Shown: positions 1 to 64,000 of the stretch, piece by piece | Layout of the letters: each line of letters opens with the position of its first letter | Numbering within the stretch: the stretch's first letter is position 1 | NCBI GenBank assembly: GCA_026391075.1 | Contig: JAPLES010000023.1 | Coordinates: 53,574-117,573 of the forward strand | Direction: 5' to 3' | Length of the DNA stretch: 64,000 nucleotides | Origin: Bacteroidota bacterium | GTDB lineage: Bacteria > Bacteroidota > Bacteroidia > Chitinophagales > LD1 | The notes under the pieces: model-generated | Seen by the model: only the letters and a program-made list of their open reading frames with translations | What the model was told of the DNA's origin: nothing | Databases searched by the model: none | Translations under genes and position numbers: made by a program

Positions 1-1
1 G

Positions 2-163
2 ACCGATATGAGTGGCAAGGTTATTTACACGCACAACACTAAGCACAGCGACTACGGTTTGTTTAATGACGAAGCCGATATGAGTTCACTGGCAAGAGGA
101 GTTTATCTGATGAGTGTAACTGCAGGTGGTAAAATTTACAGCAAGCGGGTAGTAAAGAATTAA
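2..163 (+). CDS. 3' end of a T9SS type A sorting domain protein (partial)
   Basis: Manual translation TDMSGKVIYTH...DMSSLARGVYLMSVTAGGKIYSKRVVKN* has the GxY / K-x-x-K pattern of a T9SS C-terminal domain. Confidence 0.85.
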   Translation, partial: TDMSGKVIYTHNTKHSDYGLFNDEADMSSLARGVYLMSVTAGGKIYSKRVVKN

Positions 164-184
164 GCTTCTGAATTCAGAAAATCA

Positions 185-223
185 AAACAAGAACTGCAGT
201 AAAACCTACTGCAGTTTTTGTTT
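185..223. terminator. bidirectional intrinsic terminator
   Basis: AACTGCAGTA-aaacc-TACTGCAGTT stem with A/T-rich flanks between convergent genes. Confidence 0.75.
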
Positions 224-247
224 GCGCCACATAGGCTTTGAAATTGA

Positions 248-1474
248 TTAAGCGTTTAAATTTTTCTCATGTACTTTTATTAGACCATAATACCATACCA
301 CACCAACAATATAAAGCGCTACTGTAATGAAAATAATATTTGAGTAAGCCACATCTGCCTCGCGCAACACCGAAAATATTTTTGCACTTACAAACCAACA
401 ACCACTCCAAATACTTGCATTAATAGCTGACATCATTTCGCGATTGCGCTCGCCTACATAATTTAAAGTGAGTTCGCTTGTGAGTGGTCCTGCCATATTC
501 ATAAACGGTTGCCGTAAAGTAAAAGTGACCGCGGCAATAATAATTCCGTATCTGGTGTGGTTATACCATTCGGTAGTTGCCATTATGAAAAGGAAAACAA
601 TCGCCAGCGATTGCATTAATGTAATCGCAAACTGATAACCGAATCTTCTCTTTATTTCAGGAACTGCCAAAGCAGTAATGACCACCAAAGTGAAAGCAAT
701 AGAGTTCATGATGGAAAAAGCAGGAGCGTTCATACCATGCACATCGTGAAAAAAAAGATTGATAACAGGAATGGTAAAACCCGCACCCAACGCAATGAGA
801 AACGAAGGCACAACGGCTTGTAAAATAATAGACCAGTCATAATCAGAATGAATATTTGCAATTGGAATTCGCGTGCCAAGATTTTCCTGTGAAGGAAGTT
901 GCTGCACAAAATAAATTCCTAAGAAACCAAGCGATGAATAAAAAACAAGCAATACTTCTGTGGTAAAAAAACTACTGATGAAAGGCAGAAAGAAACCGAG
1001 CATTCCCACAAAAATAGTAGTGAAGTTTCCAGCACTGAAGAACAGCGCGATACTTTCTGTTTCGTGTTCTTTACTTCCATTGAGTAGAATGTAAGGCATC
1101 ACTAAAATTTGCAAGAGCGAAAAACTAATTCCCCAAAGCGACATGAGGATGCGAATGAGTTCTGTGTTGTGCGTATGGATTCCGAAAATTAAAAGCAGTG
1201 CAACTATCGGTGATGAAATTGCTCCCGCGAGCATAAAAGGTTTTAATCTTTTCCCCTTCACTAACAACGCCAACGGAACAGAACACAACAACACTGTTAA
1301 GTAACGGTTGCCAATCATACTGGCTATTTGAAAATCTTTGAAGCCGTGGTCGAGCATTAAGTAATTCAACAGCATGGTGAATGCCGAATTGATGAGTTGC
1401 AGAAATACATCTGCCAGCATCAGGTTAATGATGACACGGGGAATGGAGAAGTATTTTGAGAGTGCAGCTTTCAT
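248..1474 (-). CDS. MFS transporter
   Basis: About 12 hydrophobic segments in two halves. Start moved to MKAALSKY (1474) because the longer ORF reads through a repeat. Confidence 0.8.
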   Translation of the reverse strand: MKAALSKYFSIPRVIINLMLADVFLQLINSAFTMLLNYLMLDHGFKDFQIASMIGNRYLTVLLCSVPLALLVKGKRLKPFMLAGAISSPIVALLLIFGIHTHNTELIRILMSLWGISFSLLQILVMPYILLNGSKEHETESIALFFSAGNFTTIFVGMLGFFLPFISSFFTTEVLLVFYSSLGFLGIYFVQQLPSQENLGTRIPIANIHSDYDWSIILQAVVPSFLIALGAGFTIPVINLFFHDVHGMNAPAFSIMNSIAFTLVVITALAVPEIKRRFGYQFAITLMQSLAIVFLFIMATTEWYNHTRYGIIIAAVTFTLRQPFMNMAGPLTSELTLNYVGERNREMMSAINASIWSGCWFVSAKIFSVLREADVAYSNIIFITVALYIVGVVWYYGLIKVHEKNLNA

Positions 1475-1527
1475 ACCCCTAAATCCCCTTCCCGATGGGG
1501 CATGCGGGATGAAACAAAAGGGGACTT
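1475..1527. repeat. REP-like palindrome (CCCCTAAATCCCCT..AGGGGACTT) with a nested 27-nt hairpin element
   Basis: Outer stem TCCCCT/AGGGGA; inner TCCCG-atggggcatg-CGGGA-TGAAACA at 1490-1516. Confidence 0.7.
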
Positions 1528-1565
1528 TAATACAGAAATACATATGAGTTGGTTACTGCAACACA

Positions 1566-2483
1566 TCACACTGAAATTTTTGTTTCAATAAAAGAAAATA
1601 TTTCCTCGCGGTGTTCGGGTTGGAACCATTGAACGCCATCATCCTTTTTAAACCAAGTCATTTGTCGTTTGGCGTAGTTTCGTGTGTTTTGTTTGATGAG
1701 CGCAACAGCATTTTCGAAAGAAATTTTGTCTTCAATAAAATCAAACAATTCTGTATAGCCAACTGTTTCAAGCGCGTGTAGTTTCTTGTTGATGTAAAGT
1801 TCTTTTACTTCTTCCAACAAACCTTGCTTGAACATTTCATCAACGCGATTATTTATTCTTTCATTGAGAACTTCGCGTGGTAAACTCAAACCTATTTTGA
1901 TGATATTGAAAGGTCGTTCTGTTTTTTTGCCAATGCGTTGTTCGCTATATTTTTTTCCGGTGGTATAAATTATTTCAAGAGCGCGTTTCAGGCGGACAGG
2001 ATTTTTTTTGTCCACCTTTTCGAAATATTCAGGGTCGAGTCGTTCAACCTCTTGTTGTAACCAATCCAAGCTTTTCTCATTGAGAAATTTGCGGGTAACA
2101 TATAGTTGATTGTCATCTTCTCGTTCAAACTTATCGAATCCACTGCAAACTGCATTGATAAATAAACCTGAACCACCAACCATCACCGCAATGCTTTTCT
2201 CTTGGAAATATTTCTCCAAAAACTCCAATACTTCAAATTCATACTTGCCTGCGCTATAATGTTTGGTGTGAATAGAAATATTGTTGACGAAGTGGTGTGG
2301 CACTTCCGATAACTGTTCTTCAGTTGGTTTTGCAGTGCCAATGTTCATCTCCTTGTAAAACTGACGCGAGTCAGCAGAGATAACTTCAGCACTGTATTGC
2401 TTGGCAATTTCTACGGCCAAAGAAGTTTTACCAATGGCAGTTGGTCCGCAGACAACAATTAGAGATTTAAGATTAGAATTCAT
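1566..2483 (-). CDS. miaA: tRNA dimethylallyltransferase
   Basis: GPTAIGKT P-loop, SADSRQFY, GTAKP, VGGSGLF, TRNYAKRQMTWF. Confidence 0.97.
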   Translation of the reverse strand: MNSNLKSLIVVCGPTAIGKTSLAVEIAKQYSAEVISADSRQFYKEMNIGTAKPTEEQLSEVPHHFVNNISIHTKHYSAGKYEFEVLEFLEKYFQEKSIAVMVGGSGLFINAVCSGFDKFEREDDNQLYVTRKFLNEKSLDWLQQEVERLDPEYFEKVDKKNPVRLKRALEIIYTTGKKYSEQRIGKKTERPFNIIKIGLSLPREVLNERINNRVDEMFKQGLLEEVKELYINKKLHALETVGYTELFDFIEDKISFENAVALIKQNTRNYAKRQMTWFKKDDGVQWFQPEHREEIFSFIETKISV

Positions 2484-2485
2484 TG

Positions 2486-3898
2486 TCAAACTCTTTTCAG
2501 TCCTAATTTTTCTCCTAATTCCAACATCATCTTACACGCTTCTTCGTAATCATTTCTGATTTTCCCTTCGAGAATTGCTTCCTTGATTTCTTCTTTTATC
2601 ACGCCAATTTCGCGCGATGGACCAATGCCGAATGTTTCCATAATCAACTCACCCGTAACAGGTGGTTGAAAATTTCTCACTTGGTCCTTCTCTTCAACCT
2701 CTTTCAATTTTTCGCGCACCACTTCAAACCTTGTGAGATATCGTTTCACTTTCTCACGATTCTTCGAAGTAATATCTGCCTCGCATAGTGAAAGCAGATT
2801 TTCAATATCGTCACCTGCTTCAAACAATAATCTTCGCAAAGCAGAATCGGTAATTTCTTCTTTAGTCAATGCAATGGGACGCAAATGCAGGTAAACCATT
2901 TTGCGAACAAATTTCATTTCGTTGCCCATAGGTAATTTCATGCGACCAAAAATTTTCGGCACCCATTTACTACCAAGAACTTCATGTCCGTGAAAAGTCC
3001 ATCCAGTTCCTTCTACAAATTTTTTTGTCGGTGGCTTGGCAATATCATGCAACACTGCCGCCCAGCGCAGCCATAAATCATTGGTGGATTTAGTGATGTT
3101 GTCTAACACTTGTAGTGTGTGATAGAAATTATCCTTATGTCCTTTGCCCTCGTAATTTTCAACTCCTTTCAACTTCTGAAATTCAGGAAAAATAATTTCG
3201 AGCAAACCACATTCTTCCAAGAGTATAAATCCAATGCTCGGAGTTTTAGCCAGAATAATTTTGTTCAGTTCCTCGGTAATGCGTTCCTGTGAAATAATTT
3301 TGATGCGCTCTTTGTTTCGCTTAATCGCATCAAATGTTTCGGGAAGAATTTTAAAATCCAATTGCGTGGCAAAGCGGATGGCGCGCATCATGCGCAACGG
3401 GTCATCGCTAAAAGTAATATCAGGGTCGAGCGGGGTGCGAATCAATTTCTCTTCCAAATCTTTTACTCCATTAAATGGGTCAAGCAATTCGCCAAAAGAA
3501 TTTTTGTTGAGCGAAATCGCCATCGCGTTAATCGTAAAGTCTCTGCGATTCTGGTCGTCTTCAAGCGTTCCATCTTCCACAACTGGTTTACGAGAATTTC
3601 TATCGTAGCTTTCTTTTCTCGCACCTACAAATTCAAAATCAAAATCGTTCCAACGAAATTGTGCGGTGCCGAAATTTTTAAAATAGCTTACGTGTGGTTT
3701 ATCTGAAATTTTTTCTGTGGCTTTTTGCGCGAGTTCAATGCCACTACCTACACAAACAAAATCAATGTCCTTACAGTTTCTGCCGAGCAATTGGTCGCGC
3801 ACGAAGCCGCCAACTACATAGGTTTCGAAATTTAATTCGCTGGCAGCTTCAGAAATTATTTTAAAAATTGGATGAGATAAATCGAATTGTTTGTTCAC
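2486..3898 (-). CDS. cca: CCA tRNA nucleotidyltransferase with HD domain
   Basis: VGGFVRD, DIDFV, RRDFTINA, DDPLRMMRA, LHDIAKP; GTG start. Confidence 0.9.
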   Translation of the reverse strand: MNKQFDLSHPIFKIISEAASELNFETYVVGGFVRDQLLGRNCKDIDFVCVGSGIELAQKATEKISDKPHVSYFKNFGTAQFRWNDFDFEFVGARKESYDRNSRKPVVEDGTLEDDQNRRDFTINAMAISLNKNSFGELLDPFNGVKDLEEKLIRTPLDPDITFSDDPLRMMRAIRFATQLDFKILPETFDAIKRNKERIKIISQERITEELNKIILAKTPSIGFILLEECGLLEIIFPEFQKLKGVENYEGKGHKDNFYHTLQVLDNITKSTNDLWLRWAAVLHDIAKPPTKKFVEGTGWTFHGHEVLGSKWVPKIFGRMKLPMGNEMKFVRKMVYLHLRPIALTKEEITDSALRRLLFEAGDDIENLLSLCEADITSKNREKVKRYLTRFEVVREKLKEVEEKDQVRNFQPPVTGELIMETFGIGPSREIGVIKEEIKEAILEGKIRNDYEEACKMMLELGEKLGLKRV

Positions 3899-3944
3899 GT
3901 GCCAAACCTACTCCAAAAACAAAAAAGACAAAATAGGATTTTGA

Positions 3945-5219
3945 TTATCGAAAAATAATCATGGCAGGTTTTCGAGCATCAGCAGGTCGCATACTTTGCA
4001 AATGTTGGCCAGAAACAAAATTAAGCGCAGGAGTTACACGAAGTTTTGACTGCAACGAAGTTTTAATTTTTTGCTCTGCCGTATCTAAACTTCCTGCAAG
4101 CGCAATATGAATTTGTATTTCGTCTGTTCCTAAATCGTTCTTTGTTATCTCAACCATGTAATCTTTCACTTCGGCAACAGCACTCAACGCATCATAAATA
4201 GACGGAGGAAAAATAGTCGTGCCTTTGTATTTTATCATTTGGTTCTTTCTGCCGACTACGGGAGAAAGGCGAATAGTATTTCTTCCACAAGCGCAAGGCT
4301 CATCGTAATAACAACAGATATCGCCTGTTCGGTAACGCAACATAGGCATTCCTTCAATGGATAAACTCGTGATAGTTACTTCGCCAAATTCTCCGGCTTG
4401 TAATTGTTTTCCTTCATCATCCAGAATTTCAACAATCAGCAATTCAGGATTATGATGTCCGCCTTTACCTTGCTCGCATTCTGTAAATGCAGTTTGCATT
4501 TCGGTTGATGCGTAAGTAGAAAACAATTTCAGACTCCATTTCTCCTGAATTCTTTTTGCCATTGTATTCGGAGATAAATCAGCGTTGCGAACTGGTTCAC
4601 CAATACAAATGGCGCGTTCAATTCCTAATTTGTTTACATCAATGTTGTTTGCTTCCGCATAATCAATCAACTTTAAAATGAAACTTGGAACAGCAACAAT
4701 TGCATTTGGTTTGAAGCGATGAATGTTTTCCCATTGCATTTGCGGAGAGATGGGACCAACACGAACAGCCGCTGCACCTAATTTTCTTATACCGAGATAG
4801 TATGCCATGCCTGCCATAAATTGTCGGTCGAGCGTGAGCATGAGTTGATACACATCTGTTGACTTTCCATTAGCGCAGATGAAAGATTGCTCTTCGTTGT
4901 AAGCCAAACGTTGTAAATCATTTTCAGTTAAAGCAATAGTTACAGGAGAACCTGAAGTGCCAGAAGTGGTGGAATAATCAATGATTCTATTTTTCGGCAC
5001 GCAGAGAAAATCAAAATTGTAATTGCTGAAATCTTCTTTGGTGGTAGTTGGAATTTGAACTAAATTTTCAAGTGAGTTTATCGTTTCAATTTCAATTTCG
5101 TGCTTAGCAAAAAGTTTTTTGTAGTAAGGAGAATTCTCTTTGAGGTAAACTAGCTGCTCTTTCAGTTTGTATTCCTGAAAAGATTTTATTGCGGAAAGAG
5201 ATTGTGTTTGAATGTTCAT
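3945..5219 (-). CDS. phenylacetate-CoA ligase family (AMP-binding) protein
   Basis: TTSGTSGSP, YASTE and RYRTGD adenylation motifs. Confidence 0.88.
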   Translation of the reverse strand: MNIQTQSLSAIKSFQEYKLKEQLVYLKENSPYYKKLFAKHEIEIETINSLENLVQIPTTTKEDFSNYNFDFLCVPKNRIIDYSTTSGTSGSPVTIALTENDLQRLAYNEEQSFICANGKSTDVYQLMLTLDRQFMAGMAYYLGIRKLGAAAVRVGPISPQMQWENIHRFKPNAIVAVPSFILKLIDYAEANNIDVNKLGIERAICIGEPVRNADLSPNTMAKRIQEKWSLKLFSTYASTEMQTAFTECEQGKGGHHNPELLIVEILDDEGKQLQAGEFGEVTITSLSIEGMPMLRYRTGDICCYYDEPCACGRNTIRLSPVVGRKNQMIKYKGTTIFPPSIYDALSAVAEVKDYMVEITKNDLGTDEIQIHIALAGSLDTAEQKIKTSLQSKLRVTPALNFVSGQHLQSMRPADARKPAMIIFR

Positions 5220-5587
5220 TTACTTTCAATTATTACAAAGGCAACTGCCGTTTCTTTAATGTGCGAAAGCGAAATATGAATTTGCCATCCTCCTTTTTGT
5301 TCAAATACCTTAAGTGTTTCTCCACTTAGTTCAATGAATGGTTTGCCGAGTTCATCATTCAGAATTTCAACTTCATTGATATTCATTTTGTCTCTCCACC
5401 CTGTGCCCAGTGCCTTGAAGAAAGCTTCTTTACCAGCAGCACGTGCCGCGAAACTCTGACACGATTTATCGCGTTCGCAATATTCAATTTCACGTTTTGA
5501 AAATACCTTTTCTTTCAACGCATCTTTCTCAATTGCTTTGCGCACACGCTCAACTTCTATTATGTCCGTGCCCGTTCCCAATATCAT
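5216..5587 (-). CDS. acpS: holo-ACP synthase (4'-phosphopantetheinyl transferase)
   Basis: GTGTDIIE, FAARAAGKEAFFKALGTG, GKP, ISLSH. Confidence 0.93.
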   Translation of the reverse strand: MILGTGTDIIEVERVRKAIEKDALKEKVFSKREIEYCERDKSCQSFAARAAGKEAFFKALGTGWRDKMNINEVEILNDELGKPFIELSGETLKVFEQKGGWQIHISLSHIKETAVAFVIIESK

Positions 5588-7260
5588 TGCACCGCTTTTA
5601 TTTCTTCCCGCATTTTATCGGCTTCGTGTGTATCGTTAATTTCTTTCGTCAGCGCTAAATCAAAATATTTTTTGGCTGAAGCCTTATCGCTTTTTGCTTT
5701 GTAATACTCGCCCAAGTAAAAATACGTTTCCCAAAATTCAGGATTGAATTGAATGAAGTTGTTTGCTGTATTCTTTTCGTTGTTCAATTCCTTCTTGTCG
5801 TTCGTAGCGTGTTTTATTTCCTGTTTCAGTTCGCGCCATTGCAAAAAGTTTTCCCAATCGGCAGACAACAAAAATGAATCGGCAGGAATGGCTAAGGCAG
5901 TTTCATTTAATTCTCGATTCTCTTTCATTGAAGGCGCTTCAATAAATATTTTTTTCAAATCGTAACAAACAAATTCTCCTTCCTGATAAGGATTCGCACT
6001 TACCCAAAACCGTAACTTCTCAGGTTGAAAAATAATAGCATGATGTGAAATCAATTGATTCAATGCTTTCTCATTTCCTATTCCAATGTTTTTGTCCTGC
6101 TGTCCTCGTTGGTCGCGAAGAATTGAAGCCACATTTTTATAATCGAGTTTGGCACTACGATTCATCAATTCTTCCAAACGATGGAAGCGATACATCGAAG
6201 CACTGGTCGCGATGTTCTCGATGTTGTTTTTATCGTTTTTGAAACTGTCGCTTTGATAATGATTAGCGCATAAAATAAAATCAGTATCGCTGTTGAACAG
6301 AATAGTTTTAGTGATGCTCTTTTCAATCAACGAAGTTTTATGGTCGGGTGCAGAACCAATCATCAGCGTTTCGCAGACAAAAGTTTTTCTCCTTTTAGCA
6401 ATGGAATATGCTTCGTCAATATTGTTGGCGTATTGCAAAATCTCTCTTGCCAAAATTGAAATAGGGGTAGTTGCACCATTCGGAATATCACTCTTGGCAG
6501 CATTGATGGTAATCGTAATTCCCTTTTCATTCATGCCCGAAACACAACCCATAAAACCCGCCCAGGTAATCATGACGAACTTGTTCCCTTGTTTCGGATT
6601 GCAGAAGTAAACGATTTTGTTTTCGGAAAATTTATCGCCCAAATAAAAATCAAGATTGCGACCGATAATCATAGAGGAATCGGCACTTCGCTCATTCCAT
6701 GCGGCAAAGGAAGTGCAACCAACCAATGCCAAACTTTGCAAGGCATGACCAATGTCGTGCGCGGCATGATAATTCAACATTCTATCGTAAGCAGGGTTGA
6801 TAAAATCAAACTCGTGCGGAGCCGAAAATGATTCTCCGTAAATCTCCAGCTTATTTTCTTCAGGAAAATTTTCATCTAAATGGCGATTGAACACACGAGT
6901 AAACCAACCAAGATATTTTAAGTAAGAATTGTTGGGAACAAGATTATGGATTTGGTCAACGAAGGCGACCTCTTGTGAATACAACAATTCCTTTTCAAGT
7001 TTACCTCTAATTACTCCGCGCTCAAAAGGTTCGCCTTCTATATACTCTTCCCACAAACCGCTTTCGTTTTTGCGCAACCAGTTATTGCCAATGCGGTAAA
7101 AGTTTTCTCCAACTTTCTCGCGCTGTAAATTCAAACTTGATTTATCTTTTACTTCGGGAATATGCGGAGCTAAGCCATATTGAATATAGAGATACCCCAC
7201 CAGCAAAAGCAGAAGAAGAAAACCAAAAGTGTAAGCGAGAAATTTTAAAACTCTTTTCAT
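5584..7260 (-). CDS. C45 family autoproteolytic acyltransferase/hydrolase with C-terminal TPR
   Basis: G-CTSF nucleophile site, GRNLDF, SGMNEKG, N-terminal TM. Start moved to MKRVLK (7260) because the extension is repeat DNA. Confidence 0.85.
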   Translation of the reverse strand: MKRVLKFLAYTFGFLLLLLLVGYLYIQYGLAPHIPEVKDKSSLNLQREKVGENFYRIGNNWLRKNESGLWEEYIEGEPFERGVIRGKLEKELLYSQEVAFVDQIHNLVPNNSYLKYLGWFTRVFNRHLDENFPEENKLEIYGESFSAPHEFDFINPAYDRMLNYHAAHDIGHALQSLALVGCTSFAAWNERSADSSMIIGRNLDFYLGDKFSENKIVYFCNPKQGNKFVMITWAGFMGCVSGMNEKGITITINAAKSDIPNGATTPISILAREILQYANNIDEAYSIAKRRKTFVCETLMIGSAPDHKTSLIEKSITKTILFNSDTDFILCANHYQSDSFKNDKNNIENIATSASMYRFHRLEELMNRSAKLDYKNVASILRDQRGQQDKNIGIGNEKALNQLISHHAIIFQPEKLRFWVSANPYQEGEFVCYDLKKIFIEAPSMKENRELNETALAIPADSFLLSADWENFLQWRELKQEIKHATNDKKELNNEKNTANNFIQFNPEFWETYFYLGEYYKAKSDKASAKKYFDLALTKEINDTHEADKMREEIKAVQ

Positions 7261-7272
7261 TTCAATAAGGTT

Positions 7273-7330
7273 AACACAAAGGCGCGAAGGCGCAAAGAAA
7301 TTCAACTTCGTGTCTTTGCGTCTTTGTGTT
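7273..7330. repeat. inverted array of 8-nt repeats
   Basis: ACACAAAG-GCGCGAAG-GCGCAAAG ... CTTCGTGT-CTTTGCGT-CTTTGTGT forms a long imperfect hairpin. Confidence 0.7.
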
Positions 7331-7332
7331 TA

Positions 7333-8856
7333 TCAATTTTTGTTCGCTCCTAAAATTTTATTCAACAAATATTCCTTCCCAATAACTGCCCCGCAAGTTA
7401 CCAAAGCACTTTCGGTAACGCCCAACACACCATGCAAATTTATATTCTGCCCGGTCAAAAACAGATTAGGCACTTTTGTTTTCACCGAAATCATCGTCTT
7501 CATCGGATCGTTAAAGTCTTTCACAATGCCATACATATTGCCGTCAACAGTTCCCATATAATCTCTGTATGAAAGAGGCGAAGAAGTATAATAGGATTGA
7601 ATGCAGTCGCGAATATTCGGAAACTTAACAGCGATTGTGTCCAGCAGTTTTTCTGCCTTCTGCTTTTTAAATTCCTGATACTCTTCGTTGCGGTTGCTCT
7701 CTTCAAGTGTAGTATTGAAACTGTCTTTCCATTTTTCAACTTCATCAAATCGCATGTAAGTCATCACCGTAATGGCTTCAGTAAATTCATTTTGCTTTTC
7801 AGGAACTTCTTCAAAGAGAGCATACATGCTCGGAAAGTTGTCGGGTTTGTAATCAACACAAGTCCAAACATTTTCTTCGTTGAAATAATAGTAATTGCGA
7901 TTGCGAAAAGGGAAAATGCTCGGCTTCAAAATCAAATACAAAACAAAAGTGGAAATAGAATTCTCCAATGAACTAATGCGATTGCGATAAGCCGGACGGA
8001 TTGCATCCGTCTCTGTCATCGCAAGAGTTTTGGCGGGATGGATATTCGAAATGAAAACTTCCGCTTCAATCTTTTCCCCTGTGCTTAGTGTTACAGATTT
8101 TGCATTTCCATTTTCTACATCAATGCTTTTCACGTCATGCTTACGCAAAACTTCCCCGCCATTTTCTTTGATGATGCGCGCCATCAGTTTCACAATTTGG
8201 TCGCCACCGTTTTTTATTTTATAGGCACTTTCGATATAGCTGTTTACCACCAGTGCATGAACATATAAAGGTGTTTTTTCTGTTCCGGCATACAACAGAT
8301 TTGTTCCCGCCAAAACATTTTGCAGTTTTTTATTTGGTGTTAGTTGTTCGAAATAATCTTTTGCGCTTGTCGAAAGCATCTCCATGTTTTCTATCTCTCC
8401 TTCGCGTAAATTATAGAGCGGAACACTATCGCAAATGCGTTTCATATCACTGCAATATTTTTCAATTACTTCTTCTTCATCCGAAAATTTTGAAAGTAGT
8501 ATACGTTTAAAATTTTCGTAGCCCATGCCATAAGGATATTCCTCGATGTCATCTTTAAACATTACTACATCAAAACCTTCTTCATCCATACGCGCGGTTT
8601 CTAATCGTTGCATGATGCCGAGGTAATTGAAAATTTTATAGAGCGAATTCTCTTTGGATAAACCACCGATGTAATGCACACCGGTATCGAAGGTTACTCC
8701 TTCGCGTTTGAATGTTTGCAGGCTTCCGCCTATCTGTTCATTCTTCTCAATAATGCAAACACGGTTGCCTTCTTTGCTTAGAATAGTGCCGCACACCATT
8801 CCGCCCAAACCACTGCCGATGATGACAACATCAAAATGTTTTTTGCTGATTTCCAT
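7333..8856 (-). CDS. NAD(P)/FAD-dependent oxidoreductase (phytoene desaturase/retinol saturase family)
   Basis: IIGSGLGG Rossmann fold, GGSLQTF, FDTGVHYIG, NLFLTGQN-HGVLG. Confidence 0.88.
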   Translation of the reverse strand: MEISKKHFDVVIIGSGLGGMVCGTILSKEGNRVCIIEKNEQIGGSLQTFKREGVTFDTGVHYIGGLSKENSLYKIFNYLGIMQRLETARMDEEGFDVVMFKDDIEEYPYGMGYENFKRILLSKFSDEEEVIEKYCSDMKRICDSVPLYNLREGEIENMEMLSTSAKDYFEQLTPNKKLQNVLAGTNLLYAGTEKTPLYVHALVVNSYIESAYKIKNGGDQIVKLMARIIKENGGEVLRKHDVKSIDVENGNAKSVTLSTGEKIEAEVFISNIHPAKTLAMTETDAIRPAYRNRISSLENSISTFVLYLILKPSIFPFRNRNYYYFNEENVWTCVDYKPDNFPSMYALFEEVPEKQNEFTEAITVMTYMRFDEVEKWKDSFNTTLEESNRNEEYQEFKKQKAEKLLDTIAVKFPNIRDCIQSYYTSSPLSYRDYMGTVDGNMYGIVKDFNDPMKTMISVKTKVPNLFLTGQNINLHGVLGVTESALVTCGAVIGKEYLLNKILGANKN

Positions 8857-8886
8857 TAGATGGAAGGATGAGAAAAGCCGGTTAGT

Positions 8887-9510
8887 TTACTGTTTTAACG
8901 TAGCCATGTATTGAACCACTGCATTCAAATCTGCCTCGGTCAACACATCTTCTTTAAAGCCCGGCATGGCATTTTTACCTGAGCGTATGAGAAGTTTCTT
9001 TTCCTCATCGGTCAGTTTTGTGAGCGACAAATCTTTTGCTCCGCTAACTCCGCCATTGCCTATTTGACCGTGGCACTGTGCGCACTTGTTTGCGTAAATT
9101 AATTTGCCCGCAATAATCGGGTCTTCAATTGCAGATGTATCTACTTTGGCTCCAGTCTTGGCCTTCTTATTCATTTCGGCTAAGCCGTAACTCATTACAA
9201 TCAGGAACACCGCGACAAAAGCAAGAATTTTATTTCCCTTCTTGAAACCGATAATTGCCAATGGGATTGAAGCGAGAACGCAAATAATTTTTACCGTTAA
9301 CAAAGTAGAAAGAGCCGCTCCGCTAACTAACATTCCAATTCCTGTAGCCAGAAATCCGAAACTCAAAATCATTTCAGGAACCTTAGTAATTTTTGAATAC
9401 TTAGCTAATTGTTCGTTGCGGTTCAAAAGCAGAAGAATCAATTTGGCAACATAATGGAGTAAGAATAGAAGAACAAAAAGTTTGTGGCTGTGAAGTAGAC
9501 CTGTATACAT
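8887..9510 (-). CDS. SirB2-like membrane domain fused to cytochrome c
   Basis: Four TM helices with N-terminal His residues, then CAQCH and a distal Met (GKNAMPGF). Confidence 0.75.
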   Translation of the reverse strand: MYTGLLHSHKLFVLLFLLHYVAKLILLLLNRNEQLAKYSKITKVPEMILSFGFLATGIGMLVSGAALSTLLTVKIICVLASIPLAIIGFKKGNKILAFVAVFLIVMSYGLAEMNKKAKTGAKVDTSAIEDPIIAGKLIYANKCAQCHGQIGNGGVSGAKDLSLTKLTDEEKKLLIRSGKNAMPGFKEDVLTEADLNAVVQYMATLKQ

Positions 9511-9554
9511 AGTTTATTTTTTGTGCAGCGAATATAGAGGGAAAAGCGAAGCGA

Positions 9555-9962
9555 TTACAAATACTCAATCTTCACTTGGAGATCGGCAAATTTTTTAATC
9601 ATGGCGCTGACTCCGCAATATTTTTCCTGCGAAAGGTTGACGGCTTTCTCCATTTTGCTTTTGTCTTCCTCTTTTAGTTTGATGAAATAAGTAAGGTGAA
9701 TGGTGTGATAAGTTTTCGGATGCTCTTTGGTCAGTTCGCCTTCTACATCAATTTTAAAATCAGAAAACTCAACGCGCATTTTGCGCAGCAGGTCAACTAC
9801 ATCAATAGCCGTGCAGCCCGCAAGTGATGAAAGAATCAATGCTTTTGGTCTTACACCTGTCGAGATACTTTCCTCGGCTCCATCAATACGGATTGCCTTT
9901 CCGTTTTGATGCGCATCGAATTTTTCTTCGCCAAGATGTGTCAATGAAATTTTGTGGCTCAT
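9555..9962 (-). CDS. OsmC family protein
   Basis: LAGCTAIDV...KYCGVS cysteine pair. Start set at MSHKISL because the upstream extension is a REP. Confidence 0.9.
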   Translation of the reverse strand: MSHKISLTHLGEEKFDAHQNGKAIRIDGAEESISTGVRPKALILSSLAGCTAIDVVDLLRKMRVEFSDFKIDVEGELTKEHPKTYHTIHLTYFIKLKEEDKSKMEKAVNLSQEKYCGVSAMIKKFADLQVKIEYL

Positions 9963-9987
9963 GGAATTATTTTTTGATTGAAGAGAG

Positions 9988-10050
9988 ATGTCACGCAGAG
10001 CTTGTCGAAGCGTAAAAGCCAAGAATCCTTCGACAGGCTCAGGATGACAT
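9988..10050. repeat. REP-like element, copy 1 (GTCACGCTGAGCTTGTCGAAG..CTTCGACAAGCTCAGGATGAC type)
   Basis: 63-nt imperfect palindrome, nearly identical to 40812-40874. Confidence 0.85.
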
Positions 10051-10063
10051 TTCCTTTTGGGTT

Positions 10064-11785
10064 CTATAATTTCTTCACTTCAATATACATCAGGTCTTCG
10101 TTCACTTTAAAGTCGGTTTCCTTTTTTAGTTTAACAGTAGTGGTTTGAAATTCGTTGGTTCCCTTCAACATCTGCTTCGAATTTTCGATGGTAAAAACAA
10201 ACGCGGGCATTCTAAAATCCTTTGCATTAACCGCCCACCGATAGCTTAATTCGAATTCGCCTTTCTTCAGCTTTTTCAATTTGTATTCAAACACCGGAAT
10301 TTTCGGAAACTTCAAATACTGTTCAAAAACAGGCAACAAATCTTTTCCTGTTTTGCGGCAGAAATACATGGCCACGTTTTCATAACTCACATTCTTCATT
10401 TTAAAACTGGTGTCGCACATGCCTTTGATAATACTCCACCATTTTTCATCGTCATTTACAATAGAGCGCAGTGTATTAATAAACAACGCGCCTTTGCTAT
10501 ACATATCGCCATCGCCTTCTTCGTTTACTCCGTAAACTCCTGCCACCGGCTTTTCATTGCCCATGTGTTTCTTCTTTTTGTTGATGTATTGAATGGCGGT
10601 ATCGTGACCAAGCATGCACTCCACATAAATTGATTCGGTATAAGTGGCAAAGCTTTCGTGAATCCACATATCGGCAATGTCTTTACAACTTACACTATTG
10701 CCCCACCACTCGTGTGCACTTTCGTGAATGATGATGTAATCGAAATCGAGACCTATACCCGAGTAATCGTTACCGGCATAACCCGTGAGATATCTATTGC
10801 CATAAGCAATGGCGCCCTGATGCTCCATACCGAGATAAGGCGTTTCCACGAGCGCGTAACCATCTTTCCAGAAAGGATATTTGCCGAGATATTTTTCGTA
10901 GCACTTCAACATCGGCTTCACTTGCGTGAACTGCAATTTTGCTTTATCTAGATTGTAGCGCATTACGTAATAATCGAGCGCGAGTTTTGAATTATCATCT
11001 GCTATATACTCCTCACTGAACTGAACGTAATCGCCAATGTTGAGTGTAACATTGTAATTGTTGATGGGATAATGAACAAACCAATGAAACGAAGTAGTCG
11101 TATCTATTTCTTCGCGGCTTTCCATTTCATTACCATTTGAAATGCAGCGCAAACCATCGGGCACATTGCACCAAATGCTCATGCTGTCTGGTTCATCACC
11201 CAAATAATCTTTGCAGGGCCACCAGCAACTTGCCCCCATGCCTTCGCAGGCCACAGCAATCCAGGGTTTGCCGTTTTTATCGTGTGTCCAGGTGAAGCCA
11301 CCATCCCAGGGTGCGCGTTTAGCAATAATAGGTTTGCCATTGTAGCGAACTTCAATTTCGCCATTTAAGCCGCGTTTCATAAAATCATTCAAATCCACAA
11401 ACACAGCATTGAACTCTCTGCGGTATTTAACCGACTCACCGTTTTGTTTAATCGAAACAATATTCATGTTATCGAACAAATCAATTTGCATGGTTTTGAA
11501 ATCATCAATGGCTTTGAACACAATTCTGTTTGTTCCTGAAACAGATTGTGTGGCGGTATCGATTTTCACTTTCAAATCATAGAAAGTAACATCGTAGCAA
11601 GTGCGCTCGTGACGCAATCCTCCGCGCAAACTATCGGCACGGGTGTATTCTTTCTTTTGGTCAGTGAGGGATTGAGCGAAGGAAGGTTGAAGATTAAATA
11701 TTGAATATTGAATACAAAGAAAGATTGGAAGTACTTGTTTCCAACTCTTTTTTATTGACCGCTTTGCGTTGCTCTTGTATTTCAT
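10064..11785 (-). CDS. M1 family metallo-aminopeptidase
   Basis: GMEHQ, HESAHEWWGN, WIHESFATY, MYSKGA. Start uncertain (11785 or 11809) because the N-terminus is partly repeat-derived. Confidence 0.9.
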   Translation of the reverse strand: MKYKSNAKRSIKKSWKQVLPIFLCIQYSIFNLQPSFAQSLTDQKKEYTRADSLRGGLRHERTCYDVTFYDLKVKIDTATQSVSGTNRIVFKAIDDFKTMQIDLFDNMNIVSIKQNGESVKYRREFNAVFVDLNDFMKRGLNGEIEVRYNGKPIIAKRAPWDGGFTWTHDKNGKPWIAVACEGMGASCWWPCKDYLGDEPDSMSIWCNVPDGLRCISNGNEMESREEIDTTTSFHWFVHYPINNYNVTLNIGDYVQFSEEYIADDNSKLALDYYVMRYNLDKAKLQFTQVKPMLKCYEKYLGKYPFWKDGYALVETPYLGMEHQGAIAYGNRYLTGYAGNDYSGIGLDFDYIIIHESAHEWWGNSVSCKDIADMWIHESFATYTESIYVECMLGHDTAIQYINKKKKHMGNEKPVAGVYGVNEEGDGDMYSKGALFINTLRSIVNDDEKWWSIIKGMCDTSFKMKNVSYENVAMYFCRKTGKDLLPVFEQYLKFPKIPVFEYKLKKLKKGEFELSYRWAVNAKDFRMPAFVFTIENSKQMLKGTNEFQTTTVKLKKETDFKVNEDLMYIEVKKL

Positions 11786-11879
11786 TTGCTCATTTGCCAA
11801 TTTACTCATCTGCTAATTTGAATCTCCGAAATTGAAATAAATTGCCGACTTATTCGTGTTCACTAAAATGATTTAAGAA

Positions 11880-13115
11880 ATGTTGCAGTCAATTATCTTC
11901 TTCTCTATTGTGTTTTCGGTGTATGGTGCGTTTGAATATTACGGATGGCAGGCAGTAAGAACTGCTTTTCAGCCGCAGAATATTAAACAGGCAAAATGGA
12001 TTTACTGGGGGCTTTCAGCAACGCTGTTTATTCTGTTTGCATCGTATCGTCCTTTGCTTTACAAATATTTACCAAAAACATTTGCCATGTACTTTGCGCT
12101 GGTCTTTGTTTTGCTTTTATTGTGCAAACTCATTGTATTTTTATTTCTGTTTCCCGAAGATGTGGTTCGCTTCTTCAGATTCATCGTTTCTAAATTTTCT
12201 TCTTCCTTTTCACCTGTGCCTGGCGGAATTTCGCGCAGCGAGTTCCTTAGTAAATTTGCCTTGTTTGCAGCGGCTATTCCCGCAGCTACTTTAGTTTATG
12301 GTGTGGTGGTGAATGCTTACAACTATCGTTTTCGAAAAGTGGCAGTTAAGTATCCGAATTTGCCCGAAGCTTTTAATGGTTTTAAAATTATTCAGCTCAG
12401 TGATATTCACTCGGGAAGTTTTACCAAGACCGAACCGCTGGTGAAAGTGATTGAAAAAATAAATACGCTCAATGCCGATGTTATTTTGTTCACCGGTGAT
12501 TTAGTGAATAATGTTTCGAGCGAGATGGAGCCGTTTATGGAAGTGTTCAATAAACTGAAAGCGAAGCACGGTGTATTTTCTATTACAGGCAATCATGATT
12601 ATGGTGATTATGTTTCATGGGATACCGAAGCAGAGAAGCGCGCCAACTTTGAACAGTTTATAACCATACATAAAAATTTAGGTTGGGATTTGCTGCTGAA
12701 CGAAAACAGAATACTGGAACGCAACGGTGAAAAGATTGCGATTATAGGTATAGAGAACTGGGGCGGTGGTCACTTTGCCAAATATGGAAAGTTTGATGTG
12801 GCGTATAAAGGCACCGAGGAAATTCCTTTTAAGATATTGATGAGTCACGACCCATCGAGTTGGGATAATCGTGTGCGCAAAGAATTTCCTGAAACGGATT
12901 TAACCCTTAGCGGACATACACATGGTGCGCAGTTTGGTGTAGAAAACAAATGGCTGCGCTGGAGCCCTTCGCAATACATTTATAAGCAGTGGGCTGGTTT
13001 GTATAACGAAGGCAAACAATTTTTATATGTGAACCGCGGCTTCGGGTTTTTGTTTTACCCAGGCAGAGTGGGCATATTGCCGGAGGTGACGGAGATTACG
13101 TTATTGAGGGAATAG
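11880..13115 (+). CDS. membrane-anchored metallophosphoesterase
   Basis: SDIH, FTGDLVN, GNHDY, SHDP, SGHTHG motifs after three TM segments. Confidence 0.92.
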   Translation: MLQSIIFFSIVFSVYGAFEYYGWQAVRTAFQPQNIKQAKWIYWGLSATLFILFASYRPLLYKYLPKTFAMYFALVFVLLLLCKLIVFLFLFPEDVVRFFRFIVSKFSSSFSPVPGGISRSEFLSKFALFAAAIPAATLVYGVVVNAYNYRFRKVAVKYPNLPEAFNGFKIIQLSDIHSGSFTKTEPLVKVIEKINTLNADVILFTGDLVNNVSSEMEPFMEVFNKLKAKHGVFSITGNHDYGDYVSWDTEAEKRANFEQFITIHKNLGWDLLLNENRILERNGEKIAIIGIENWGGGHFAKYGKFDVAYKGTEEIPFKILMSHDPSSWDNRVRKEFPETDLTLSGHTHGAQFGVENKWLRWSPSQYIYKQWAGLYNEGKQFLYVNRGFGFLFYPGRVGILPEVTEITLLRE

Positions 13116-13153
13116 TTGACGGTTGGCGTTATAAACAAGAGCATATAACTAAA

Positions 13154-13855
13154 CTACTCCTTCACCAATTTTTTCGAAACAATTCCATTAGCTGTTTCTA
13201 ATCGCAGAAAATAAATTCCTGCACTAAGTTTCGAGGTTTCAATAGTTGCAGAGTCACCCGAAACTGTTTTTATTTGGCTTACGCAATCACCATTCAGGTT
13301 AAGCAACTTGATAGATTTTACAGCAGCTATTTCAATTCCTTCCACTGTGATTTCTGAAGTAAAGTGTGAAGGAAAAACTTTTATGCTTTCGTTCCTTGCT
13401 TCATTAATTCCTGTATTGCAAACGCCAGTGTAAGTAGCTAGATAACGTGGATGGATCACCGTTCCCGCACTATCCGATTTTAACCACATGGTTAATTCAA
13501 TATTTCCGTCTCCTGCGGCACAATTCGGTGTGCAAAGAAAATGCAGAAGATCCTGGGTGTGCGATGCAATATCAAATCGGTGAAGTTCACCCGTTTGATA
13601 AATAATATAACAACTCACTTTGTCGCATACACTCATTTCCCAATCAACGGGGTGGTTAATATCGCTAACGTACCAAAAAATACTGTCAGCCGAGTTGGTA
13701 TTGTTTTCAACAAAACCTGCTTCGGTAACTTGATCCATAAAGTTTACTAGCGCCATGTTACTCGTAAAAGTATCGTTAGGTGTAACCAGAATAGCCTGCG
13801 AAAAAGATGTAGAAAAAAATAACGCAAATGCAGCCGAGAGAATAATTTTTTTCAT
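13154..13855 (-). CDS. T9SS-secreted protein
   Basis: Signal peptide; C-terminal IKVFPS...LSAGIYFLRL...SKKLVKE. Confidence 0.8.
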   Translation of the reverse strand: MKKIILSAAFALFFSTSFSQAILVTPNDTFTSNMALVNFMDQVTEAGFVENNTNSADSIFWYVSDINHPVDWEMSVCDKVSCYIIYQTGELHRFDIASHTQDLLHFLCTPNCAAGDGNIELTMWLKSDSAGTVIHPRYLATYTGVCNTGINEARNESIKVFPSHFTSEITVEGIEIAAVKSIKLLNLNGDCVSQIKTVSGDSATIETSKLSAGIYFLRLETANGIVSKKLVKE

Positions 13856-13916
13856 GTTTTAGAAATTAAATGTGGCTTCGAAAATATGATTTGTAGGCAT
13901 AGTTTACAATAACATA

Positions 13917-15332
13917 CTACCTAATGAATTTTCCCGAACTAAAGTTATGCAGTTCATCTTCCACCCTCCATACAAAACAAGAAATTTCGAAACAAGATAA
14001 ATCAACGGAGAGGAAGTCCGAGAATTGCTTTTTAAAAAGTAAACGACCGCACACATCAAACAATTCAAATTTGCCTCCTGAAAAATTTTCAGATGAAATG
14101 ATTTTTACCTGTAATTTATCATTCGATGTTTTAAAAACTTTCACTTCAAAGGCAGAAGAAGTTAAAGATGAGACATCAGAAACCAAATCGTGCTCGGTAA
14201 AGTTATTGGTATAACCGGAGTCGCTGGTAAGTGCTAAATAAAAATTGCTTCCCGAAGTTCCTGCCAAAGCAAAAGAAGAATCATTGAGCATAATTTCCTC
14301 ATAGCAAATAGTCAAGTCGGTTTGTGGAAAATATTTTAACCCGATAGGATGAAACGCACTATCTAATTTAAGTAGATACGCGGTATATGGTGCACCGTTG
14401 TAAATCGAACTTGAATAGCCTGTAATAAAATATTGATGCGCTACATTTTCTGTCATTGCAAAACCTGCATCGCTTCCGTTACCACCCATGTATCGGCTCC
14501 ATAAAAAATTTCCTTGTACACTAATGGCTGCCAAATAAATATCAAACTCAAAACTTCCAGCAGTGGTCGATTCACCACATAAAATGAAATCACCGGCATG
14601 ATTAATCATTACCGTTTGATTTCCATTGTCGTTTATATCACCAATTACGCGATGCCAAATTTCATTTCCAGTTGAATCAATCAACAATAAATAATTATCA
14701 TAATCGTGTCCGTTGTAGCTATCGCCCGAAATAATGTAGTTGCCATCATTCGTGTGTTGAAGCATTTTTGCATAATCATTTTTGTTAGTGCCGTATTCTT
14801 TTTGCCACAAAATATTTCCTGCGCTATCAAATTTTACAATCAAAAAATCATTGGCAGTTAAACTGCTTTGCGAAATAAAACCACAGGAAATAAAACCGTT
14901 GTCACTTGTCTGCTCCACATACTTAAGCGATTCGTTTTTTGCTCCGGTTCCGTAAGTGTGTTCCCACAACACAGTTCCAAACGTATCAAGTTTCATAATT
15001 TCAAAATCAGTATTGCTTCCACTTACTTTTTCGTTTACAACAATCAATTGATTTGAATCCGTAAGATTTAAATAAGGTGCTTGAAAAATAGAAGAGTCTC
15101 CATACGCTTTCCACCACAAAACATTTCCTGCCTTATCTAATTTGGTCAAAACAGTATGAACAAATCCCGCGCTATCTTCTGCATTTCCCATAAAATAAAA
15201 TGAACCGTTCAACATTTTAACCGAACGACCATCAGCATTTAGCAGCGAATCAGTGAATAGTATTTGCAAATCACTTGAACGAACAAGCAACGACACAAAC
15301 AAAAAAGCAAGCGCAGAATAATTTTTTTTCAT
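13917..15332 (-). CDS. secreted beta-propeller repeat protein, probable T9SS cargo
   Basis: Repeated KxDxxGNxxWxKxYG blades; degenerate CTD (LFDVCGR...GKFIR). Confidence 0.7.
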   Translation of the reverse strand: MKKNYSALAFLFVSLLVRSSDLQILFTDSLLNADGRSVKMLNGSFYFMGNAEDSAGFVHTVLTKLDKAGNVLWWKAYGDSSIFQAPYLNLTDSNQLIVVNEKVSGSNTDFEIMKLDTFGTVLWEHTYGTGAKNESLKYVEQTSDNGFISCGFISQSSLTANDFLIVKFDSAGNILWQKEYGTNKNDYAKMLQHTNDGNYIISGDSYNGHDYDNYLLLIDSTGNEIWHRVIGDINDNGNQTVMINHAGDFILCGESTTAGSFEFDIYLAAISVQGNFLWSRYMGGNGSDAGFAMTENVAHQYFITGYSSSIYNGAPYTAYLLKLDSAFHPIGLKYFPQTDLTICYEEIMLNDSSFALAGTSGSNFYLALTSDSGYTNNFTEHDLVSDVSSLTSSAFEVKVFKTSNDKLQVKIISSENFSGGKFELFDVCGRLLFKKQFSDFLSVDLSCFEISCFVWRVEDELHNFSSGKFIR

Positions 15333-15336
15333 GGCG

Positions 15337-15371
15337 AAAAAAAAGCAGCAACGTTGAGGTTGCTGCTTTTT
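15337..15371 (-). terminator. intrinsic terminator after the Omp28 gene
   Basis: AAAAAGCAGCAAC-gttgag-GTTGCTGCTTTTT. Confidence 0.75.
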
Positions 15372-15391
15372 GTTTTCATAAGTGAATGTTT

Positions 15392-17296
15392 TTAGCGAAC
15401 AATATTAAACTGCTTGACAGCACGGCTACCGTTGATAGTCAACTGCAACACATAACTTCCTTGTGCTAACTGCGAAGTATTAATAGCAACAGGATTCACA
15501 CCTGAATTCATTTCGCTGTTCATTCCAATGAGCTTCTGCCCCATCAGATTAAATACTTCTAAAGAAACTTCAGAAGTACTGGTCAATGCAATTTGTGCAT
15601 TCAAAACATCTGTTGCAGGATTAGGGTAAACAGATGTCAACTGTGCAGCTACATCTTCAATACCTGAAACTACAGCACCGTATTGATAAATGTTGATGTT
15701 GTCAATGTAAAGGTTGTTTCCATAATCAGAAAGACCTTTGAAACGGATTAACACATCACTTTTATTCGCCACAGAAGTGAGTGAAGCAGAATCTGCTCTC
15801 CAATCATTTGCCGTGGGTGAGTAGCTAGCCTTGGTAGTGTCTGCAGTTTTTAAGGTAGAGCCATTCTTGCTGTAAATAGTTTGCCAAGTGCTGCCGCAAT
15901 TAGATGAAACTTCAATGTCTAATTGATCAACAGAAAAACTAGTTCCGGAATAAGGATACTGCGCATGTGCTCTGTCAAACTTTATTTTGGCGTTGTTGTA
16001 GCCGCTTAGATTAACTCTAGGCACATAGAGATTATCAACCTGCGCAGCCGCTGAATTATAGAAGTCCATTTTGTAACTCTTAGTTGAGCCGTTGCCTACA
16101 GAAGCAACAGTCCATGTATAACCGTTGTCTTGATTGTCAATCAACCAACCGCTCGGGCTACCCGCTTCAAAACCTTCAACTAGAGGTGCAGCAGTTGGCG
16201 AAGTTCCAATAGCGAAGGCCGCCTTAGCAGTATCATTTCCATGATTCATATCAGGCGCCCCATTTGGATCGCGAACAATGATTTTCAAAGTATGAGCGCC
16301 TCCGCTTATACCAGAAAGAGCCGCTATACTAACATTAGCTGATGAACCCATGGCCAATGCACCTACCCAAGGATAAGTGAATGAGAAAACGTTATCTACA
16401 TAAATATCCATGTTGGCATTCACCAACATTTGTGTCCCATTATTGGTCAAAACAACCGATGGCGCAAAACTTCCTGTACAACTAATAAAATTGTTTGAGA
16501 TTTGAGCGGGCTTAATATCATAAGTCAAGCTCATTGGATTGCTAATACCAGCCTGTTGAACAACTTTATTTCCATCATCCTGAATAAAAACAACAAAACG
16601 AATTTTTGTTTTGTCATAGATATATGCCGGTATTGGTCCAGAAAAATTTAGTGTTTGTGTGCTTGTTCCTGTCCATGAATCTGCTAATTGCGTTCCTAAC
16701 GCATTTGGATACATTTTACGCATTACATGGTGAAATTCAGTTTCGCCATTGCTTCCCGGAGGAGAAGCGAAATTCAAATCTTCAATCATGGCTACCCGTA
16801 ATTTTAATTTTGTTGTAGATGATACTGTGTAATTCATAGCTCCTGCAATAGTTACAGTGGCATAAAAGGAATCGGCATCTGCTGAAAACACAGGAGTTAC
16901 TTCTAAATTAAATGGCGAAGAAACAGCGGTACGATTGGTCAAGTATGATTGGTCACTAACCCAATAGTAAGGGTGAGTATCACCAGCAACGTCACTATTT
17001 GCACCGTCTTGTTCGCCCCAAGGAGCACTGTTTACACTGTAATAACTTTTACGCGCACCTGCATCGGTTGAATTTTGGTACCAAAGCGGACCTGCCGAAG
17101 GTATGTTCACCTGATATTTCAACAGAACAACATCATTTGGATATTGATCAAGCATTGCGTTAACATCAGGATTAATAGCTGCACAAGGACCGCAATTTTC
17201 ACCTGAAAATTCTTCATAAAGAACTAGACGAGTAGCTTGTGAGAACAATCCTAAACTTAGGAAAGCAAGCAAAGAAAAGAGTAAAAACTTTTTCAT
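15392..17296 (-). CDS. Omp28-related outer-membrane protein with T9SS CTD
   Basis: LYEEFSGENCGPC thioredoxin-like CXXC, HVMRKM, NNLYIDNINI, VYPNPA...GSY. Confidence 0.85.
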   Translation of the reverse strand: MKKFLLFSLLAFLSLGLFSQATRLVLYEEFSGENCGPCAAINPDVNAMLDQYPNDVVLLKYQVNIPSAGPLWYQNSTDAGARKSYYSVNSAPWGEQDGANSDVAGDTHPYYWVSDQSYLTNRTAVSSPFNLEVTPVFSADADSFYATVTIAGAMNYTVSSTTKLKLRVAMIEDLNFASPPGSNGETEFHHVMRKMYPNALGTQLADSWTGTSTQTLNFSGPIPAYIYDKTKIRFVVFIQDDGNKVVQQAGISNPMSLTYDIKPAQISNNFISCTGSFAPSVVLTNNGTQMLVNANMDIYVDNVFSFTYPWVGALAMGSSANVSIAALSGISGGAHTLKIIVRDPNGAPDMNHGNDTAKAAFAIGTSPTAAPLVEGFEAGSPSGWLIDNQDNGYTWTVASVGNGSTKSYKMDFYNSAAAQVDNLYVPRVNLSGYNNAKIKFDRAHAQYPYSGTSFSVDQLDIEVSSNCGSTWQTIYSKNGSTLKTADTTKASYSPTANDWRADSASLTSVANKSDVLIRFKGLSDYGNNLYIDNINIYQYGAVVSGIEDVAAQLTSVYPNPATDVLNAQIALTSTSEVSLEVFNLMGQKLIGMNSEMNSGVNPVAINTSQLAQGSYVLQLTINGSRAVKQFNIVR

Positions 17297-17373
17297 GAAT
17301 ATTTGGTTTTAGAATGTTTTAATAATCGAAAGTAGAAAGTAAGTGGAGAAAATGAAACCACTTAACAAATAAA

Positions 17374-18072
17374 TCATAGTAGTCCTTCATCGGCAAAACT
17401 CAGATAGTTTTTATCTCCAATAATCAGATGGTCAATTAAGGCAATGTCCATCAAACTCGCAGCATCCTTTATGTTCCTGGTTAATTTTTTATCGGCTTCG
17501 CTTGGTTGCAAATTTCCCGATGGGTGGTTATGAATGGCTACAATACCTGTGGCTAGTAATTCTAAAGCGTGTTTCAAAATTATTTTGGTATCGGCAACCG
17601 TGCCAGTTACGCCACCAGAACTTATGTTTTTAGAAGCTAGAATCTGATTTCGTCTATTCAAATACAAGACAAAAAATTTTTCATGTTTTAAATCAGCAAT
17701 TTCCGGATAGATGTAATCGAACGAATCGCGACTGGTGCGAATGATTGGCTTCTCGCGTACTTCACTCGATTGTCTTCTTCTGCCTAACTCCAGTGCCGCT
17801 ACTATCGTAATTGATTTGGTATCACCCAAACCTTTTTCCATTTTTCTCAATTCGGCAACAGACAATTTTCCTAATTCATTTAAATCGCCATTAACTTTGT
17901 GAAGAATTTTCTTTGCAATGTCCAATGCCGAACTACCTACAACACCCGTTCTAAGAAGAATAGCAATCAATTCGGCATCACTCAAAGTAGATTTCCCTTT
18001 CAGTAATAGCTTTTCGCGTGGTCGGTCTTCCTGTGCCCAACTCTTAATTGATAGAAAATCTTTTTCTTCCAT
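17374..18072 (-). CDS. radC: RadC / JAB-domain protein
   Basis: EDRPREKL, HNHPSG, LIDHLII; start set at MEEKD. Confidence 0.93.
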   Translation of the reverse strand: MEEKDFLSIKSWAQEDRPREKLLLKGKSTLSDAELIAILLRTGVVGSSALDIAKKILHKVNGDLNELGKLSVAELRKMEKGLGDTKSITIVAALELGRRRQSSEVREKPIIRTSRDSFDYIYPEIADLKHEKFFVLYLNRRNQILASKNISSGGVTGTVADTKIILKHALELLATGIVAIHNHPSGNLQPSEADKKLTRNIKDAASLMDIALIDHLIIGDKNYLSFADEGLL

Positions 18073-18083
18073 AGGTTGAAAAT

Positions 18084-18115
18084 AAAAAAGCCACCTCAAT
18101 CAAGAGATGGCTTTT
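18084..18115 (-). terminator. rpsT terminator
   Basis: Minus strand AAAAGCCATCTC-ttgatt-GAGGTGGC followed by TTTTTT. Confidence 0.75.
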
Positions 18116-18134
18116 GAAAATATTTTTCAAGAAA

Positions 18135-18395
18135 TTATTTCTTCTTTAAAGCAGCTACTTTTTTAGCTAAGCCCGATTTAAGGTTGCCGGCTTTGTTCTT
18201 ATGAATAAAACCACGCTTAGCTAATTTATCAATAAGAGCAGCCACTTTAGGCAATGCTTTTTTAGCTTCACCCTCTGCTTTTTCACCGCGGATATCACGA
18301 ATTGAATTACGGGTTGTTTTTGCCCAATATCTATTGAACAATCTGCGTTTTGCGTTCTGACGGCTGCGTTTTTCTGCCGATTTGTGATTTGCCAT
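18135..18395 (-). CDS. rpsT: 30S ribosomal protein S20
   Basis: MANHKSAEKRSRQ...IDKLAKRGFIHKNKA. Confidence 0.97.
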   Translation of the reverse strand: MANHKSAEKRSRQNAKRRLFNRYWAKTTRNSIRDIRGEKAEGEAKKALPKVAALIDKLAKRGFIHKNKAGNLKSGLAKKVAALKKK

Positions 18396-18420
18396 TGTAT
18401 TATTTTTTAAAAAGGGAGTG

Positions 18421-18428
18421 CAAATATA
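18421..18428 (-). promoter_or_regulatory. Bacteroidota -7 promoter box of rpsT
   Basis: TATATTTG on the minus strand is a perfect TAnnTTTG. Confidence 0.65.
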
Positions 18429-18505
18429 GCCGCGCAAATCATATTTCCAAACGGTTTTGCTTATTGCTACTTATCAGTTAGGTTCGCACCCCAATTTCAG
18501 CACTC

Positions 18506-21211
18506 ATGACCAGTTATAGTTTCCTATCCAATGCTACTCCCGAATACATAGAAAACTTGTATCGCGATTTTAAATCGAATCCCGATTCAGTAGATATTGA
18601 ATTCAAAAAGTTCTTCGAAGGATTCGATTTTGCTTCTGCTAACACCAATGGAAAAGTCGTAGGTGTTTCACTAGATGAAATAAAAGTGTTTCGTTTGATT
18701 GAGGCTTATCGCGTAAAAGGACATTTGATTGCACGAACCAATCCTTTAAAACCACGCAAAGACCGTCACGCTAATCTTGCAGTTGAAAATTTTGGATTGA
18801 GTGAAAAGGATTTAGAAAAAAAGTTTTTAATAGGAAGCGAAATAGGTTTGCCGGATGCAACGCTGAACGAAATTCTTACAAAGCTGCAAGCCGTTTATTG
18901 CGGTTCGCTTGGCTTTGAAATAGGTTATGTGCGCGATAAAACAGAAGCTGATTTTTTTAGAAGCAAGATTGAATCTGTTGAAAAAGTAGTTGACTATTCT
19001 ATTGAGAAGAAGGAGCAAATTTTGCGCTCGTTGAATAGGGCTGTAGTTTTTGAAAAATTCCTAGGCACAAAATATATTGGTGAAAAAAGATTTTCGCTCG
19101 AAGGCGGTGAAACCACTATACCTGCGCTTGATGCTATCATAAGAACCGCAGCAGGTTTGTCTGTTGAAGAGGTGGTGATAGGTATGGCGCATCGCGGAAG
19201 GTTAAATGTATTGGCAAACATTATGGGCAAAACCTATGAGGAAATTTTCAATGAGTTTGAGGGAAACGTGCAAGTTGATTTGACGATGGGCGATGGCGAT
19301 GTAAAATATCATCTCGGGTTTTCATCGCAATATCCTATTGACGAAAAAAAATCTGTCTATCTCCAGCTCATGCCCAATCCTTCGCATCTCGAAGCTGTGA
19401 ATCCAATTGTTTCGGGATTTGCTAGAGCTAAGGCAGATGCTATTTACAAAAGCGATTTCGATAAAATTTTACCGGTACTTATTCATGGCGATGCAGCAGT
19501 TGCAGGTCAAGGAATTGTTTATGAAGTTTTACAAATGGCAAAGCTTGATGGTTATTATTCCGGAGGCACCATTCATTTTGTAATCAATAATCAAATTGGA
19601 TTTACTACAGATTTTGATGAGGCGCGCTCTTCAGATTATTCTACTTCAATTGCTGCTACCATTGAAGCTCCGGTTATTCATGTGAATGGCGATGATATTG
19701 AGGCTACTGTTTTTGCGGCTGAATTAGCGGCTGAGTACAGACAAAAATTCAACAAGGATATTTTTATCGACATGGTATGTTACCGCAGATGGGGTCACAA
19801 CGAAAGTGATGACCCGAAGTTTACCCAACCGGTGATGTATAAACTGATTGAGAAGCATGCGAACCCTCGCGATGTTTATTCGCAAAAATTAGAAAGCGAG
19901 GGAAGTGTTCACGCAGAAATGGTGAAGCGTTTGGAAAAGGAATTCTGGGGCGATTTGCAAGGAAGGTTAGATGCTGTGAAACAACATCCGTTGCCGTATA
20001 AAGCACAGAAAACAGAATTAGCTTGGCAAAAGTTGCATCAGGCAAGCATTGATGAATTTTTTGATTCACCCGAAACTTTTGTGTCAAAAGAAAAAGTAGA
20101 AACGCTAATAGAAGGACTTAATAAAATTCCCGATGGTTTTGTGCCGTTGAAAAAAGTAGCGAAATATTTAGGCGATCGCAATAAGTTGATGCGTGATGAA
20201 AGAAAGATTGACTGGGCGGCTGCGGAGTTGATGGCGTACGGTTCTATTCTTTTGGATGGAAAGGATATACGCTTAAGCGGTGAAGATGTTAAACGCGGAA
20301 CATTCACACATCGCCATGCAGTTATTAGTGATGAAAATACGGATAAGGAATATTGCCGCTTATGCAACTTGGCAAAAAAGCAAGGTCGATTCTTCATTTA
20401 CAACTCGCATTTGAGTGAGTATGGTGTGCTTGGTTTTGAATATGGCTATTCGCTACCTTCACCAGAACCATTGGTAATTTGGGAAGCGCAGTTTGGTGAT
20501 TTTGTTAACGGTGCGCAAATCATTATTGACCAGTTTATTTCCAGTGGTGAAAGCAAATGGCAACGCAGTTCTGGAATTGTGTTGTTGCTGCCGCATGGTT
20601 ACGAAGGGCAGGGACCAGAGCACTCTTCCGCACGTTTGGAAAGATTTTTGCAACAGTGTGCCGAAATGAATATGGTGGTGGTCAACATTACTGATCCTGC
20701 AAATTATTTTCACGCCTTGCGCAGACAACTCGTATGGAACTTCCGCAAACCATTGGTTGTGATGAGCCCGAAAAGTTTGTTACGCCATCCGCGCTGTGTT
20801 TCGCCTATTGAAAATGTAACGAAAGGAAAGTTTGAGGAATTGATTGTGGATGAAGTGAAGAGTAAATCGGTTCGAAAAATCATTTTCTGCTCCGGTAAAA
20901 TTTATTTCGATTTGCTTGAACGCAAAGAGCACGATAAGCATGATGATGTAATTTTGGCGCGGGTGGAACAACTCTATCCAACACCACAAGACAAAATGAT
21001 TTCACTCACCAAAAAATATCCGAAGGCAGAAGTGTTATGGGTACAGGAAGAATCAGAAAACATGGGGGCTTGGTATTTTATTCACGCACGCTTGCATGAG
21101 AAATTGCACATACGCGGTATTGCGCGCAAAAACTCTGCTTCGCCAGCAACAGGATTTAAGAAAGTGCATTTAGAAGAACAGGAAACAATTTTACAGCGCG
21201 CGTTCGCCTAA
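18506..21211 (+). CDS. sucA: 2-oxoglutarate dehydrogenase E1
   Basis: GMAHRGRLN, HGDAAVAGQG, WEAQFGDF, LPHGYEGQGPEHSSAR. Confidence 0.98.
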   Translation: MTSYSFLSNATPEYIENLYRDFKSNPDSVDIEFKKFFEGFDFASANTNGKVVGVSLDEIKVFRLIEAYRVKGHLIARTNPLKPRKDRHANLAVENFGLSEKDLEKKFLIGSEIGLPDATLNEILTKLQAVYCGSLGFEIGYVRDKTEADFFRSKIESVEKVVDYSIEKKEQILRSLNRAVVFEKFLGTKYIGEKRFSLEGGETTIPALDAIIRTAAGLSVEEVVIGMAHRGRLNVLANIMGKTYEEIFNEFEGNVQVDLTMGDGDVKYHLGFSSQYPIDEKKSVYLQLMPNPSHLEAVNPIVSGFARAKADAIYKSDFDKILPVLIHGDAAVAGQGIVYEVLQMAKLDGYYSGGTIHFVINNQIGFTTDFDEARSSDYSTSIAATIEAPVIHVNGDDIEATVFAAELAAEYRQKFNKDIFIDMVCYRRWGHNESDDPKFTQPVMYKLIEKHANPRDVYSQKLESEGSVHAEMVKRLEKEFWGDLQGRLDAVKQHPLPYKAQKTELAWQKLHQASIDEFFDSPETFVSKEKVETLIEGLNKIPDGFVPLKKVAKYLGDRNKLMRDERKIDWAAAELMAYGSILLDGKDIRLSGEDVKRGTFTHRHAVISDENTDKEYCRLCNLAKKQGRFFIYNSHLSEYGVLGFEYGYSLPSPEPLVIWEAQFGDFVNGAQIIIDQFISSGESKWQRSSGIVLLLPHGYEGQGPEHSSARLERFLQQCAEMNMVVVNITDPANYFHALRRQLVWNFRKPLVVMSPKSLLRHPRCVSPIENVTKGKFEELIVDEVKSKSVRKIIFCSGKIYFDLLERKEHDKHDDVILARVEQLYPTPQDKMISLTKKYPKAEVLWVQEESENMGAWYFIHARLHEKLHIRGIARKNSASPATGFKKVHLEEQETILQRAFA

Positions 21212-21242
21212 TGAATTCATTTAACTACTTTAATATTGCATT

Positions 21243-22472
21243 ATGACCGAACTTAAAGTCCCTTCCATTGCCGAATCAATTACCGAAGTAACCCTCTCCC
21301 GGTTTTTAGTGAAAGATGGAGATTACGTGGAACTCGACCAGCCCATTTGTGAATTAGAAACAGATAAAGCATCGCAGGAAATTCCTTCACCTATTGCCGG
21401 GGTGGTAAAGTTTGTAGCTAAAGAAGGTGATGATTTAAAAGTGGGCGCGGTGATTTGTTTGATAGATGAAACGAAAAAGTCCGAAGCCCGAAGTCCGAAG
21501 TCCGAAGAAAAAAAATCGGTGGTAAATATTCAGCAGGTAGCTGAAAAGAAAACTGAAATTGCAACAACTAACGATAAGCAACAAACAAGCAACGCGCATG
21601 TTACACCGGTGGCTAAAAAGATTTTAGAAGAAGGTGCGGTGAAAATTACCGAAGTGAAAGGCAGCGGAGCAGGTGGAAAGATTACCAAGGAAGATGCACT
21701 AAAAGCGGTTCGTGCAAAAGCGGGATTGCCGGCACGCGAAGCATTCGGTCGTAATGAGCGTAGAGAAAAAATGAGCCGACTGCGCAAGACCATTGCAGAA
21801 CGTTTGGTTTGCTCAAAGAACTCTACCGCCATGCTCACCACTTTCAACGAAGTGGACATGACGGCTATCAATAAGATTCGCGAGAAGTATGGCGATGCCT
21901 TCAAGAAGAAGAATGAAGTATCACTCGGCTTGATGAGCTTTTTTGCAAAAGCAGTTTGCAATGCATTGGAGAAATTCCCTGCGGTGAACTCTTCCATTGA
22001 AGAAAACGAAATTGTGTATCACGACTATGTCGATATTTCAATTGCGGTTTCTACGCCCAAAGGTTTGGTAGTGCCTGTGATTAGAAATGCCGAATCGCTT
22101 TCGTTAGTTGATATTGAAAAGAAAGTGAAGGAACTCGCCATTAAAGGCCGCGATGGTTTACTGACGATGGAAGATATGACCGGTGGAACGTTTACTATTT
22201 CGAATGGTGGTGTGTTTGGTTCATTGATGTCCACGCCCATAATCAATCCTCCGCAAACGGCCATACTTGGTATGCATAAAGTGCAGGATAGACCAGTGGT
22301 AATTGATGGGCAGATTGTAGCACGTCCTATGATGTATGTGGCGCTTTCTTACGACCACCGCATTATTGACGGCAAAGAATCGGTGAGTTTTTTAGTTGCA
22401 GTCAAAGACTTTTTAGAAAACCCATACAAACTTTTATTAGGTGCCGACCCTGTGGAGTTGTTGTTGGACTAA
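21243..22472 (+). CDS. sucB: 2-oxoglutarate dehydrogenase E2 (dihydrolipoamide succinyltransferase)
   Basis: Lipoyl ETDKA, E3-binding [20 protein letters not shown]. Confidence 0.97.
21477..21507 (+). repeat. heptamer tandem repeat inside the sucB linker
   Basis: AAGTCCG AAGCCCG AAGTCCG AAGTCCG AAG, translated [10 protein letters not shown]. Confidence 0.8.
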
Positions 22473-22478
22473 GAAAAA

Positions 22479-24371
22479 TTAGGCAGCCTCTATCAACTCT
22501 TCAATAGCTTCTACTTCATCCTTATCGAAACGAAGATTTTCAATGATGAACTTCTGACGGTCTTCGGTGTTTTTACCCATGTAGTATTCGAGTAGCTTTT
22601 CAATTTTTATTTTGTCTTCCATTATCACAGGGCTTACGCGCATATCTTCGCCAATAAAACCATCAAACTCTTCGGGCGAAATTTCACCTAATCCTTTAAA
22701 GCGTGTGATCTCCGGATTTCCTTTCAACTCTTTTACAGCCGCGCGTTTCTCCTCTTCGTTATAGCAGTAAATTGTTTTCTGCTTGTTGCGCACACGGAAC
22801 AATGGAGTCTCTAAAATTTTAACGTGACCGTTACGAACCGTATCAGGAAAAAATTGCAAAAAGAAAGTAAGCAAGAGCAAACGAATGTGCATTCCATCTA
22901 CATCGGCATCGGTAGCTATTACAATGTTGTGATACCGCAAATCGTCCATCGAATCTTCAATGTTGAGCGCGTGTTGAAGCAAGTTGAATTCTTCATTTTC
23001 ATAAACTACTTTCTTGGTCATGCCGAAACTATTCAACGGTTTACCACGCAGTGAAAACACCGCCTGCAAATCGGGATTGCGCGATTTTGTCAACGAGCCA
23101 CTCGCAGAATCTCCTTCGGTAATAAAGAGCGTAGTACGCAGTTTTTGTTCATCTTCTATTTTGCCTCCATCATTTAAATGATGCCGGCAATCGCGCAATT
23201 TTTTGTTGTGAATGTTTGCCTTCTTGGCGCGTTCGTTTGCCAGTTTTTTAATGCCAGCAATTTCTTTTCGCTCGCGTTCGCTCTGCAAAATTCTTTTTAG
23301 CAAGGCTTCGGCAGTAGCTGAATTTTTATGCAAAAAATTATCCAAATGCTCTTTCACAAAATCTCCTACAAACTGTTTCATGGTGCGTTCTTCGCCATGA
23401 AGTTTATCGGTGCCTAATCGCGTTTTTGTTTGCGATTCAAAAACAGGTTCCTGAATACGAACCGAGATGGCCGCAGCAATTGCTTCGCGAATATCTACCG
23501 TATCAAAATCCTTTTTGTAAAACTCGCGCACGGTTTTCACCACCGCCTCGCGAAAAGCTTGCAAGTGCGTTCCTCCTAAAATGGTGTACTGTCCGTTTAC
23601 AAAGCTGTAATACTCCTCACCATAATGATGATTGTGTGTCATGGCAATTTCAAGGTCTTCACCCATCAAGTGAATGATAGGGTAGCAAAGACCTTCCACA
23701 TCTTTTTTGCGTGAAAGCAAATCGTGCAACCCGTTTTGCGAAATATATTTCTGTCCGTTGTAGTAGAAGGCTAGCCCGGTGTTGAGGTAGGTATAATTCT
23801 GCACCATCTGCTCTACATACTCATGCAGATAATGGTAGTTTTTAAAAATTTTATTGTCGGGCAAAAACTCGATGTATGTTCCGTTTGGCTCATCAGTCTT
23901 TTCCAGCTTGTGGTCTTTGACAAGTTTTCCGCATTCAAAATCGGCAGTTTTCATTTGTCCTTCGCGCACTGCCGATGCTTTAAAAAATGCAGAAAGCGCG
24001 TTCACCGCTTTTGTTCCCACACCATTCAATCCCACAGATTTTTTAAACGCCTTTGAATCAAATTTTGCTCCGGTGTTTACCTGGCTAACACAATCCACTA
24101 ATTTGCCCAATGGAATTCCGCGACCGTAATCGCGCACTGTTACTTTTTCTTTAGTAACAGTGATGTCAACTTTTTTGCCGTAACCCATTTGGTATTCGTC
24201 AATGCAGTTATCAATCACCTCTTTCAGCAAAATATAAATACCATCATCCATTGACGAGCCATCGCCCGTTTTACCTATGTACATTCCCGGTCGAATGCGG
24301 ATGTGCTCTAACCAGTCAAGGGTTTTTACTTCGTCTTCGGTATAGCGCGCTTCTACTATTTCTTTTGCCAT
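22479..24371 (-). CDS. parE: DNA topoisomerase IV subunit B
   Basis: [43 protein letters not shown]; Bacteroidota ParE-type wording. Confidence 0.92.
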
Positions 24372-24491
24372 AGTTCCATCTGTTTATTCATTCAAAAAAT
24401 CTTTTCAAAATTAGGAAGGCGCGAATGTAGAATTGCGCTACTAATCAACAAGTGAACTTTGTCGATAAAAAAGAGGACAATGAGAAAATTA

Positions 24492-25628
24492 CTACTTCAC
24501 CATTTTCAATACGCTTTCTACCATGATGTGAAAATCTTCGGGAAGATTATCGTTTCCATCGGGCAAGCAATTTTTTCCAAGCCTTACAATCACTAAATTG
24601 TATTCGGGAATAGTGATGATGAATTGACCCAAGAAACCATTTTGAAAAAATGCTTTGGTGCCATGCGATTTATCGAGCCAAAAGGAATACCCATAAAAAG
24701 AAGAAAGTGCAGGAGTAGTTGCCATTTGCACAAACGATGAATCAAGCAACTGTGTTCCGTTCCAATTGCCGTTATGCAGCATTAATTTTCCAAAGCGCGA
24801 AAATTCTCGCGCACTTGTATTGAAGCAGCAATAAGCGAGTTCTGTTCCCTTTTCATCGGTGTGCCACGTGGCGGTTTGCTTCGCCTGCATAGGTTCCCAT
24901 AACCAATCCGAAGCCAAATCGGCAAGAGATTTACCACTAGCTTGTATTAAGCAAAGAGCAAGTAACTGAGTTGAGCCGCTTTGATAATTATAAAATGTTC
25001 CGGGTGTATCTACAATAGGTAACGAAAGCATCAGCTTGCGCACATCATCTCCATAGTATGCTTTGGCGGTTACCGTCCATGGATTTTTATAATCTTCATC
25101 CCATTCCAAACCCGAACTCATAGTGCTGAGATGCCATAGCTCTAATTCACTGGCATGTTTGCCTTTTAATTCGGGCAAAATTGTTTTCACTTTTTGATGC
25201 CAGCCACTCAAAATATTTTTTTGAATGGCAATTTGCGCAAGCATGGTTGTAATACTCTTTGCCATGGAGAAAGAATTTGTTTGCGCGTCTTCTGCATTGC
25301 GGTCAACATAATGTTCGTGAAGAATACTGTCGTTATGAATAACCAAAAAAGCAACCGTGCCTGTTTTATCTAAAAGCGTTTGCAGCTTTTCGGGCAACGG
25401 CATTTTGTTGCAATTGGCACTAGGCGGAAATTCCCATGTTTCTTTAGCAGCTTCAATATTGTGTGTTTTGAAAAACTTCGCATCGTCAATGGTTGCCGAA
25501 CTTTCACCGTGCAAATAACAAGCCCACAACCCTTTCATCAAATAGTTATCGCCCCTTAGTTTTATGAGTATAAAAAGCGTTGCAAAAACTATTGCAATGC
25601 CCATAAATATTTTTGAAAGTTTTTTCAT
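24492..25628 (-). CDS. serine hydrolase (beta-lactamase/class C family)
   Basis: SFSMAKS (SxxK), YNYQS, FGKLML; start set at MKKLSK. Confidence 0.88.
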   Translation of the reverse strand: MKKLSKIFMGIAIVFATLFILIKLRGDNYLMKGLWACYLHGESSATIDDAKFFKTHNIEAAKETWEFPPSANCNKMPLPEKLQTLLDKTGTVAFLVIHNDSILHEHYVDRNAEDAQTNSFSMAKSITTMLAQIAIQKNILSGWHQKVKTILPELKGKHASELELWHLSTMSSGLEWDEDYKNPWTVTAKAYYGDDVRKLMLSLPIVDTPGTFYNYQSGSTQLLALCLIQASGKSLADLASDWLWEPMQAKQTATWHTDEKGTELAYCCFNTSAREFSRFGKLMLHNGNWNGTQLLDSSFVQMATTPALSSFYGYSFWLDKSHGTKAFFQNGFLGQFIITIPEYNLVIVRLGKNCLPDGNDNLPEDFHIMVESVLKMVK

Positions 25629-25689
25629 GAAGCTAAAATGATGAACAAAATAAGTGAAAGGTGAAGGCAAAAAAACAAATAGGGTTGTA

Positions 25690-25833
25690 CTAATCTTTTG
25701 TTGAATAATAAGCTACAACTGCAATGCCAATCCAGACTAAGCCTTTTGCAAGAAAAAATAAAAACCCTGCAACACCAACTCGCTTGAGCCAGGTTCTCCA
25801 ATTCGATTGCTTAGATTTTTCTTCGGGTTGCAT
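25690..25833 (-). CDS. small single-pass membrane protein (47 aa), not in the ORF track
   Basis: MQPEEKSKQSNWRTWLKRVGVAGFLFFLAKGLVWIGIAVVAYYSTKD*; starts 40 nt after the peroxidase stop on the same strand. Confidence 0.75.
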   Translation of the reverse strand: MQPEEKSKQSNWRTWLKRVGVAGFLFFLAKGLVWIGIAVVAYYSTKD

Positions 25834-25873
25834 GAGGTTTAAAAAGTCAATTGTATCTAAAATTATTTGTAGT

Positions 25874-26983
25874 TTATTGAAAGCCGTCTGTCAAAGTTTT
25901 CAGAAAGGCAACTATGTCATCAATCTCCTGCACTGTCAAATTCAAATTACCAAGTTCTTCTTTGTTAACGTTCTGATTTACTTCAGGTGCTGGAAATTTT
26001 CCCGGTACATCGCGCTCCGAATAAAATCGAGCAGCATCATTCAGGTTGTCGAAATATCCATTGTGGAAATAAGGAGCACTTACTGCTACGTTTCGAAGGC
26101 TAGGAACTTTAAACTGTCCATTCATTAACGAGTTATTTACAATATCCCCTAAACCTAAATCTGGTTGAGCAGAAGTTGCATTAGGGTTATGCGGCAAGCC
26201 CACATTATCATAAGTAAAATCGGTAAACAAAGCAGCACCAAAGTCATTGTCATCATCACTTGGGTGACAATTGGCACATTTACCTTTAGCCGTATCATTA
26301 AACAATTGTAAACCGCGTATTTCCTGTGCCGAAAGTGATGTTTCTCCAGCTAAGTAAGCATCGTATTTACTGCTGAACGGGCTCACTTGTTCGCTTCGTT
26401 CAAATTCTGCTACTGCTTTTGAAATGGCATCGAAAGCGGCAGTGGTATCGGCAAAAATATTTTTGCCAAAAGTGTTTTTAAACAGCGAAGCATAATTTGC
26501 CAGACTCACTTTAGAAACAATTTCTGCAATGCTGCTATTATTCATTTCTAAATGATTCAGCAACGGAAAGCGAACTTGCTCTTCGAGTGTATTTACTCTA
26601 CCGTCAAGAAACAAACCACCAACAAAAGTAGAATCAACATCATCAAAATATCTAACCGGAGAAAAAGACAAGTAGGCTAAAGGCGGAGCATTGCGGTTGG
26701 TAAAACTTCCGCGCACAACACCTTCTGAATATGTTTTTAGTTGCGGGTCGCTGAAACCGGTAGATGGATTATGACAACTAGCACAACTTTGTCCCGCAGG
26801 AGCTGAAAGATTTTTATCAAAGAAAATTTTCTTGCCTATAATCTGAATCTGATTCAAGTCAGCAAGGTTGTGTTCAAAATCGTAAGTGATTGTTTCATTA
26901 TCTCGTTTGTTGCATTGCGCAAGAGCGAGCATTACAAATGCTGTAACAGCAATTACTAAAAATTTATTCTTGAATTTTTTCAT
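25874..26983 (-). CDS. di-heme cytochrome c peroxidase / MauG-family lipoprotein
   Basis: GKKIFFD, CASCH, RNAP, CANCH, FKVPSLRN, APYFHNG, FLKTLTD; lipobox-like LALAQC. Confidence 0.9.
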   Translation of the reverse strand: MKKFKNKFLVIAVTAFVMLALAQCNKRDNETITYDFEHNLADLNQIQIIGKKIFFDKNLSAPAGQSCASCHNPSTGFSDPQLKTYSEGVVRGSFTNRNAPPLAYLSFSPVRYFDDVDSTFVGGLFLDGRVNTLEEQVRFPLLNHLEMNNSSIAEIVSKVSLANYASLFKNTFGKNIFADTTAAFDAISKAVAEFERSEQVSPFSSKYDAYLAGETSLSAQEIRGLQLFNDTAKGKCANCHPSDDDNDFGAALFTDFTYDNVGLPHNPNATSAQPDLGLGDIVNNSLMNGQFKVPSLRNVAVSAPYFHNGYFDNLNDAARFYSERDVPGKFPAPEVNQNVNKEELGNLNLTVQEIDDIVAFLKTLTDGFQ

Positions 26984-26995
26984 GGTATTTCTGTT

Positions 26996-29182
26996 TTAAA
27001 ATTTTGCTCCCAACCCTACATAAAAACTTCTTCTTAATGACGGAATGATTCCCGGACCCGGGTATTCATCAGTGCGCTTAGTGAAATATTTAGTGCCGGT
27101 TACATTGTTAAGCCCTGCTTTTATTTGGAAGCGTTTCAGAAATTTATAAGAGGCCGAAAGGTCTAACACAGTATAGGAAGGAATAAGACCTACTACGGCA
27201 TCATCGCTTTTAACGGTGTTATCAGCATCTGAAAAAGACTTTGATGTATGACTAACCAAAAGTGTTATGGAGAAACCCTGTACAGCGTACGTTGTTCCTA
27301 ATCGATTGATGAAACGCGGTGCGTTCTCTACAAAATTATTTTTGTAGAAACCGTTTACATAACGGGCATCAATAAACGTGAACGAATTGAAGAAGCTAAT
27401 GGTGCCGTATTTAGTAATAGAAGTAAAAGCCTTTACCAGATTTATTTCTACATAAGTTTCTGCACCTGCATGTCGGCTGTTGGCAACGTTTGTTCGATAG
27501 GTGTAAGTATTTCCATTCGCATCTGTTTTCTCCACCAAGCCAATACGATTGTTGTATTGCAAGTAGAATGCGCCAAAGTCGAAACTCAAAAAGTTCTTCA
27601 CTGTTCCTCTGAAGCCTAGGTCTGCATTGAACCCATTTGCATCTTTCATCTTCGGGTCAATTACCGATGTAGTTCCAATTGGAGAAAGTTGCGAATAATC
27701 AGTAGGGCGATACGCCTGTGTTACGTTTCCATAAAGCGAAGTGGTAGGGGTGGTTTTGTATTGCAAGCCAAGTCCTGCTAATGGAATGTAACGATTGGTT
27801 GCCTTATCTGCATTCACCACATAATTATCGTAAACGTTATATCCTTTTGCTGTTGAGTTTACGAACTCAAAACGGAAACCGGGTGTGATAGAGAATTTAT
27901 CAGTCACTCGAAAAATATTTTCTACAAATGGAGCAACGTTAATGGTGGTGAAACTCAAATCGTATTCAAAGCGCGGGTCCATTAAACTCAAATCAAAATC
28001 GCTGCCTGTTGTTCCCAAGCCTCCGCCTTGTCTGTGCATTTTGCCATAGTAGAAACGCGCACCTCCAGCAATAGTATTTTGCGTTTTTTTGATTCTGTAA
28101 TTTGCTGTAACGCGCAATTCGTTTGTTGTGCTTAAGAAAGTTTCCTTCTCCACTTCTCTGTTGCCGTATGTTCCTGTTGCAGGATCAATTTCATCAGGTT
28201 CTTCAGGCCCTCCATCTTCATTTTTCCAAACTAAATAACGAGCACTGGCTAAAAGCGATGAAGTGAAATTGATGGAAATATTTTTGCTGACATTGTATTC
28301 CAACTTAAACGCACCAACATTCCACGGACTCTTTAACCAGTTGCGTGCACGATAAGAAGCTCGAATATTTTCTTCATACTGCGCATCACTAAAACCACCG
28401 GGCATGTGAATACGATTGCGAAGTGCCGAATACTCTAAACTTATTTTTAGCATTTCATTTGGTGTAAATTGAATTTTTCCATAACCTGAAAACTGATTGT
28501 AGTTTGAATTAGGTCGCCAACCGTTGACATGCGTAAATTGAAAGTATCCGTAATAGCTGAACCATTTAATTTTGCCACCAATAGAATTGAACGAATTGAA
28601 CATACCATAGCTTCCGGCTGTTTGTTCTGTAGTAAACTCAAATTTCCTTTCGGGAGAATCACGAATAATGTAATTGATAACTCCGCCAAACTGCGGACCG
28701 AATTGCAAACTGGAAGCACCGCGAATTACTTCAATACGTTGCACCGCTTCAAGGTTCGGCAAGAAATAAGCTTCGGGGTAACCGTAAATATCCGCGGTGA
28801 TATTATAGCCGTTCATGCGCGTATTGGTTTCCATACTTTGCGAAGGATTCAAACCGCGAAAGCCAACACCGTTTGACGGGAAACCGCTTCCTTGAGTTTC
28901 GGAAAACACGGCACCGGGAATTCTTCCCATTACTTGTCGCGGATTATTTAACGCAGTGTTGGCGTCAATACTATCGGTAATTAATACTTCCGTTTTCTTT
29001 CCCGAATAAATAATTCCGTTGCTCACTTCATCTAAGTACCCCATACCCTTAACGGCTTTTACGCTCGTGATGGTCACTTCCGAAAGGTTGATTTTTTTTG
29101 AAACTGTTGTTGAATCCTGGGCTGAAATAAATGAAGTTGCTATGGCTAAATTTAGAAGTATGGCAAGGTATATTTTCTTCAT
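26996..29182 (-). CDS. TonB-dependent receptor (FecA-like)
   Basis: Plug motif VQRIEVIRGASSLQFGPQFGGVIN; C-terminal beta-strand ending in F. Confidence 0.93.
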   Translation of the reverse strand: MKKIYLAILLNLAIATSFISAQDSTTVSKKINLSEVTITSVKAVKGMGYLDEVSNGIIYSGKKTEVLITDSIDANTALNNPRQVMGRIPGAVFSETQGSGFPSNGVGFRGLNPSQSMETNTRMNGYNITADIYGYPEAYFLPNLEAVQRIEVIRGASSLQFGPQFGGVINYIIRDSPERKFEFTTEQTAGSYGMFNSFNSIGGKIKWFSYYGYFQFTHVNGWRPNSNYNQFSGYGKIQFTPNEMLKISLEYSALRNRIHMPGGFSDAQYEENIRASYRARNWLKSPWNVGAFKLEYNVSKNISINFTSSLLASARYLVWKNEDGGPEEPDEIDPATGTYGNREVEKETFLSTTNELRVTANYRIKKTQNTIAGGARFYYGKMHRQGGGLGTTGSDFDLSLMDPRFEYDLSFTTINVAPFVENIFRVTDKFSITPGFRFEFVNSTAKGYNVYDNYVVNADKATNRYIPLAGLGLQYKTTPTTSLYGNVTQAYRPTDYSQLSPIGTTSVIDPKMKDANGFNADLGFRGTVKNFLSFDFGAFYLQYNNRIGLVEKTDANGNTYTYRTNVANSRHAGAETYVEINLVKAFTSITKYGTISFFNSFTFIDARYVNGFYKNNFVENAPRFINRLGTTYAVQGFSITLLVSHTSKSFSDADNTVKSDDAVVGLIPSYTVLDLSASYKFLKRFQIKAGLNNVTGTKYFTKRTDEYPGPGIIPSLRRSFYVGLGAKF

Positions 29183-29187
29183 TTTTG

Positions 29188-29220
29188 TTATTTAGATTGA
29201 TTCTAATTAACGCAAATGTA
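29188..29220 (-). promoter_or_regulatory. Fur-like operator palindrome and -7 promoter box of the receptor operon
   Basis: TTATTTAGATTGATTCTAATTAA (29188-29210, 11-1-11 inverted repeat, 2 mismatched pairs) directly downstream of TACATTTG (29213-29220, minus strand). Confidence 0.65.
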
Positions 29221-29260
29221 GAAAGCGCATCTACTTTTCCAAATTAAATGGAAATGATTT

Positions 29261-29953
29261 TTGTCAGATGCGAAACCGCTTTATCTGTTTTGTATGTTTG
29301 CAGCCAAACAAAATTCCTTGACTTCCGAATCTGCTCACCACTCTTTATACAAAACTGCTTTTGCCCTGAGCATTTTTACCATTATCTATAATATTAGCGA
29401 AGGACTTATCTCCACTTATTTCGGATTTGAAAATGATACGCTCGCGCTTTTCGGTTTTGGTTTGGATAGTTTTATAGAAGCCATTTCAGCAATTGGAATT
29501 GCACACATGATTATTCGGATTATGAAAAATGCCGGAAGCCCGCAAGATGAATTTGAAATAACTGCACTTAAAATTACGGGCTATTCGTTTTATGCTTTGT
29601 GTTTTGTGTTAGCCATAATGTGTGTGCAAAAAATAATAGCGCACGAAAATCCTTCGACCACTTTTTGGGGAATTGTGATTTCTTCTTTCTCCATTGTGGT
29701 TATGCTTGGAACTATTTACTGGAAAACTTCACTTGGCAAGAAATTAAATTCACGAGCATTAATTGCTGATGCGAACTGCGCCAAAGTTTGTGTGTATATG
29801 AGCGTGGTGCTCCTTGTTTCTAGTTTACTTTATCATTTTTTCCACATCCCTTACATTGATATTGTCGGAACTATTGGCATCATTTACTTTTCTTACAAAG
29901 AAGGAAAAGAATGTTTTGATAAAGCGAAAGGAATTCACTGTTGTGAGTTATGA
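29261..29953 (+). CDS. cation diffusion facilitator-type transporter lacking the CTD
   Basis: YNISEG, ALFGFGLDSFIE, ALIADA, six TMs. True start probably further downstream (29294 or TTG 29318). Confidence 0.8.
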   Translation: MSDAKPLYLFCMFAAKQNSLTSESAHHSLYKTAFALSIFTIIYNISEGLISTYFGFENDTLALFGFGLDSFIEAISAIGIAHMIIRIMKNAGSPQDEFEITALKITGYSFYALCFVLAIMCVQKIIAHENPSTTFWGIVISSFSIVVMLGTIYWKTSLGKKLNSRALIADANCAKVCVYMSVVLLVSSLLYHFFHIPYIDIVGTIGIIYFSYKEGKECFDKAKGIHCCEL

Positions 29954-29964
29954 GCATTAATAAG

Positions 29965-30001
29965 AAAGAGCTTATAGGTTTTAAAAACCTATAAGCTCTT
30001 T
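29965..30001. repeat. perfect 18-bp palindrome; REP or bidirectional terminator
   Basis: AAAGAGCTTATAGGTTTT-a-AAAACCTATAAGCTCTTT between convergent genes. Confidence 0.8.
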
Positions 30002-30008
30002 GGAAAAT

Positions 30009-30926
30009 TTATAACTCAAACAATCCTTCAATAGAAAGATAACGTTCTCCTGTATCGTAATTGAAACCGAGAATTGTTTTGCCTGCAGGAATTTCTGAAA
30101 GCTTTTTTGCAATAGCTGCGAGAGTGGCTCCCGATGAAACTCCGCCAAACAATGCTTCTTCTTTTGCAGCGCGAATAGTGTAATCGTAAGCTTCTTCTTT
30201 GGTTACCAAAATAACGCCATCCAAAATTTTTGTGTCGAGATTGTTTGGAATAAATCCTGCACCAATTCCCTGGATGGGATGTGGTGATGGTTGACCCCCA
30301 CTGATGACAGGAGAAGCTGCCGGCTCCACAGCAAATACTTTTGTGTTCGGAAATTTCTCTTTCAAAATTCTTCCAACACCTGTAATGTGTCCGCCTGTAC
30401 CTACTCCTGTAATCAAGTAGTCAACTCCGTTTGGAAAATCTTTTAAGATTTCTTGTGCTGTTGTGCGTACATGCACATCAATGTTTGCAGGATTATCGAA
30501 TTGTTGGGGAATCCAACTGTTCGGAGTGACAGCCGCCAATTCGTTTGCTTTTTCAATAGCGCCTTTCATTCCTTTTTCGCGCGGAGTTAGTTCAAAACTT
30601 GCACCGTATGCTTTCATCAATCTTCTTCTTTCTAAACTCATGCTTTCTGGCATTACTAAAATCAGTTTATATCCTTTTACTGCAGCTACAATTGCTAAAC
30701 CTATTCCTGTGTTGCCCGAAGTTGGTTCAATAATTACACTTCCTTTTTTGAGCAATCCTTTTTGCTCTGCATCTTCAATCATTGATAATGCGATGCGGTC
30801 TTTAATACTTCCGCCTGGGTTTTGCCGTTCAAGTTTTATCCAGACATCATGTGTTGTTCCGAATAATTTGTTGATATGTAAATGTGGTGTGTTGCCAATG
30901 GTTTCTAGAATGTTATTTGCTTTCAT
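30009..30926 (-). CDS. cysK: cysteine synthase A
   Basis: [12 protein letters not shown] lysine, [30 protein letters not shown]. Confidence 0.97.
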
Positions 30927-30950
30927 TTTATTATTGGTTTTGTTTTATAC

Positions 30951-31766
30951 TTAAATTATAAAGTCAATTACTTCGTTCATTTCGCTCTTGTCTCTTATGT
31001 GAACATCACTTTTGTGATAGACAATCGATAGAGGCGGCACACCTGAAGTGAGCCAAACATTCCCTCCAATTACACTACTGTGTCCAATCGTAGTTTCTCC
31101 ACCTAGAATGCAACTACCTGCGTAAATCAATACATCATCTTCAATAGTAGGATGGCGTTTTGCTCCTTTCGTTTCTTTGCGAACAGCCAACGCTCCAAGT
31201 GTAACGCCCTGATAAATTTTTACTCGATTACCAATGATAGTTGTCTGCCCAACAACCACACCAGTGCCGTGGTCAATAAAAAACGGATTGCCTATTTGCG
31301 CTCCGGGATGAATGTCAATTCCTGTTTTGTTGTGTGCGTACTCACTGATAACGCGAGGCACAATAGGCACATTCAGCTTTGACAATTCATGAGCCAAACG
31401 ATAAACAGTAATAGCGTAGAAACCCGGGTACGCAATAATCACTTCTTCAATTCCTTGGGCAGCTGGGTCACTCTGAATAAAAAATTCTGCATCGGTAATC
31501 AACTTGTTGTAGATGGAAGGAAGAGAGGCGAAAAATTTCTCAATGATTTCTTCAGATGAAAGAGTGAGTCTATCTGCCAATGGCTTTAGAATATCTTTTA
31601 AGTGACGAGCCAAACGCTCCTGTGTTTCTTCTGCTACTTCGTAGCGAAAAGTAAAGGTTGATTCAATCGGAAAAATCAAATCAATCAGTTCATCGGTGAA
31701 CTTGTGAATAAAAGCACGTGATGGAATAGTGCTGAAATCAATTTTTTCGGATGGTTGCACTTGCAT
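30951..31766 (-). CDS. cysE: serine O-acetyltransferase
   Basis: DPAA, YPG, TGIDIHPGAQIG, FIDHGTGVV, YQGVTLGA, KRHPT. Confidence 0.95.
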   Translation of the reverse strand: MQVQPSEKIDFSTIPSRAFIHKFTDELIDLIFPIESTFTFRYEVAEETQERLARHLKDILKPLADRLTLSSEEIIEKFFASLPSIYNKLITDAEFFIQSDPAAQGIEEVIIAYPGFYAITVYRLAHELSKLNVPIVPRVISEYAHNKTGIDIHPGAQIGNPFFIDHGTGVVVGQTTIIGNRVKIYQGVTLGALAVRKETKGAKRHPTIEDDVLIYAGSCILGGETTIGHSSVIGGNVWLTSGVPPLSIVYHKSDVHIRDKSEMNEVIDFII

Positions 31767-31784
31767 GGTTTAAATTTTTAGAAT

Positions 31785-31812
31785 AAAAAACCCTTCGTGG
31801 TAGCGAAGGGTT
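31785..31812 (-). terminator. intrinsic terminator (attenuator) in the cysE leader
   Basis: Minus strand AACCCTTCG-ctacca-CGAAGGG followed by TTTTTT, 18 nt before the cysE ATG. Confidence 0.85.
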
Positions 31813-31853
31813 CAGAAATATTTTTTGAAATCGTTTACTAATTACAAAATGTA

Positions 31854-31907
31854 TTAACAGCCCCTGTAAGGAGAACAACAGCAACGCATATTTTGTAAAC
31901 GTATCAT
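31854..31907 (-). CDS. putative Cys-rich attenuator leader peptide (17 aa)
   Basis: ATG ATA CGT TTA CAA AAT ATG CGT TGC TGT TGT TCT CCT TAC AGG GGC TGT TAA = MIRLQNMRCCCSPYRGC*. Confidence 0.8.
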   Translation of the reverse strand: MIRLQNMRCCCSPYRGC

Positions 31908-31998
31908 TGGGCTAAAATAGAAATTTCCTTTTACTGCAAAATTATTTTAGAAAATTCACCCTGTAATTATTGTTATTCTTGTTCAACAAACCATTTGA

Positions 31999-32823
31999 AT
32001 GACCTATCACTGTTTTGAATTTTTTACGCGCGATGAAGTGGAACGCGATTGGCTCATTTCCATTTTAAGCGATTTTCATTTTGAAGGTTTCGAAGAAACT
32101 TCCGATTCGCTCAAAGGATTTGTGTATGCCGATAAAATAACCAACGACAAGGTAGCCGAGATTCTTGCCGACAATGAATTCGCACATATTGAATTCACAT
32201 CTTCAGCAATTGAACAAAAAAACTGGAATGAAGAATGGGAGAAAAATTTTGAGCTCGTTTTAATTGCTGAACGTGTTGCTATACGCGCACCTTTCCATGA
32301 AAAGCAGAATGCAGAATTCGAAATTATCATTGAACCCAAAATGAGTTTCGGCACGGGGCATCATGCTACAACTGCAGGAGTTATTGAGTTAATGCTTACT
32401 GAAAATTTCGAAAACAAAAGCGTGCTTGACTTCGGCAGCGGCACAGGTGTGCTCGCCATTCTTGCTGAAAAGTTGAAAGCAAAATCTGTTTTTGCAATTG
32501 ATAATGAAGAATGGGCTTACCATAACTGTATAGAGAATGTGCAACGCAATAATTGCCAAGTCATAAAAACTGTTCAAGGAGATACCCAATACGCTTTCAA
32601 CGAAAAATTTGATGTTATTTTAGCCAACATCAACCGCAACGTTATTCTGAGCAACATTCACAAGTGGAAAAGTTTGCTGAGTGAAAAAGGAATATTGCTC
32701 GTGAGCGGAATATTATTGAACGATGAAAAGGATGTGGTGGCAGAAGCCCGAAAAAACAGTGTATCCCCCAAATCAATTATCAGAAACAATGGCTGGTTAG
32801 CCATTTCATTTCAACTACTTTAA
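31999..32823 (+). CDS. prmA: ribosomal protein L11 methyltransferase
   Basis: NWNEEW, PKMSFGTGHHATT, LDFGSGTGVL, ILANIN. Confidence 0.95.
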   Translation: MTYHCFEFFTRDEVERDWLISILSDFHFEGFEETSDSLKGFVYADKITNDKVAEILADNEFAHIEFTSSAIEQKNWNEEWEKNFELVLIAERVAIRAPFHEKQNAEFEIIIEPKMSFGTGHHATTAGVIELMLTENFENKSVLDFGSGTGVLAILAEKLKAKSVFAIDNEEWAYHNCIENVQRNNCQVIKTVQGDTQYAFNEKFDVILANINRNVILSNIHKWKSLLSEKGILLVSGILLNDEKDVVAEARKNSVSPKSIIRNNGWLAISFQLL

Positions 32824-32841
32824 GCAAAAAATATTTTCAGC

Positions 32842-35800
32842 ATGAAAAGAATTTCATTCTCGCTTCTACTTTTCTTATTTGTTAGCACACAGGCGCAACA
32901 AGTGACTATGACCTTTTCTAAAGAACAAGGTCAGTTTATTAAGGACTTGGGTTCGTTTATGACAGCCAATAAAATGGAGCAGTGCGTAAACACCATGAAT
33001 GCTATTGAAAAAGTAGCCAAGGATGGAAAAATACCGTCTTCCTGGTTTGAGCAAATGTCGAAAACATGTAACTTAATGACTGAGCGTAACATGAGTGCAT
33101 ACACGCATTTTGTTCCGTATTTAAATGCGGTAATGAGTGCTGCAAAAAATGGCATTAGCGATAGCGAGTTTTCGTCTTGGTCAAATTTTTTAGGCGATAT
33201 AATCGAGGCACAGAAGAAAGGCGACAACGGTGGTTTTTTAAAAACGATAGATTTCTCTACCGGCTTTTTTGAGCTTGGTGCGCTGGATGTTACACCGGCA
33301 AAAACGTGGAAGGTAGATACTAGAAATTGCACGTTCAATTCAGAAGGATTGCGCCCACATGTAACCTTTGGAGTTACCACACTTGTGGGTGCAGTGAAGG
33401 GCGATTCGGTCATGATTAAACAAACGTCAGGTGATTATTATCCGCTCGAAAATAAGTGGGAAGGAAATTCGGGGCGCGTTGATTGGGCACGCGGTTCGCT
33501 CGACCCTAATAAAGTTTATTGCACCTTTAAAAATTACACTGTTAATTGTACAAACTTCAACTACATAGTTGACACGGTTACCTTTTATCATACCGATTAT
33601 TTCAAAACTGCACTCACCGGTAAACTGCTTGATAAAATGGTTTCGAGTGCCGACTCTTCAACCATGAGTTATCCGCGTTTTGAATCGTATGACATGGGCA
33701 TTACAGTAAAAGATATTGCACCCAATGTTTCTTACACCGGAGGATTCAGTTTGTATGGAGGAAAAGTTTTGGGTTATGGAACACCCGAAGAAAAAGCGAT
33801 GCTTACGTTTTATGCGCGCGATGGAAAAACAAGAGTGCTCTCTGCAAAATCATCTTCCATTTCAGTAAAGAAAGGTGAAGAGTTAGGTGCCGATAAAGCT
33901 GAGGTGAGTATTTATTTCGGAACCGATTCCATTTACCATCCGCAGTTAAGTGTGGTCTATAAAATCAAGAAACGCGAAATTCGTTTGCTGCGTGGTGAAA
34001 CGGGAATGGGCAAAGCAAAATTCATGGACTCGTATCACAATCATGAATTTCAAACCGATGCTATTTTTTGGAATTTAGATTCATCGGTTTTGAATCTGAA
34101 AATTCTTTCAGGTGCAGGGCAGAAGCCCGGAATTTTTGAATCGGTAAACTATTTTCAAAAAGAATTGATTCGCAAAACACAAGGCTTTGCATCGTATGAA
34201 CCTCTTTCTGTTTTGAAAAAACTTTATGAGAAGTACGGTTCGCGCGATTTAAATGCAACAGACGTAGCGCGTTCACTCGATCCAAATTTGAAAGAAGGAG
34301 AATTGAAATCGCTCCTCTACAGTTTGGTGGAAAATGGTTTTGTACTTTACAACGAAGGCACCGGAGTTATTACTGTAAAAGACAAAACACTAAACTATGT
34401 TTTGGCGAATGCAAAAAAAATTGATTACGATATTATTCGAATTAAATCGGCTCCTGCTTCGGGTAACGACTACATTGATTTGAAGAGTAGTAATATTGAT
34501 TTGAAAGGCGTGCAGGAAGTGCCTATCAGCGATTCCAGCTTTGTTTATTTCCGTCCAAAAAACAACGCCATTAGTTTGCAGAAAGACCGCAACATGGAGT
34601 TCAACGGATTGATTTATGCTGGAAGAATGGATTTGTATGGCGAGAAATACAAATTTCAATATGCGCCTTTCACCGTTGATTTGTTGAAGGTGGACACCAT
34701 GCGAATCAACGTGCAAGACAGCGGAAAGGTGGACGGCTACGGAAATCCGATTTTGAAAATGCTGAAATCGAAAGTGGAAGGCATGAAAGGCTTGCTGGAA
34801 ATTGATGCGCCTATCAATAAATCAGGCAGAACAAAATTGCCGCAGTTTCCAAGATTGTATAGTCGCGAAAAATCGTACATCTATTATGATGATTCTACGG
34901 TGGCAAAAGGAGCATATAACCGCAAGAGTTTTTATTTCGAGTTAGATCCTTTTCGCTTAGACAGCTTGAATAATTTCAGTGGCGATATCATTAACTGGAA
35001 AGGAAAATTTTCTTCAGGGGGAATTTTGCCCGACCTGCGCGACAGTGTAAAAATACAAGCCGATGGTTCGCTCGGTTTTAAATCTGAAACACCTAAAGAA
35101 GGGTACGATTTATACAAAGGCAAAGGAAAATATTACGGCAAGTTTGAATTGAAATATGCAGGGCTTGAAGGCGATGGAAGAATTACGCACTCCACAGCCG
35201 ATTTTATTAGCCACGATACCCGCTTTTATCCTGATTCTATGTTAGGCACCACAGATAGTTTTGCGATTGCAAAAACTTTTGAAGGGGTAAAAACACCGGC
35301 TGTAAAAGGTCACAACGATCGCATTTTTTGGAAACCGAATTCAGATAGCATGCACATTTACATGAACAGCAAAGACGAACCATTTGCTATGTATGATGAT
35401 GGATTTACTTCGTTCAAAGGTGATTTGTTGTTGACCGGAAAAGGATTGCGAGGAAACGGTTTGCTCGATTGGGATGAAGCTACACTGTCTTCTAAAGATT
35501 TCAGTTTTCAAACCATGAATCTTTCGGCTGATACTTCTGCACTCAATATTAAATCAACAGGTGATAGAGTAACTTTCAAAACGCCAAACGTAAATGCCAA
35601 AGTTGATTTCAAAACGCGTATTGGTGATTTTGTTTCGAACCAAAAAAATATTCCTACCGAATTTTCATACAATCAGTACACCACGGCCATCAATCAATTC
35701 AAATGGTTGATGGACGAAAAAATTCTTGACTTCAAAGCACCACCACAAGGACCCGGAGAATATTTTGTTTCTACACGTCCCGATCAAAAAGGGTTGAAGT

Positions 35801-37839
35801 TTTTGGGCAAACGCGCTACCTACAGTTTGATAACATCTATCATTCGCTGCGAAGGTGTACCTGAAATTCGAGTGGCAGATGCCAGTGTTATTCCTGATAG
35901 CGGAGTGGTGATTATTCAGCCCGAAGCAAAAATGGAACAGTTGCACAACGCAACTATTGTTGCCGATACGATTAAGAAATGGCACAAAATTGAAAAAGCA
36001 ACTGTTGATATTTACAGCAAGCAGGAGTTGAAAGCTGTAGGAGAATATCACTACAACACCAAAGACATAAAGCAAATCATCAACCTCACCGATATTTCGT
36101 GCAAGAAAGACGTTGAAGGTGCACGCAAGCGCAAACAGGTAGAAATTTGGACTCTGCTTGCAAAAGCAAACATACCTGCCACCCAAAATTTTGTGTTATA
36201 TCCAAATGTAAAATTCAATGGCGATGTAGCGTTGAAATCACTTAATCAGTATTTGAATTTTAAAGGGTATGCAAAAATTGATTTGACCTATCCAAAGGCA
36301 ACTACTTCCGATTTCTTTATTACGCAGGATGTAAGTCCTGAAAAACTGGAATTGAAATATGATAGTGTGAGAAGCAGCGATGGCAATATGTTGAGCGCAG
36401 GAATTCATTTACATCCTGCTGATGATGCGCCTGCTATGTACACTACGCTCATGGCACCTAAAGGCGAAGCGAACGATATCACTTTATTCAAGTCAACTGG
36501 AATCATTACGCAAAGCACAACAGGAGAATATTTGTTCGGCAATGAGAAAAAAATTAAAGACAATGCAACACGCGGAAATGTGATTCGCTATGATGATAAG
36601 AAGGGAATTGCCAAAGCAGAAGGAAGATTTAACCTCGGCACCAATTTCGGAATTATAAAAACGAAAGCCGCAGGTAGTGCCGAAGTAATGCTCGATAGCG
36701 CGAAATATAAATTCAATCTCACTTTTGGTATTGATGCAAAGATGGATGATAAAATGCAGGAGAAATTTGAATTTTATATGGCCGGTGATAATGCCGATGC
36801 TAACGACATAAGCTACGAAAACGAGAAACAGAAAAAAGCTATTTACGATTTGTGTGGCGATAAGGAAGACAAAAAGCTATTGCAGGATTTTGAAGTGCAG
36901 CCTGTGTTTAACAAACGCCCAAAAGATTTCAATTACAACATGGTGTTTAGCGATGTGAATTTTGTTTACGACCCTGATGATATTTCTCTGCGAAGCGTGG
37001 GAAAAATTGGTGTAGCGATGCTCGGTAAAAAAGTGATCAATAAAAAAATTGACGGCTATATCGAAATTCAGTACAAAGGTGGAGCAGATTTGTTTACCAT
37101 CTATCTGCAAACGGGAACAAAAGATTGGTTCTATTTTGAATATCGTCCAGGCACACTCGGCATTTTATCTTCGTATGATGTCATCAATACCATGATAGGA
37201 AGTACAGACCCGCAGAAGCGAAAAATAAAAGGCGACAAAGACCGCTTCTATCTTTACACGCTTGGCTCTAGCATGAACAAAGTTGATTTTTGTGATTACA
37301 TGAAAGACAAAGCAAACGGAATTAACCGCCCGCGCTTTGAACCTAAATTAGATATTCCTATTCCGGGCGATTCTGCTTTGCTGAACGATACCCTAAGCAC
37401 GATTGATTTCAAAAAAGATAATCAACCTAACTTAGATTATGAGCAGCAATTAAAAATGGAAGAGCAACAGGAAAAGCAACAACAGCAGCAACAAATTGAT
37501 GAGTTGGAGCAAATGAAAATGAACAACGAAAGTATTTTCAGCGCACCGCCACCGGGAAGAACAGAACCTAAAACTGAAACTCCTAAAGAGGAACCGAAAC
37601 CCGAAGCACCGAAAGAAGAAATGAAACAAGAAACTGTTCCTGTAGAAACTCCACCAGTACAAGAGGCACCAAAAGAAGTTCCAAAGGAAGAACCGAAGAT
37701 TGAAACTCCTCCGGTTCAAGAAGCTCCAAAAGAAACTCCAAAGGAGGAACCTAAAGTAGAAACACCTCCTGTGCAAGAAGCACCGAAAGTTGAAGAACCA
37801 AAGCCAGTAGCTACACCGCAAGATTCTATTCCAAAATAA
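32842..37839 (+). CDS. large exported beta-rich protein of unknown function (1665 aa) with Pro/Glu-rich tail
   Basis: Signal peptide, long open frame, alternating beta-strand patterns; no catalytic motif recognised. Confidence 0.85.
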   Translation: MKRISFSLLLFLFVSTQAQQVTMTFSKEQGQFIKDLGSFMTANKMEQCVNTMNAIEKVAKDGKIPSSWFEQMSKTCNLMTERNMSAYTHFVPYLNAVMSAAKNGISDSEFSSWSNFLGDIIEAQKKGDNGGFLKTIDFSTGFFELGALDVTPAKTWKVDTRNCTFNSEGLRPHVTFGVTTLVGAVKGDSVMIKQTSGDYYPLENKWEGNSGRVDWARGSLDPNKVYCTFKNYTVNCTNFNYIVDTVTFYHTDYFKTALTGKLLDKMVSSADSSTMSYPRFESYDMGITVKDIAPNVSYTGGFSLYGGKVLGYGTPEEKAMLTFYARDGKTRVLSAKSSSISVKKGEELGADKAEVSIYFGTDSIYHPQLSVVYKIKKREIRLLRGETGMGKAKFMDSYHNHEFQTDAIFWNLDSSVLNLKILSGAGQKPGIFESVNYFQKELIRKTQGFASYEPLSVLKKLYEKYGSRDLNATDVARSLDPNLKEGELKSLLYSLVENGFVLYNEGTGVITVKDKTLNYVLANAKKIDYDIIRIKSAPASGNDYIDLKSSNIDLKGVQEVPISDSSFVYFRPKNNAISLQKDRNMEFNGLIYAGRMDLYGEKYKFQYAPFTVDLLKVDTMRINVQDSGKVDGYGNPILKMLKSKVEGMKGLLEIDAPINKSGRTKLPQFPRLYSREKSYIYYDDSTVAKGAYNRKSFYFELDPFRLDSLNNFSGDIINWKGKFSSGGILPDLRDSVKIQADGSLGFKSETPKEGYDLYKGKGKYYGKFELKYAGLEGDGRITHSTADFISHDTRFYPDSMLGTTDSFAIAKTFEGVKTPAVKGHNDRIFWKPNSDSMHIYMNSKDEPFAMYDDGFTSFKGDLLLTGKGLRGNGLLDWDEATLSSKDFSFQTMNLSADTSALNIKSTGDRVTFKTPNVNAKVDFKTRIGDFVSNQKNIPTEFSYNQYTTAINQFKWLMDEKILDFKAPPQGPGEYFVSTRPDQKGLKFLGKRATYSLITSIIRCEGVPEIRVADASVIPDSGVVIIQPEAKMEQLHNATIVADTIKKWHKIEKATVDIYSKQELKAVGEYHYNTKDIKQIINLTDISCKKDVEGARKRKQVEIWTLLAKANIPATQNFVLYPNVKFNGDVALKSLNQYLNFKGYAKIDLTYPKATTSDFFITQDVSPEKLELKYDSVRSSDGNMLSAGIHLHPADDAPAMYTTLMAPKGEANDITLFKSTGIITQSTTGEYLFGNEKKIKDNATRGNVIRYDDKKGIAKAEGRFNLGTNFGIIKTKAAGSAEVMLDSAKYKFNLTFGIDAKMDDKMQEKFEFYMAGDNADANDISYENEKQKKAIYDLCGDKEDKKLLQDFEVQPVFNKRPKDFNYNMVFSDVNFVYDPDDISLRSVGKIGVAMLGKKVINKKIDGYIEIQYKGGADLFTIYLQTGTKDWFYFEYRPGTLGILSSYDVINTMIGSTDPQKRKIKGDKDRFYLYTLGSSMNKVDFCDYMKDKANGINRPRFEPKLDIPIPGDSALLNDTLSTIDFKKDNQPNLDYEQQLKMEEQQEKQQQQQQIDELEQMKMNNESIFSAPPPGRTEPKTETPKEEPKPEAPKEEMKQETVPVETPPVQEAPKEVPKEEPKIETPPVQEAPKETPKEEPKVETPPVQEAPKVEEPKPVATPQDSIPK
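37645..37790 (+). repeat. 57-nt (19-aa) coding tandem repeat, about 2.5 copies
   Basis: ETPPVQEAPKE(V/T)PKEEPK(I/V) units start at 37645, 37702 and 37759. Confidence 0.9.
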
Positions 37840-37884
37840 AAGAGAAGAGCCGAAGTTTTTCAAACTTCGGCTCTTCTCTTTTAT
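37836..37884. terminator. perfect 23-bp inverted repeat; bidirectional terminator or REP
   Basis: ATAAAAGAGAAGAGCCGAAGTTT-ttc-AAACTTCGGCTCTTCTCTTTTAT. Confidence 0.85.
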
Positions 37885-37899
37885 CGCAATTCAATTTTG

Positions 37900-38253
37900 C
37901 TATTTCAATTTCGCAGCTAAAGTTCCTGTTAACGCGCCAAAGCCACTCACTAAACCACCAATCAATCCTGTCAATAAATAAATAGTAGTAACACTTCCTT
38001 TGGTTAATTGTTTTAATAGTTCAGCAACCTTAATGGCAAGAATATTTTCGTTTGCGCTTGAAAGCAGATAAGCATAAACAACCCACAACAAAAACACAGC
38101 AACAAATGCCGAAAGAAAAGCAGCCAAGGAATTTTGTTTGATATAGTAAGCAACTGCAAATGCTGCCAAAACAGTCGTCCACCACGGGAGAAATAGTTGC
38201 AGGATGCAGGATGCAGCGGCAGTAAGCAGAAGAGAGAGGAAAAAGTTTTTCAT
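37900..38253 (-). CDS. small membrane protein
   Basis: Hydrophobic throughout; LPWW and TGLIGGLVSG motifs; directly downstream of the acylase. Confidence 0.75.
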   Translation of the reverse strand: MKNFFLSLLLTAAASCILQLFLPWWTTVLAAFAVAYYIKQNSLAAFLSAFVAVFLLWVVYAYLLSSANENILAIKVAELLKQLTKGSVTTIYLLTGLIGGLVSGFGALTGTLAAKLK

Positions 38254-38271
38254 GGGAATAGTATTAAGGTG

Positions 38272-40752
38272 TTATTTCGGTTTGTAAGTTGACGTAAACA
38301 ATTTCTTCGTTCCAAGTTCATCGCCATTCGCAACAAAGTTGGCTTCAAAATATTCTGCCTTGCTCCAAGGTTTTACTCCATTGTCGTAAAATTTACTTCC
38401 CGGGTTTCCAGACTGCCCGCCCGGATAAACAGTAAATGCTTTCATGGCTCCTTCATCAACAATCATTCGCCACGAAGGACCGCTGCTATTATTGGTAGCA
38501 TTGATAATTCCTCGGTTGCCTCCATTGTAAACATTCAATGAACTGAAAGCATCCAATCGCGCTAAGTGTTCAACTTTGGTTGCTTTGTATGAACCCCAAT
38601 CGTGAGGTTTAGAATCTTTATTTGTAAATTTTTCATCGGTTCCTTCAGGTTCGCCAACTTCCGTAAAACTTTTTGCGGTGAGTGTATCCTTAACCCGCAA
38701 AAATGATTGCAACACCAATTCATTGCGCGTTTCTTTTACTTTAGTTGAAAGATTATCATAAAAAACAGATGCACTATCGTTTTTCAATAATTGCACGGTT
38801 ACATAAAAACTCGGTTGCTTCATAGGAATTGTTGGATTCGACATTTCATCCCACAATAAAGCGCGCAATTCATTCCACCAAATTTCAAAATATACCGGAG
38901 CAATTTCATTCGCGTTGTTATAGAAATCCCATTTGCCAATAGAATCAGCTATGTTTTGTTCTTCTTTACTTAAACTTTTTTTATCAAGCAACGAAAGTAA
39001 AACAGGAACCGCTTCACTTGCATGAACATTGAAATTATCGCTCTGCATCTTTTTCATAAAGTCGGCATCAATATTTTTTCCTTCTGTCAACAGTTTATTG
39101 ATTCTGCGGTTGCGATAATTTTCGTAAACACCAACACCCGAATAGTAATAAGGATAAGTAGAATCAGTAGGATGCTGATTGGCACTGCTCACAAAGCCGC
39201 GCTCCGGATTTTTTGATGTCGGGTTTCCTTCACTCGGAATAAAAGTTTTCCATTCGTCATTATCGGTAGTGCCATCGCTTAAATATTTTCCCTGCTCGGT
39301 AGCTTTATCGCGAATAGGAAATAAGCCTTGTTCTACAATTGCTATATCTCCACTGCGCGAAGCAAAAACAAAATTCTGCGCAGGACATGTATAGGTCTTC
39401 AACGCGTTGATGTAGTCATTGTAATTTTTTCCGGTGTTGAGTTGATAGAAAGTTTTGAATTCGTTCGAAGGCAAGTGAGCCGTCCAGCGCATCGACAAAT
39501 TTTTCTTTGAGTCAGCGGTGCCGAAGTTTTCATCAAATACCACTGGTCCGAATTTGGTATAGATAACCGTATCATCCACTTCGCCTTTTCCGCGCACCAT
39601 ATATTTTTCAATTTTCTTTTCAGCTTTCAACCATTGACCGTTATATTCGTATTCATTACGAGAAGCATCTTTGAATTTAATAGTGTACCAGTCGCGTACA
39701 TCGCGTCCGCCATTGGTAACACCCCACGAAATAGAATCATTAAAGCCGATGACCACAGCTGGCGAACCGGGAAGTGTGGCACCATACACATTCATGTTTG
39801 GCGAAACCAAATGCATTTCGTACCAAATAGAAGGGAGCGATAATTTCAAATGCGGGTCGTTACACAAAATAGGTTTGCCGCTTTTTGTTTTGCTGCCACT
39901 TACTGCCCAATTGTTAGAGCCGGTAATTTCATCGGGTTTTTGAATTACTGTTGAATACAAGTCCGATGTCTGATGTCCAATGTCCGATGTTGTATTCCCT
40001 TTTAGCTTTTCACTTTTCACTTCAAACTTTGTTCCGATAGGAACAATAGGGTCTTCATCTTTTATAAAATCTGGATACAGTTTTCTGAATTCATCTTTTC
40101 CATACTTTGCTATGAAGTTTGAGTTCTCAATGTCAAATTCAAAAACCGAAAGCATGTTGGCCATGTTCTTCAACAGTAACGCTACTTTAATTGGCGTCCA
40201 CTCTTCGGGTTTGTAATCGAGTAGTTTATATTCAATTGGATAATTTTTAGGAGCGAGTGTGTTGATGTAAGCGTTCACACCTTTGCAATAAGCATCAATC
40301 AGTTTTTTGCTTTCCGCATCCTTCGAAATATATTCCTGTGCGGCTTCTGCCCCGTAACCCATTCCTATTCTGCGTTGCATTCGGTCAACATCAAGCGCCT
40401 TCTCTCCAACTATTTCACTAATTCTTCCCGCAGCATTTGCGGTTTGAATTTCCATTTGCCACAAACGGTATTTTGCGGTAATGTATCCCTGCATATAATA
40501 AAGGTCTTCATCGTTCTTCGCAAAAACGTGCGGCACTAAACGCTCATCGAAATACACTTTGACTTCTTCTTTCAACCCTGCAAGATTTGCTTCTTCATCT
40601 TTCCATCCATTTACATTTTCGGCATTCTGCCAAAAACCCGCAAACGGATTTAAAAACTTTCCGAAGGCAGGAGCTACTCCCATTTTGGTATTCAGAAAAT
40701 AAACAAGCCCAAGGGTGACGGTGAGGGAGAGTAGGAGTTTAAAATATTTCAT
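38272..40752 (-). CDS. penicillin acylase family Ntn hydrolase
   Basis: VPHVFA, G-SNNWAV nucleophile, NDPHL, SANQ, GPSWRM, PGGQSG. Confidence 0.93.
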   Translation of the reverse strand: MKYFKLLLSLTVTLGLVYFLNTKMGVAPAFGKFLNPFAGFWQNAENVNGWKDEEANLAGLKEEVKVYFDERLVPHVFAKNDEDLYYMQGYITAKYRLWQMEIQTANAAGRISEIVGEKALDVDRMQRRIGMGYGAEAAQEYISKDAESKKLIDAYCKGVNAYINTLAPKNYPIEYKLLDYKPEEWTPIKVALLLKNMANMLSVFEFDIENSNFIAKYGKDEFRKLYPDFIKDEDPIVPIGTKFEVKSEKLKGNTTSDIGHQTSDLYSTVIQKPDEITGSNNWAVSGSKTKSGKPILCNDPHLKLSLPSIWYEMHLVSPNMNVYGATLPGSPAVVIGFNDSISWGVTNGGRDVRDWYTIKFKDASRNEYEYNGQWLKAEKKIEKYMVRGKGEVDDTVIYTKFGPVVFDENFGTADSKKNLSMRWTAHLPSNEFKTFYQLNTGKNYNDYINALKTYTCPAQNFVFASRSGDIAIVEQGLFPIRDKATEQGKYLSDGTTDNDEWKTFIPSEGNPTSKNPERGFVSSANQHPTDSTYPYYYSGVGVYENYRNRRINKLLTEGKNIDADFMKKMQSDNFNVHASEAVPVLLSLLDKKSLSKEEQNIADSIGKWDFYNNANEIAPVYFEIWWNELRALLWDEMSNPTIPMKQPSFYVTVQLLKNDSASVFYDNLSTKVKETRNELVLQSFLRVKDTLTAKSFTEVGEPEGTDEKFTNKDSKPHDWGSYKATKVEHLARLDAFSSLNVYNGGNRGIINATNNSSGPSWRMIVDEGAMKAFTVYPGGQSGNPGSKFYDNGVKPWSKAEYFEANFVANGDELGTKKLFTSTYKPK
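39959..40023. repeat. two heptamer arrays inside the acylase spacer region
   Basis: AAGTCCG ATGTCTG ATGTCCA ATGTCCG ATGT and CTTTTAG CTTTTCA CTTTTCA CTTC. Confidence 0.75.
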
Positions 40753-40811
40753 GCAGCAAAATTTGCGGTGATTATTACTGCCTGCTAATTTATTTATTCA
40801 TTTAAGAAAGT

Positions 40812-40874
40812 ATGTCACGCTGAGCTTGTCGAAGCGTTTCCCCAAAACAATCCTTCGACAAGCTCAGGATGACA
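40812..40874. repeat. REP-like element, copy 2
   Basis: ATGTCACGCTGAGCTTGTCGAAGCG...CCTTCGACAAGCTCAGGATGACA matches 9988-10050. Confidence 0.85.
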
Positions 40875-40987
40875 GATGCTCTGATTAATTCAGAGTTATC
40901 TTTTTCATCAGTTTCACATTTAACAACCACGCCATTAAACCTTTCTATCTTTATTCCATCTATCAGACTTAACCAAAAACTTACATC

Positions 40988-41926
40988 ATGAAAAAGAAAT
41001 TATTCCAGTTGTCGCTTTTACTTGCGGCATTCGCTGTGCTCACATTGAGTTCATGCAAAAAGACAGACGATGCTGACGACAGTATAAGTGCGGAAGATGC
41101 CAGCAATGTATCTTCTACTTTAAATTCCGCTACCGATGATGCTACCAATGCGGCTTCGGGTATTCAATCGTTTTCTGGAAAAACAGAAGGAGCGATGCAA
41201 CTTTGCGGAGCAACGGTTGATACAACTAACTTACATACTGATGGCTCGGTGCTTATTACTTTTAACGGACAGGATTGCAGCGGAAGAATTTCGCGCACAG
41301 GAACTATTACTGCTACCATAGCAAACTATACTTCCGGCACTCGTTGGAAAGATGCAGGTGCAGTATTGACTTTAGTTTTTAATGCGGTTACGGTAACCAA
41401 TTTAAATTCGAATAAAACGGTAGTATTGAATGGCACGCATGTGCACACAAATGTTACAGGTGGTTTGGCTTGGAAAATTATGAATGGTGTTGATGTGGGA
41501 ACTGTAACGCATCATCATACTGCAACTAATTTCTCACTTACGTTTGATGACGGAACTTCAAGAGTGTGGAGTGTTGATAGAACAAGAACGTTTTCAAATA
41601 TAGGAGGCATACAATCTGTAACTATTTCTTCAGACCATACAGAAGGCGGCATCAACAATGTAGATGCATGGGGTACAAATCGCTTAGGAACTGCTTTCAC
41701 AAATCAAATAACAACACCAATTGTTGCCAGCACCACTTGCGGAATGAACAAGCCTACACAAGGGCATGTAACGCATCATGTAGGCAGCCACACCGTGGAT
41801 GTTGTGCTTGGAGTAAATTCAACCGGCTCGGCTTATGATGGAACATGCAGCAATCTTTATGGGTTTAAAGTAACGCATACACGTAACGGTCATGAGCGCT
41901 CTCGTGTAGTTTCTTATTGGTTTTAA
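40988..41926 (+). CDS. lipoprotein of unknown function
   Basis: Lipobox LSSC-KK followed by an acidic stretch; Thr/Gly/His-rich beta content. Confidence 0.8.
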   Translation: MKKKLFQLSLLLAAFAVLTLSSCKKTDDADDSISAEDASNVSSTLNSATDDATNAASGIQSFSGKTEGAMQLCGATVDTTNLHTDGSVLITFNGQDCSGRISRTGTITATIANYTSGTRWKDAGAVLTLVFNAVTVTNLNSNKTVVLNGTHVHTNVTGGLAWKIMNGVDVGTVTHHHTATNFSLTFDDGTSRVWSVDRTRTFSNIGGIQSVTISSDHTEGGINNVDAWGTNRLGTAFTNQITTPIVASTTCGMNKPTQGHVTHHVGSHTVDVVLGVNSTGSAYDGTCSNLYGFKVTHTRNGHERSRVVSYWF

Positions 41927-41946
41927 TCGGTAAAAAATCAGAATAG

Positions 41947-41979
41947 AAAAATCCTGCTCCGTTACGGGCAGGATTTTTT
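41947..41979 (+). terminator. intrinsic terminator
   Basis: AAAAATCCTGC...GCAGGA followed by TTTTTT. Confidence 0.8.
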
Positions 41980-41993
41980 ATTTACTTCGATTC

Positions 41994-42629
41994 ATGGCAG
42001 AAGAGAAAATGAGTTTTGCAAAAAGTGTGGTGCTGGTGTTTGGATTGGTAGCGGTGTTGTGGATTGTTTTTCTACTTCAATACTTCGGTATCATCAATAC
42101 TGATGCTTACGGAAACTGGCCTCATCACAAAGAAGGATTGAAAGGAATTATTTTCTCTCCGTTCATTCACGGAAGTTTCGAGCATCTCATCTCCAACTCA
42201 CTTCCGATTATTGTTTTGCTTACAGTTTTGCTGAACGCATATCCTTCAACGGCTTTGTATGTGTTGGTATTCATTCACATCACCAGTGGAAGTTTGGTTT
42301 GGTGTTTAGCTCCCGATAATGGAGTCCATATTGGCATCAGTGGAATTATTTATGGCATTGCAGGATTTTTAGTTGCCTCGGGTTTGTTTCGTAAGGACAG
42401 AACTTCTATAACCATTGCACTTTTTGTGGCACTCTCTTATGGAAGTATGGTGGTAGGTTTTATTCCCGAAAAAGGAGTGAGCTGGCAATCGCACTTGTAT
42501 GGAGCAATTAGCGGAGTGCTGATTGCTTTTGTGTTTCGCAAAAAAGATTTGCCGCCACCACACGAATTTGAATTAGAAAAAACGGAAGACGAAAAACATT
42601 TTTTCGATAACACCGAGCAAACGATTTAA
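41994..42629 (+). CDS. rhomboid family intramembrane serine protease
   Basis: PFIHGSFEHLISN, HIGISG (GxS), SWQSHLYG. Confidence 0.92.
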   Translation: MAEEKMSFAKSVVLVFGLVAVLWIVFLLQYFGIINTDAYGNWPHHKEGLKGIIFSPFIHGSFEHLISNSLPIIVLLTVLLNAYPSTALYVLVFIHITSGSLVWCLAPDNGVHIGISGIIYGIAGFLVASGLFRKDRTSITIALFVALSYGSMVVGFIPEKGVSWQSHLYGAISGVLIAFVFRKKDLPPPHEFELEKTEDEKHFFDNTEQTI

Positions 42630-42655
42630 TTATGCAGTTGAATTCATTTTCAAAT

Positions 42656-42687
42656 TTCCGCAACGCTTTTAAAAACGGGATGAAACA
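42656..42687 (+). repeat. hairpin-tail mini-element copy (32 nt) inside an 8-mer array
   Basis: TTCCG-caacgcttttaaaaa-CGGGA-TGAAACA flanked by ATTTTCAA/ATTTTTAA units. Confidence 0.6.
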
Positions 42688-42711
42688 AATTTTTAAATTT
42701 TCAAATTCGCC

Positions 42712-43992
42712 ATGTATATCAATGTTCCCGAAGTAAAAGTTCCGCGCGTAGTTATTATAGGTTGTGGCTTTGGCGGTTTAGAACTCGCCAAACAATTGAG
42801 CAAAGCCGAAGTACAGATTGTGCTGCTCGACAAAAATAACTACCACACGTTTCAGCCTTTGTTGTATCAGGTTTCTACTGCGGGTTTAGAAGCCGATTCG
42901 ATTGCTTACCCCATCCGCAAAATATTTAAGGGGCAGAAGAACTTTCACTTCCGCATGGGCGAAGTGCAGCAAATTGTTTCAGCAGAAAATAAATTATTGA
43001 TAAGCATTGGTGAATTGAAATACGATTACTTAGTTATTGCCACCGGTTCTACCACCAACTACTTTGGCATAAAAGATTTTGAGCAGAACGCCATGCCCAT
43101 GAAAAGCGTAACCGAAGCACTCGACCTCCGCAGTTTAATTCTTCAGAATTTTGAAAAGGCTTTGCTCACGAAAGATTTACAAGAGCAGGAAGCACTGATG
43201 ACTTTTGTAGTTGTAGGTGGCGGACCAACCGGTGTGGAGTTAGCCGGTGCTTTATGCGAATTAAAGAAACACGTATTGCCAAACGATTATCCCGAACTCG
43301 ATTTTAGAAAGATGCGCGTGATACTGATTGAAAACGGTAGCGAGCTTTTGCAAGCCATGAACGAAACCAACCGCAAGCGCGCTTCTACTTATTTAGAAGA
43401 ACTTGGTTGCGAAGTGTGGCTGAACACCGGTGTCGTAAAATATGATGGAACGATTGCAGAAACTAAAACAGGAAAGCAACTTTACACTTCAGGTTTAATT
43501 TGGGCAGCAGGTATTAAAGCAGTTTTGATTGATGGATTAAACAAAGATTCGATTAACGCGCGTGGAAGAATTTCTATTGATGAATACTGTAAAGTAAAAG
43601 GACACGAAAACATTTTTGCCATTGGCGATGTGGCTTGCATGGTGCAGGAAAAATATCCGAACGGACATCCGCAAATAGCACCCGTGGCTATTCAGCAGGC
43701 GCAATTGGTGGCAAGCAATTTGAAAAAAACTTTCAAGCAATGGACGCTCAACAAGTTTAATTACTTCGATAAGGGAACGATGGCAACCGTTGGCAGAAAT
43801 CGCGCGGTGGTGGAAGTTGGCAAAATTACTTTCGGAAGATTGTTTGGATGGCTTGCGTGGATGGGCTTGCACTTAATGTTACTCGTTGGTTTCCGTAACA
43901 GAGTTGTTGTGTTCATTAACTGGGTGTGGAGTTATATTAACTATGATAGAAACATGCGCCTGATTATTCGTCCGTTCGTGCGCAAAAAATAA
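42712..43992 (+). CDS. ndh: type II NADH dehydrogenase
   Basis: IIGCGFGG, FQPLLYQV, VVGGGPTGVELAG, WAAG, FAIGD, KGTMATVGR. Confidence 0.9.
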   Translation: MYINVPEVKVPRVVIIGCGFGGLELAKQLSKAEVQIVLLDKNNYHTFQPLLYQVSTAGLEADSIAYPIRKIFKGQKNFHFRMGEVQQIVSAENKLLISIGELKYDYLVIATGSTTNYFGIKDFEQNAMPMKSVTEALDLRSLILQNFEKALLTKDLQEQEALMTFVVVGGGPTGVELAGALCELKKHVLPNDYPELDFRKMRVILIENGSELLQAMNETNRKRASTYLEELGCEVWLNTGVVKYDGTIAETKTGKQLYTSGLIWAAGIKAVLIDGLNKDSINARGRISIDEYCKVKGHENIFAIGDVACMVQEKYPNGHPQIAPVAIQQAQLVASNLKKTFKQWTLNKFNYFDKGTMATVGRNRAVVEVGKITFGRLFGWLAWMGLHLMLLVGFRNRVVVFINWVWSYINYDRNMRLIIRPFVRKK

Positions 43993-44394
43993 TCAACCCG
44001 CAAATTTTGCAGCAAGTAAATAGGAGAGCAACGCGCAACTTCCGGTCAGCACAATTCCCCAGATGATGTCAACGATTACTACCACCAAAGGCCAGCTCCT
44101 AATGGTTGCCATGTTGGTGAGGTCATAAGTAGCATAGCAAAGCATGCCCAATACCGCGCCCTGCATTAATGCAGTTTGCCAGCTATGTTTTTCAAGTGCA
44201 GGCAACACCGCGAAATACAAGATGCCACCAATGTAAATCAAGTAGAAGATAATGGCTGCGGGCCAGTTTACTTCGGGCGAAAGAATAAAGCCCAGCTTTT
44301 CGCGATAGAAGTTTTTGGCAACAACTCCCAGCCATACCATATCAATGGCAAAGAAGATAAATGTGGTAATGATGTAAGTGGTGATAATTTGCAT
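43993..44394 (-). CDS. DUF2177 family membrane protein
   Basis: DMVWLG, YATYDLTNMAT, DIIWG. Confidence 0.8.
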   Translation of the reverse strand: MQIITTYIITTFIFFAIDMVWLGVVAKNFYREKLGFILSPEVNWPAAIIFYLIYIGGILYFAVLPALEKHSWQTALMQGAVLGMLCYATYDLTNMATIRSWPLVVVIVDIIWGIVLTGSCALLSYLLAAKFAG

Positions 44395-44486
44395 ATTAGT
44401 TTTTGTAAGTAAACAAAACGGGTAACAGAAAGTTCAGCGTCTAAGCTAACTACTTTATCCGGGCAGAAACAATATCAGTTCACCAT

Positions 44487-44933
44487 TTGTTTTTAAGCAA
44501 GTCTAATTCCTATTTTTGCTTCGTGGTTCAAATCAATTTCACACTTCTTAAAAAAAGGATTACTCCGCTGTATCAATTAGCAGTGGCAATAATTATTGGT
44601 TGGGCGGGTATGCTTGTTTGCCGTTTCGTTCATCATGAACCTGCGGCAGAATATTTTGCGGCAATGGTGGCAATCATTTTTTATGTAATCATGAATACCA
44701 TAGTATCACTAGCGTATACAAGTTTTTTGCGCTACACCATGCCCTCGTTTTATATCTACATATTATTAGTAGCGGTTCTTTTTTTTACTGCCAAACAATT
44801 ATCCGGCATCAGCATCTGGACTTTGAGCATTTATAAAATGATGCTCGTATCGGTTTCGATATTTTACTTTATGGTAGGAGTGATGGTGCGCGTTATACGC
44901 GTTATTTACGAGGCGGCTGAAAGCGGTTTCTGA
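44487..44933 (+). CDS. hypothetical membrane protein
   Basis: Four hydrophobic segments; start uncertain; 3' end overlaps pyrD by 28 nt. Confidence 0.6.
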   Translation: MFLSKSNSYFCFVVQINFTLLKKRITPLYQLAVAIIIGWAGMLVCRFVHHEPAAEYFAAMVAIIFYVIMNTIVSLAYTSFLRYTMPSFYIYILLVAVLFFTAKQLSGISIWTLSIYKMMLVSVSIFYFMVGVMVRVIRVIYEAAESGF

Positions 44934-45964
44934 ATCAGTGCCCGATTAATATCATGAATCAATTGCGGCCCTGCATAAATAAATCCAGAGTAGAGTTGAA
45001 TTAAATCTGCTCCCGCAGAAAACTTATCGAGCGCATCCTGCACATTCATAATTCCGCCAACACCCACAATGCTTAATTCTGAATTCTGAATTCTGAATTC
45101 TGCATTAATTCGCTGAATTACTTCAGTAGACCGTTTCGTTAACGGTGCACCGCTTAAACCACCTGCTCCGTAATTTTCAATTTCAGAGGGTGTGTAGTTC
45201 AATCCTTCGCGCGAGATAGTTGTGTTCGTGGCAACAATGCCCTGAATTTTTGTTTGCTGCACCACGCTCACCACATCGGTAATTTGTTCGTTGGTTAAAT
45301 CGGGAGCAATTTTTAAAAGAATAGGTTTTGGTTTTTGCTGCGCCTGATTGTAATCCTGCAAGGCATTGAGAATAGCGGTAAGCGAATCTTTATCCTGCAA
45401 CGCGCGAAGTCCTGGCGTGTTAGGCGAACTTACGTTTACCACAAAATAATGCGCATGTTCAAAAAGTTTTTTGAAACAATATTCGTAATCGCGAATAGCG
45501 TTTTCGTTACTAGTTATTTTGTTCTTGCCTATGTTGGCTCCTACTATAATGTTCGTTTTTCTGCGCTTCAGTTTTTCTGCTGCTACTTCTGCACCAATAT
45601 TATTAAAACCCATGCGGTTAATCAGCGCGCCATCTTTAACTAAGCGAAACAACCTCGGCTTATCATTGCCGGGTTGCGGCTGCGGAGTAACGGTTCCTAT
45701 TTCAACAAAACCAAAACCAAGCATTCCCATTTCATCAATCACTTCTCCGTTTTTATCGAGCCCCGCGGCAAGGCCCACAGGATTCGGAAAATCGAGCCCC
45801 CATAAATTGCGGTGAAGCGAAGTGTGTTCAACTTTATTTCCTGCAATAAAATTTAGTAGTGGAGGAAACTTACCTGCCAGTTGTAAATTATGAACGGTGA
45901 AATGATGCGCCTCTTCGGGGTCTAACTGAAACAGAAATTTTTTAGCGAGAGGATACAAATTCAT
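44906..45964 (-). CDS. pyrD: quinone-dependent dihydroorotate dehydrogenase
   Basis: NPVGLAAGLDK, INRMGFNN, NVSSPNTPGLR, KIAPD, GGLSG; start set at MNLYP (45964). Confidence 0.96.
   Translation of the reverse strand: MNLYPLAKKFLFQLDPEEAHHFTVHNLQLAGKFPPLLNFIAGNKVEHTSLHRNLWGLDFPNPVGLAAGLDKNGEVIDEMGMLGFGFVEIGTVTPQPQPGNDKPRLFRLVKDGALINRMGFNNIGAEVAAEKLKRRKTNIIVGANIGKNKITSNENAIRDYEYCFKKLFEHAHYFVVNVSSPNTPGLRALQDKDSLTAILNALQDYNQAQQKPKPILLKIAPDLTNEQITDVVSVVQQTKIQGIVATNTTISREGLNYTPSEIENYGAGGLSGAPLTKRSTEVIQRINAEFRIQNSELSIVGVGGIMNVQDALDKFSAGADLIQLYSGFIYAGPQLIHDINRALIQKPLSAAS
45075..45102. repeat. perfect (AATTCTG)4 inside pyrD
   Basis: Four exact heptamers, translated AEFRIQNSEL. Confidence 0.9.
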
Positions 45965-46182
45965 AGGGGCGAATATAGGTGGAATGCGGAATTTTGAATA
46001 CGGAAAAGATACAACATGACCAAGTTCAGAATGGAGATATGCTTTTTGCCATTCGCAGAACAATTAATTGTTCAAGGCTGCTGGCTAAAATGGTTTCCAA
46101 CATTTTGCAAACTTCATTTTGAAAATTGCCTTTTCCATCTATTTTCGCACCGCATTTTAAAAAACAACTCAATAAAATATAG

Positions 46183-47694
<1,512 letters not shown>

Positions 47695-47700
47695 TAACCA

Positions 47701-47801
47701 CCCCTCCCATCCTCCCCGAAGGGGAGGGGTAAATTCAAAATTCAAAAAACAAAATTTCCACGGGGCGGGGAAAGCCTCTCCTTCGGAGAGGTTTGGAGAG
47801 G
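47701..47801. repeat. inverted pair of REP-like elements between atpD and atpC
   Basis: CCCCTCCCATCCTCCCC-GAA-GGGGAGGGG and an inverted CCTCTCC-TTC-GGAGAGGTTTGGAGAGG. Confidence 0.8.
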
Positions 47802-47808
47802 TGAACTT

Positions 47809-48057
47809 ATGACACTAGATATATTAACTCCTGAAAAAAAACTCTACAGCGGTGATGCAACATTGGTGCAATTGCCGGGTGTCGATGGTTTGTTTGAAAT
47901 TTTGAATAATCACGCGCCTATTATTTCTGCTTTAGGGAATGGAGTGCTGAAGTTTAAGAGTAATACCGGTGAAACAAATATTAAAATTAGTGGCGGATTT
48001 GTAGAATGCCTCAACAACAAAGTAATTGTTTGTGCCGAGAGCGGAAGTGTTTTGTAA
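47809..48057 (+). CDS. atpC: ATP synthase F1 subunit epsilon (short form)
   Basis: LDILTPE, LPGVDG, ILNNHAPIISAL, ISGGFVE. Confidence 0.95.
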   Translation: MTLDILTPEKKLYSGDATLVQLPGVDGLFEILNNHAPIISALGNGVLKFKSNTGETNIKISGGFVECLNNKVIVCAESGSVL

Positions 48058-48075
48058 ATCAATTTTAGTCGCCTG

Positions 48076-48111
48076 AAAAAGCCTTTCGAAAAAAATTCGA
48101 GAGGCTTTTTT
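48076..48111 (+). terminator. atpDC terminator
   Basis: AAAAAGCCTTTCGAA...TTCGAGAGGC followed by TTTTTT. Confidence 0.8.
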
Positions 48112-48206
48112 GTTTTCGTTCTACTCTTTTAATTCCAATTCCATTTGGTTTAAACCAAAAATCAAGAAACTTTCTTTAGTAAAGCAGCAATATTATTTTC
48201 GATGTC

Positions 48207-50131
48207 ATGGAAGACGAAATTCAATTATTGAAAAATAAACTCAGTTTTCTGAAAGAAATTTCGGCCGAAAAAATTGATGTGATGAATCGTTTAACTTCCT
48301 TGCTACAATCATCGCAACCTAAAGAGGCAGATGAAATTGCTCACCAGGCAATAGTGGAAGCGCAAACTATTGATTATGAAAAAGGTGAAGCTGTAGCACT
48401 TTTAAACGCAGGAATAAATGCTTCTGCCCAACGTAAATTTTCCGCTGCCAGCGATTTTTATAAAACCGCTTTAAAAATTTTTGAAACAAAAGGCGATGAA
48501 ACACAAACCGCAAACGTTCTAGCAAAGCTGGGTAACGTAAATTTATTTGAAGGCAAATATGCCGATGCGCTCGACTACTATAATCGCGCAATTCCAATTC
48601 GCGAAAAATTAAAAGATGAATTAGGAGTGGCTGATTTGTTTTCAAATTCTGCTACCATTCAAGGTCTAACCGGTAATTATCCGCTCGCGCTAAAATATCA
48701 CTTGGCCGCCTTAAAAACTTTTGAAAGATTAAACGAACCCTCACGACAAGCTGCTGCTTACTCTAACATAGGTATCATCTACTACGAACAGCACAATTAC
48801 GATGATGCTCTTATTATGTACGAACGGGCTCTTGAAATTCGGAAACAGACCAATAACCTGAAAGAAGTAAGTGTACTCATGAACAATATGGGTAACGTTT
48901 ATCACGATCAGGGAAAATTTGAAGAAGCAAAACAAACACATGAACTTGCTTTGTCGCTGCGCGAGCAAATTGGAGATAAGGCAAAAGTTGCGGCCTCACT
49001 AAGTAATTTAGGTGATGTGTATAAGGAGCTTAAAGATTATACTGTAGCCCTAAGTTTTTACACAAAAGCAATGGGTCTTTTTGAGGAGGTAAACGAAAAA
49101 CGTGGACTGGTAACTTCCTATTACAATTTAGGTGAGTTGTTTTTTATGCAGCACGATTTTAAACAAGCTCACCATTTTTTAAAAAATGCCATAGCCCTAG
49201 CCGAAGAAACGGGTTTGCGAGATCATTTGCGCGAAGCTTATCAAGACATGGCAAAAATTTTTGCTGAGTGGAAAAATTATGAAGAGGCATATCGTTTTCA
49301 ATTGCGCTTTATAGTTTTGGATAAAGAAATTTCAAATTCAGAAACCAGCAGAATGATGGCGCAATTGACCATGCGTAACGAGATTGAACAAAAAGAAAGA
49401 GCAGCAGAGATTGAACGTGAAAAAAATACCGAACTCACAAAAGCCTACAACGCACTTGATACAGAAAAACAACGTTCGGAAAATTTGCTCTTGAACATTT
49501 TGCCCGAAGAAGTAGCCGAAGAGTTAAAACAAAATGGCAAGGCAACTGCCAAACACTTCGACAACGTAACAGTATTTTTTTCAGACTTTGTTGGGTTTAC
49601 TAAAGTGAGCATGTTGCTAAAGCCACAGGAACTTGTTGACGAATTGCACGAATGTTTTAAAGGGTTCGATGAAATTACTTCGAAGTATTCGATTGAGAAA
49701 ATAAAAACTGTGGGTGATGCTTATCTGGCCGCTGCAGGTCTTCCCATTGCAAATGAAAGTCATTCGGTTGATGTGGTGAATGCTGCTTTAGAAATCAGGG
49801 ACTTTATGCTGAGCAGAAAAAACTTTTGGGTGAAAAAACTTTTGAAGTGCGCATAGGAATTCACAGCGGAAGTGTGGTGGCTGGAATTGTAGGAGTGAAA
49901 AAATTCGCTTACGATATTTGGGGTGATACAGTAAACACTGCAGCACGAATGGAACAAAATTCATTGCCGGGCAAAATCAATATTTCTGAAAGCAGCTATG
50001 AATTGCTCACAGGTGACAGACATCTTGAAGATGTCAGACACCTAAATTTCGAATACCGTGGAGAGATTGAAGCAAAGAACAAAGGAAACCTCAAAATGTA
50101 TTTTGTTGAGCCTTTAACCGGTAAAAAATAA
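48207..50131 (+). CDS. TPR-repeat class III adenylate/guanylate cyclase, interrupted by a -1 frameshift near 49817-49823
   Basis: TPRs, LLNILP, FSDFVGFT and EKIKTVGDAY in ORF 48207-49856; RIGIHSG and YDIWGDTVNTAARME in ORF 49826-50131. Joined product is 641 aa. Confidence 0.88.
50011..50043. repeat. 33-nt palindrome in frame within the cyclase
   Basis: AGGTGACAGACATCTT-g-AAGATGTCAGACACCT (14 of 16 pairs), translated GDRHLEDVRHL. Confidence 0.75.
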
Positions 50132-50222
50132 AGTTAGCGAAATCTGGCTTTTTTTGCAGAGCTGAGGAACAAAGGATTTTTATTTACTAATCGTCAAACA
50201 GAACAGAACTAAAATTCACTAT

Positions 50223-51509
50223 ATGAAAACGAAACTACTTCTTCTTTTAGCAGTATTTTTTTGCAGCAGTTCTTTGTTCAGTCAATCCAGAAGTACGGAG
50301 AGCATTGGCTTCAACGACATTACCGTAATTGAGTTTGCTAAAAACGGTGATATATGGATTGGCTCGAATGGGCAAGGCATAAGCTTTTATAGAGCACAAG
50401 ACCAATCGTTGAGCTATTTTAATAACGATACATCTAAACTGAAAAGCGATTCAATTACATCTATCGGGCTGCTGCCGATTAGTAATAAACTGTATTCCTT
50501 TGTTGGTACAGAAAACGGAGTTTCTGTAACTACTTCTTCAACTTCTAGTTGGTCATTCCTCAGTAATGTGGCAAATAATTCCATTAAAGGACTTTACGTT
50601 GACTCCCCTTCTTTGTGGGTTTTAACTGCAACCAATGGTGCGTTCGTATACAATGTAGATACAACGGCAGCTAACTTCGTAGCAAATCCTCCAAACTCGC
50701 ACTACCAGTTTTCATGCGTACAACATGGCACCAGCGATTGTGATTCGGCTGGTTTCACCGCAGGCACAGTAAACAGTGGAGTGGTTTATACAAAAGATGG
50801 CGCAGGATATGATACTATCAATATGCAACCTCCTCACCAGAAACTTATTGATAATCGCGTGAACGTGGTTATTTGGGATGATAGTTGCAGGGCAAGAATT
50901 GTTGGAACTAAATCAGGCTTTTCTGTTTGCCCTGTTAGACAAGGACATGTTGGTACACCAGCCGATACATGTCATAATTTTATGGCAGGTTATGATGTTA
51001 CATCCATAGTCACAGGATGCGATGGTAAAAAATGGGTAGGCACTACAGTGGGATTATTTACTATAGACCTCTCTGCACAACCACCAACACCTGTTCAGGT
51101 ATCGGGCATTCAGCAAAATCAGCATATAACCACCGTGGCGAAGGATACAGGATGCAATATGCTGGTGGCATTGGAAGGAGACAGCAATTTGTATTTCTTG
51201 AATCCTAATGGTGGCTATTTGGATACGCTGAAAGTAAGCGGCATTAAAAATGTGAATGCAGAAACTTTTTCTGTAAAAATTTATCCTCAACCATCTTCGA
51301 ACCAAATCAATTTTATATCGGAGCCAATGATTAAAAATGGCGAGTTCAGTTTGTTTGATGTTACAGGAAGAACACAACAACAAATCCCTTTAGGAACTAC
51401 AAATCGTTTTGCAACCGATGTAAGTTCGTTGCAAAACGGAATTTATTTCTATCGAATAATTTCTGACAAGCAAATTGTAAAGACTGGAAAAGTGCAAGTG
51501 CTTAAATAA
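50223..51509 (+). CDS. T9SS cargo with two-component-regulator-type propeller repeats
   Basis: GDIWIGS and KKWVGT blades; IYPQPS...LQNGIYFY...GKV CTD. Confidence 0.8.
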   Translation: MKTKLLLLLAVFFCSSSLFSQSRSTESIGFNDITVIEFAKNGDIWIGSNGQGISFYRAQDQSLSYFNNDTSKLKSDSITSIGLLPISNKLYSFVGTENGVSVTTSSTSSWSFLSNVANNSIKGLYVDSPSLWVLTATNGAFVYNVDTTAANFVANPPNSHYQFSCVQHGTSDCDSAGFTAGTVNSGVVYTKDGAGYDTINMQPPHQKLIDNRVNVVIWDDSCRARIVGTKSGFSVCPVRQGHVGTPADTCHNFMAGYDVTSIVTGCDGKKWVGTTVGLFTIDLSAQPPTPVQVSGIQQNQHITTVAKDTGCNMLVALEGDSNLYFLNPNGGYLDTLKVSGIKNVNAETFSVKIYPQPSSNQINFISEPMIKNGEFSLFDVTGRTQQQIPLGTTNRFATDVSSLQNGIYFYRIISDKQIVKTGKVQVLK

Positions 51510-52838
51510 TTACAATTTGCCATTCGCTTTTTTCCATTCTAGTTCTGCCAGCAGAAATGTATAGAGTGATTGCAGGTAATTGAACTCGGTTTCTTTCAAC
51601 GTATTTTCGGCATCTATCACTTCCTGATAAGTAGCAATTGAATTGGTATAACGCACGTTTACTTCTTTAACTACTTCCTCTGCCAGCTTTACATTTTCTT
51701 TTATCAATTGCAGATTGGAAAAAGCATTGGCATAATTTACCGAAGAAGTTTGCAGTTGGTAATTAATGCTGTTGCGAATGGTGCTAATGTTGTTTTCGTT
51801 TTTGCGAATCACCAACTTTTGCTGATTTGCCATTGCCAGTTTTTGAAATCCATCGAAGATGGGAACGTTCACACGCAGTCCGATATAAGAAGTCCAGAAC
51901 CATTTATCCTTTTGAAAAACTTTGTCGTTGTCCAATCCCTGCCCGCCTATGTAACCATAACCACTGATGGTGGGTATGTATCCGTAGTTAATTTTTTTCA
52001 ATTGCATTTTGTTGAGGGATTCCTGCAAAGTTTCAGTTTTCAACTCTATCCGATTTACTTCCGCATTTTTAAAATCAGGATACTCGGGCAAGGTTTCCGA
52101 TTTAATTTCCGAAGGCAAAGCGTCACTTAAATCTAATTGCGCATCAATAGGCAATCCGATAATTTGCGACAGCGATGCTTTCGAAGTCTTCACCGAATCT
52201 TGCGCTACTTTCAATTGATATTTTGCGTTCGAAAAATTCAAGAACGAACGGTTCAATTCTATTTTCAACGCATTGGCATTGTGGTATTTTACTTTAGTAT
52301 CATCATAAGCTTTTTGAAAACGCTCTGCACTTTTTGCGGCTTTTAAAACCCGCTCGTTGTTGAGCAACACCAAATAATAAGCCCGGCTCACATTAATTTT
52401 CAAATCAATCATGGCTTGCTGCAATTGAAAACTTGAAAGTTGTTGCTGTTTTTTCGAATACTGAATATCACTCACCACACCCATATCCAACAAAGGTTGA
52501 TTCAAATCAACACCTGAGGAAACAGCATACTTGGTTCCCTGTTGAATGGTTTTTAATTCATCCTGCTGTGTAACAGGATTCGGAAATTTCAAAACGATTT
52601 GTCCGAGCTTCAGATTGTCGCGCATATCGAAACTGCCATTCAGTTTCGGCAAATATTTTGAAACCGATTCCAGTTTTTTTGCAGAGGAAATTTGCTGGTC
52701 AATTTTATAGTTCTGAAAAGCAGGTTGATTTTGCGAAGCATAATCAATGGCTTCGTATAAACTCATTTTAAAATTTTGCTGTGCCTGTAATAAGGAAACA
52801 GCAACAAGCAGAAGAATGGTGAAAATATTTCTCTTCAT
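51510..52838 (-). CDS. TolC family outer-membrane efflux protein
   Basis: YLPKLNG, NVSRAYY, NVPIFDG; start set at MKRNIF. Confidence 0.9.
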   Translation of the reverse strand: MKRNIFTILLLVAVSLLQAQQNFKMSLYEAIDYASQNQPAFQNYKIDQQISSAKKLESVSKYLPKLNGSFDMRDNLKLGQIVLKFPNPVTQQDELKTIQQGTKYAVSSGVDLNQPLLDMGVVSDIQYSKKQQQLSSFQLQQAMIDLKINVSRAYYLVLLNNERVLKAAKSAERFQKAYDDTKVKYHNANALKIELNRSFLNFSNAKYQLKVAQDSVKTSKASLSQIIGLPIDAQLDLSDALPSEIKSETLPEYPDFKNAEVNRIELKTETLQESLNKMQLKKINYGYIPTISGYGYIGGQGLDNDKVFQKDKWFWTSYIGLRVNVPIFDGFQKLAMANQQKLVIRKNENNISTIRNSINYQLQTSSVNYANAFSNLQLIKENVKLAEEVVKEVNVRYTNSIATYQEVIDAENTLKETEFNYLQSLYTFLLAELEWKKANGKL

Positions 52839-52942
52839 GATGTAAGAATTTGAGAGCCAAACAACGCAACTATTCTTTCTATTTGCCAACCGATTTATCT
52901 GAAACGGATGTTCTTTAACCCGAAGCGTTGTATTAAAAAAGA

Positions 52943-53017
52943 TACGAGGGGCGAAGGGCGAGTGACGAGTGTATGAAATAGTGTCCTTGTATTTCCCTCG
53001 TCCCTCGCTCTTGCCAC
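52943..53017. repeat. inverted degenerate heptamer arrays
   Basis: TACGAGG GGCGAAG GGCGAGT GACGAGT ... CCCTCGT CCCTCGC TCTTGC. Confidence 0.6.
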
Positions 53018-53042
53018 TGAAAAAACTGATTAGTTTTGACTT

Positions 53043-54470
53043 ATGCCAAAAGAAGCCATTAGCGTTTTCGATATTTTTAAAATTGGTGTGGGACCATCCA
53101 GTTCACACACACTTGGTCCATGGCGCGCGGCTGAAAGATTTCTGAAAGAAATTTCGGATGAAAATAAATTGATGGAGATTATCGCAGTAAAAATTGAACT
53201 CTATGGTTCATTGGCAAAAACGGGCAAAGGTCACGGAACCGATATTGCCATTATGCTAGGATTGAGTGGTGAAGATCCGGTGACTTTCGACACTTCATTG
53301 TTACAGAAAAAAGTAGATGCCATAAAGGAGTCAAATAAAATTTTGTTGAGCGGCTTACACAAAATTGATTTCAATTCTGAAACCGATTTGTTATTTCTAA
53401 AAAAAGAATCGCTACCGTTTCATCCGAATGCCATGAAAATTTCTGCAACCTTCAAGGACGGTTCAACGAGAAATGAAATTTACTATTCAGTAGGTGGAGG
53501 ATTTGTAGTGAAGGAAGGTGAAACTTCTTCTTCACAAAAAAATATTTCGTTGAAGTATGACGTGCATGATGCCGATGAGTTGTTGCAGAATTGTATGCGT
53601 GCAGGTTTGAGTATTTCACAATTGGTAATGGAAAATGAAAAGGCATGGCGCAGTGAGAAAGAAACCGTGAATGGCATTTTGAATATCTGGCAAGTAATGA
53701 AAGAGTGTATTTACACTGGCTGCCATCGTTCAGGAATTTTACCGGGAGGATTGAATGTAGTACGCAGAGCGGAGAAGATGAACAATCAGTATTTGAAAAA
53801 TCTGCCTGAAAATAATTTGCAGGAATGGATGGAGCAAATTCGTTCTACCGATAAATCTTTTACAAACACCATGAACTGGATTAGCTGTTTTGCATTGGCG
53901 GTGAACGAAGAGAACGCATCTTTCAGTCGCGTGGTAACAGCGCCAACTAATGGCGCAGCGGGTGTAGTGCCGGCTGTGTTGATGTATTACCATCTTTTTT
54001 GCAACGGCACAAAAGATGAAAACATTGTACAGTTTATTCTCACAGCTGCTGAACTTGGAAGTTTGTTTAAGAAGGGATCTACGATAAGCGCAGCCATGGG
54101 CGGATGCCAGGCTGAGATTGGTGTTTCGAGTGCAATGGCTGCGGGTGCGCTGACTGAATGTTTAGGCGGAAATCCTTCGCAGGTTTTGCAAGCGGCTGAA
54201 ATTGCAATGGAACATCACCTCGGTATGACCTGCGACCCTATTGGGGGATTGGTGCAAATTCCTTGCATTGAACGAAACACCATGGGGGCTATAAAAGCTA
54301 TTACCGCTTCGCAACTTGCATTGCAAAGTGATTCTGATTTGATGAAAATTTCTTTGGACACCGTTATAAAAACTATGTGGGACACGGCAAAAGATATGAG
54401 CGCGAAATACAAGGAAACTGCCGATGGCGGATTAGCCATCAATATTCCTTTGAACGTGCCGGAGTGCTAA
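53043..54470 (+). CDS. sdaA: L-serine ammonia-lyase (Fe-S)
   Basis: [50 protein letters not shown]. Confidence 0.96.
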
Positions 54471-55131
54471 ACACTTTTTCAAAAGCAGTGATAAATATTT
54501 TTTTGTACTCGTCCATTGAAATTTCTTCCCCTAATTCTTTTTGAAGTGATGTAGTTTTCTTGCCTGCCAATCCGCATGGAACAATTTTGTCGAAGTAAGT
54601 GAGGTCTGTATTTACGTTTATGGCAATGCCGTGCATAGTAATATTGCGACTTGCTTTCACGCCAATGGCACCAATCTTTCTTTCAGAAGTTCCACTTTTT
54701 GAAAAAGTGGAACTTCTAATCCAAATACCTGCCGCATTTTCAATTCGCTCACCTGTCAGACCAAACTCTTTCAACGATTCAATAATGGTTTCTTCGAGCA
54801 GAAAAATATATTGAGCCAAACCGATGTGTAATAAATCTAAATCAAGAATAGGATAAACTACTAACTGCCCCGGTCCGTGAAAGGTAACATCTCCTCCCCT
54901 ATTCACGTTGTAAAATTCAGCATTCATTTCTTCATCGCTTACTAAAATATTTTCACGCTTGCCGCTTTTACCCAAAGTAAAAACAGGTTCGTGTTCACAA
55001 AGAATTATTGAATCGGTTGTTGACGCACTATTCGTTTTAGCCTCAATATTTTTGTTGAATAGCTGTTCTTGCAACTGAAGAACATCGAGATATTTGGCGA
55101 GACCGAGGTCAATGATTTTAAAAGAAATCAT
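54439..55131 (-). CDS. lipB: lipoyl(octanoyl) transferase
   Basis: [45 protein letters not shown]. Confidence 0.96.
54685..54717. repeat. perfect 33-nt palindrome in frame within lipB
   Basis: AGAAGTTCCACTTTTT-g-AAAAAGTGGAACTTCT, translated [11 protein letters not shown]. Confidence 0.85.
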
Positions 55132-55952
55132 TTCAATTGCTTCAATTGTTCGCGTTGCTTCTTTAGTTCCTTCTTGTACCTGTCGTTAAAATCGCGTCTG
55201 GAAACCAAGCGATAATAAGCCCGTTCCATTTCATTGTTAAGCGTGCGCACCGAAGGAGTAAAATTATCTAAGTAAACACCTTGCACGTATGGAAAAGGAC
55301 GATAGAACTGATGCAAATCTTTGTCGAGAAAAATCAAGCCGCTGTAAGAAGATGGCGATGTAGAGGTTTTCGTGGGAACCTTTTCAGAAATCTTTTTTGC
55401 ACCTCCGTTTTCATACAAATAATTCACACCCCTATCACTAACTGCTTTATTTTCATAATCAGAAAATTCGGAAAATCCTTCCACACTACCGAATTCACAA
55501 AATACAAAAGTAGTGTCGTTGAAAACGATGGAAGAGTCCACTTCCAAATTTTTACTCAAAAACACTTTGTAATTGCCTTCCAAGATTTGTGTAGTTTGAT
55601 TGGCGTAAATGAAAAAAACTCTGCAAAATCTGAACTCATGCTCAAAAGCGTAGAGCAGTTTTTCGTTTTGCATTTTTCGGCTCTCCACAATTTTGTCAGC
55701 AATATCATTTCTTCCTGCTTTACGATATGCCGCCACGCTTTTTTCGTTTGTTTTTAATCGAACAATCACCGCACCGTTTCGCAGATCGCGCAAAGTTTGT
55801 GAAGCCTTATCGCGAAATTTTACAGAATCCTTTTGCGAATTAATAATGGTATAATTCTGTTGTGCAGTATCGGAAAACACTTTCGCTTTCCTTTGCGAAA
55901 AACCTACAAATGCTATTTGTAAAAAAACAATTAGAACTATTGAATGCTTCAT
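55128..55952 (-). CDS. exported hypothetical protein
   Basis: Signal peptide from MKHSIV; lies between coaD and lipB in one operon. Confidence 0.7.
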   Translation of the reverse strand: MKHSIVLIVFLQIAFVGFSQRKAKVFSDTAQQNYTIINSQKDSVKFRDKASQTLRDLRNGAVIVRLKTNEKSVAAYRKAGRNDIADKIVESRKMQNEKLLYAFEHEFRFCRVFFIYANQTTQILEGNYKVFLSKNLEVDSSIVFNDTTFVFCEFGSVEGFSEFSDYENKAVSDRGVNYLYENGGAKKISEKVPTKTSTSPSSYSGLIFLDKDLHQFYRPFPYVQGVYLDNFTPSVRTLNNEMERAYYRLVSRRDFNDRYKKELKKQREQLKQLK

Positions 55953-55956
55953 CTGC

Positions 55957-56424
55957 TTACTTAAAATCTTTTGCAATTTCCTTTGGAACAAATTTACTCA
56001 CCTTACCTTTCCCTCTAATTATTTCGCGAACAATTGTTGACGAAATAGAAGAGAACTCCAATCTTGAAAGAATAAGAATGGTTTCTAACTGCGGAAGCAT
56101 ATCGTGATTCAAGTGCGCAATTGTTTTTTCATATTCAAAATCTCCGGCACTGCGAATTCCTCTGAGCAGATAATTTGCTTTTCTCTTTTCGCAAAAATTT
56201 ACGGTGAGCCCTTCATAGCTTTCCACTTTTACTTTCTTCTCTCCTTTAAAAACGAGTTCTATCCATTTTATTCGCTGCTCAAGTGAATACAAACTTTGCT
56301 TTTGCGAATTGCTTCCAATAGCAATAATTATTTCGTCAAACAGCGGCAAAGCTCGCTTCACAATATCTGCATGGCCTATAGTGATTGGGTCGAATGAACC
56401 GGGAAAGACAGCTATTTTTTTCAT
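55957..56424 (-). CDS. coaD: pantetheine-phosphate adenylyltransferase
   Basis: FPGSFDPITIGH, RGIR, DFEYE, ISSTIVRE. Confidence 0.97.
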   Translation of the reverse strand: MKKIAVFPGSFDPITIGHADIVKRALPLFDEIIIAIGSNSQKQSLYSLEQRIKWIELVFKGEKKVKVESYEGLTVNFCEKRKANYLLRGIRSAGDFEYEKTIAHLNHDMLPQLETILILSRLEFSSISSTIVREIIRGKGKVSKFVPKEIAKDFK

Positions 56425-56483
56425 GGCGTGAAACTAAGGGGATTTCTTCTTTCAGTTGTCATAGAATTGTAAACCAAAAATTG

Positions 56484-57035
56484 TCAATCATTTTTCTCTG
56501 GGTCGTTGGTAAAAACAGAAAAAATTGTTGTACCGTAATTCTTAAACTTGAAAAAGTGCGGATGCTTTTCGAAATTATGATTCGGGTTGTGCTCTAAAAT
56601 AAACCAACCATCACCTTCTACTAAACCATATTGAAAAACCAAATCGGGAATAGTATCCAAATTAGGAAGCGGATAAGGCGGACCGGCAAAAATTACATCA
56701 AACTTCTGATGCGCGGTCTCCATAAATTTGAAAACATCCATTTTCAAAACTTTAATTCCGCTTAAGTTATGCTGCTGAACTGTTCGCTTGATGAAGTCGG
56801 CACAGCGCGGAAAAATTTCCTCCGTTGTTATATCAGTGCAGCCGCGCGAAGAAAACTCGTAGCTGATACTTCCGGTGCCGCCAAACAAATCAAGCACCTT
56901 GATGTTATCGAAATTAAAACTGTTGTTGAGTGTGTTGAACAAACCTTCCTTCGCAAAATCGGTAGTAGGACGAGTAGGAATATTTTTAGGCGGCTCAAAG
57001 CGCACGCTCTTCAGTTTACCACCTATAATTCTCAT
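56484..57035 (-). CDS. rsmD: 16S rRNA m2G966 methyltransferase
   Basis: MRIIGG, RPTTDFAKEGLFN, LDLFGGTG, FAGPPY, YG. Confidence 0.9.
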   Translation of the reverse strand: MRIIGGKLKSVRFEPPKNIPTRPTTDFAKEGLFNTLNNSFNFDNIKVLDLFGGTGSISYEFSSRGCTDITTEEIFPRCADFIKRTVQQHNLSGIKVLKMDVFKFMETAHQKFDVIFAGPPYPLPNLDTIPDLVFQYGLVEGDGWFILEHNPNHNFEKHPHFFKFKNYGTTIFSVFTNDPEKND

Positions 57036-57847
57036 GCGGTTAGGTTGTAGAGATTGAAATGCAAATGCTTAGGAAACACATCGAACGCTTTGGAGAAATG
57101 AATGGCATCGGGTTTCTGAATAAAATTGACGTGGCGAAAATAACGATAACACAAATCGTAAATCTTACTTTGAATATCCACTTCGCCAATGAGCACCAAC
57201 TCCGTTTTCTCTCTGTCAATTTTCAAATCTTCGCAACACTGCAAAACGAAGTAAATAAAATCGCTTGCCGCTTGGTAATCGTAACGATTCATCAGTTGCA
57301 ATTCTTTTGCTTCGTTGAAACGGATAATATCTAAATGCGATTGGTTGACGTTGACAAAAAGTTTTTCTGTAGAGTCAACCAAATATTCAGAAAGCAATTG
57401 AAAGTAAGTAGAGTTGACATGAAGCACTTCGGAAGCAGGAAATAATTTACGAAGCACTTGCAGCAAAGATGCAGCTACTTCAAAAACAAGTTGTGCATCG
57501 CCACAACTTTGCGAAAGTTGTTCGGACTTGTTTATGGTAAACGAAAACTCATTGGGAACCAGCGAATACTTTTCATCTACACCAAGCAACACTTTTGAAA
57601 ACGGAAGCTGGAGAATTTCATCCTTCTCAAAAATCTTTTCTAAACGCTGTGCTAATTCATTGGCGTTAACTACATGATGCAAGGTGTAATCACCAAAAAA
57701 AATTACTTGTCCGTGAGTTTGATTGATTACAAAATATCGAACTGCATTTACTGTAATGCAAATTTTCAAAACCAAAGTAGAAGGAGAAAGACTTGCTTCT
57801 ACTTCGCCAATACTGTTGAATGAATTTTTTATTTGCGCGGGTGCCAT
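57032..57847 (-). CDS. DUF3822 family protein
   Basis: YSLVP, DFIYFVL, YRYFR; position upstream of rsmD typical of Bacteroidota. Confidence 0.8.
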   Translation of the reverse strand: MAPAQIKNSFNSIGEVEASLSPSTLVLKICITVNAVRYFVINQTHGQVIFFGDYTLHHVVNANELAQRLEKIFEKDEILQLPFSKVLLGVDEKYSLVPNEFSFTINKSEQLSQSCGDAQLVFEVAASLLQVLRKLFPASEVLHVNSTYFQLLSEYLVDSTEKLFVNVNQSHLDIIRFNEAKELQLMNRYDYQAASDFIYFVLQCCEDLKIDREKTELVLIGEVDIQSKIYDLCYRYFRHVNFIQKPDAIHFSKAFDVFPKHLHFNLYNLTA

Positions 57848-57938
57848 AAAGCGAAAATAGAATTGTTATGTAAAAAGCATTGATGAATTTACCTTTTACA
57901 ACTAATCGTTTACCGCTAAATTCCTATGTTTGAAAAGT

Positions 57939-58379
57939 ATGAAAAAGTTAGAGTCAAGAAATCCGAATTTTAAAGCCTATGTCGAATTGATGATTTCGCG
58001 CAATAAGTTTATGAATTGGATGGGTTTGGTAATGACAAAAATTGAAGCCGGTTATTTAGAAGGCGAACTTGATTTTAAAGATACACTCGAACAACAAAAC
58101 GGATGGCTGCATGGCGGAGCCACGGCTACTATACTGGATATGATACAAGGATTTGCTTCGTATTCAATGGTTGAAGAAGGGCAAAAAGTTTTTACGGTGG
58201 AAGCAAAGGTTTCGTATTTCAACCCCGGTGATGCACAAAAATTTTATGCGCGCGGTGGCGTTATTAAACCGGGCAAGCGTTTTCATTTTTGCGAAGCAGA
58301 AATTTATTATTTGAAAAACGGAGAAGAAGTAATTGTGGCAAAAGGAAGCGCGACTATGGCAGTGATCACCTCTCCCTAA
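57939..58379 (+). CDS. PaaI family thioesterase
   Basis: QQNGWLHGG...ILD, TVEAKVSYFNP. Confidence 0.9.
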   Translation: MKKLESRNPNFKAYVELMISRNKFMNWMGLVMTKIEAGYLEGELDFKDTLEQQNGWLHGGATATILDMIQGFASYSMVEEGQKVFTVEAKVSYFNPGDAQKFYARGGVIKPGKRFHFCEAEIYYLKNGEEVIVAKGSATMAVITSP

Positions 58380-58508
58380 TCCTCTCCTCCCGCGAAGAAA
58401 CACGGGATGAAACAAAAGGAGAGGGAATAATTCCGTATAAAAATGAAAGAGTTGTTTATTATAAAAAGACAAAACAAGTTCCTCCCCTTCGGGGAGGTTA
58501 GGAGGGGT
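58369..58508. repeat. inverted REP pair; the first copy carries the nested 27-nt element
   Basis: CCTCTCCCTAATCCTCTCC-[TCCCGCGAAGAAACACGGGATGAAACA]-AAAGGAGAGGG and an inverted CCTCCCC-TTC-GGGGAGGTTAGGAGGGG at 58481-58508. Confidence 0.8.
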
Positions 58509-58510
58509 GA

Positions 58511-59848
58511 ATGGCACAGCTAAAAGCAACATACAAGCAAATACTCACCATCTCTTTGCCGCTTATACTCGGCAACACAGCATGGACGAGCAACGGTGTG
58601 TTCGATACAATTTTCGTGGGCAACCTCGGTAAAATTGAATTAGATGCCATCGGCTTTGCCTCAATTTTTTACTCCGTTTTGTTTATGATGGGCTTCAGTT
58701 TTACACGCGGCACACAAATGCTTATTGCGCGCAGAATGGGCGAACTCAACAAACACGAAGTAGGAAATATTGTGGACACCACCATCGTGGCAATGCTTTC
58801 TGTTGCGGTGTTGTTTTTTGTGCTGCTCAAAATTTACACGCACCAGATTTTGAGTTTCATGCTCACCAATCAGGATATTATTTCAAAGAGTGAAGAGTTT
58901 TTGGATTACCGCTTGTGGGGTTTGCTGCCTAGTTTTGTAAGTTTTGTTTTCATTGCGTTTTACTCGGGCATTGGGCGCACACCCATTCTTGCTGCATCGG
59001 TTGGGGTAATGACTTTTTTCAACGTGTTTCTGAATTACGGTTTGGTATATGGTAAATTCGGATTGCCTTGCATAGGTATTGGTGGCTCGGGTCTTGCTAC
59101 TTCTATTTCCGAGACCTTGGCAGTGCTGGTTTTATTTCTCGGCACTTTCTATAAGCATCGTATACACGATTTTTACTTATTCCGTTTTAAAAAATTCGAT
59201 TTGCCGCTCATGAAACAAATGAGCAACATGGCAATTCCGCTCATGATTCAATCAGGTGTAGCAGTAGGTTCATGGTTGTTTTTCTTTGCGCGTATTGAAA
59301 CAGTTTTAGGAAAAGACTCGCTCGCTATTTCCTCTATCTTCCGTCAGTTGATTTTGTTCTTCACCATTCCTACCTGGAGTTTGGGCTCTACTGCCAATAC
59401 GCTTATCAGTAATATGGTTGGGCAAAAAGACTATAGCGGAATTAAAACAGCAGTGCGCAGAATTTCATTGGTGAGTTTGTTCTTTGCGGTTATTTCCTGT
59501 TTAATCATTTTGGTTTTTCCAAGATTCTGTATAGGCATTTTTACCAGCCCGCAAGATTATGCGCTTATACCAATGGCTACCGAAATTCTTCCGGTAATTT
59601 TTGTGGTGTTCATCTTAATGGCGTTTGCAAATATTTTGTTCAATGGTGTAATCAGTCTTGGTGATATTTATATCGCGCTCGGAATTCAGGTGGTGGTAGT
59701 GATTGTTTACATCGTGTACTTTCAGGTCATGTTTGCCATGCCATTTGTAAGCACGTTCTGGATTTGGACAGCCGAATGGGTTTACTGGCTCACCAATTTA
59801 GTGGCGTGTTTGGTCTTCTTTAAATACAAACACCTCAAAGTAGTTTAA
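58511..59848 (+). CDS. MATE family efflux transporter
   Basis: DTIFVGNLG, NVFLNYGLVYGKFG, GSGLATSISE; about 12 TMs. Confidence 0.92.
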   Translation: MAQLKATYKQILTISLPLILGNTAWTSNGVFDTIFVGNLGKIELDAIGFASIFYSVLFMMGFSFTRGTQMLIARRMGELNKHEVGNIVDTTIVAMLSVAVLFFVLLKIYTHQILSFMLTNQDIISKSEEFLDYRLWGLLPSFVSFVFIAFYSGIGRTPILAASVGVMTFFNVFLNYGLVYGKFGLPCIGIGGSGLATSISETLAVLVLFLGTFYKHRIHDFYLFRFKKFDLPLMKQMSNMAIPLMIQSGVAVGSWLFFFARIETVLGKDSLAISSIFRQLILFFTIPTWSLGSTANTLISNMVGQKDYSGIKTAVRRISLVSLFFAVISCLIILVFPRFCIGIFTSPQDYALIPMATEILPVIFVVFILMAFANILFNGVISLGDIYIALGIQVVVVIVYIVYFQVMFAMPFVSTFWIWTAEWVYWLTNLVACLVFFKYKHLKVV

Positions 59849-59851
59849 AGG

Positions 59852-59942
59852 AAAGTACAAATTGAAAAGTATAAAGTATAAAGTGTTGGTAATCGACTAC
59901 TTGATTATCGGTTTGTACTTTCTAATTTGTACTTCGTAATTT
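59852..59942. repeat. inverted heptamer arrays
   Basis: AAAGTAC AAATTGA AAAGTAT AAAGTAT AAAGT ... TTTGTAC TTTCTAA TTTGTAC TTCGTAA TTT. Confidence 0.7.
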
Positions 59943-59947
59943 AAAAG

Positions 59948-60649
59948 ATGGAAGAAAACGTAATCAGCTATTCTAACGTAAATATTTATCAGGGCAATTC
60001 GCTTGTGCTAAGTGATGTGAACTTTGAAATGAAGCAAGGCGAATTCATTTATCTCATTGGCAAAACCGGTGCAGGCAAAAGCAGTTTTATAAAAACGCTG
60101 TATGCCGAAGTTCCTATAAAAGAAGGCGAAGCGAATGTTTGCGGTTACAATTTAAAGCAGTTGAAGAAAAGTGAAATTCCTTTTCTGCGCAGAAAACTCG
60201 GCATTGTATTTCAGGATTTTCAATTGCTGAACGATAGAACTGTACACTCCAATCTTGATTTTGTTTTGAAGGCAACAGGCTGGGAGCACAACGAAAAACG
60301 CGAAGAGCGAATTGCCGAAGTGTTGAATGAAGTGGGGCTTTCGCATCTCATCGCTAAAATGCCCTACCAAATTTCAGGTGGAGAACAACAGCGTTTAGTT
60401 ATTGCGCGCGCACTCCTAAATAATCCACCACTTTTAATTGCCGATGAACCAACAGGAAACCTCGACCCTGAAACTTCAGATGATATTATTAAGCTGCTTA
60501 TCAAAATAAATCGCGAACACAACACGAGTGTATTGATGGCTACCCACAATTACCAATTGATAGATAAGTATCCTTCTAAGATTTACAGTTTCTCCAACAA
60601 CTCTGTCAATTTAGAAAAAGGGATTTATGTAAAAGGATTTGGGGATTAG
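59948..60649 (+). CDS. ftsE: cell-division ABC ATPase FtsE-like
   Basis: GKTGAGKS, FLRRKLGIVFQDFQLL, SGGEQQR, ADEPTGNLDP. Confidence 0.85.
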   Translation: MEENVISYSNVNIYQGNSLVLSDVNFEMKQGEFIYLIGKTGAGKSSFIKTLYAEVPIKEGEANVCGYNLKQLKKSEIPFLRRKLGIVFQDFQLLNDRTVHSNLDFVLKATGWEHNEKREERIAEVLNEVGLSHLIAKMPYQISGGEQQRLVIARALLNNPPLLIADEPTGNLDPETSDDIIKLLIKINREHNTSVLMATHNYQLIDKYPSKIYSFSNNSVNLEKGIYVKGFGD

Positions 60650-62040
60650 AATTTCCTCACCGTAAAATGGAAAGTGGTTCCTTTTCCATCTTCACTTTCG
60701 AACCAAACTTCGCCATGGTAATACTCTACAATTTTTTTGCAGATAGCAAGGCCAATTCCGGTTCCGTCATATTCATGCTCGTTGTGCAAGCGCTTAAACA
60801 TTTGGAAAATAGTAGCAGAATATTCTTTTGAAATTCCTATTCCGTTATCGGAAACAGTAAACGTGTAAAAATTAAGTGAGTTGGTGCAACTGATATTTAT
60901 GGTTGGCACTTCGCTCTTATTAAATTTCAAACCGTTGCTGATTAAATTTTGAAACACGTGATACATCAATGATGAATGCACGTTGTTGACCACCGGCAAT
61001 TCCCTATTGATATTAATTTGCCCACCAGTTGCTGTCAATTTATCGCGCAGTTCAAATCGAATGGTATTAATTACATCATTCAAATTCACCGGTATGGGTT
61101 TGGGAAGATTAGTCCCAATTCTACAATAGGCCAACACATCATCAATCAAACGCTCCAATCTTTTTGCGCCCAAATGTGAGTAATCTACAAACTCCTTTGC
61201 TTCGGGGTGTAAGGTGCTGCCATACTTATTCAGCAGCAAATTCATAAAGCTTGAAATATTTCGTACGGGCGCTTTCAAATCGTGCGAAATAATGTAAGCG
61301 AATTGTTCCAAATCAGAATTGGAGCGTTTCAATTCAGAAGTTTGCAACATCATTTGTGCATTGGAAGATTCCAGTTCTTTCTCGGCCTTGCGATTGTAAA
61401 ACACAAACTGATAAACCGCCAGCAACATTAGCATGAACTGCAAAATAACGCCCATGCGGGCGAGCAAAATTTGGTCGTCTATTAAAAAATGATTTGCCGA
61501 AAAATAAGGCTCAACAAACTCATACGCGTAAATAAAAAGCAAAGGCAATACAACACCAATGGTAATGAAGCCTACCTTTTTGATATCGAAAAACAAAAAT
61601 GGAATTACTACCGAAATGATAAAATAATTTAAGCCCTGTGCATGTGGCCCTATATAAACTGCACTTACAAAAAGCGCAAAGTTCATGAGCACGATGAACA
61701 GAATGCGCGAGGCATCTATTTTGCCAAAAGCATTCATCACTAATAATACAATCGAGGATAAACTCAAACCTGAAATAATGCCGAACCATTCCCATTTTTC
61801 CCAAATAATACCGAAACTGAGATACAGCATTGAGCCGCCAAAATATATAAGCGCAATAAAATTAGAGATACGCACATGCTTGCGGTCGTTTATTTCGGTT
61901 ACCGCATCGGCCCCAAGATTGACCAATGAACGATAAATGGAAGTGAACGGATTGATTTCGTTGTTGTGAACTTTTTGTTCATACTCAACAGCCTTATCTG
62001 TTAGTGAAAACTCTGCGGTGTTGGAATATTCGTTAGCCAT
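60646..62040 (-). CDS. membrane sensor histidine kinase
   Basis: About six TMs, LEQFAYIISHDLKAP H-box, NLISNGLKF, DNGIG, GTGIGL; start set at MANEY. Confidence 0.92.
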   Translation of the reverse strand: MANEYSNTAEFSLTDKAVEYEQKVHNNEINPFTSIYRSLVNLGADAVTEINDRKHVRISNFIALIYFGGSMLYLSFGIIWEKWEWFGIISGLSLSSIVLLVMNAFGKIDASRILFIVLMNFALFVSAVYIGPHAQGLNYFIISVVIPFLFFDIKKVGFITIGVVLPLLFIYAYEFVEPYFSANHFLIDDQILLARMGVILQFMLMLLAVYQFVFYNRKAEKELESSNAQMMLQTSELKRSNSDLEQFAYIISHDLKAPVRNISSFMNLLLNKYGSTLHPEAKEFVDYSHLGAKRLERLIDDVLAYCRIGTNLPKPIPVNLNDVINTIRFELRDKLTATGGQININRELPVVNNVHSSLMYHVFQNLISNGLKFNKSEVPTINISCTNSLNFYTFTVSDNGIGISKEYSATIFQMFKRLHNEHEYDGTGIGLAICKKIVEYYHGEVWFESEDGKGTTFHFTVRKF

Positions 62041-62250
62041 TGTTTCGTGTTGAAATACAATTCCTGTTTTGTTTACACCAATACCGACCAAAAGTTACAT
62101 AAGACCACAACTATTTCGTTGAAAAGTAGCCAACCTTTTTTCCGGGCAAACCCTCCAACTCATTTTTAGCAAGTCTAAATAAGAGTAAAAATTGACATGC
62201 TTTTAACCTCACGTTAGTAAAGGAATAAGAAGTTAAAGTCCACTTCGTCA

Positions 62251-63231
62251 CTAGTTTTTCTTTTTCACAATTTTAGAATCAAAAATGCCACTTACATAGA
62301 TTGAATTTCGAAACGCTAAGGCTGTAGATGCTGCACTCACTTGCCTGCCATCATCAAAATATTCAACTGTTCTTTTTTTTGTAGACGGATTAATTCGGTA
62401 AACTGTAGAAGGCGATAATTGTTTGGGGTCTTTATAATGTTTCAAGAATTTAAGAAAGCGCAGATGACAAGCCACTAACAAATCATCGCCATCAAAACGA
62501 AGATTATCGGCACCGTTTGCTTTTACAATTACTTTACGATTCAACATTTTGCCATCTTTAAAATCAAATTGCCAAACTTTATTTTGCATGGTGCTAGCCA
62601 AATATACTTTGCCATCTTTATTGGTAATGCCATTGGTAAAGGCATATTTTTCAGAAGCTACGGAACAATTATTACCATTCCAAAAAATGATTTGCGCCTT
62701 ACGCATTTTAAAAAGTATTTCCCAAATATTGTTTTGTTTTTTAGCATCGTTGCTCACCAGCAAAGTGCCATCGGCAAATCCGGTTACAGCATTGGGCGAG
62801 GAAATTAACGGGTCGCTAATTTTATTTTGAAACACCAATTCATCTTTTAAAACACGATAACGCAAAATGGAATTGATTCGAGTTTCGCCAATATGCTCGT
62901 GATTGACGACTAGTAGAATTAAATTACCATTCACTTTTACCAAATCAATTCCGTGCGGATTAAACAGCAAACCGTTTGGCTCGTTAGTGCGCTTCAATAT
63001 TTTATTCGTTGCCGTTTCAGTGTAGTAAACAAAAATTTCTCCGTATTGCTTTTCACTTTTTCTTCGGGCACTGCACGACAACAACAGACGAGGTTGCTCA
63101 GTAATAGAATCTACAACCATATCCTCGGGTCCAATAGCAGTTGTAATTATTTCATCTTTTGTTTGAAACATTTTGGGAAGCGAAACGCAAGAAGACAACG
63201 CGAGAAAAAGAAAGGGGAAATATTTTTTCAT
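62251..63231 (-). CDS. paraoxonase/arylesterase-like six-bladed propeller lipoprotein
   Basis: GPED, FNPHGI, TNGI, ADNL, VACH, PSTVYRI, YFDDG match the PON motif series; lipobox LSSC. Confidence 0.8.
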   Translation of the reverse strand: MKKYFPFLFLALSSCVSLPKMFQTKDEIITTAIGPEDMVVDSITEQPRLLLSCSARRKSEKQYGEIFVYYTETATNKILKRTNEPNGLLFNPHGIDLVKVNGNLILLVVNHEHIGETRINSILRYRVLKDELVFQNKISDPLISSPNAVTGFADGTLLVSNDAKKQNNIWEILFKMRKAQIIFWNGNNCSVASEKYAFTNGITNKDGKVYLASTMQNKVWQFDFKDGKMLNRKVIVKANGADNLRFDGDDLLVACHLRFLKFLKHYKDPKQLSPSTVYRINPSTKKRTVEYFDDGRQVSAASTALAFRNSIYVSGIFDSKIVKKKN

Positions 63232-63309
63232 GTAAAATAATTAAGTGTGAATCTAAAATTGTTTCCAGATTCCATTGCGTATTTTTATGTTCGTAGAACA
63301 AATTCATCA

Positions 63310-64000
63310 ATGAAAAACCTACGTATTGTATTCAATTTGAAACCCGCTCCCGCGAAGAAACACATGATGAAACAAACCTGCAACCTGAAACTTTTCCTGT
63401 CTCTCGTCTATTGTCTATTAGCTATCATCTGCACTGCACAAATTATCCCCGCCAACATAACTATAGCACGCGATAGTTTTGGTGTGCCGCATATTTACGG
63501 ACACACCGATGCTGATGCCGCTTACGGTTTAGCGTACGCGCATTGCGAAGATGATTTCAAAGACATTCAACAAAATCTTTTAGCTGCAAAAGGTATGCTG
63601 GGCGAAGTGGTTGGAAAAGATGGTGTGCTCTTCGATTATGGTTTAAAATTTTTCGGCATTGATACGCTCGTAGATAACAACTACGACCAAAAACTTTCTG
63701 CCGATTTTAAAAAAGTGTTGGACGCTTACATACAAGGCGTAAACGATTATGCCGCTAAACATCCCGAAGAAGTGTTACTCAAAAAAGCATTGCCGTTTAC
63801 TTCCAAAGAAATTATAAAAAGCTCTACGCTCACGCTCACACTTTTTGCCGGTGCCGGTATGGCGTTGAAATCAATCAAAGAAAATCACATTGAGCTTTTG
63901 CATCAACCAAATGAAGTTGGTTCTAATTCTATGGCAATTGCTCCTTCGCGCACAAACGATGGTAAAGCGTGGTTGCTTATCAATTCGCATCAACCTATCG
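63310..64000 (+). CDS. penicillin/AHL acylase family Ntn hydrolase (5' part, runs off the window)
   Basis: Manual translation ...IARDSFGVPHIYG.TDADAAYGLAYAHCEDDF...VG-SNSMAIAPSRT.DGKAWLLINSHQP; start at 63310, 63364 or 63367. Confidence 0.9.
   Translation, partial: MKNLRIVFNLKPAPAKKHMMKQTCNLKLFLSLVYCLLAIICTAQIIPANITIARDSFGVPHIYGHTDADAAYGLAYAHCEDDFKDIQQNLLAAKGMLGEVVGKDGVLFDYGLKFFGIDTLVDNNYDQKLSADFKKVLDAYIQGVNDYAAKHPEEVLLKKALPFTSKEIIKSSTLTLTLFAGAGMALKSIKENHIELLHQPNEVGSNSMAIAPSRTNDGKAWLLINSHQPI
63348..63374 (+). repeat. 27-nt mini-element copy inside a heptamer array
   Basis: TCCCGCGAAGAAACACATGATGAAACA (25/27 identical to 58388-58414) between AACCCGC and AACCTGC AACCTGA. Confidence 0.75.

What the first reader, a model, noticed from the sequence alone, without database searches (positions are those of the whole stretch)
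1490..63374. A 27-32 nt hairpin-plus-tail mini-element that sits inside other repeats
Seen: four copies of T(C/T)CCG-N10-15-CGGGA-TGAAACA, all on the + strand and all followed by AA, at 1490-1516, 42656-42687, 58388-58414 and 63348-63374. The last has CATGA for CGGGA and is 25/27 identical to the third. Three copies are exactly 27 nt. Removing the element restores an intact host repeat each time: a CCCCTAAATCCCCT-AAAGGGGAC palindrome, an 8-mer array, a CCTCTCC-AAAGGAGAGG palindrome, and an AACCYGC heptamer array. The loop varies while the stem and tail are fixed. Inference: a very small non-autonomous element or recombination scar that targets REP-type DNA, possibly mobilised by an HUH/tyrosine (IS200/RAYT-like) enzyme that reads a hairpin plus tail. 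No such enzyme is encoded in this window.
Basis: partly seen in the sequence, partly recalled or inferred. Interest (0 to 1): 0.75.

Follow-up and report, generated by a model that had tools for sequence, protein, structure and literature searches.

The report
Tiny 27-base mobile hairpin element
A 21-27-base DNA hairpin with a fixed 7-base tail has copied itself dozens of times into the repeats, gene spacers and even essential genes of a freshwater Bacteroidota bacterium, which makes it one of the smallest mobile DNAs known, and what moves it is still unknown.

Summary
CGGGATGAAACA occurs 43 times in the 3.6-Mb genome (about 0.4 expected, reversed control 0). Nearly every copy is (T/C)CCCG-loop-CGGGA-TGAAACA, most often 27 nt (53 of 105).

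It behaves as an insertion:
- Relatives have precise empty sites with no target duplication. For window copy 3 these are G008 and a contig of run X3. For copy 2 it is G052. At least 10 further sites are clean in the reverse comparison.
- One copy is a 9-codon in-frame insertion in leuS that G052 lacks.
- Copies nest in hairpin loops, heptamer arrays and each other, at Y^AA.

It is patchy within the genus, from 0 to 51 copies in 40 genomes.

The closest known kind is the small dispersed repeats (SDR) of Nostoc. This scan has noted SDR-like elements before on other DNA.

The mover is not identified. A Y1/HUH transposase is the best guess, at about 35-40%. Hairpins beside Y1 genes in two relatives share GGGATGAAAC(A). 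Against this, there is no adjacency in this genome, no correlation with Y1 gene number and no strand bias.

Verdict: real, a new member of a known kind.

The parts
1490..1516 (+). Element copy 1 (27 nt): TCCCG-loop-CGGGA hairpin plus TGAAACA tail. It lies antisense in the spacer between two minus-strand ORFs (1566..2489 and 248..about 1474).
   Evidence: DNA fold -4.7 kcal/mol.
1475..1525 (+). Host hairpin repeat around copy 1: ACCCCTAAATCCCCT | AAAGGGGAC. The element sits at the 5' side of its loop.
   Evidence: The same host occurs intact at G000 C17:111 and C60:716.
42661..42687 (+). Element copy 2 (27 nt as an insertion). Its own 5' arm is degenerate (CAACG). The TTCCG at 42656-42660 that can pair with CGGGA is host DNA.
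   Evidence: the G052 orthologue lacks exactly these 27 nt and keeps TTCCG. It lies between + ORFs 41994..42629 and 42712..43992.
58388..58414 (+). Element copy 3 (27 nt), in the loop of a CCTCTCC/GGAGAGG host hairpin, 9 nt after the stop of ORF 57930..58379.
   Evidence: Empty site in G008 and in a contig of run X3 (27 letters left out at 58388-58414, listed as 21+6).
58367..58425 (+). Host hairpin repeat around copy 3: CACCTCTCCCTAATCCTCTCC | AAAGGAGAGGG.
63348..63374 (+). Element copy 4 (27 nt). The stem is broken (CATGA for CGGGA). It sits inside an AACCYGC heptamer run at the 5' end of ORF 63247..63999, and its ATGATGAAACAA may supply the start of the signal peptide.
   Evidence: It is present in the X3 contig 61703-64000.

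Best explanation
This is a family of ultra-small, non-coding, non-autonomous mobile DNA elements. Most copies are 27 nt; the range is 21-28 nt, rarely longer through nesting.

Each copy is a 5-bp stem (TCCCG/CGGGA, often extended into the loop), a free-varying loop, and an invariant 7-nt 3' tail, TGAAACA.

SHOWN
- The whole unit, and nothing else, is present or absent at orthologous sites. There is no target duplication and no loss of host bases.
- It lands in one orientation after a pyrimidine and before A(A).
- Typical targets are the 5' side of the loop of host hairpin repeats and the unit junctions of heptamer arrays. It also lands in the loop of another copy and, when its length is a multiple of three, in frame inside genes, including leuS.
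- The same element variant occurs in unrelated host repeats, so it moves as a unit.

INFERRED (about 35-40%)
- It moves as single-stranded DNA, cut and rejoined in trans by a Y1 (HUH) tyrosine transposase of the IS200/RAYT superfamily.
- Read on the bottom strand, the element is 5'-TGTTTCA + hairpin. That is the 'short conserved tag at the 5' foot of a hairpin' layout that such enzymes read.
- Every Y1 gene examined in this genus belongs to subclass 1.2 and sits among hairpin-plus-tail units.

Which enzyme moves it, if any, is not shown. Copies probably persist because they are nearly neutral in spacers and in surface loops.
For: Count and anatomy
- 43 exact 12-mers against 0 for the reversed control.
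- 105 of 109 copies in G000, G008 and G052 have a recognisable 5' arm. Lengths: 27 nt 53, 24 nt 14, 26 nt 14, 21 nt 7, 23 nt 6.
- Only the CGGGA stem is enriched before TGAAACA: 33 of the 65 hairpin-preceded TGAAACA sites. Two copies carry the compensated stem TTCCG/CGGAA.

Insertion polymorphism
- Copy 3 is empty in G008, which is 88% identical over 1 kb. It is also empty in a contig of run X3 that is about 94% identical.
- Copy 2 is empty in G052.
- Of 66 copies in G008+G052, 40 mapped collinearly to G000.
  - 7 are filled in both genomes.
  - At least 10 show one clean gap equal to the element (#15, 16, 25, 27, 31, 43, 45, 49, 55, 58). #58 has 100% and 99.7% identical flanks.
- leuS: G000 reads QSTNY[SRKESRDET]KLQTN and G052 reads QSTNY---------KLQTN.

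Target, over 98 distinct sites
- Position -1 is C or T in 91, +1 is A in 72, +2 is A in 70.

Moves as a unit
- Loop CGTAAGG occurs at 6 sites and CTGAAACAGA at 6 sites, in different host repeats. One host type carries many different loops.

Self-nesting
- Seen at C57:78306 and C49:25667.

Copies inside open frames
- 11 true copies lie inside open frames with at least 80 codons on each side. All 11 have lengths that are multiples of 3.

Patchy distribution
- 0 to 51 copies in 40 genomes of the genus, and 0-2 in each of 16 other families of the order.

Y1 link
- G000 has one Y1 gene (NF033573, 62.7 bits) and three RAYT-like genes (NF047646).
- All 65 parsed Y1 genes of the genus carry Y---Q--HH, the subclass 1.2 signature of PMC6006769.
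- Hairpins 2-25 nt upstream of two of them share GGGATGAAACA (L073) or GGGATGAAAC (L247) in the same register as the element.
- One true copy lies 145 nt downstream of a Y1 gene in G023.
Against: Against the Y1 step
- No copy lies within about 34 kb of any of the four Y1/RAYT genes of G000. Each gene is flanked by its own, different hairpins.
- The number of Y1 genes does not track copy number across 40 genomes (Spearman 0.18, p 0.28). G051 has 16 copies and no strong Y1 hit. Six genomes with 0 copies have one or two Y1 genes.
- G050 and G022, whose Y1 genes carry the look-alike hairpin, have 0 copies.
- The G000 Y1 protein is only about 44% identical to any other in the genus.
- Element strand shows no bias relative to local GC skew: 18 with, 20 against. 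The skew in this draft is weak, with a median |skew| of 0.015.
- The target is only Y^AA, not a defined tetranucleotide as for IS608-type elements.
- The two look-alike hairpins come from one Y1 clade, so they count as about one independent observation.

Against mobility itself
- Very little. The direction of each event, insertion or precise loss, is polarised only for leuS, by outgroups.
Confidence: 0.8

Rival explanations
1. No dedicated enzyme. The element spreads by host recombination, replication template switching or gene conversion between the dispersed host repeats that flank it. It enters new repeat types only rarely, through microhomology.
For: Nearly all copies lie inside repeats that could supply short homology. 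No cognate gene was found next to any copy, and no neighbouring gene family recurs. Copy number does not correlate with Y1 gene number.
Against: The same element variant sits in unrelated hosts, and one host type holds many variants. The junctions are unambiguous, with no shared bases between element ends and flanks (#58). Orientation is fixed relative to the target. The stem and tail stay invariant while loops drift, which suggests that something reads them.
Confidence: 0.2
2. It is mobile, but moved by another kind of enzyme. Candidates are a small homing-type nuclease (GIY-YIG or PD-(D/E)xK), an IS110-like recombinase, or an enzyme carried by a phage or plasmid missing from the assembly.
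For: An earlier scan note (e1-1101516) reported a mini hairpin element beside a small GIY-YIG gene in another genome. G000 has two small GIY-YIG genes. A YraN nuclease gene at C85:42621-42989 is bracketed by two inverted copies. The region around it is 99-100% identical between G000 and G052.
Against: The small GIY-YIG genes are flanked by a different repeat (GCTTCGACAAGCTCAG type) and lie at least 69 kb from any copy. YraN is single-copy in 37 of 40 genomes whatever the element load. No IS91 Y2 or Microviridae Rep gene was found. There is no phage match, and only 29 single-copy viral-contig hits.
Confidence: 0.2
3. It is not mobile DNA but a functional motif kept by selection at each site. 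It would be a protein-binding site, an RNA stability or terminator module, or a translation-start module (GGG AUG AAA CAA).
For: 22 of 32 clearly intergenic copies lie downstream of a same-strand stop codon, and 21 of those lie within 7-81 nt. The 12-mer is strikingly invariant. Copy 4 may supply a start codon.
Against: Presence or absence differs at near-identical orthologous sites. Both orientations occur relative to genes. There are in-frame copies inside leuS and other ORFs. Eleven genomes of the genus have none. No Rfam family matches.
Confidence: 0.05
4. It is the footprint left when a larger transposon excises. Its two terminal pieces, TCCCG... and ...CGGGATGAAACA, would be joined.
For: The two ends are constant and the middle varies.
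Against: The variable middles are self-complementary stem extensions, not nested deletions of one sequence. No pair of these ends was found around a longer insert, and all 4 copies without a clear 5' arm are point variants. Identical full units recur at several sites.
Confidence: 0.05

Closest known systems
Small dispersed repeats (SDR1-8) of Nostoc punctiforme and relatives (Elhai et al. 2008, Genome Res 18:1484). The paper is not held. I know it from recall and from passages in papers that cite it: PMC3116915, PMC2884548, PMC5861425.
   Same: About 21-27 nt, dispersed, and seen as insertions when orthologous regions are compared. They nest in heptamer tandem repeats and in each other, some form hairpins, and no enzyme is known. 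Size and mobility come from the passages read; the rest is recalled.
   Different: The phylum differs: this is Bacteroidota. PMC5861425 (passage) says no SDR-like repeat was found outside Nostocaceae among the HIP1-enriched cyanobacteria examined. The sequence family differs, with a hairpin plus a fixed 7-nt tail. SDR sequences were not on hand, so likeness of sequence was not tested.
REP / REPIN sequences with RAYT (TnpA-REP) transposases (PMC3116915, abstract and passages; PMC6006769, passages and section 18).
   Same: A short hairpin with a conserved short tag at one foot, mostly extragenic, in many copies, and thought to be moved as ssDNA by a Y1 HUH enzyme. The genome has RAYT-like genes.
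   Different: The tag is TGTTTCA, not GT[AG]G. Copies are singletons, not inverted doublets. No RAYT or Y1 gene of this genome is flanked by it. It shows clean single-unit insertion polymorphism and in-frame copies in genes.
IS200/IS605-family ends and their miniature derivatives (IS608 model as summarised in PMC6006769, Background passage).
   Same: No target duplication, oriented insertion, and a subterminal hairpin with a few bases to the cut site. Look-alike hairpins lie next to Y1 genes in relatives.
   Different: There is one hairpin instead of a left and a right end. There is no defined target tetranucleotide and no detectable replication-strand bias. The element is several times smaller than known miniature derivatives.
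Rickettsia palindromic elements (recalled; seen only as search listings).
   Same: Palindromic selfish DNA tolerated as in-frame insertions in protein-coding genes.
   Different: RPEs are roughly 100-150 bp (recalled). This element is 27 nt and mostly intergenic.

Membership tests
SDR-type very small mobile repeats | Length about 20-30 nt, many dispersed copies | tested here: met
   43 copies in G000. Lengths are 21-28 nt in 99 of 105 copies.
SDR-type very small mobile repeats | Appears as a precise insertion when orthologous regions of relatives are compared | tested here: met
SDR-type very small mobile repeats | Nested in heptamer tandem repeats, in other repeats and in itself (feature recalled from Elhai 2008) | tested here: met
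SDR-type very small mobile repeats | Sequence likeness to SDR1-8 | not testable with these tools
   The paper and its sequences are not held.
REP/RAYT system (REPtron) | GT[AG]G tetranucleotide at the 5' foot of the hairpin | tested here: not met
   The foot tag is TGTTTCA on the bottom strand, with no GTAG. The feature is as stated in PMC6006769.
REP/RAYT system (REPtron) | Cognate RAYT gene flanked by the same REPs | tested here: not met
   The three RAYT-like genes and the Y1 gene of G000 are flanked by other hairpins. The nearest copy is at least about 34 kb away.
REP/RAYT system (REPtron) | Inverted doublets (REPIN) as the replicating unit | tested here: not met
   Copies are singletons. 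The only close pair (C90:12195 and 12245) is direct and sits in two adjacent host hairpins.
IS200/IS605-derived miniature element | Insertion without target duplication, in one orientation relative to the target | tested here: met
   (#58 has unambiguous junctions).
IS200/IS605-derived miniature element | Separate left-end and right-end hairpins, and a specific target tetra- or pentanucleotide | tested here: not met
   There is a single hairpin, and the target is only Y^AA.
IS200/IS605-derived miniature element | Orientation bias relative to replication (lagging-strand template) | tested here: inconclusive
   18 against 20 relative to local GC skew, but the genome is a draft and the skew is weak.
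MITE (DDE-type) | Terminal inverted repeats plus target-site duplication | tested here: not met
   No duplication at any clean junction.
Rfam RNA families | Match to a curated covariance model | tested here: not met
   0 matches at the gathering score over the window. 0 matches at E<=1 over 58330-58530.
CRISPR repeat | Regularly spaced array of the repeat | tested here: not met
   No array of any 18-mer at 45-95 nt spacing except an unrelated repeat at C90:12434.

The most novel reading that the evidence does not exclude
Subclass-1.2 Y1 (HUH) proteins may be the long-sought movers of SDR-type ultra-small elements in both phyla where they occur. Quentin et al. 2018 found this branch almost only in Cyanobacteria and Bacteroidetes and gave it no known substrate. 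The 27-nt hairpin-plus-tail here would then be a minimal one-hairpin substrate, and possibly the seed of the heptamer and hairpin repeat landscape those phyla share. Its ability to enter essential genes in frame would make it a natural generator of protein loop insertions.
Probability: 0.2. Interest if true: 0.8.

Novelty: new member of a known kind. Interest (0 to 1): 0.6.

Why it matters
At 27 nt this is close to the lower size limit for mobile DNA. It shows that SDR-like elements are not confined to Nostoc-type cyanobacteria.

The family is clean and well suited to experiment:
- one invariant 12-mer;
- exact junctions;
- many filled and empty site pairs between sister species;
- an in-frame copy in leuS.

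That makes an old open question, what moves such tiny repeats, directly testable with a handful of candidate enzymes and short oligonucleotides.

It also matters in practice. These insertions reshape spacers, hairpin terminators, signal-peptide starts and protein loops. They can also break assemblies and alignments.

Tried and rejected
- **Rfam:** no match at the gathering score over the window, and none at E<=1 around copy 3.
- **CRISPR-like arrays:** none found.
- **GIY-YIG lead from an earlier scan note:** the two small GIY-YIG genes of G000 are flanked by another repeat family and lie far from any copy.
- **YraN nuclease bracketed by two copies at C85:** YraN is single-copy in 37 of 40 genomes whatever the element load, so I read the bracketing as coincidence.
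- **Other HUH enzymes:** IS91-type Y2 transposase found nothing, but the control genomes also found nothing, so this is uninformative. No Microviridae protein A.
- **Recurrent neighbouring genes:** none apart from one cluster of large secreted proteins.
- **Phage link:** blastn of copy 3 with its host found no match. The viral-contig pattern scan gave 29 single-copy hits and no multi-copy contig, which I read as chance level.
- **Genome-collection pattern scan:** About 600 chance hits are expected in 596 Gb (my estimate). Only the Bacteroidota hits, in palindromic hosts or several to a contig, look genuine. No range or count can be drawn from it.
- **Proliferated variants of the Y1-adjacent hairpin foot:** GGGATGAAAYRC in G022, G001, G018, G050 and G004 shows no expansion beyond the known element.
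- **RNA runs:** no RNA holder was listed.
- **Literature:** Elhai 2008 could not be read.
- **Not in print, as far as searched:** searches for 'small dispersed repeat(s)', SDR, cyanobacteria, RAYT, REPIN, Bacteroidetes and TAACTGA found no description of this element or of SDR-like elements in Bacteroidota. The library misses most subscription journals.
Full report
**1. The observation**

The four copies are at the stated coordinates. The core 12-mer CGGGATGAAACA occurs 43 times in the window's own 3,606,139-base, 40% G+C draft genome. That is 25 forward and 18 reverse, against 0 for the reversed control and about 0.3-0.4 expected by my estimate from base composition. It is the second most abundant specific 12-mer family in the genome, after a GCTTCGACAAGCTCAG-type repeat.

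One-mismatch variants are few: 36, against 17 for the control. The family is therefore sharply defined.

I listed all 43 copies with their flanks. I then listed 109 copies from G000 and its two nearest relatives, G008 and G052.
- 105 of the 109 have a recognisable 5' arm, giving the unit (T/C)CCCG - loop - CGGGA - TGAAACA.
- Lengths are 27 nt in 53 copies, 24 in 14, 26 in 14, 21 in 7 and 23 in 6.
- Loops vary freely (CGTAAGG, CTGAAACAGA, ATGAAACATA, CGAAGAAACG, CAAG and others) and usually extend the stem.
- Before the tail TGAAACA, only the stem CGGGA is enriched: 33 of the 65 hairpin-preceded sites. Two copies carry the doubly compensated stem TTCCG/CGGAA.
- As single-stranded DNA the 27-mers fold at -3.9 to -4.7 kcal/mol, and with their host hairpins at about -9.5 kcal/mol.

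**2. It is an insertion**

*Copy 3 (58388-58414).*
- The nearest relative, G008, is 88% identical over 1 kb. It reads ...CCCTCTCC|GAAGGAGAGGG with nothing between.
- A contig from a different study (run X3, about 94% identical over 57056-59219) also lacks exactly 27 letters here. The gap is listed as 21 + 6 letters left out at 58388 and 58410.
- Contigs of X2, X4 and X6 keep the element.

The insertion is therefore 27 nt.

*The reverse comparison.* I fetched 800 nt on each side of all 66 copies in G008 and G052 and mapped their flanks onto G000.
- 40 of the 66 mapped collinearly, 20 had no collinear orthologue, and 6 were far apart or overlapping.
- Among the 38 pairs short enough to align, 6 sites are filled in both genomes, with #6 carrying the compensated stem variant in G000. 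A seventh shared site, #64, was too long to print but holds the 12-mer in G000.
- One hit (#10) is a chance match in coding sequence with no hairpin.
- At least 10 pairs show a single clean gap equal to the element: #15, 16, 25, 27, 31, 43, 45, 49, 55 and 58.
- The rest lie in spacers too rearranged to read.

Pair #58 has flanks that are 100% and 99.7% identical. It reads CCT[TCCCGTGTAAGACGGGATGAAACA]AAATCC against CCT|AAATCC. The boundaries cannot be shifted by even one base, nothing is duplicated and nothing is lost.

**3. Where it lands**

I examined 98 distinct sites.
- The base before the element is C or T in 91.
- The first base after it is A in 72, and the second is A in 70.

Typical contexts are:
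- the 5' side of the loop of a host hairpin (CCCCT^AAAGGGG, CTCTCC^GAAGGAGAG, CCGCC^AGCGG);
- unit junctions of heptamer arrays (AATCATC^AATCATC, TATTGTC^TATTGTC, AACCCGC^AACTCGT);
- the loop of another copy (C57:78306 and C49:25667).

Orientation relative to the host repeat is always the same.

Empty host hairpins are frequent in G000: 15 of the CTCTCCGAAGGAGAG type and 19 of the CCCC[CT][AG]AAGGGG type.

Using crude ORF calls of my own, 32 of the 43 copies are clearly intergenic. Of these, 22 lie downstream of a same-strand stop codon, and 21 of those 22 lie within 7-81 nt. The other orientation also occurs.

The same whole element recurs in different hosts: loop CGTAAGG at 6 sites and CTGAAACAGA at 6 sites. 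One host type carries many loop variants. This argues for transposition of the unit rather than gene conversion between filled and empty copies of one repeat.

**4. Copies inside genes**

Four G000 copies lie in the middle of long ORFs and are read in frame.

The clearest is leucyl-tRNA synthetase (C62:31583-34534). G000 reads ...KLQSTNY[SRKESRDET]KLQTNTEK..., and G052 (86% nucleotide identity) reads ...KLQSTNY---------KLQTNTEK.... Twenty-eight other loci from genomes of the genus carry unrelated sequence in that loop. This polarises the event as an insertion.

Over the three genomes, 12 of 105 copies sit in frames that are open for at least 80 codons on both sides. One of the 12 is the chance coding match. 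All 11 true copies are 27 nt (8 copies) or 24 nt (3 copies) long. Outside such frames, 64 of 93 copies have lengths that are multiples of three.

**5. Distribution**

Within the genus (40 genomes) the 12-mer count runs from 0 in 11 genomes to 51. The highest counts are G052 51, G004 49, G000 43, G024 43 and G043 25. The 16 other families of the order that were sampled have 0-2 copies each.

Copies in palindromic hosts do occur in other Chitinophagales and Bacteroidota MAGs, and several-to-a-contig copies occur in Cytophagales- and Flavobacteriales-labelled MAGs.

Viral contigs gave 29 single hits and phage records gave none.

An earlier scan note calls this genome a freshwater Chitinophagales. 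I did not test that name. The run search lists freshwater and lake metagenomes among the holders.

**6. What moves it**

No gene family recurs next to copies. G000 has no CRISPR array, no IS91-type gene (an uninformative search) and no Microviridae Rep gene.

*Genes of the suggested type in G000.*
- One Y1 transposase gene lies at C44:55563-56009 (Pfam Y1_Tnp 76 bits; NCBIfam IS200/IS605 62.7 bits).
- Three RAYT-like genes match NF047646 at 85.8, 75.9 and 65.0 bits against a cut-off of 80.
- Each is bracketed by its own hairpins, and none of those is this element. The nearest copy is tens of kilobases away.

*Y1 genes across the genus.* I fetched 650 nt on each side of the strong Y1 hits across the genus and parsed 65 of 67 loci.
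- All 65 proteins carry Y---Q--HH. This is the signature of TnpA_Y1 subclass 1.2 of Quentin et al. 2018. Their Table 1 and section 18 describe the subclass as low-copy, generally without typical IS200 ends, and mostly restricted to Cyanobacteria and Bacteroidetes.
- In this genus the genes do sit among hairpin-plus-tail units.
- In two loci of one clade (62-73% identical proteins), the hairpin 2-25 nt upstream of the gene reads ATCCCGTAGGGATGAAACA (L073, G050) or ATCCCGTAGGGATGAAAC (L247, G004). The outer stem TCCC/GGGA and the tail are the same as in the element, and in the same register. By my estimate, about 0.006 such 10-mers are expected by chance in 65 windows of 100 nt.
- A second clade has CATCCC..GGGATGAAAT(A/G)C.
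- One true element copy lies 145 nt downstream of a Y1 gene in G023.
- Read on the bottom strand, the element is TGTTTCA + hairpin, the tag-at-the-5'-foot layout of REPs and IS200 ends (Background passage of PMC6006769).

*Against the Y1 link.*
- Y1 gene number does not track element load (Spearman 0.18, p 0.28, 40 genomes).
- G051 has 16 copies and no strong Y1 hit. G050 and G022 have the look-alike hairpin and 0 copies.
- The look-alike feet have not multiplied in their own genomes.
- The G000 protein is only about 44% identical to any other in the genus.
- Element strand shows no bias relative to local GC skew: 18 with, 20 against.

I therefore hold 'mobile mini-element' at about 0.85. I hold 'moved by a Y1/HUH enzyme' at about 0.35-0.4. 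The rest is split between host recombination or template switching and an unidentified enzyme.

**7. Comparison with what is known**

The closest kind is the small dispersed repeats of Nostoc (Elhai et al. 2008). That paper is not held, so I rely on recall and on passages in citing papers.
- Shared: size, insertion polymorphism and the nesting habit.
- Different or untested: the phylum differs, and sequence likeness could not be tested.

It works like a REP or an IS200-type end but fails their membership tests. It has no GTAG, no flanking cognate gene, no doublets, one hairpin only, and no defined target tetranucleotide.

The TAACTGA heptamer paper (PMC4679880; passages) has no occurrence of 'inserted', 'interrupted' or 'Elhai'. 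I found no description of such elements in Bacteroidota.

This scan has noted SDR-like mini-elements before on other DNA, including a Bacteroidota MAG. It has also noted heptamer arrays in this same genome. Those are unchecked notes, not evidence.

**8. Verdict**

This is a real, cleanly defined family of 27-nt mobile hairpin elements. It is a new member of the SDR/REP-like kind, in a phylum where that kind has not been described. It offers an unusually testable set of candidate enzymes.

Noticed in passing
window 1475-1525 and 58367-58425; G000 genome-wide (e.g. C14:177828, C25:27260): The host hairpins form a family of their own with a fixed architecture and a variable sequence: X-(Y)AAA(Y)-X-GAA/TAA-revcomp(X)-CTTTAAATACAAA. 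X is CCTCTCC, CCCCC, CCTCC and so on. The two X copies are always identical within one locus, so the single G-rich arm could pair with either. At least 34 empty copies lie just after stop codons.
   Followed up: partly
window 58479-58513: A second repeat lies in the same spacer: TTCCTCCCCTTCGGGGAGGTTAGGAGGGGTGAATG. It is a C(TTCG)G hairpin, then AGGAGG, then the ATG of ORF 58511..59848. Its 30-nt core matches at 93-100% identity at many loci in many genomes of the genus.
   Followed up: no
window 58380-58510 and orthologues L002-L010: The spacer between the same two genes is 6 nt in G051 and G050, where stop and start nearly abut. It is 21-147 nt in eight other genomes, filled with unrelated palindromes built from heptamer arrays. 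Spacers in this genus turn over very quickly.
   Followed up: partly
G000 C62:32000-32200 (leuS) and L080-L108: The leuS surface loop that hosts the element has been replaced by short low-complexity stretches that look repeat-encoded in several species (KLQSTNYKLQTNTEK, KLKGKSEKLKVG, SKFEIRNSRFEI). Other members of the genus keep a conserved FETxGC...W motif there.
   Followed up: partly
window 63310-63440: Copy 4 and the AACCYGC heptamers lie in the N-terminal region of a secreted-protein ORF. The element reads PAKKHMMKQ in frame, or its ATGATGAAACAA supplies the start (MMKQT...). The G052 orthologue has a different N-terminus without it.
   Followed up: partly
G000 C57:9088-9417 and C1:195-404: Two small GIY-YIG nuclease genes are each flanked by the genome's commonest repeat, the GCTTCGACAAGCTCAG(C/G)ATGACA type (92 copies of its core 12-mer). 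This may be a nuclease-plus-repeat pairing.
   Followed up: no
G000 C47:23408-23980, C61:63894-64469, C33:56984-57571: Three RAYT-like genes are each bracketed by a private inverted REP pair (CGCAGGGTC..., GGCATGACTAAGCA..., GGTGTCAGACA...). These are textbook REPtron layouts in a Bacteroidota genome.
   Followed up: partly
G000 C1:540-680, and about 12 other loci (e.g. C1:20084, C44:95765, C74:19593): A further mini-palindrome family, TCCCGATA-NN-TATCGGGA, exists. At C1:612 it sits where the anticodon loop would be in a second, tRNA-like copy placed right behind what looks like the intact tRNA gene. I did not run a tRNA finder on it.
   Followed up: no
G000 C85:41100-43200 vs G052 C13:24127-27566; G000 C28:19736-19825 vs G052 C27: These stretches are 97-100% identical between two species that are otherwise 77-94% identical in the flanks compared. 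This suggests recent exchange. The C85 stretch carries three element copies, two of them bracketing yraN.
   Followed up: partly
G000 C57:78270-78320 and C49:25650-25710: A sister element, TCCC(T/G)ATGAAACAT(A/C)GGGA-TAAACCA, is found only nested at one fixed point of the main element's loop, after ...GAA.
   Followed up: no
L073, L247, L072, L280, L282, L283 (Y1 genes of relatives): In six Y1 genes, including the clade with the look-alike hairpin, the HUH motif reads NH(K/N/D/R)H rather than DHxH. A charged or polar middle residue is unusual and may mean altered or lost activity.
   Followed up: no

What the first reader, a model, noticed from the sequence alone, without database searches (positions are those of the whole stretch)
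31767..31920. Candidate cysteine-sensing attenuator: leaderless poly-Cys leader peptide plus terminator upstream of cysE-cysK
Seen: on the minus strand a -7-like box (TATTTTAG, 31912-31919) lies 4 nt before a 17-codon ORF, MIRLQNMRCCCSPYRGC* (31907-31854). It has three consecutive Cys codons and a fourth before the stop. A GC-rich hairpin with a U6 tail (31812-31785) follows, ending 18 nt before the cysE ATG. The leader can also pair internally: TTACAAAAT/ATTTTGTAA (31842-50 with 31890-98) and CGTTTAC/GTAAACG (31832-38 with 31895-901). An AGGGG in the ORF could pair either with CUCCU just upstream or, weakly, with the terminator arm CCCUU. Known: ribosome-stalling attenuators are classical for trp, his, thr and ilv, and poly-Cys leaderless sORFs control cysteine genes in mycobacteria. 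Inference: this is a transcriptional Cys attenuator in Bacteroidota, where I know of no experimental characterisation. The antiterminator geometry is tentative.
Basis: partly seen in the sequence, partly recalled or inferred. Interest (0 to 1): 0.85.

Follow-up and report, generated by a model that had tools for sequence, protein, structure and literature searches.

The report
Cysteine-sensing leader-peptide attenuator before cysE-cysK
A tiny gene with three cysteine codons in a row, followed by a transcription stop signal, sits just before the cysteine-synthesis genes, and related bacteria carry the same layout before many sulfur genes, so it most likely works as a switch that turns these genes on when cysteine runs short.

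Summary

- **Conservation.** 18 of 22 genomes with an orthologous cysE have the same layout upstream. It consists of a -7 box, an ATG 4 nt later, 3-6 Cys codons, a G-rich strand and a terminator.
- **Strand control.** Such sORFs occur in 28 of 97 upstream regions on the sense strand and in 0 of 97 on the antisense strand.
- **Second copy.** The same genome has a second poly-Cys leader with a terminator before a CysM-like/JAB/ThiS-ThiF operon.
- **Regulon.** Across the order, poly-Cys leaders precede serine acetyltransferase, CysM-like, sulfite reductase and Cys/Met PLP-enzyme genes.
- **Antiterminator.** The strand just after the Cys codons is complementary to each leader's own terminator 5' arm. 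This holds across 29 different arm sequences (0 of 5000 permutations reach the observed value).
- **Weak points.** The window's own antiterminator is among the weakest (rank 21 of 29). No RNA data exist.
- **Prior work.** Ten literature searches found no earlier description in Bacteroidota.

Verdict: a new member of a known kind, and real.

The parts
31937..31940 (-). Candidate -33 element TTTG, 17 nt upstream of the -7 box
   Evidence: Sequence. Numbering follows from the -7 box at -12 to -5 (passage of PMC9723704). Inferred, not mapped.
31912..31919 (-). -7-type promoter box TATTTTAG (one mismatch to TAnnTTTG)
   Evidence: A box TAnnTT[A/C/T]G exactly 4 nt before the ATG is kept in 15 of 19 related leaders.
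31854..31907 (-). Leader sORF MIRLQNMRCCCSPYRGC* (17 codons plus TAA). Its A at 31907 is the predicted transcription start, so the mRNA would be leaderless.
   Evidence: Orthologous sORFs occur in 18 of 22 genomes.
31875..31883 (-). Three consecutive Cys codons TGC TGT TGT: the proposed sensing codons where a ribosome stalls when Cys-tRNA is scarce
   Evidence: Relatives have runs of 3-6 Cys codons. In the free-RNA fold these bases pair with the G-rich strand.
31869..31873 (-). Pyrimidine tract CTCCT just 3' of the Cys codons: alternative partner of the G-rich strand (part of strand 1)
   Evidence: In 15 of 19 leaders the G-rich strand pairs inside the stalled-ribosome footprint in the free-RNA fold (no chance control).
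31861..31865 (-). G-rich antiterminator strand AGGGG (strand 2), inside the sORF, 9 nt after the last Cys codon and 4 nt before the stop
   Evidence: It is the best partner of the terminator 5' arm in the whole leader and pairs with CCCUU in the stalled-ribosome fold. Cognate pairing is supported across leaders. It is weak in this copy.
31852..31855 (-). AATA: 5' strand of the inner helix that extends the antiterminator; it overlaps the stop codon
   Evidence: fold, coordinates. The inner helix differs in sequence but is kept in relatives.
31817..31820 (-). TATT: 3' strand of the inner antiterminator helix
31785..31813 (-). Intrinsic terminator: GAACCCTTCG (strand 3, includes CCCTT at 31810-31806), loop CTACCA, CGAAGGGTT(T) (strand 4), T6 tail
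   Evidence: Nine pairs are nearly invariant in 19 leaders.
30951..31766 (-). Serine O-acetyltransferase-like gene (cysE), first regulated gene; its ATG lies 18 nt after the T run
30009..30926 (-). cysK (cysteine synthase A), second gene of the operon
29965..30001 (-). 17-bp hairpin after cysK, the likely end of the operon; it is shared with the convergent gene at 29261-29953

Best explanation
This is a ribosome-mediated (leader-peptide) transcription attenuator that senses charged tRNA-Cys and controls read-through into cysE-cysK.

Proposed steps:
1. Transcription starts at, or within a base of, the A of the sORF's ATG (inferred from promoter geometry).
2. A ribosome translates the 17-codon sORF while RNA polymerase moves on.
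3. When Cys-tRNA is plentiful, the ribosome runs to the stop codon and covers the G-rich strand AGGGG, which lies 4 nt before the stop. After release, AGGGG re-pairs with the Cys codons or the CUCCU tract. Either way the terminator 31813-31785 forms and transcription ends 18 nt before cysE.
4. When Cys-tRNA is scarce, the ribosome stalls on UGC UGU UGU. It then covers the Cys codons and the pyrimidine tract but leaves AGGGG free.
5. AGGGG, stacked on the inner helix AAUA/UAUU, pairs with CCCUU of the terminator 5' arm as that arm emerges. The terminator cannot form and polymerase reads into cysE-cysK.

Shown here: the elements, their conservation, their link to cysteine and sulfur genes, and the co-variation of the antiterminator strand with the terminator arm. 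Inferred: the transcription start, translation of the sORF, stalling, and the regulatory outcome.
For: 1. Conservation. Of 41 genomes searched, 22 have a full-length cysE orthologue. 18 of those 22 (18 of 19 in the genus, 0 of 3 in other families) have a poly-Cys sORF and terminator upstream with the same order of parts.

2. Strand control. 28 of 97 upstream regions are positive on the sense strand and 0 of 97 on the antisense strand. One of the 28, a Deinococcus locus, looks like chance.

3. RNA-level constraint. The peptide after the Cys run is not conserved, while GGG is kept in all three reading frames.

4. Independent copy. G000 contig C11:19690-19773 encodes a sORF with a CC-I-CCCCC Cys cluster followed by a terminator. 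It precedes PALP (CysM-like), Prok-JAB and ThiS-ThiF genes. All 4 such operons found among the 41 genomes carry a leader.

5. Regulon. Of the 29 best non-self model hits in 151 genomes of the order, 22 carry a sORF with three or more Cys codons. Their downstream genes are serine acetyltransferase (5), CysM-like (8), Cys/Met PLP enzyme (3), sulfite reductase type (3) and other (3).

6. Antiterminator.
- The best partner of the terminator 5' arm lies 7-13 nt after the last Cys codon in 18 of 19 leaders.
- It starts 5-23 nt after the Cys run in 21 of 22 leaders from other families, with mean z -2.5.
- In the stalled-ribosome fold it pairs with the arm in 19 of 19 leaders.
- With 5 terminator classes, the cognate pairing is the strongest in 5 of 5 rows and 4 of 5 columns.
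- Permutation test: -2.33 kcal/mol over 51 leaders and -3.02 kcal/mol over 29 distinct arms; 0 of 5000 permutations reach either value.

7. No room for a separate promoter. Only 18 nt separate the T run from the cysE ATG, so cysE depends on read-through.

8. The upstream gene prmA is divergent, so the hairpin is not its terminator.

9. The same genome has a His-codon leader with a terminator before hisG-like genes. The hisG identification is by eye.
Against: - The window's own antiterminator is short: 5 pairs including a G-U, about -6.4 kcal/mol against about -12 to -13 for the terminator.
- It is not distinguishable from chance on its own. 19% of shuffles are as good, z is -0.6, and it ranks 21 of 29 in the swap test.
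- RNAalifold finds only the terminator, which hardly varies within the genus, and no consensus for the antiterminator segment on a MAFFT alignment.
- The relatives are kin, so the counts overstate independence.
- The order-wide set was collected with a model built from the genus leaders. It is therefore biased towards a Cys run plus a similar terminator.
- The anti-antiterminator count (15 of 19) has no chance control.
- No transcription start, transcript end or ribosome data exist. No RNA run holding the stretch was listed.
- 4 of 22 orthologous loci lack the leader.
- Whether transcription and translation are coupled in this phylum is not known to me.
Confidence: 0.82

Rival explanations
1. 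The sORF senses cysteine but acts mainly on translation or mRNA stability of cysE, as in the mycobacterial poly-Cys sORFs. On this view the hairpin is a constitutive partial terminator or a stabiliser.
For: The only experimentally studied poly-Cys leaderless sORFs act on translation (passages of bioRxiv 10.1101/834739). The window's antiterminator is weak. Leaders in Melioribacter-like and Chlorobiota records end in a Cys run with no clear terminator.
Against: A strong hairpin with a T run is present in all 19 genus leaders and in 22 of the 23 non-duplicate order-level leaders. The strand after the Cys codons tracks the terminator 5' arm, not the cysE start region.
Confidence: 0.08
2. The sORF is an independent small cysteine-rich peptide gene with its own terminator (for example a metal-binding or redox peptide), and cysE is transcribed from a promoter of its own.
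For: The same genome has a 29-codon Cys-rich ORF with a terminator that is not next to cysteine-synthesis genes. TATTTCTG at 31820-31813 is a poor -7-like box inside the leader (by eye).
Against: Only the Cys run and nucleotide-level features are conserved, not the peptide. Only 18 nt lie between the T run and the cysE ATG. Leaders sit before cysteine or sulfur genes in 19 of 22 order-level loci. By eye there is no TTTG at the right distance from the internal box.
Confidence: 0.04
3. The element is a protein- or metabolite-binding RNA switch, and the Cys codons are incidental.
For: The terminator and the block before it are very conserved within the genus.
Against: No Rfam family reaches its threshold; the best is Phe_leader at 25.7 bits against 55. 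The in-frame ATG, the Cys run and the stop are kept while the surrounding sequence diverges. Across leaders with unrelated terminator sequences, only the layout and the Cys run are shared.
Confidence: 0.03

Closest known systems
Classical leader-peptide transcription attenuators (E. coli trp, Salmonella his; described from established knowledge and from the introduction of bioRxiv 10.1101/834739)
   Same: A short ORF with tandem codons for the pathway's end product, an intrinsic terminator before the first structural gene, and a strand after the regulatory codons that competes with the terminator's 3' arm for its 5' arm. The distance from the sensing codons to the end of the terminator is about 90-98 nt here; a similar span in trp is recalled, not checked.
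   Different: The sensed amino acid is cysteine. The predicted start is leaderless, with no Shine-Dalgarno. The host is Bacteroidota. The leader is compact at 17 codons, and the antiterminator is short in this copy. There is no experimental evidence.
Polycysteine leaderless sORFs of mycobacteria (Canestrari et al. 2020; passages of bioRxiv 10.1101/834739 read)
   Same: A leaderless sORF with consecutive Cys codons, upstream of cysteine-related operons, conserved within a clade, with several copies per genome.
   Different: In mycobacteria the mechanism is translational: the Cys tract pairs with the downstream ribosome-binding region, and no terminator/antiterminator pair is involved. Here every leader has an intrinsic terminator, and the competing strand lies after the Cys codons. 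No sequence relationship is claimed.
uORFC-8-2 motif upstream of cysS in Rhodobacterales (Brewer et al. 2021, PMC8632094; passage read)
   Same: A predicted ribosome-mediated attenuator with tandem Cys codons and a terminator stem with a U run.
   Different: That motif has two Cys codons at positions 14-15 inside the first stem, controls the tRNA synthetase gene, and occurs in Alphaproteobacteria. Here 3-7 Cys codons precede biosynthetic and sulfur-assimilation genes in another phylum.
Candidate Cys leader peptides of Actinobacteria (Seliverstov et al. 2005, PMC1262725; passages read)
   Same: Short ORFs with runs of Cys codons upstream of cys or cbs operons.
   Different: Those have their Cys runs near the stop codon and no conserved terminator. 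The Melioribacter-like and Chlorobiota leaders seen resemble that type more than the window's element does.
His-codon leader in the same genome (G000 C44:99121-99171)
   Same: A short ORF with four His codons, then a terminator, then hisG-like, hisD-like and hisC-like genes (identified by eye). This suggests the organism uses the same kind of switch for another amino acid.
   Different: It has different regulatory codons, and no -7 box 4 nt before its ATG was seen.

Membership tests
Leader-peptide (ribosome-mediated) transcription attenuators | A short upstream ORF with tandem codons for the amino acid made by the downstream genes | tested here: met
   Three consecutive Cys codons in a 17-codon sORF before cysE-cysK. 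Relatives have 3-6 Cys codons.
Leader-peptide (ribosome-mediated) transcription attenuators | An intrinsic terminator between the leader ORF and the first structural gene | tested here: met
   A 9-10 bp GC-rich stem with T6 at 31813-31785. It is conserved in 19 of 19 leaders.
Leader-peptide (ribosome-mediated) transcription attenuators | An antiterminator that uses the terminator's 5' arm and is favoured by a ribosome stalled at the regulatory codons | tested here: met
   Met at family level. For the window's own copy alone the pairing is weak and not above chance (19% of shuffles as good; rank 21 of 29).
Leader-peptide (ribosome-mediated) transcription attenuators | An anti-antiterminator: the competing strand is sequestered when no ribosome stalls | tested here: inconclusive
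   In the free-RNA fold the G-rich strand pairs with the Cys codons or pyrimidine tract in 15 of 19 leaders. No chance control was run.
Leader-peptide (ribosome-mediated) transcription attenuators | The leader is transcribed and translated, and read-through responds to the amino acid | not testable with these tools
   No RNA run holding the stretch was listed. The promoter is inferred from box spacing only.
Mycobacterial polycysteine leaderless sORF attenuators | A leaderless sORF with consecutive Cys codons upstream of cysteine-related genes | tested here: met
   Box at -12 to -5 with the ATG at the predicted +1; Cys run. Leaderlessness is predicted, not mapped.
Mycobacterial polycysteine leaderless sORF attenuators | Translational mechanism: the Cys tract pairs with the ribosome-binding region of the downstream gene, and no terminator is involved | tested here: not met
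   An intrinsic terminator is present and conserved. The competing strand pairs with the terminator arm.
Rfam leader families (for example Phe_leader RF01859) | A score at or above the family's gathering threshold | tested here: not met
   The best match is 25.7 bits against a threshold of 55. No family passes in 29000-34000.
uORFC-8-2 motif (cysS, Rhodobacterales) | Two tandem Cys codons inside the first of two stems, a terminator, and location upstream of cysS | not tested
   No model of that motif was in hand. The gene context and the position of the Cys codons differ, judging from the passage read.

The most novel reading that the evidence does not exclude
Poly-Cys, mostly leaderless leader peptides may be the main regulator of a whole cysteine and sulfur regulon across Bacteroidota. 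That regulon would include serine acetyltransferase-cysK, the CysM/JAB/ThiS-ThiF route, sulfite reductase, an O-acetylhomoserine/serine sulfhydrylase-like enzyme, and possibly a 1-Cys peroxiredoxin. The leaders would do the job that protein regulators do in other phyla. The sensing codons themselves would sequester the antiterminator strand, and a 5'-terminal AUG would ensure ribosome loading as soon as the RNA emerges.
Probability: 0.45. Interest if true: 0.75.

Novelty: new member of a known kind. Interest (0 to 1): 0.62.

Why it matters
As far as my searches show, how Bacteroidota control cysteine synthesis is not described. This element would give a simple, protein-free answer and a ready marker for the cysteine and sulfur regulon in uncultured members.

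It would also add cysteine to the amino acids sensed by classical terminator-based attenuation before biosynthetic genes. It would be indirect evidence that transcription and translation are coupled, and that leaderless initiation is put to regulatory use, in a phylum that lacks Shine-Dalgarno-led initiation.

Two cultured strains carry a version of the leader before their cysE, so the idea can be tested at the bench: Foetidibacter luteolus YG09 and Perlabentimonas gracilis M08_MB.

Tried and rejected
- **Rfam scan of 29000-34000 at a permissive threshold.** Only sub-threshold, implausible matches.
- **Sigma-70 promoter scan.** Not informative for this phylum.
- **Single-locus shuffle tests of the antiterminator.** Not significant for the window's own copy. 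I therefore rely on comparison across leaders.
- **RNAalifold on the whole-leader alignment.** It finds only the near-invariant terminator.
- **RNAalifold on the post-Cys segment.** It finds no consensus because MAFFT puts the G-rich strand out of register. For that reason I did not run the count of structure pairs and used duplex, swap and permutation tests instead.
- **The covariance model R1 at weak scores.** It is unspecific: 103 of 151 genomes match at E <= 0.01, and many of those are plain terminators. Only the best loci were read.
- **Phylum-wide model search.** 10 of 151 genomes match at E <= 1e-5. Of the 8 new loci, 3 have three or more consecutive Cys codons, 2 have CC or CMCC, 1 is a His leader, and 2 are gene ends.
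- **Leaders not counted as the same type.** The Melioribacter-like and Chlorobiota leaders end in a Cys run and have no clear terminator.
- **An internal promoter for cysE.** Considered and rejected by eye.
- **RNA data.** No RNA holder was listed for the stretch; read laying was not used.
- **Literature.** Searches, and passages read, gave no Bacteroidota cysteine attenuator.
- **What I could not see.** Supplements are closed. SI Appendix D9 and Table S7 of PMC9723704 and Supplementary Data 3 of PMC7366714 list leader candidates and sORFs and might include such an element. I recall comparative-genomics papers on attenuation from the Gelfand and Lyubetsky groups (FEMS Microbiol Lett 2004; Mol Biol 2010) that mention Bacteroidetes. 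I could not read them, so prior prediction there is not excluded.
- **Correction to my notebook.** It says the cognate pairing was best in every row and column. In fact it was best in 5 of 5 rows and 4 of 5 columns.

Full report
**What is there.** All coordinates are on the minus strand.
- A candidate -33 TTTG lies at 31940-31937 and a -7-type box TATTTTAG at 31919-31912.
- Four bases (CCCA) follow, then a 17-codon sORF, MIRLQNMRCCCSPYRGC*, at 31907-31854.
- Its codons 9-11 are TGC TGT TGT (31883-31875).
- Next come a pyrimidine tract CTCCT (31873-31869), the G-rich strand AGGGG (31865-31861), one more Cys codon and TAA.
- After a 40-nt spacer comes a hairpin at 31813-31785: GAACCCTTCG, loop CTACCA, CGAAGGGTT, then T6. 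The consensus scan also finds it.
- The next ATG, 18 nt on (31766), opens a serine O-acetyltransferase-like gene. cysK follows at 30926-30009.
- The gene upstream, prmA at 31999-32823, is on the other strand. The hairpin therefore cannot be its terminator.

**Is it chance?**
- The genome (40% G+C) holds 702 runs of three or more TGY triplets on its two strands, about 0.04 expected per 400 nt.
- Only 5 places combine a -7-type box, 3-5 nt, ATG, an 8-40 codon sORF and a terminator. Only this one has an amino-acid run.
- A genome-wide scan looked for intergenic sORFs with an amino-acid run followed by a terminator. It gives 6 distinct sORFs.
- Two of the six are poly-Cys leaders before cysteine-synthesis genes. 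One is a four-His sORF before hisG-, hisD- and hisC-like genes (identified by eye).

**Conservation before cysE.**
- Among 41 genomes (own plus 40 relatives), 22 have a full-length orthologue of the acetyltransferase.
- 18 of the 22 have the same upstream layout: 18 of 19 in the genus and 0 of 3 in other families.
- The layout is ATG, 6-8 codons, 3-6 Cys codons, 8-14 nt, a G-rich strand, a stop, a spacer, and a terminator AACCCTTCG...CGAAGGGTT with a T run.
- The peptide after the Cys run is not conserved. The GGG falls in all three reading frames, which points to an RNA-level constraint.
- In a wider set of named records, similar leaders with a terminator precede cysE in Foetidibacter, Perlabentimonas, other Bacteroidales, a Rikenella MAG and two Flavobacterium MAGs.
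- Over 97 distinct upstream regions, the sORF test is positive in 28 on the sense strand and 0 on the antisense strand. One of the 28, from Deinococcus, looks like chance.

**A second copy and a regulon.**
- The same genome has another poly-Cys sORF (a CC-I-CCCCC cluster) with a terminator at contig C11:19690-19773. It precedes a CysM-like PALP enzyme, a Prok-JAB protein and a ThiS-ThiF fusion. From established knowledge, this gene set resembles the thiocarboxylate-dependent cysteine route.
- All 4 such operons found among the 41 genomes have a poly-Cys leader and a terminator. Two of them are in genomes where my cysE query found nothing.
- A covariance model of the 19 genus leaders was searched in 151 genomes of the order. 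Of the 29 best non-self loci, 22 carry a sORF with three or more Cys codons. Two more have CFCC or CC, four are plain terminators and one is a gene end.
- The genes behind the 22 are acetyltransferase (5), CysM-like (8), Cys/Met PLP enzyme (3), nitrite/sulfite-reductase type (3), a 1-Cys peroxiredoxin, a DUF4395 protein and one unknown.
- Two loci have two leaders in tandem.
- In a sample of the phylum, further examples turn up in other orders and another class.

**The switch.** The decisive feature of an attenuator is a strand that competes for the terminator's 5' arm.
- In 18 of 19 genus leaders, the best partner of that arm anywhere in the leader lies 7-13 nt after the last Cys codon.
- I folded the RNA that would be free 3' of a ribosome with the first Cys codon in its A site, up to the end of the 5' arm. 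The G-rich strand pairs with CCCUU in 19 of 19. This closes a long imperfect hairpin whose inner helix differs in sequence between leaders.
- Because the terminator hardly varies within the genus, the real test is across leaders with different terminators.
- The CysM-type leaders have GGTGGA(G) opposite CTCCACC, and one has TTTCAGCGGG opposite CCTCGCTGAAA. Flavobacterium has GAGGAGTC opposite GACTCTTC.
- With 5 terminator classes, the cognate pairing is the strongest in 5 of 5 rows and 4 of 5 columns.
- In 22 leaders from other families, the partner starts 5-23 nt after the Cys run in 21, with mean z -2.5.
- A permutation test gives cognate pairs 2.3 kcal/mol better than expected over 51 leaders and 3.0 kcal/mol better over 29 distinct arm sequences. 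In both cases 0 of 5000 permutations reach the observed value.
- In the free-RNA fold, the G-rich strand pairs with the Cys codons or the pyrimidine tract, inside the footprint of a stalled ribosome, in 15 of 19 leaders. That count has no chance control.

**Geometry.** A ribosome stalled on the Cys codons would cover the Cys codons and CUCCU but leave AGGGG free. A ribosome at the stop codon, 4 nt after AGGGG, would cover it. The sensing codons lie about 90-98 nt before the end of the T run. This fits the classical model.

**The start.**
- In a flavobacterium the sigma-A box TAnnTTTG occupies -12 to -5 (passage of PMC9723704). Applied here, +1 falls on the A of the ATG.
- The 4-nt spacing is kept in 15 of 19 genus leaders and recurs in other families.
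- Leaderless mRNAs were 5.5% of mRNAs in that flavobacterium (same passage).
- The start is predicted, not mapped.

**Weak points.**
- The window's own antiterminator is among the weakest: 5 pairs with one G-U, plus a 4-bp inner helix. 19% of shuffles are as good, z is -0.6, and it ranks 21 of 29.
- Relatives are kin, and the order-level set was gathered with a model of the genus leaders.
- No RNA run holding the stretch was listed.
- Coupling of transcription and translation in this phylum is assumed.

**Comparison with what is known.**
- The element works like the trp and his attenuators and meets their sequence-level criteria.
- It shares the leaderless poly-Cys sORF with mycobacteria, but that system is translational and has no terminator. 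A 2026 paper still files those uORFs under translation attenuation (legend passage).
- A predicted Cys-codon uORF with a terminator is known before cysS in Rhodobacterales.
- Actinobacterial Cys leaders lack terminators.
- No Rfam family fits.
- Ten searches and the passages read found no Bacteroidota cysteine attenuator. Closed supplements and two papers I only recall could hold one.

**Verdict.** This is a real, conserved, cysteine-linked leader-peptide attenuator. It is a new member of a known kind and part of a wider family that marks a cysteine and sulfur regulon. Confidence in the mechanism is 0.82 and interest is 0.62.

Noticed in passing
Own genome outside the window: G000 C11:19690-19773 (+), locus L111: A second poly-Cys leader (a 27-codon sORF with a CC-I-CCCCC cluster) and a terminator precede a CysM-like PALP gene, a Prok-JAB gene and a ThiS-ThiF fusion. 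The end of its sORF is complementary to its own, different terminator arm.
   Followed up: yes
Own genome outside the window: G000 C44:99121-99171 (+): A sORF with four consecutive His codons and a strong terminator lies 70 nt before hisG-, hisD- and hisC-like genes (identified by eye). It is a likely histidine attenuator.
   Followed up: partly
Own genome outside the window: G000 C60:118435-118521 (+): A 29-codon ORF with 11 Cys residues and a terminator lies upstream of a MIP-channel-like gene and a small phosphatase/ArsC-like gene (identified by eye). It may be a small metal- or arsenic-binding peptide rather than a leader.
   Followed up: no
L140 and L148 (order-level relatives): Two poly-Cys sORFs in tandem precede one CysM-like gene. 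These may be tandem attenuators.
   Followed up: partly
L132, L137, L147 (order-level relatives): Poly-Cys leaders with matching antiterminator strands also precede a 1-Cys peroxiredoxin, a DUF4395 protein and a protein with no Pfam match. This hints at a link between cysteine supply and redox defence.
   Followed up: partly
L037, L038, L044, L046, L047 (Melioribacter-like) and L064 (Chlorobiota): Upstream of cysE, longer uORFs end in 3-6 Cys codons directly before the stop, with no clear intrinsic terminator. This resembles the actinobacterial type and may work differently.
   Followed up: partly
G005 and G009 (same genus): These genomes gave no hit with the window's acetyltransferase but do have the CysM-like operon with a poly-Cys leader. 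The two cysteine routes may replace each other within the genus.
   Followed up: no
window 29965-30001: A 17-bp perfect hairpin lies between the end of cysK and the end of the convergent cation-efflux-like gene (29261-29953, +). It is a likely two-way terminator. Several sub-threshold Rfam matches pile up on it and mean nothing.
   Followed up: partly
L162 (another class of the phylum): The Cys-leader model also picked up a sORF with four His codons plus a terminator before a hisG-like gene. Leader-peptide attenuators of similar size and layout therefore exist elsewhere in the phylum.
   Followed up: no
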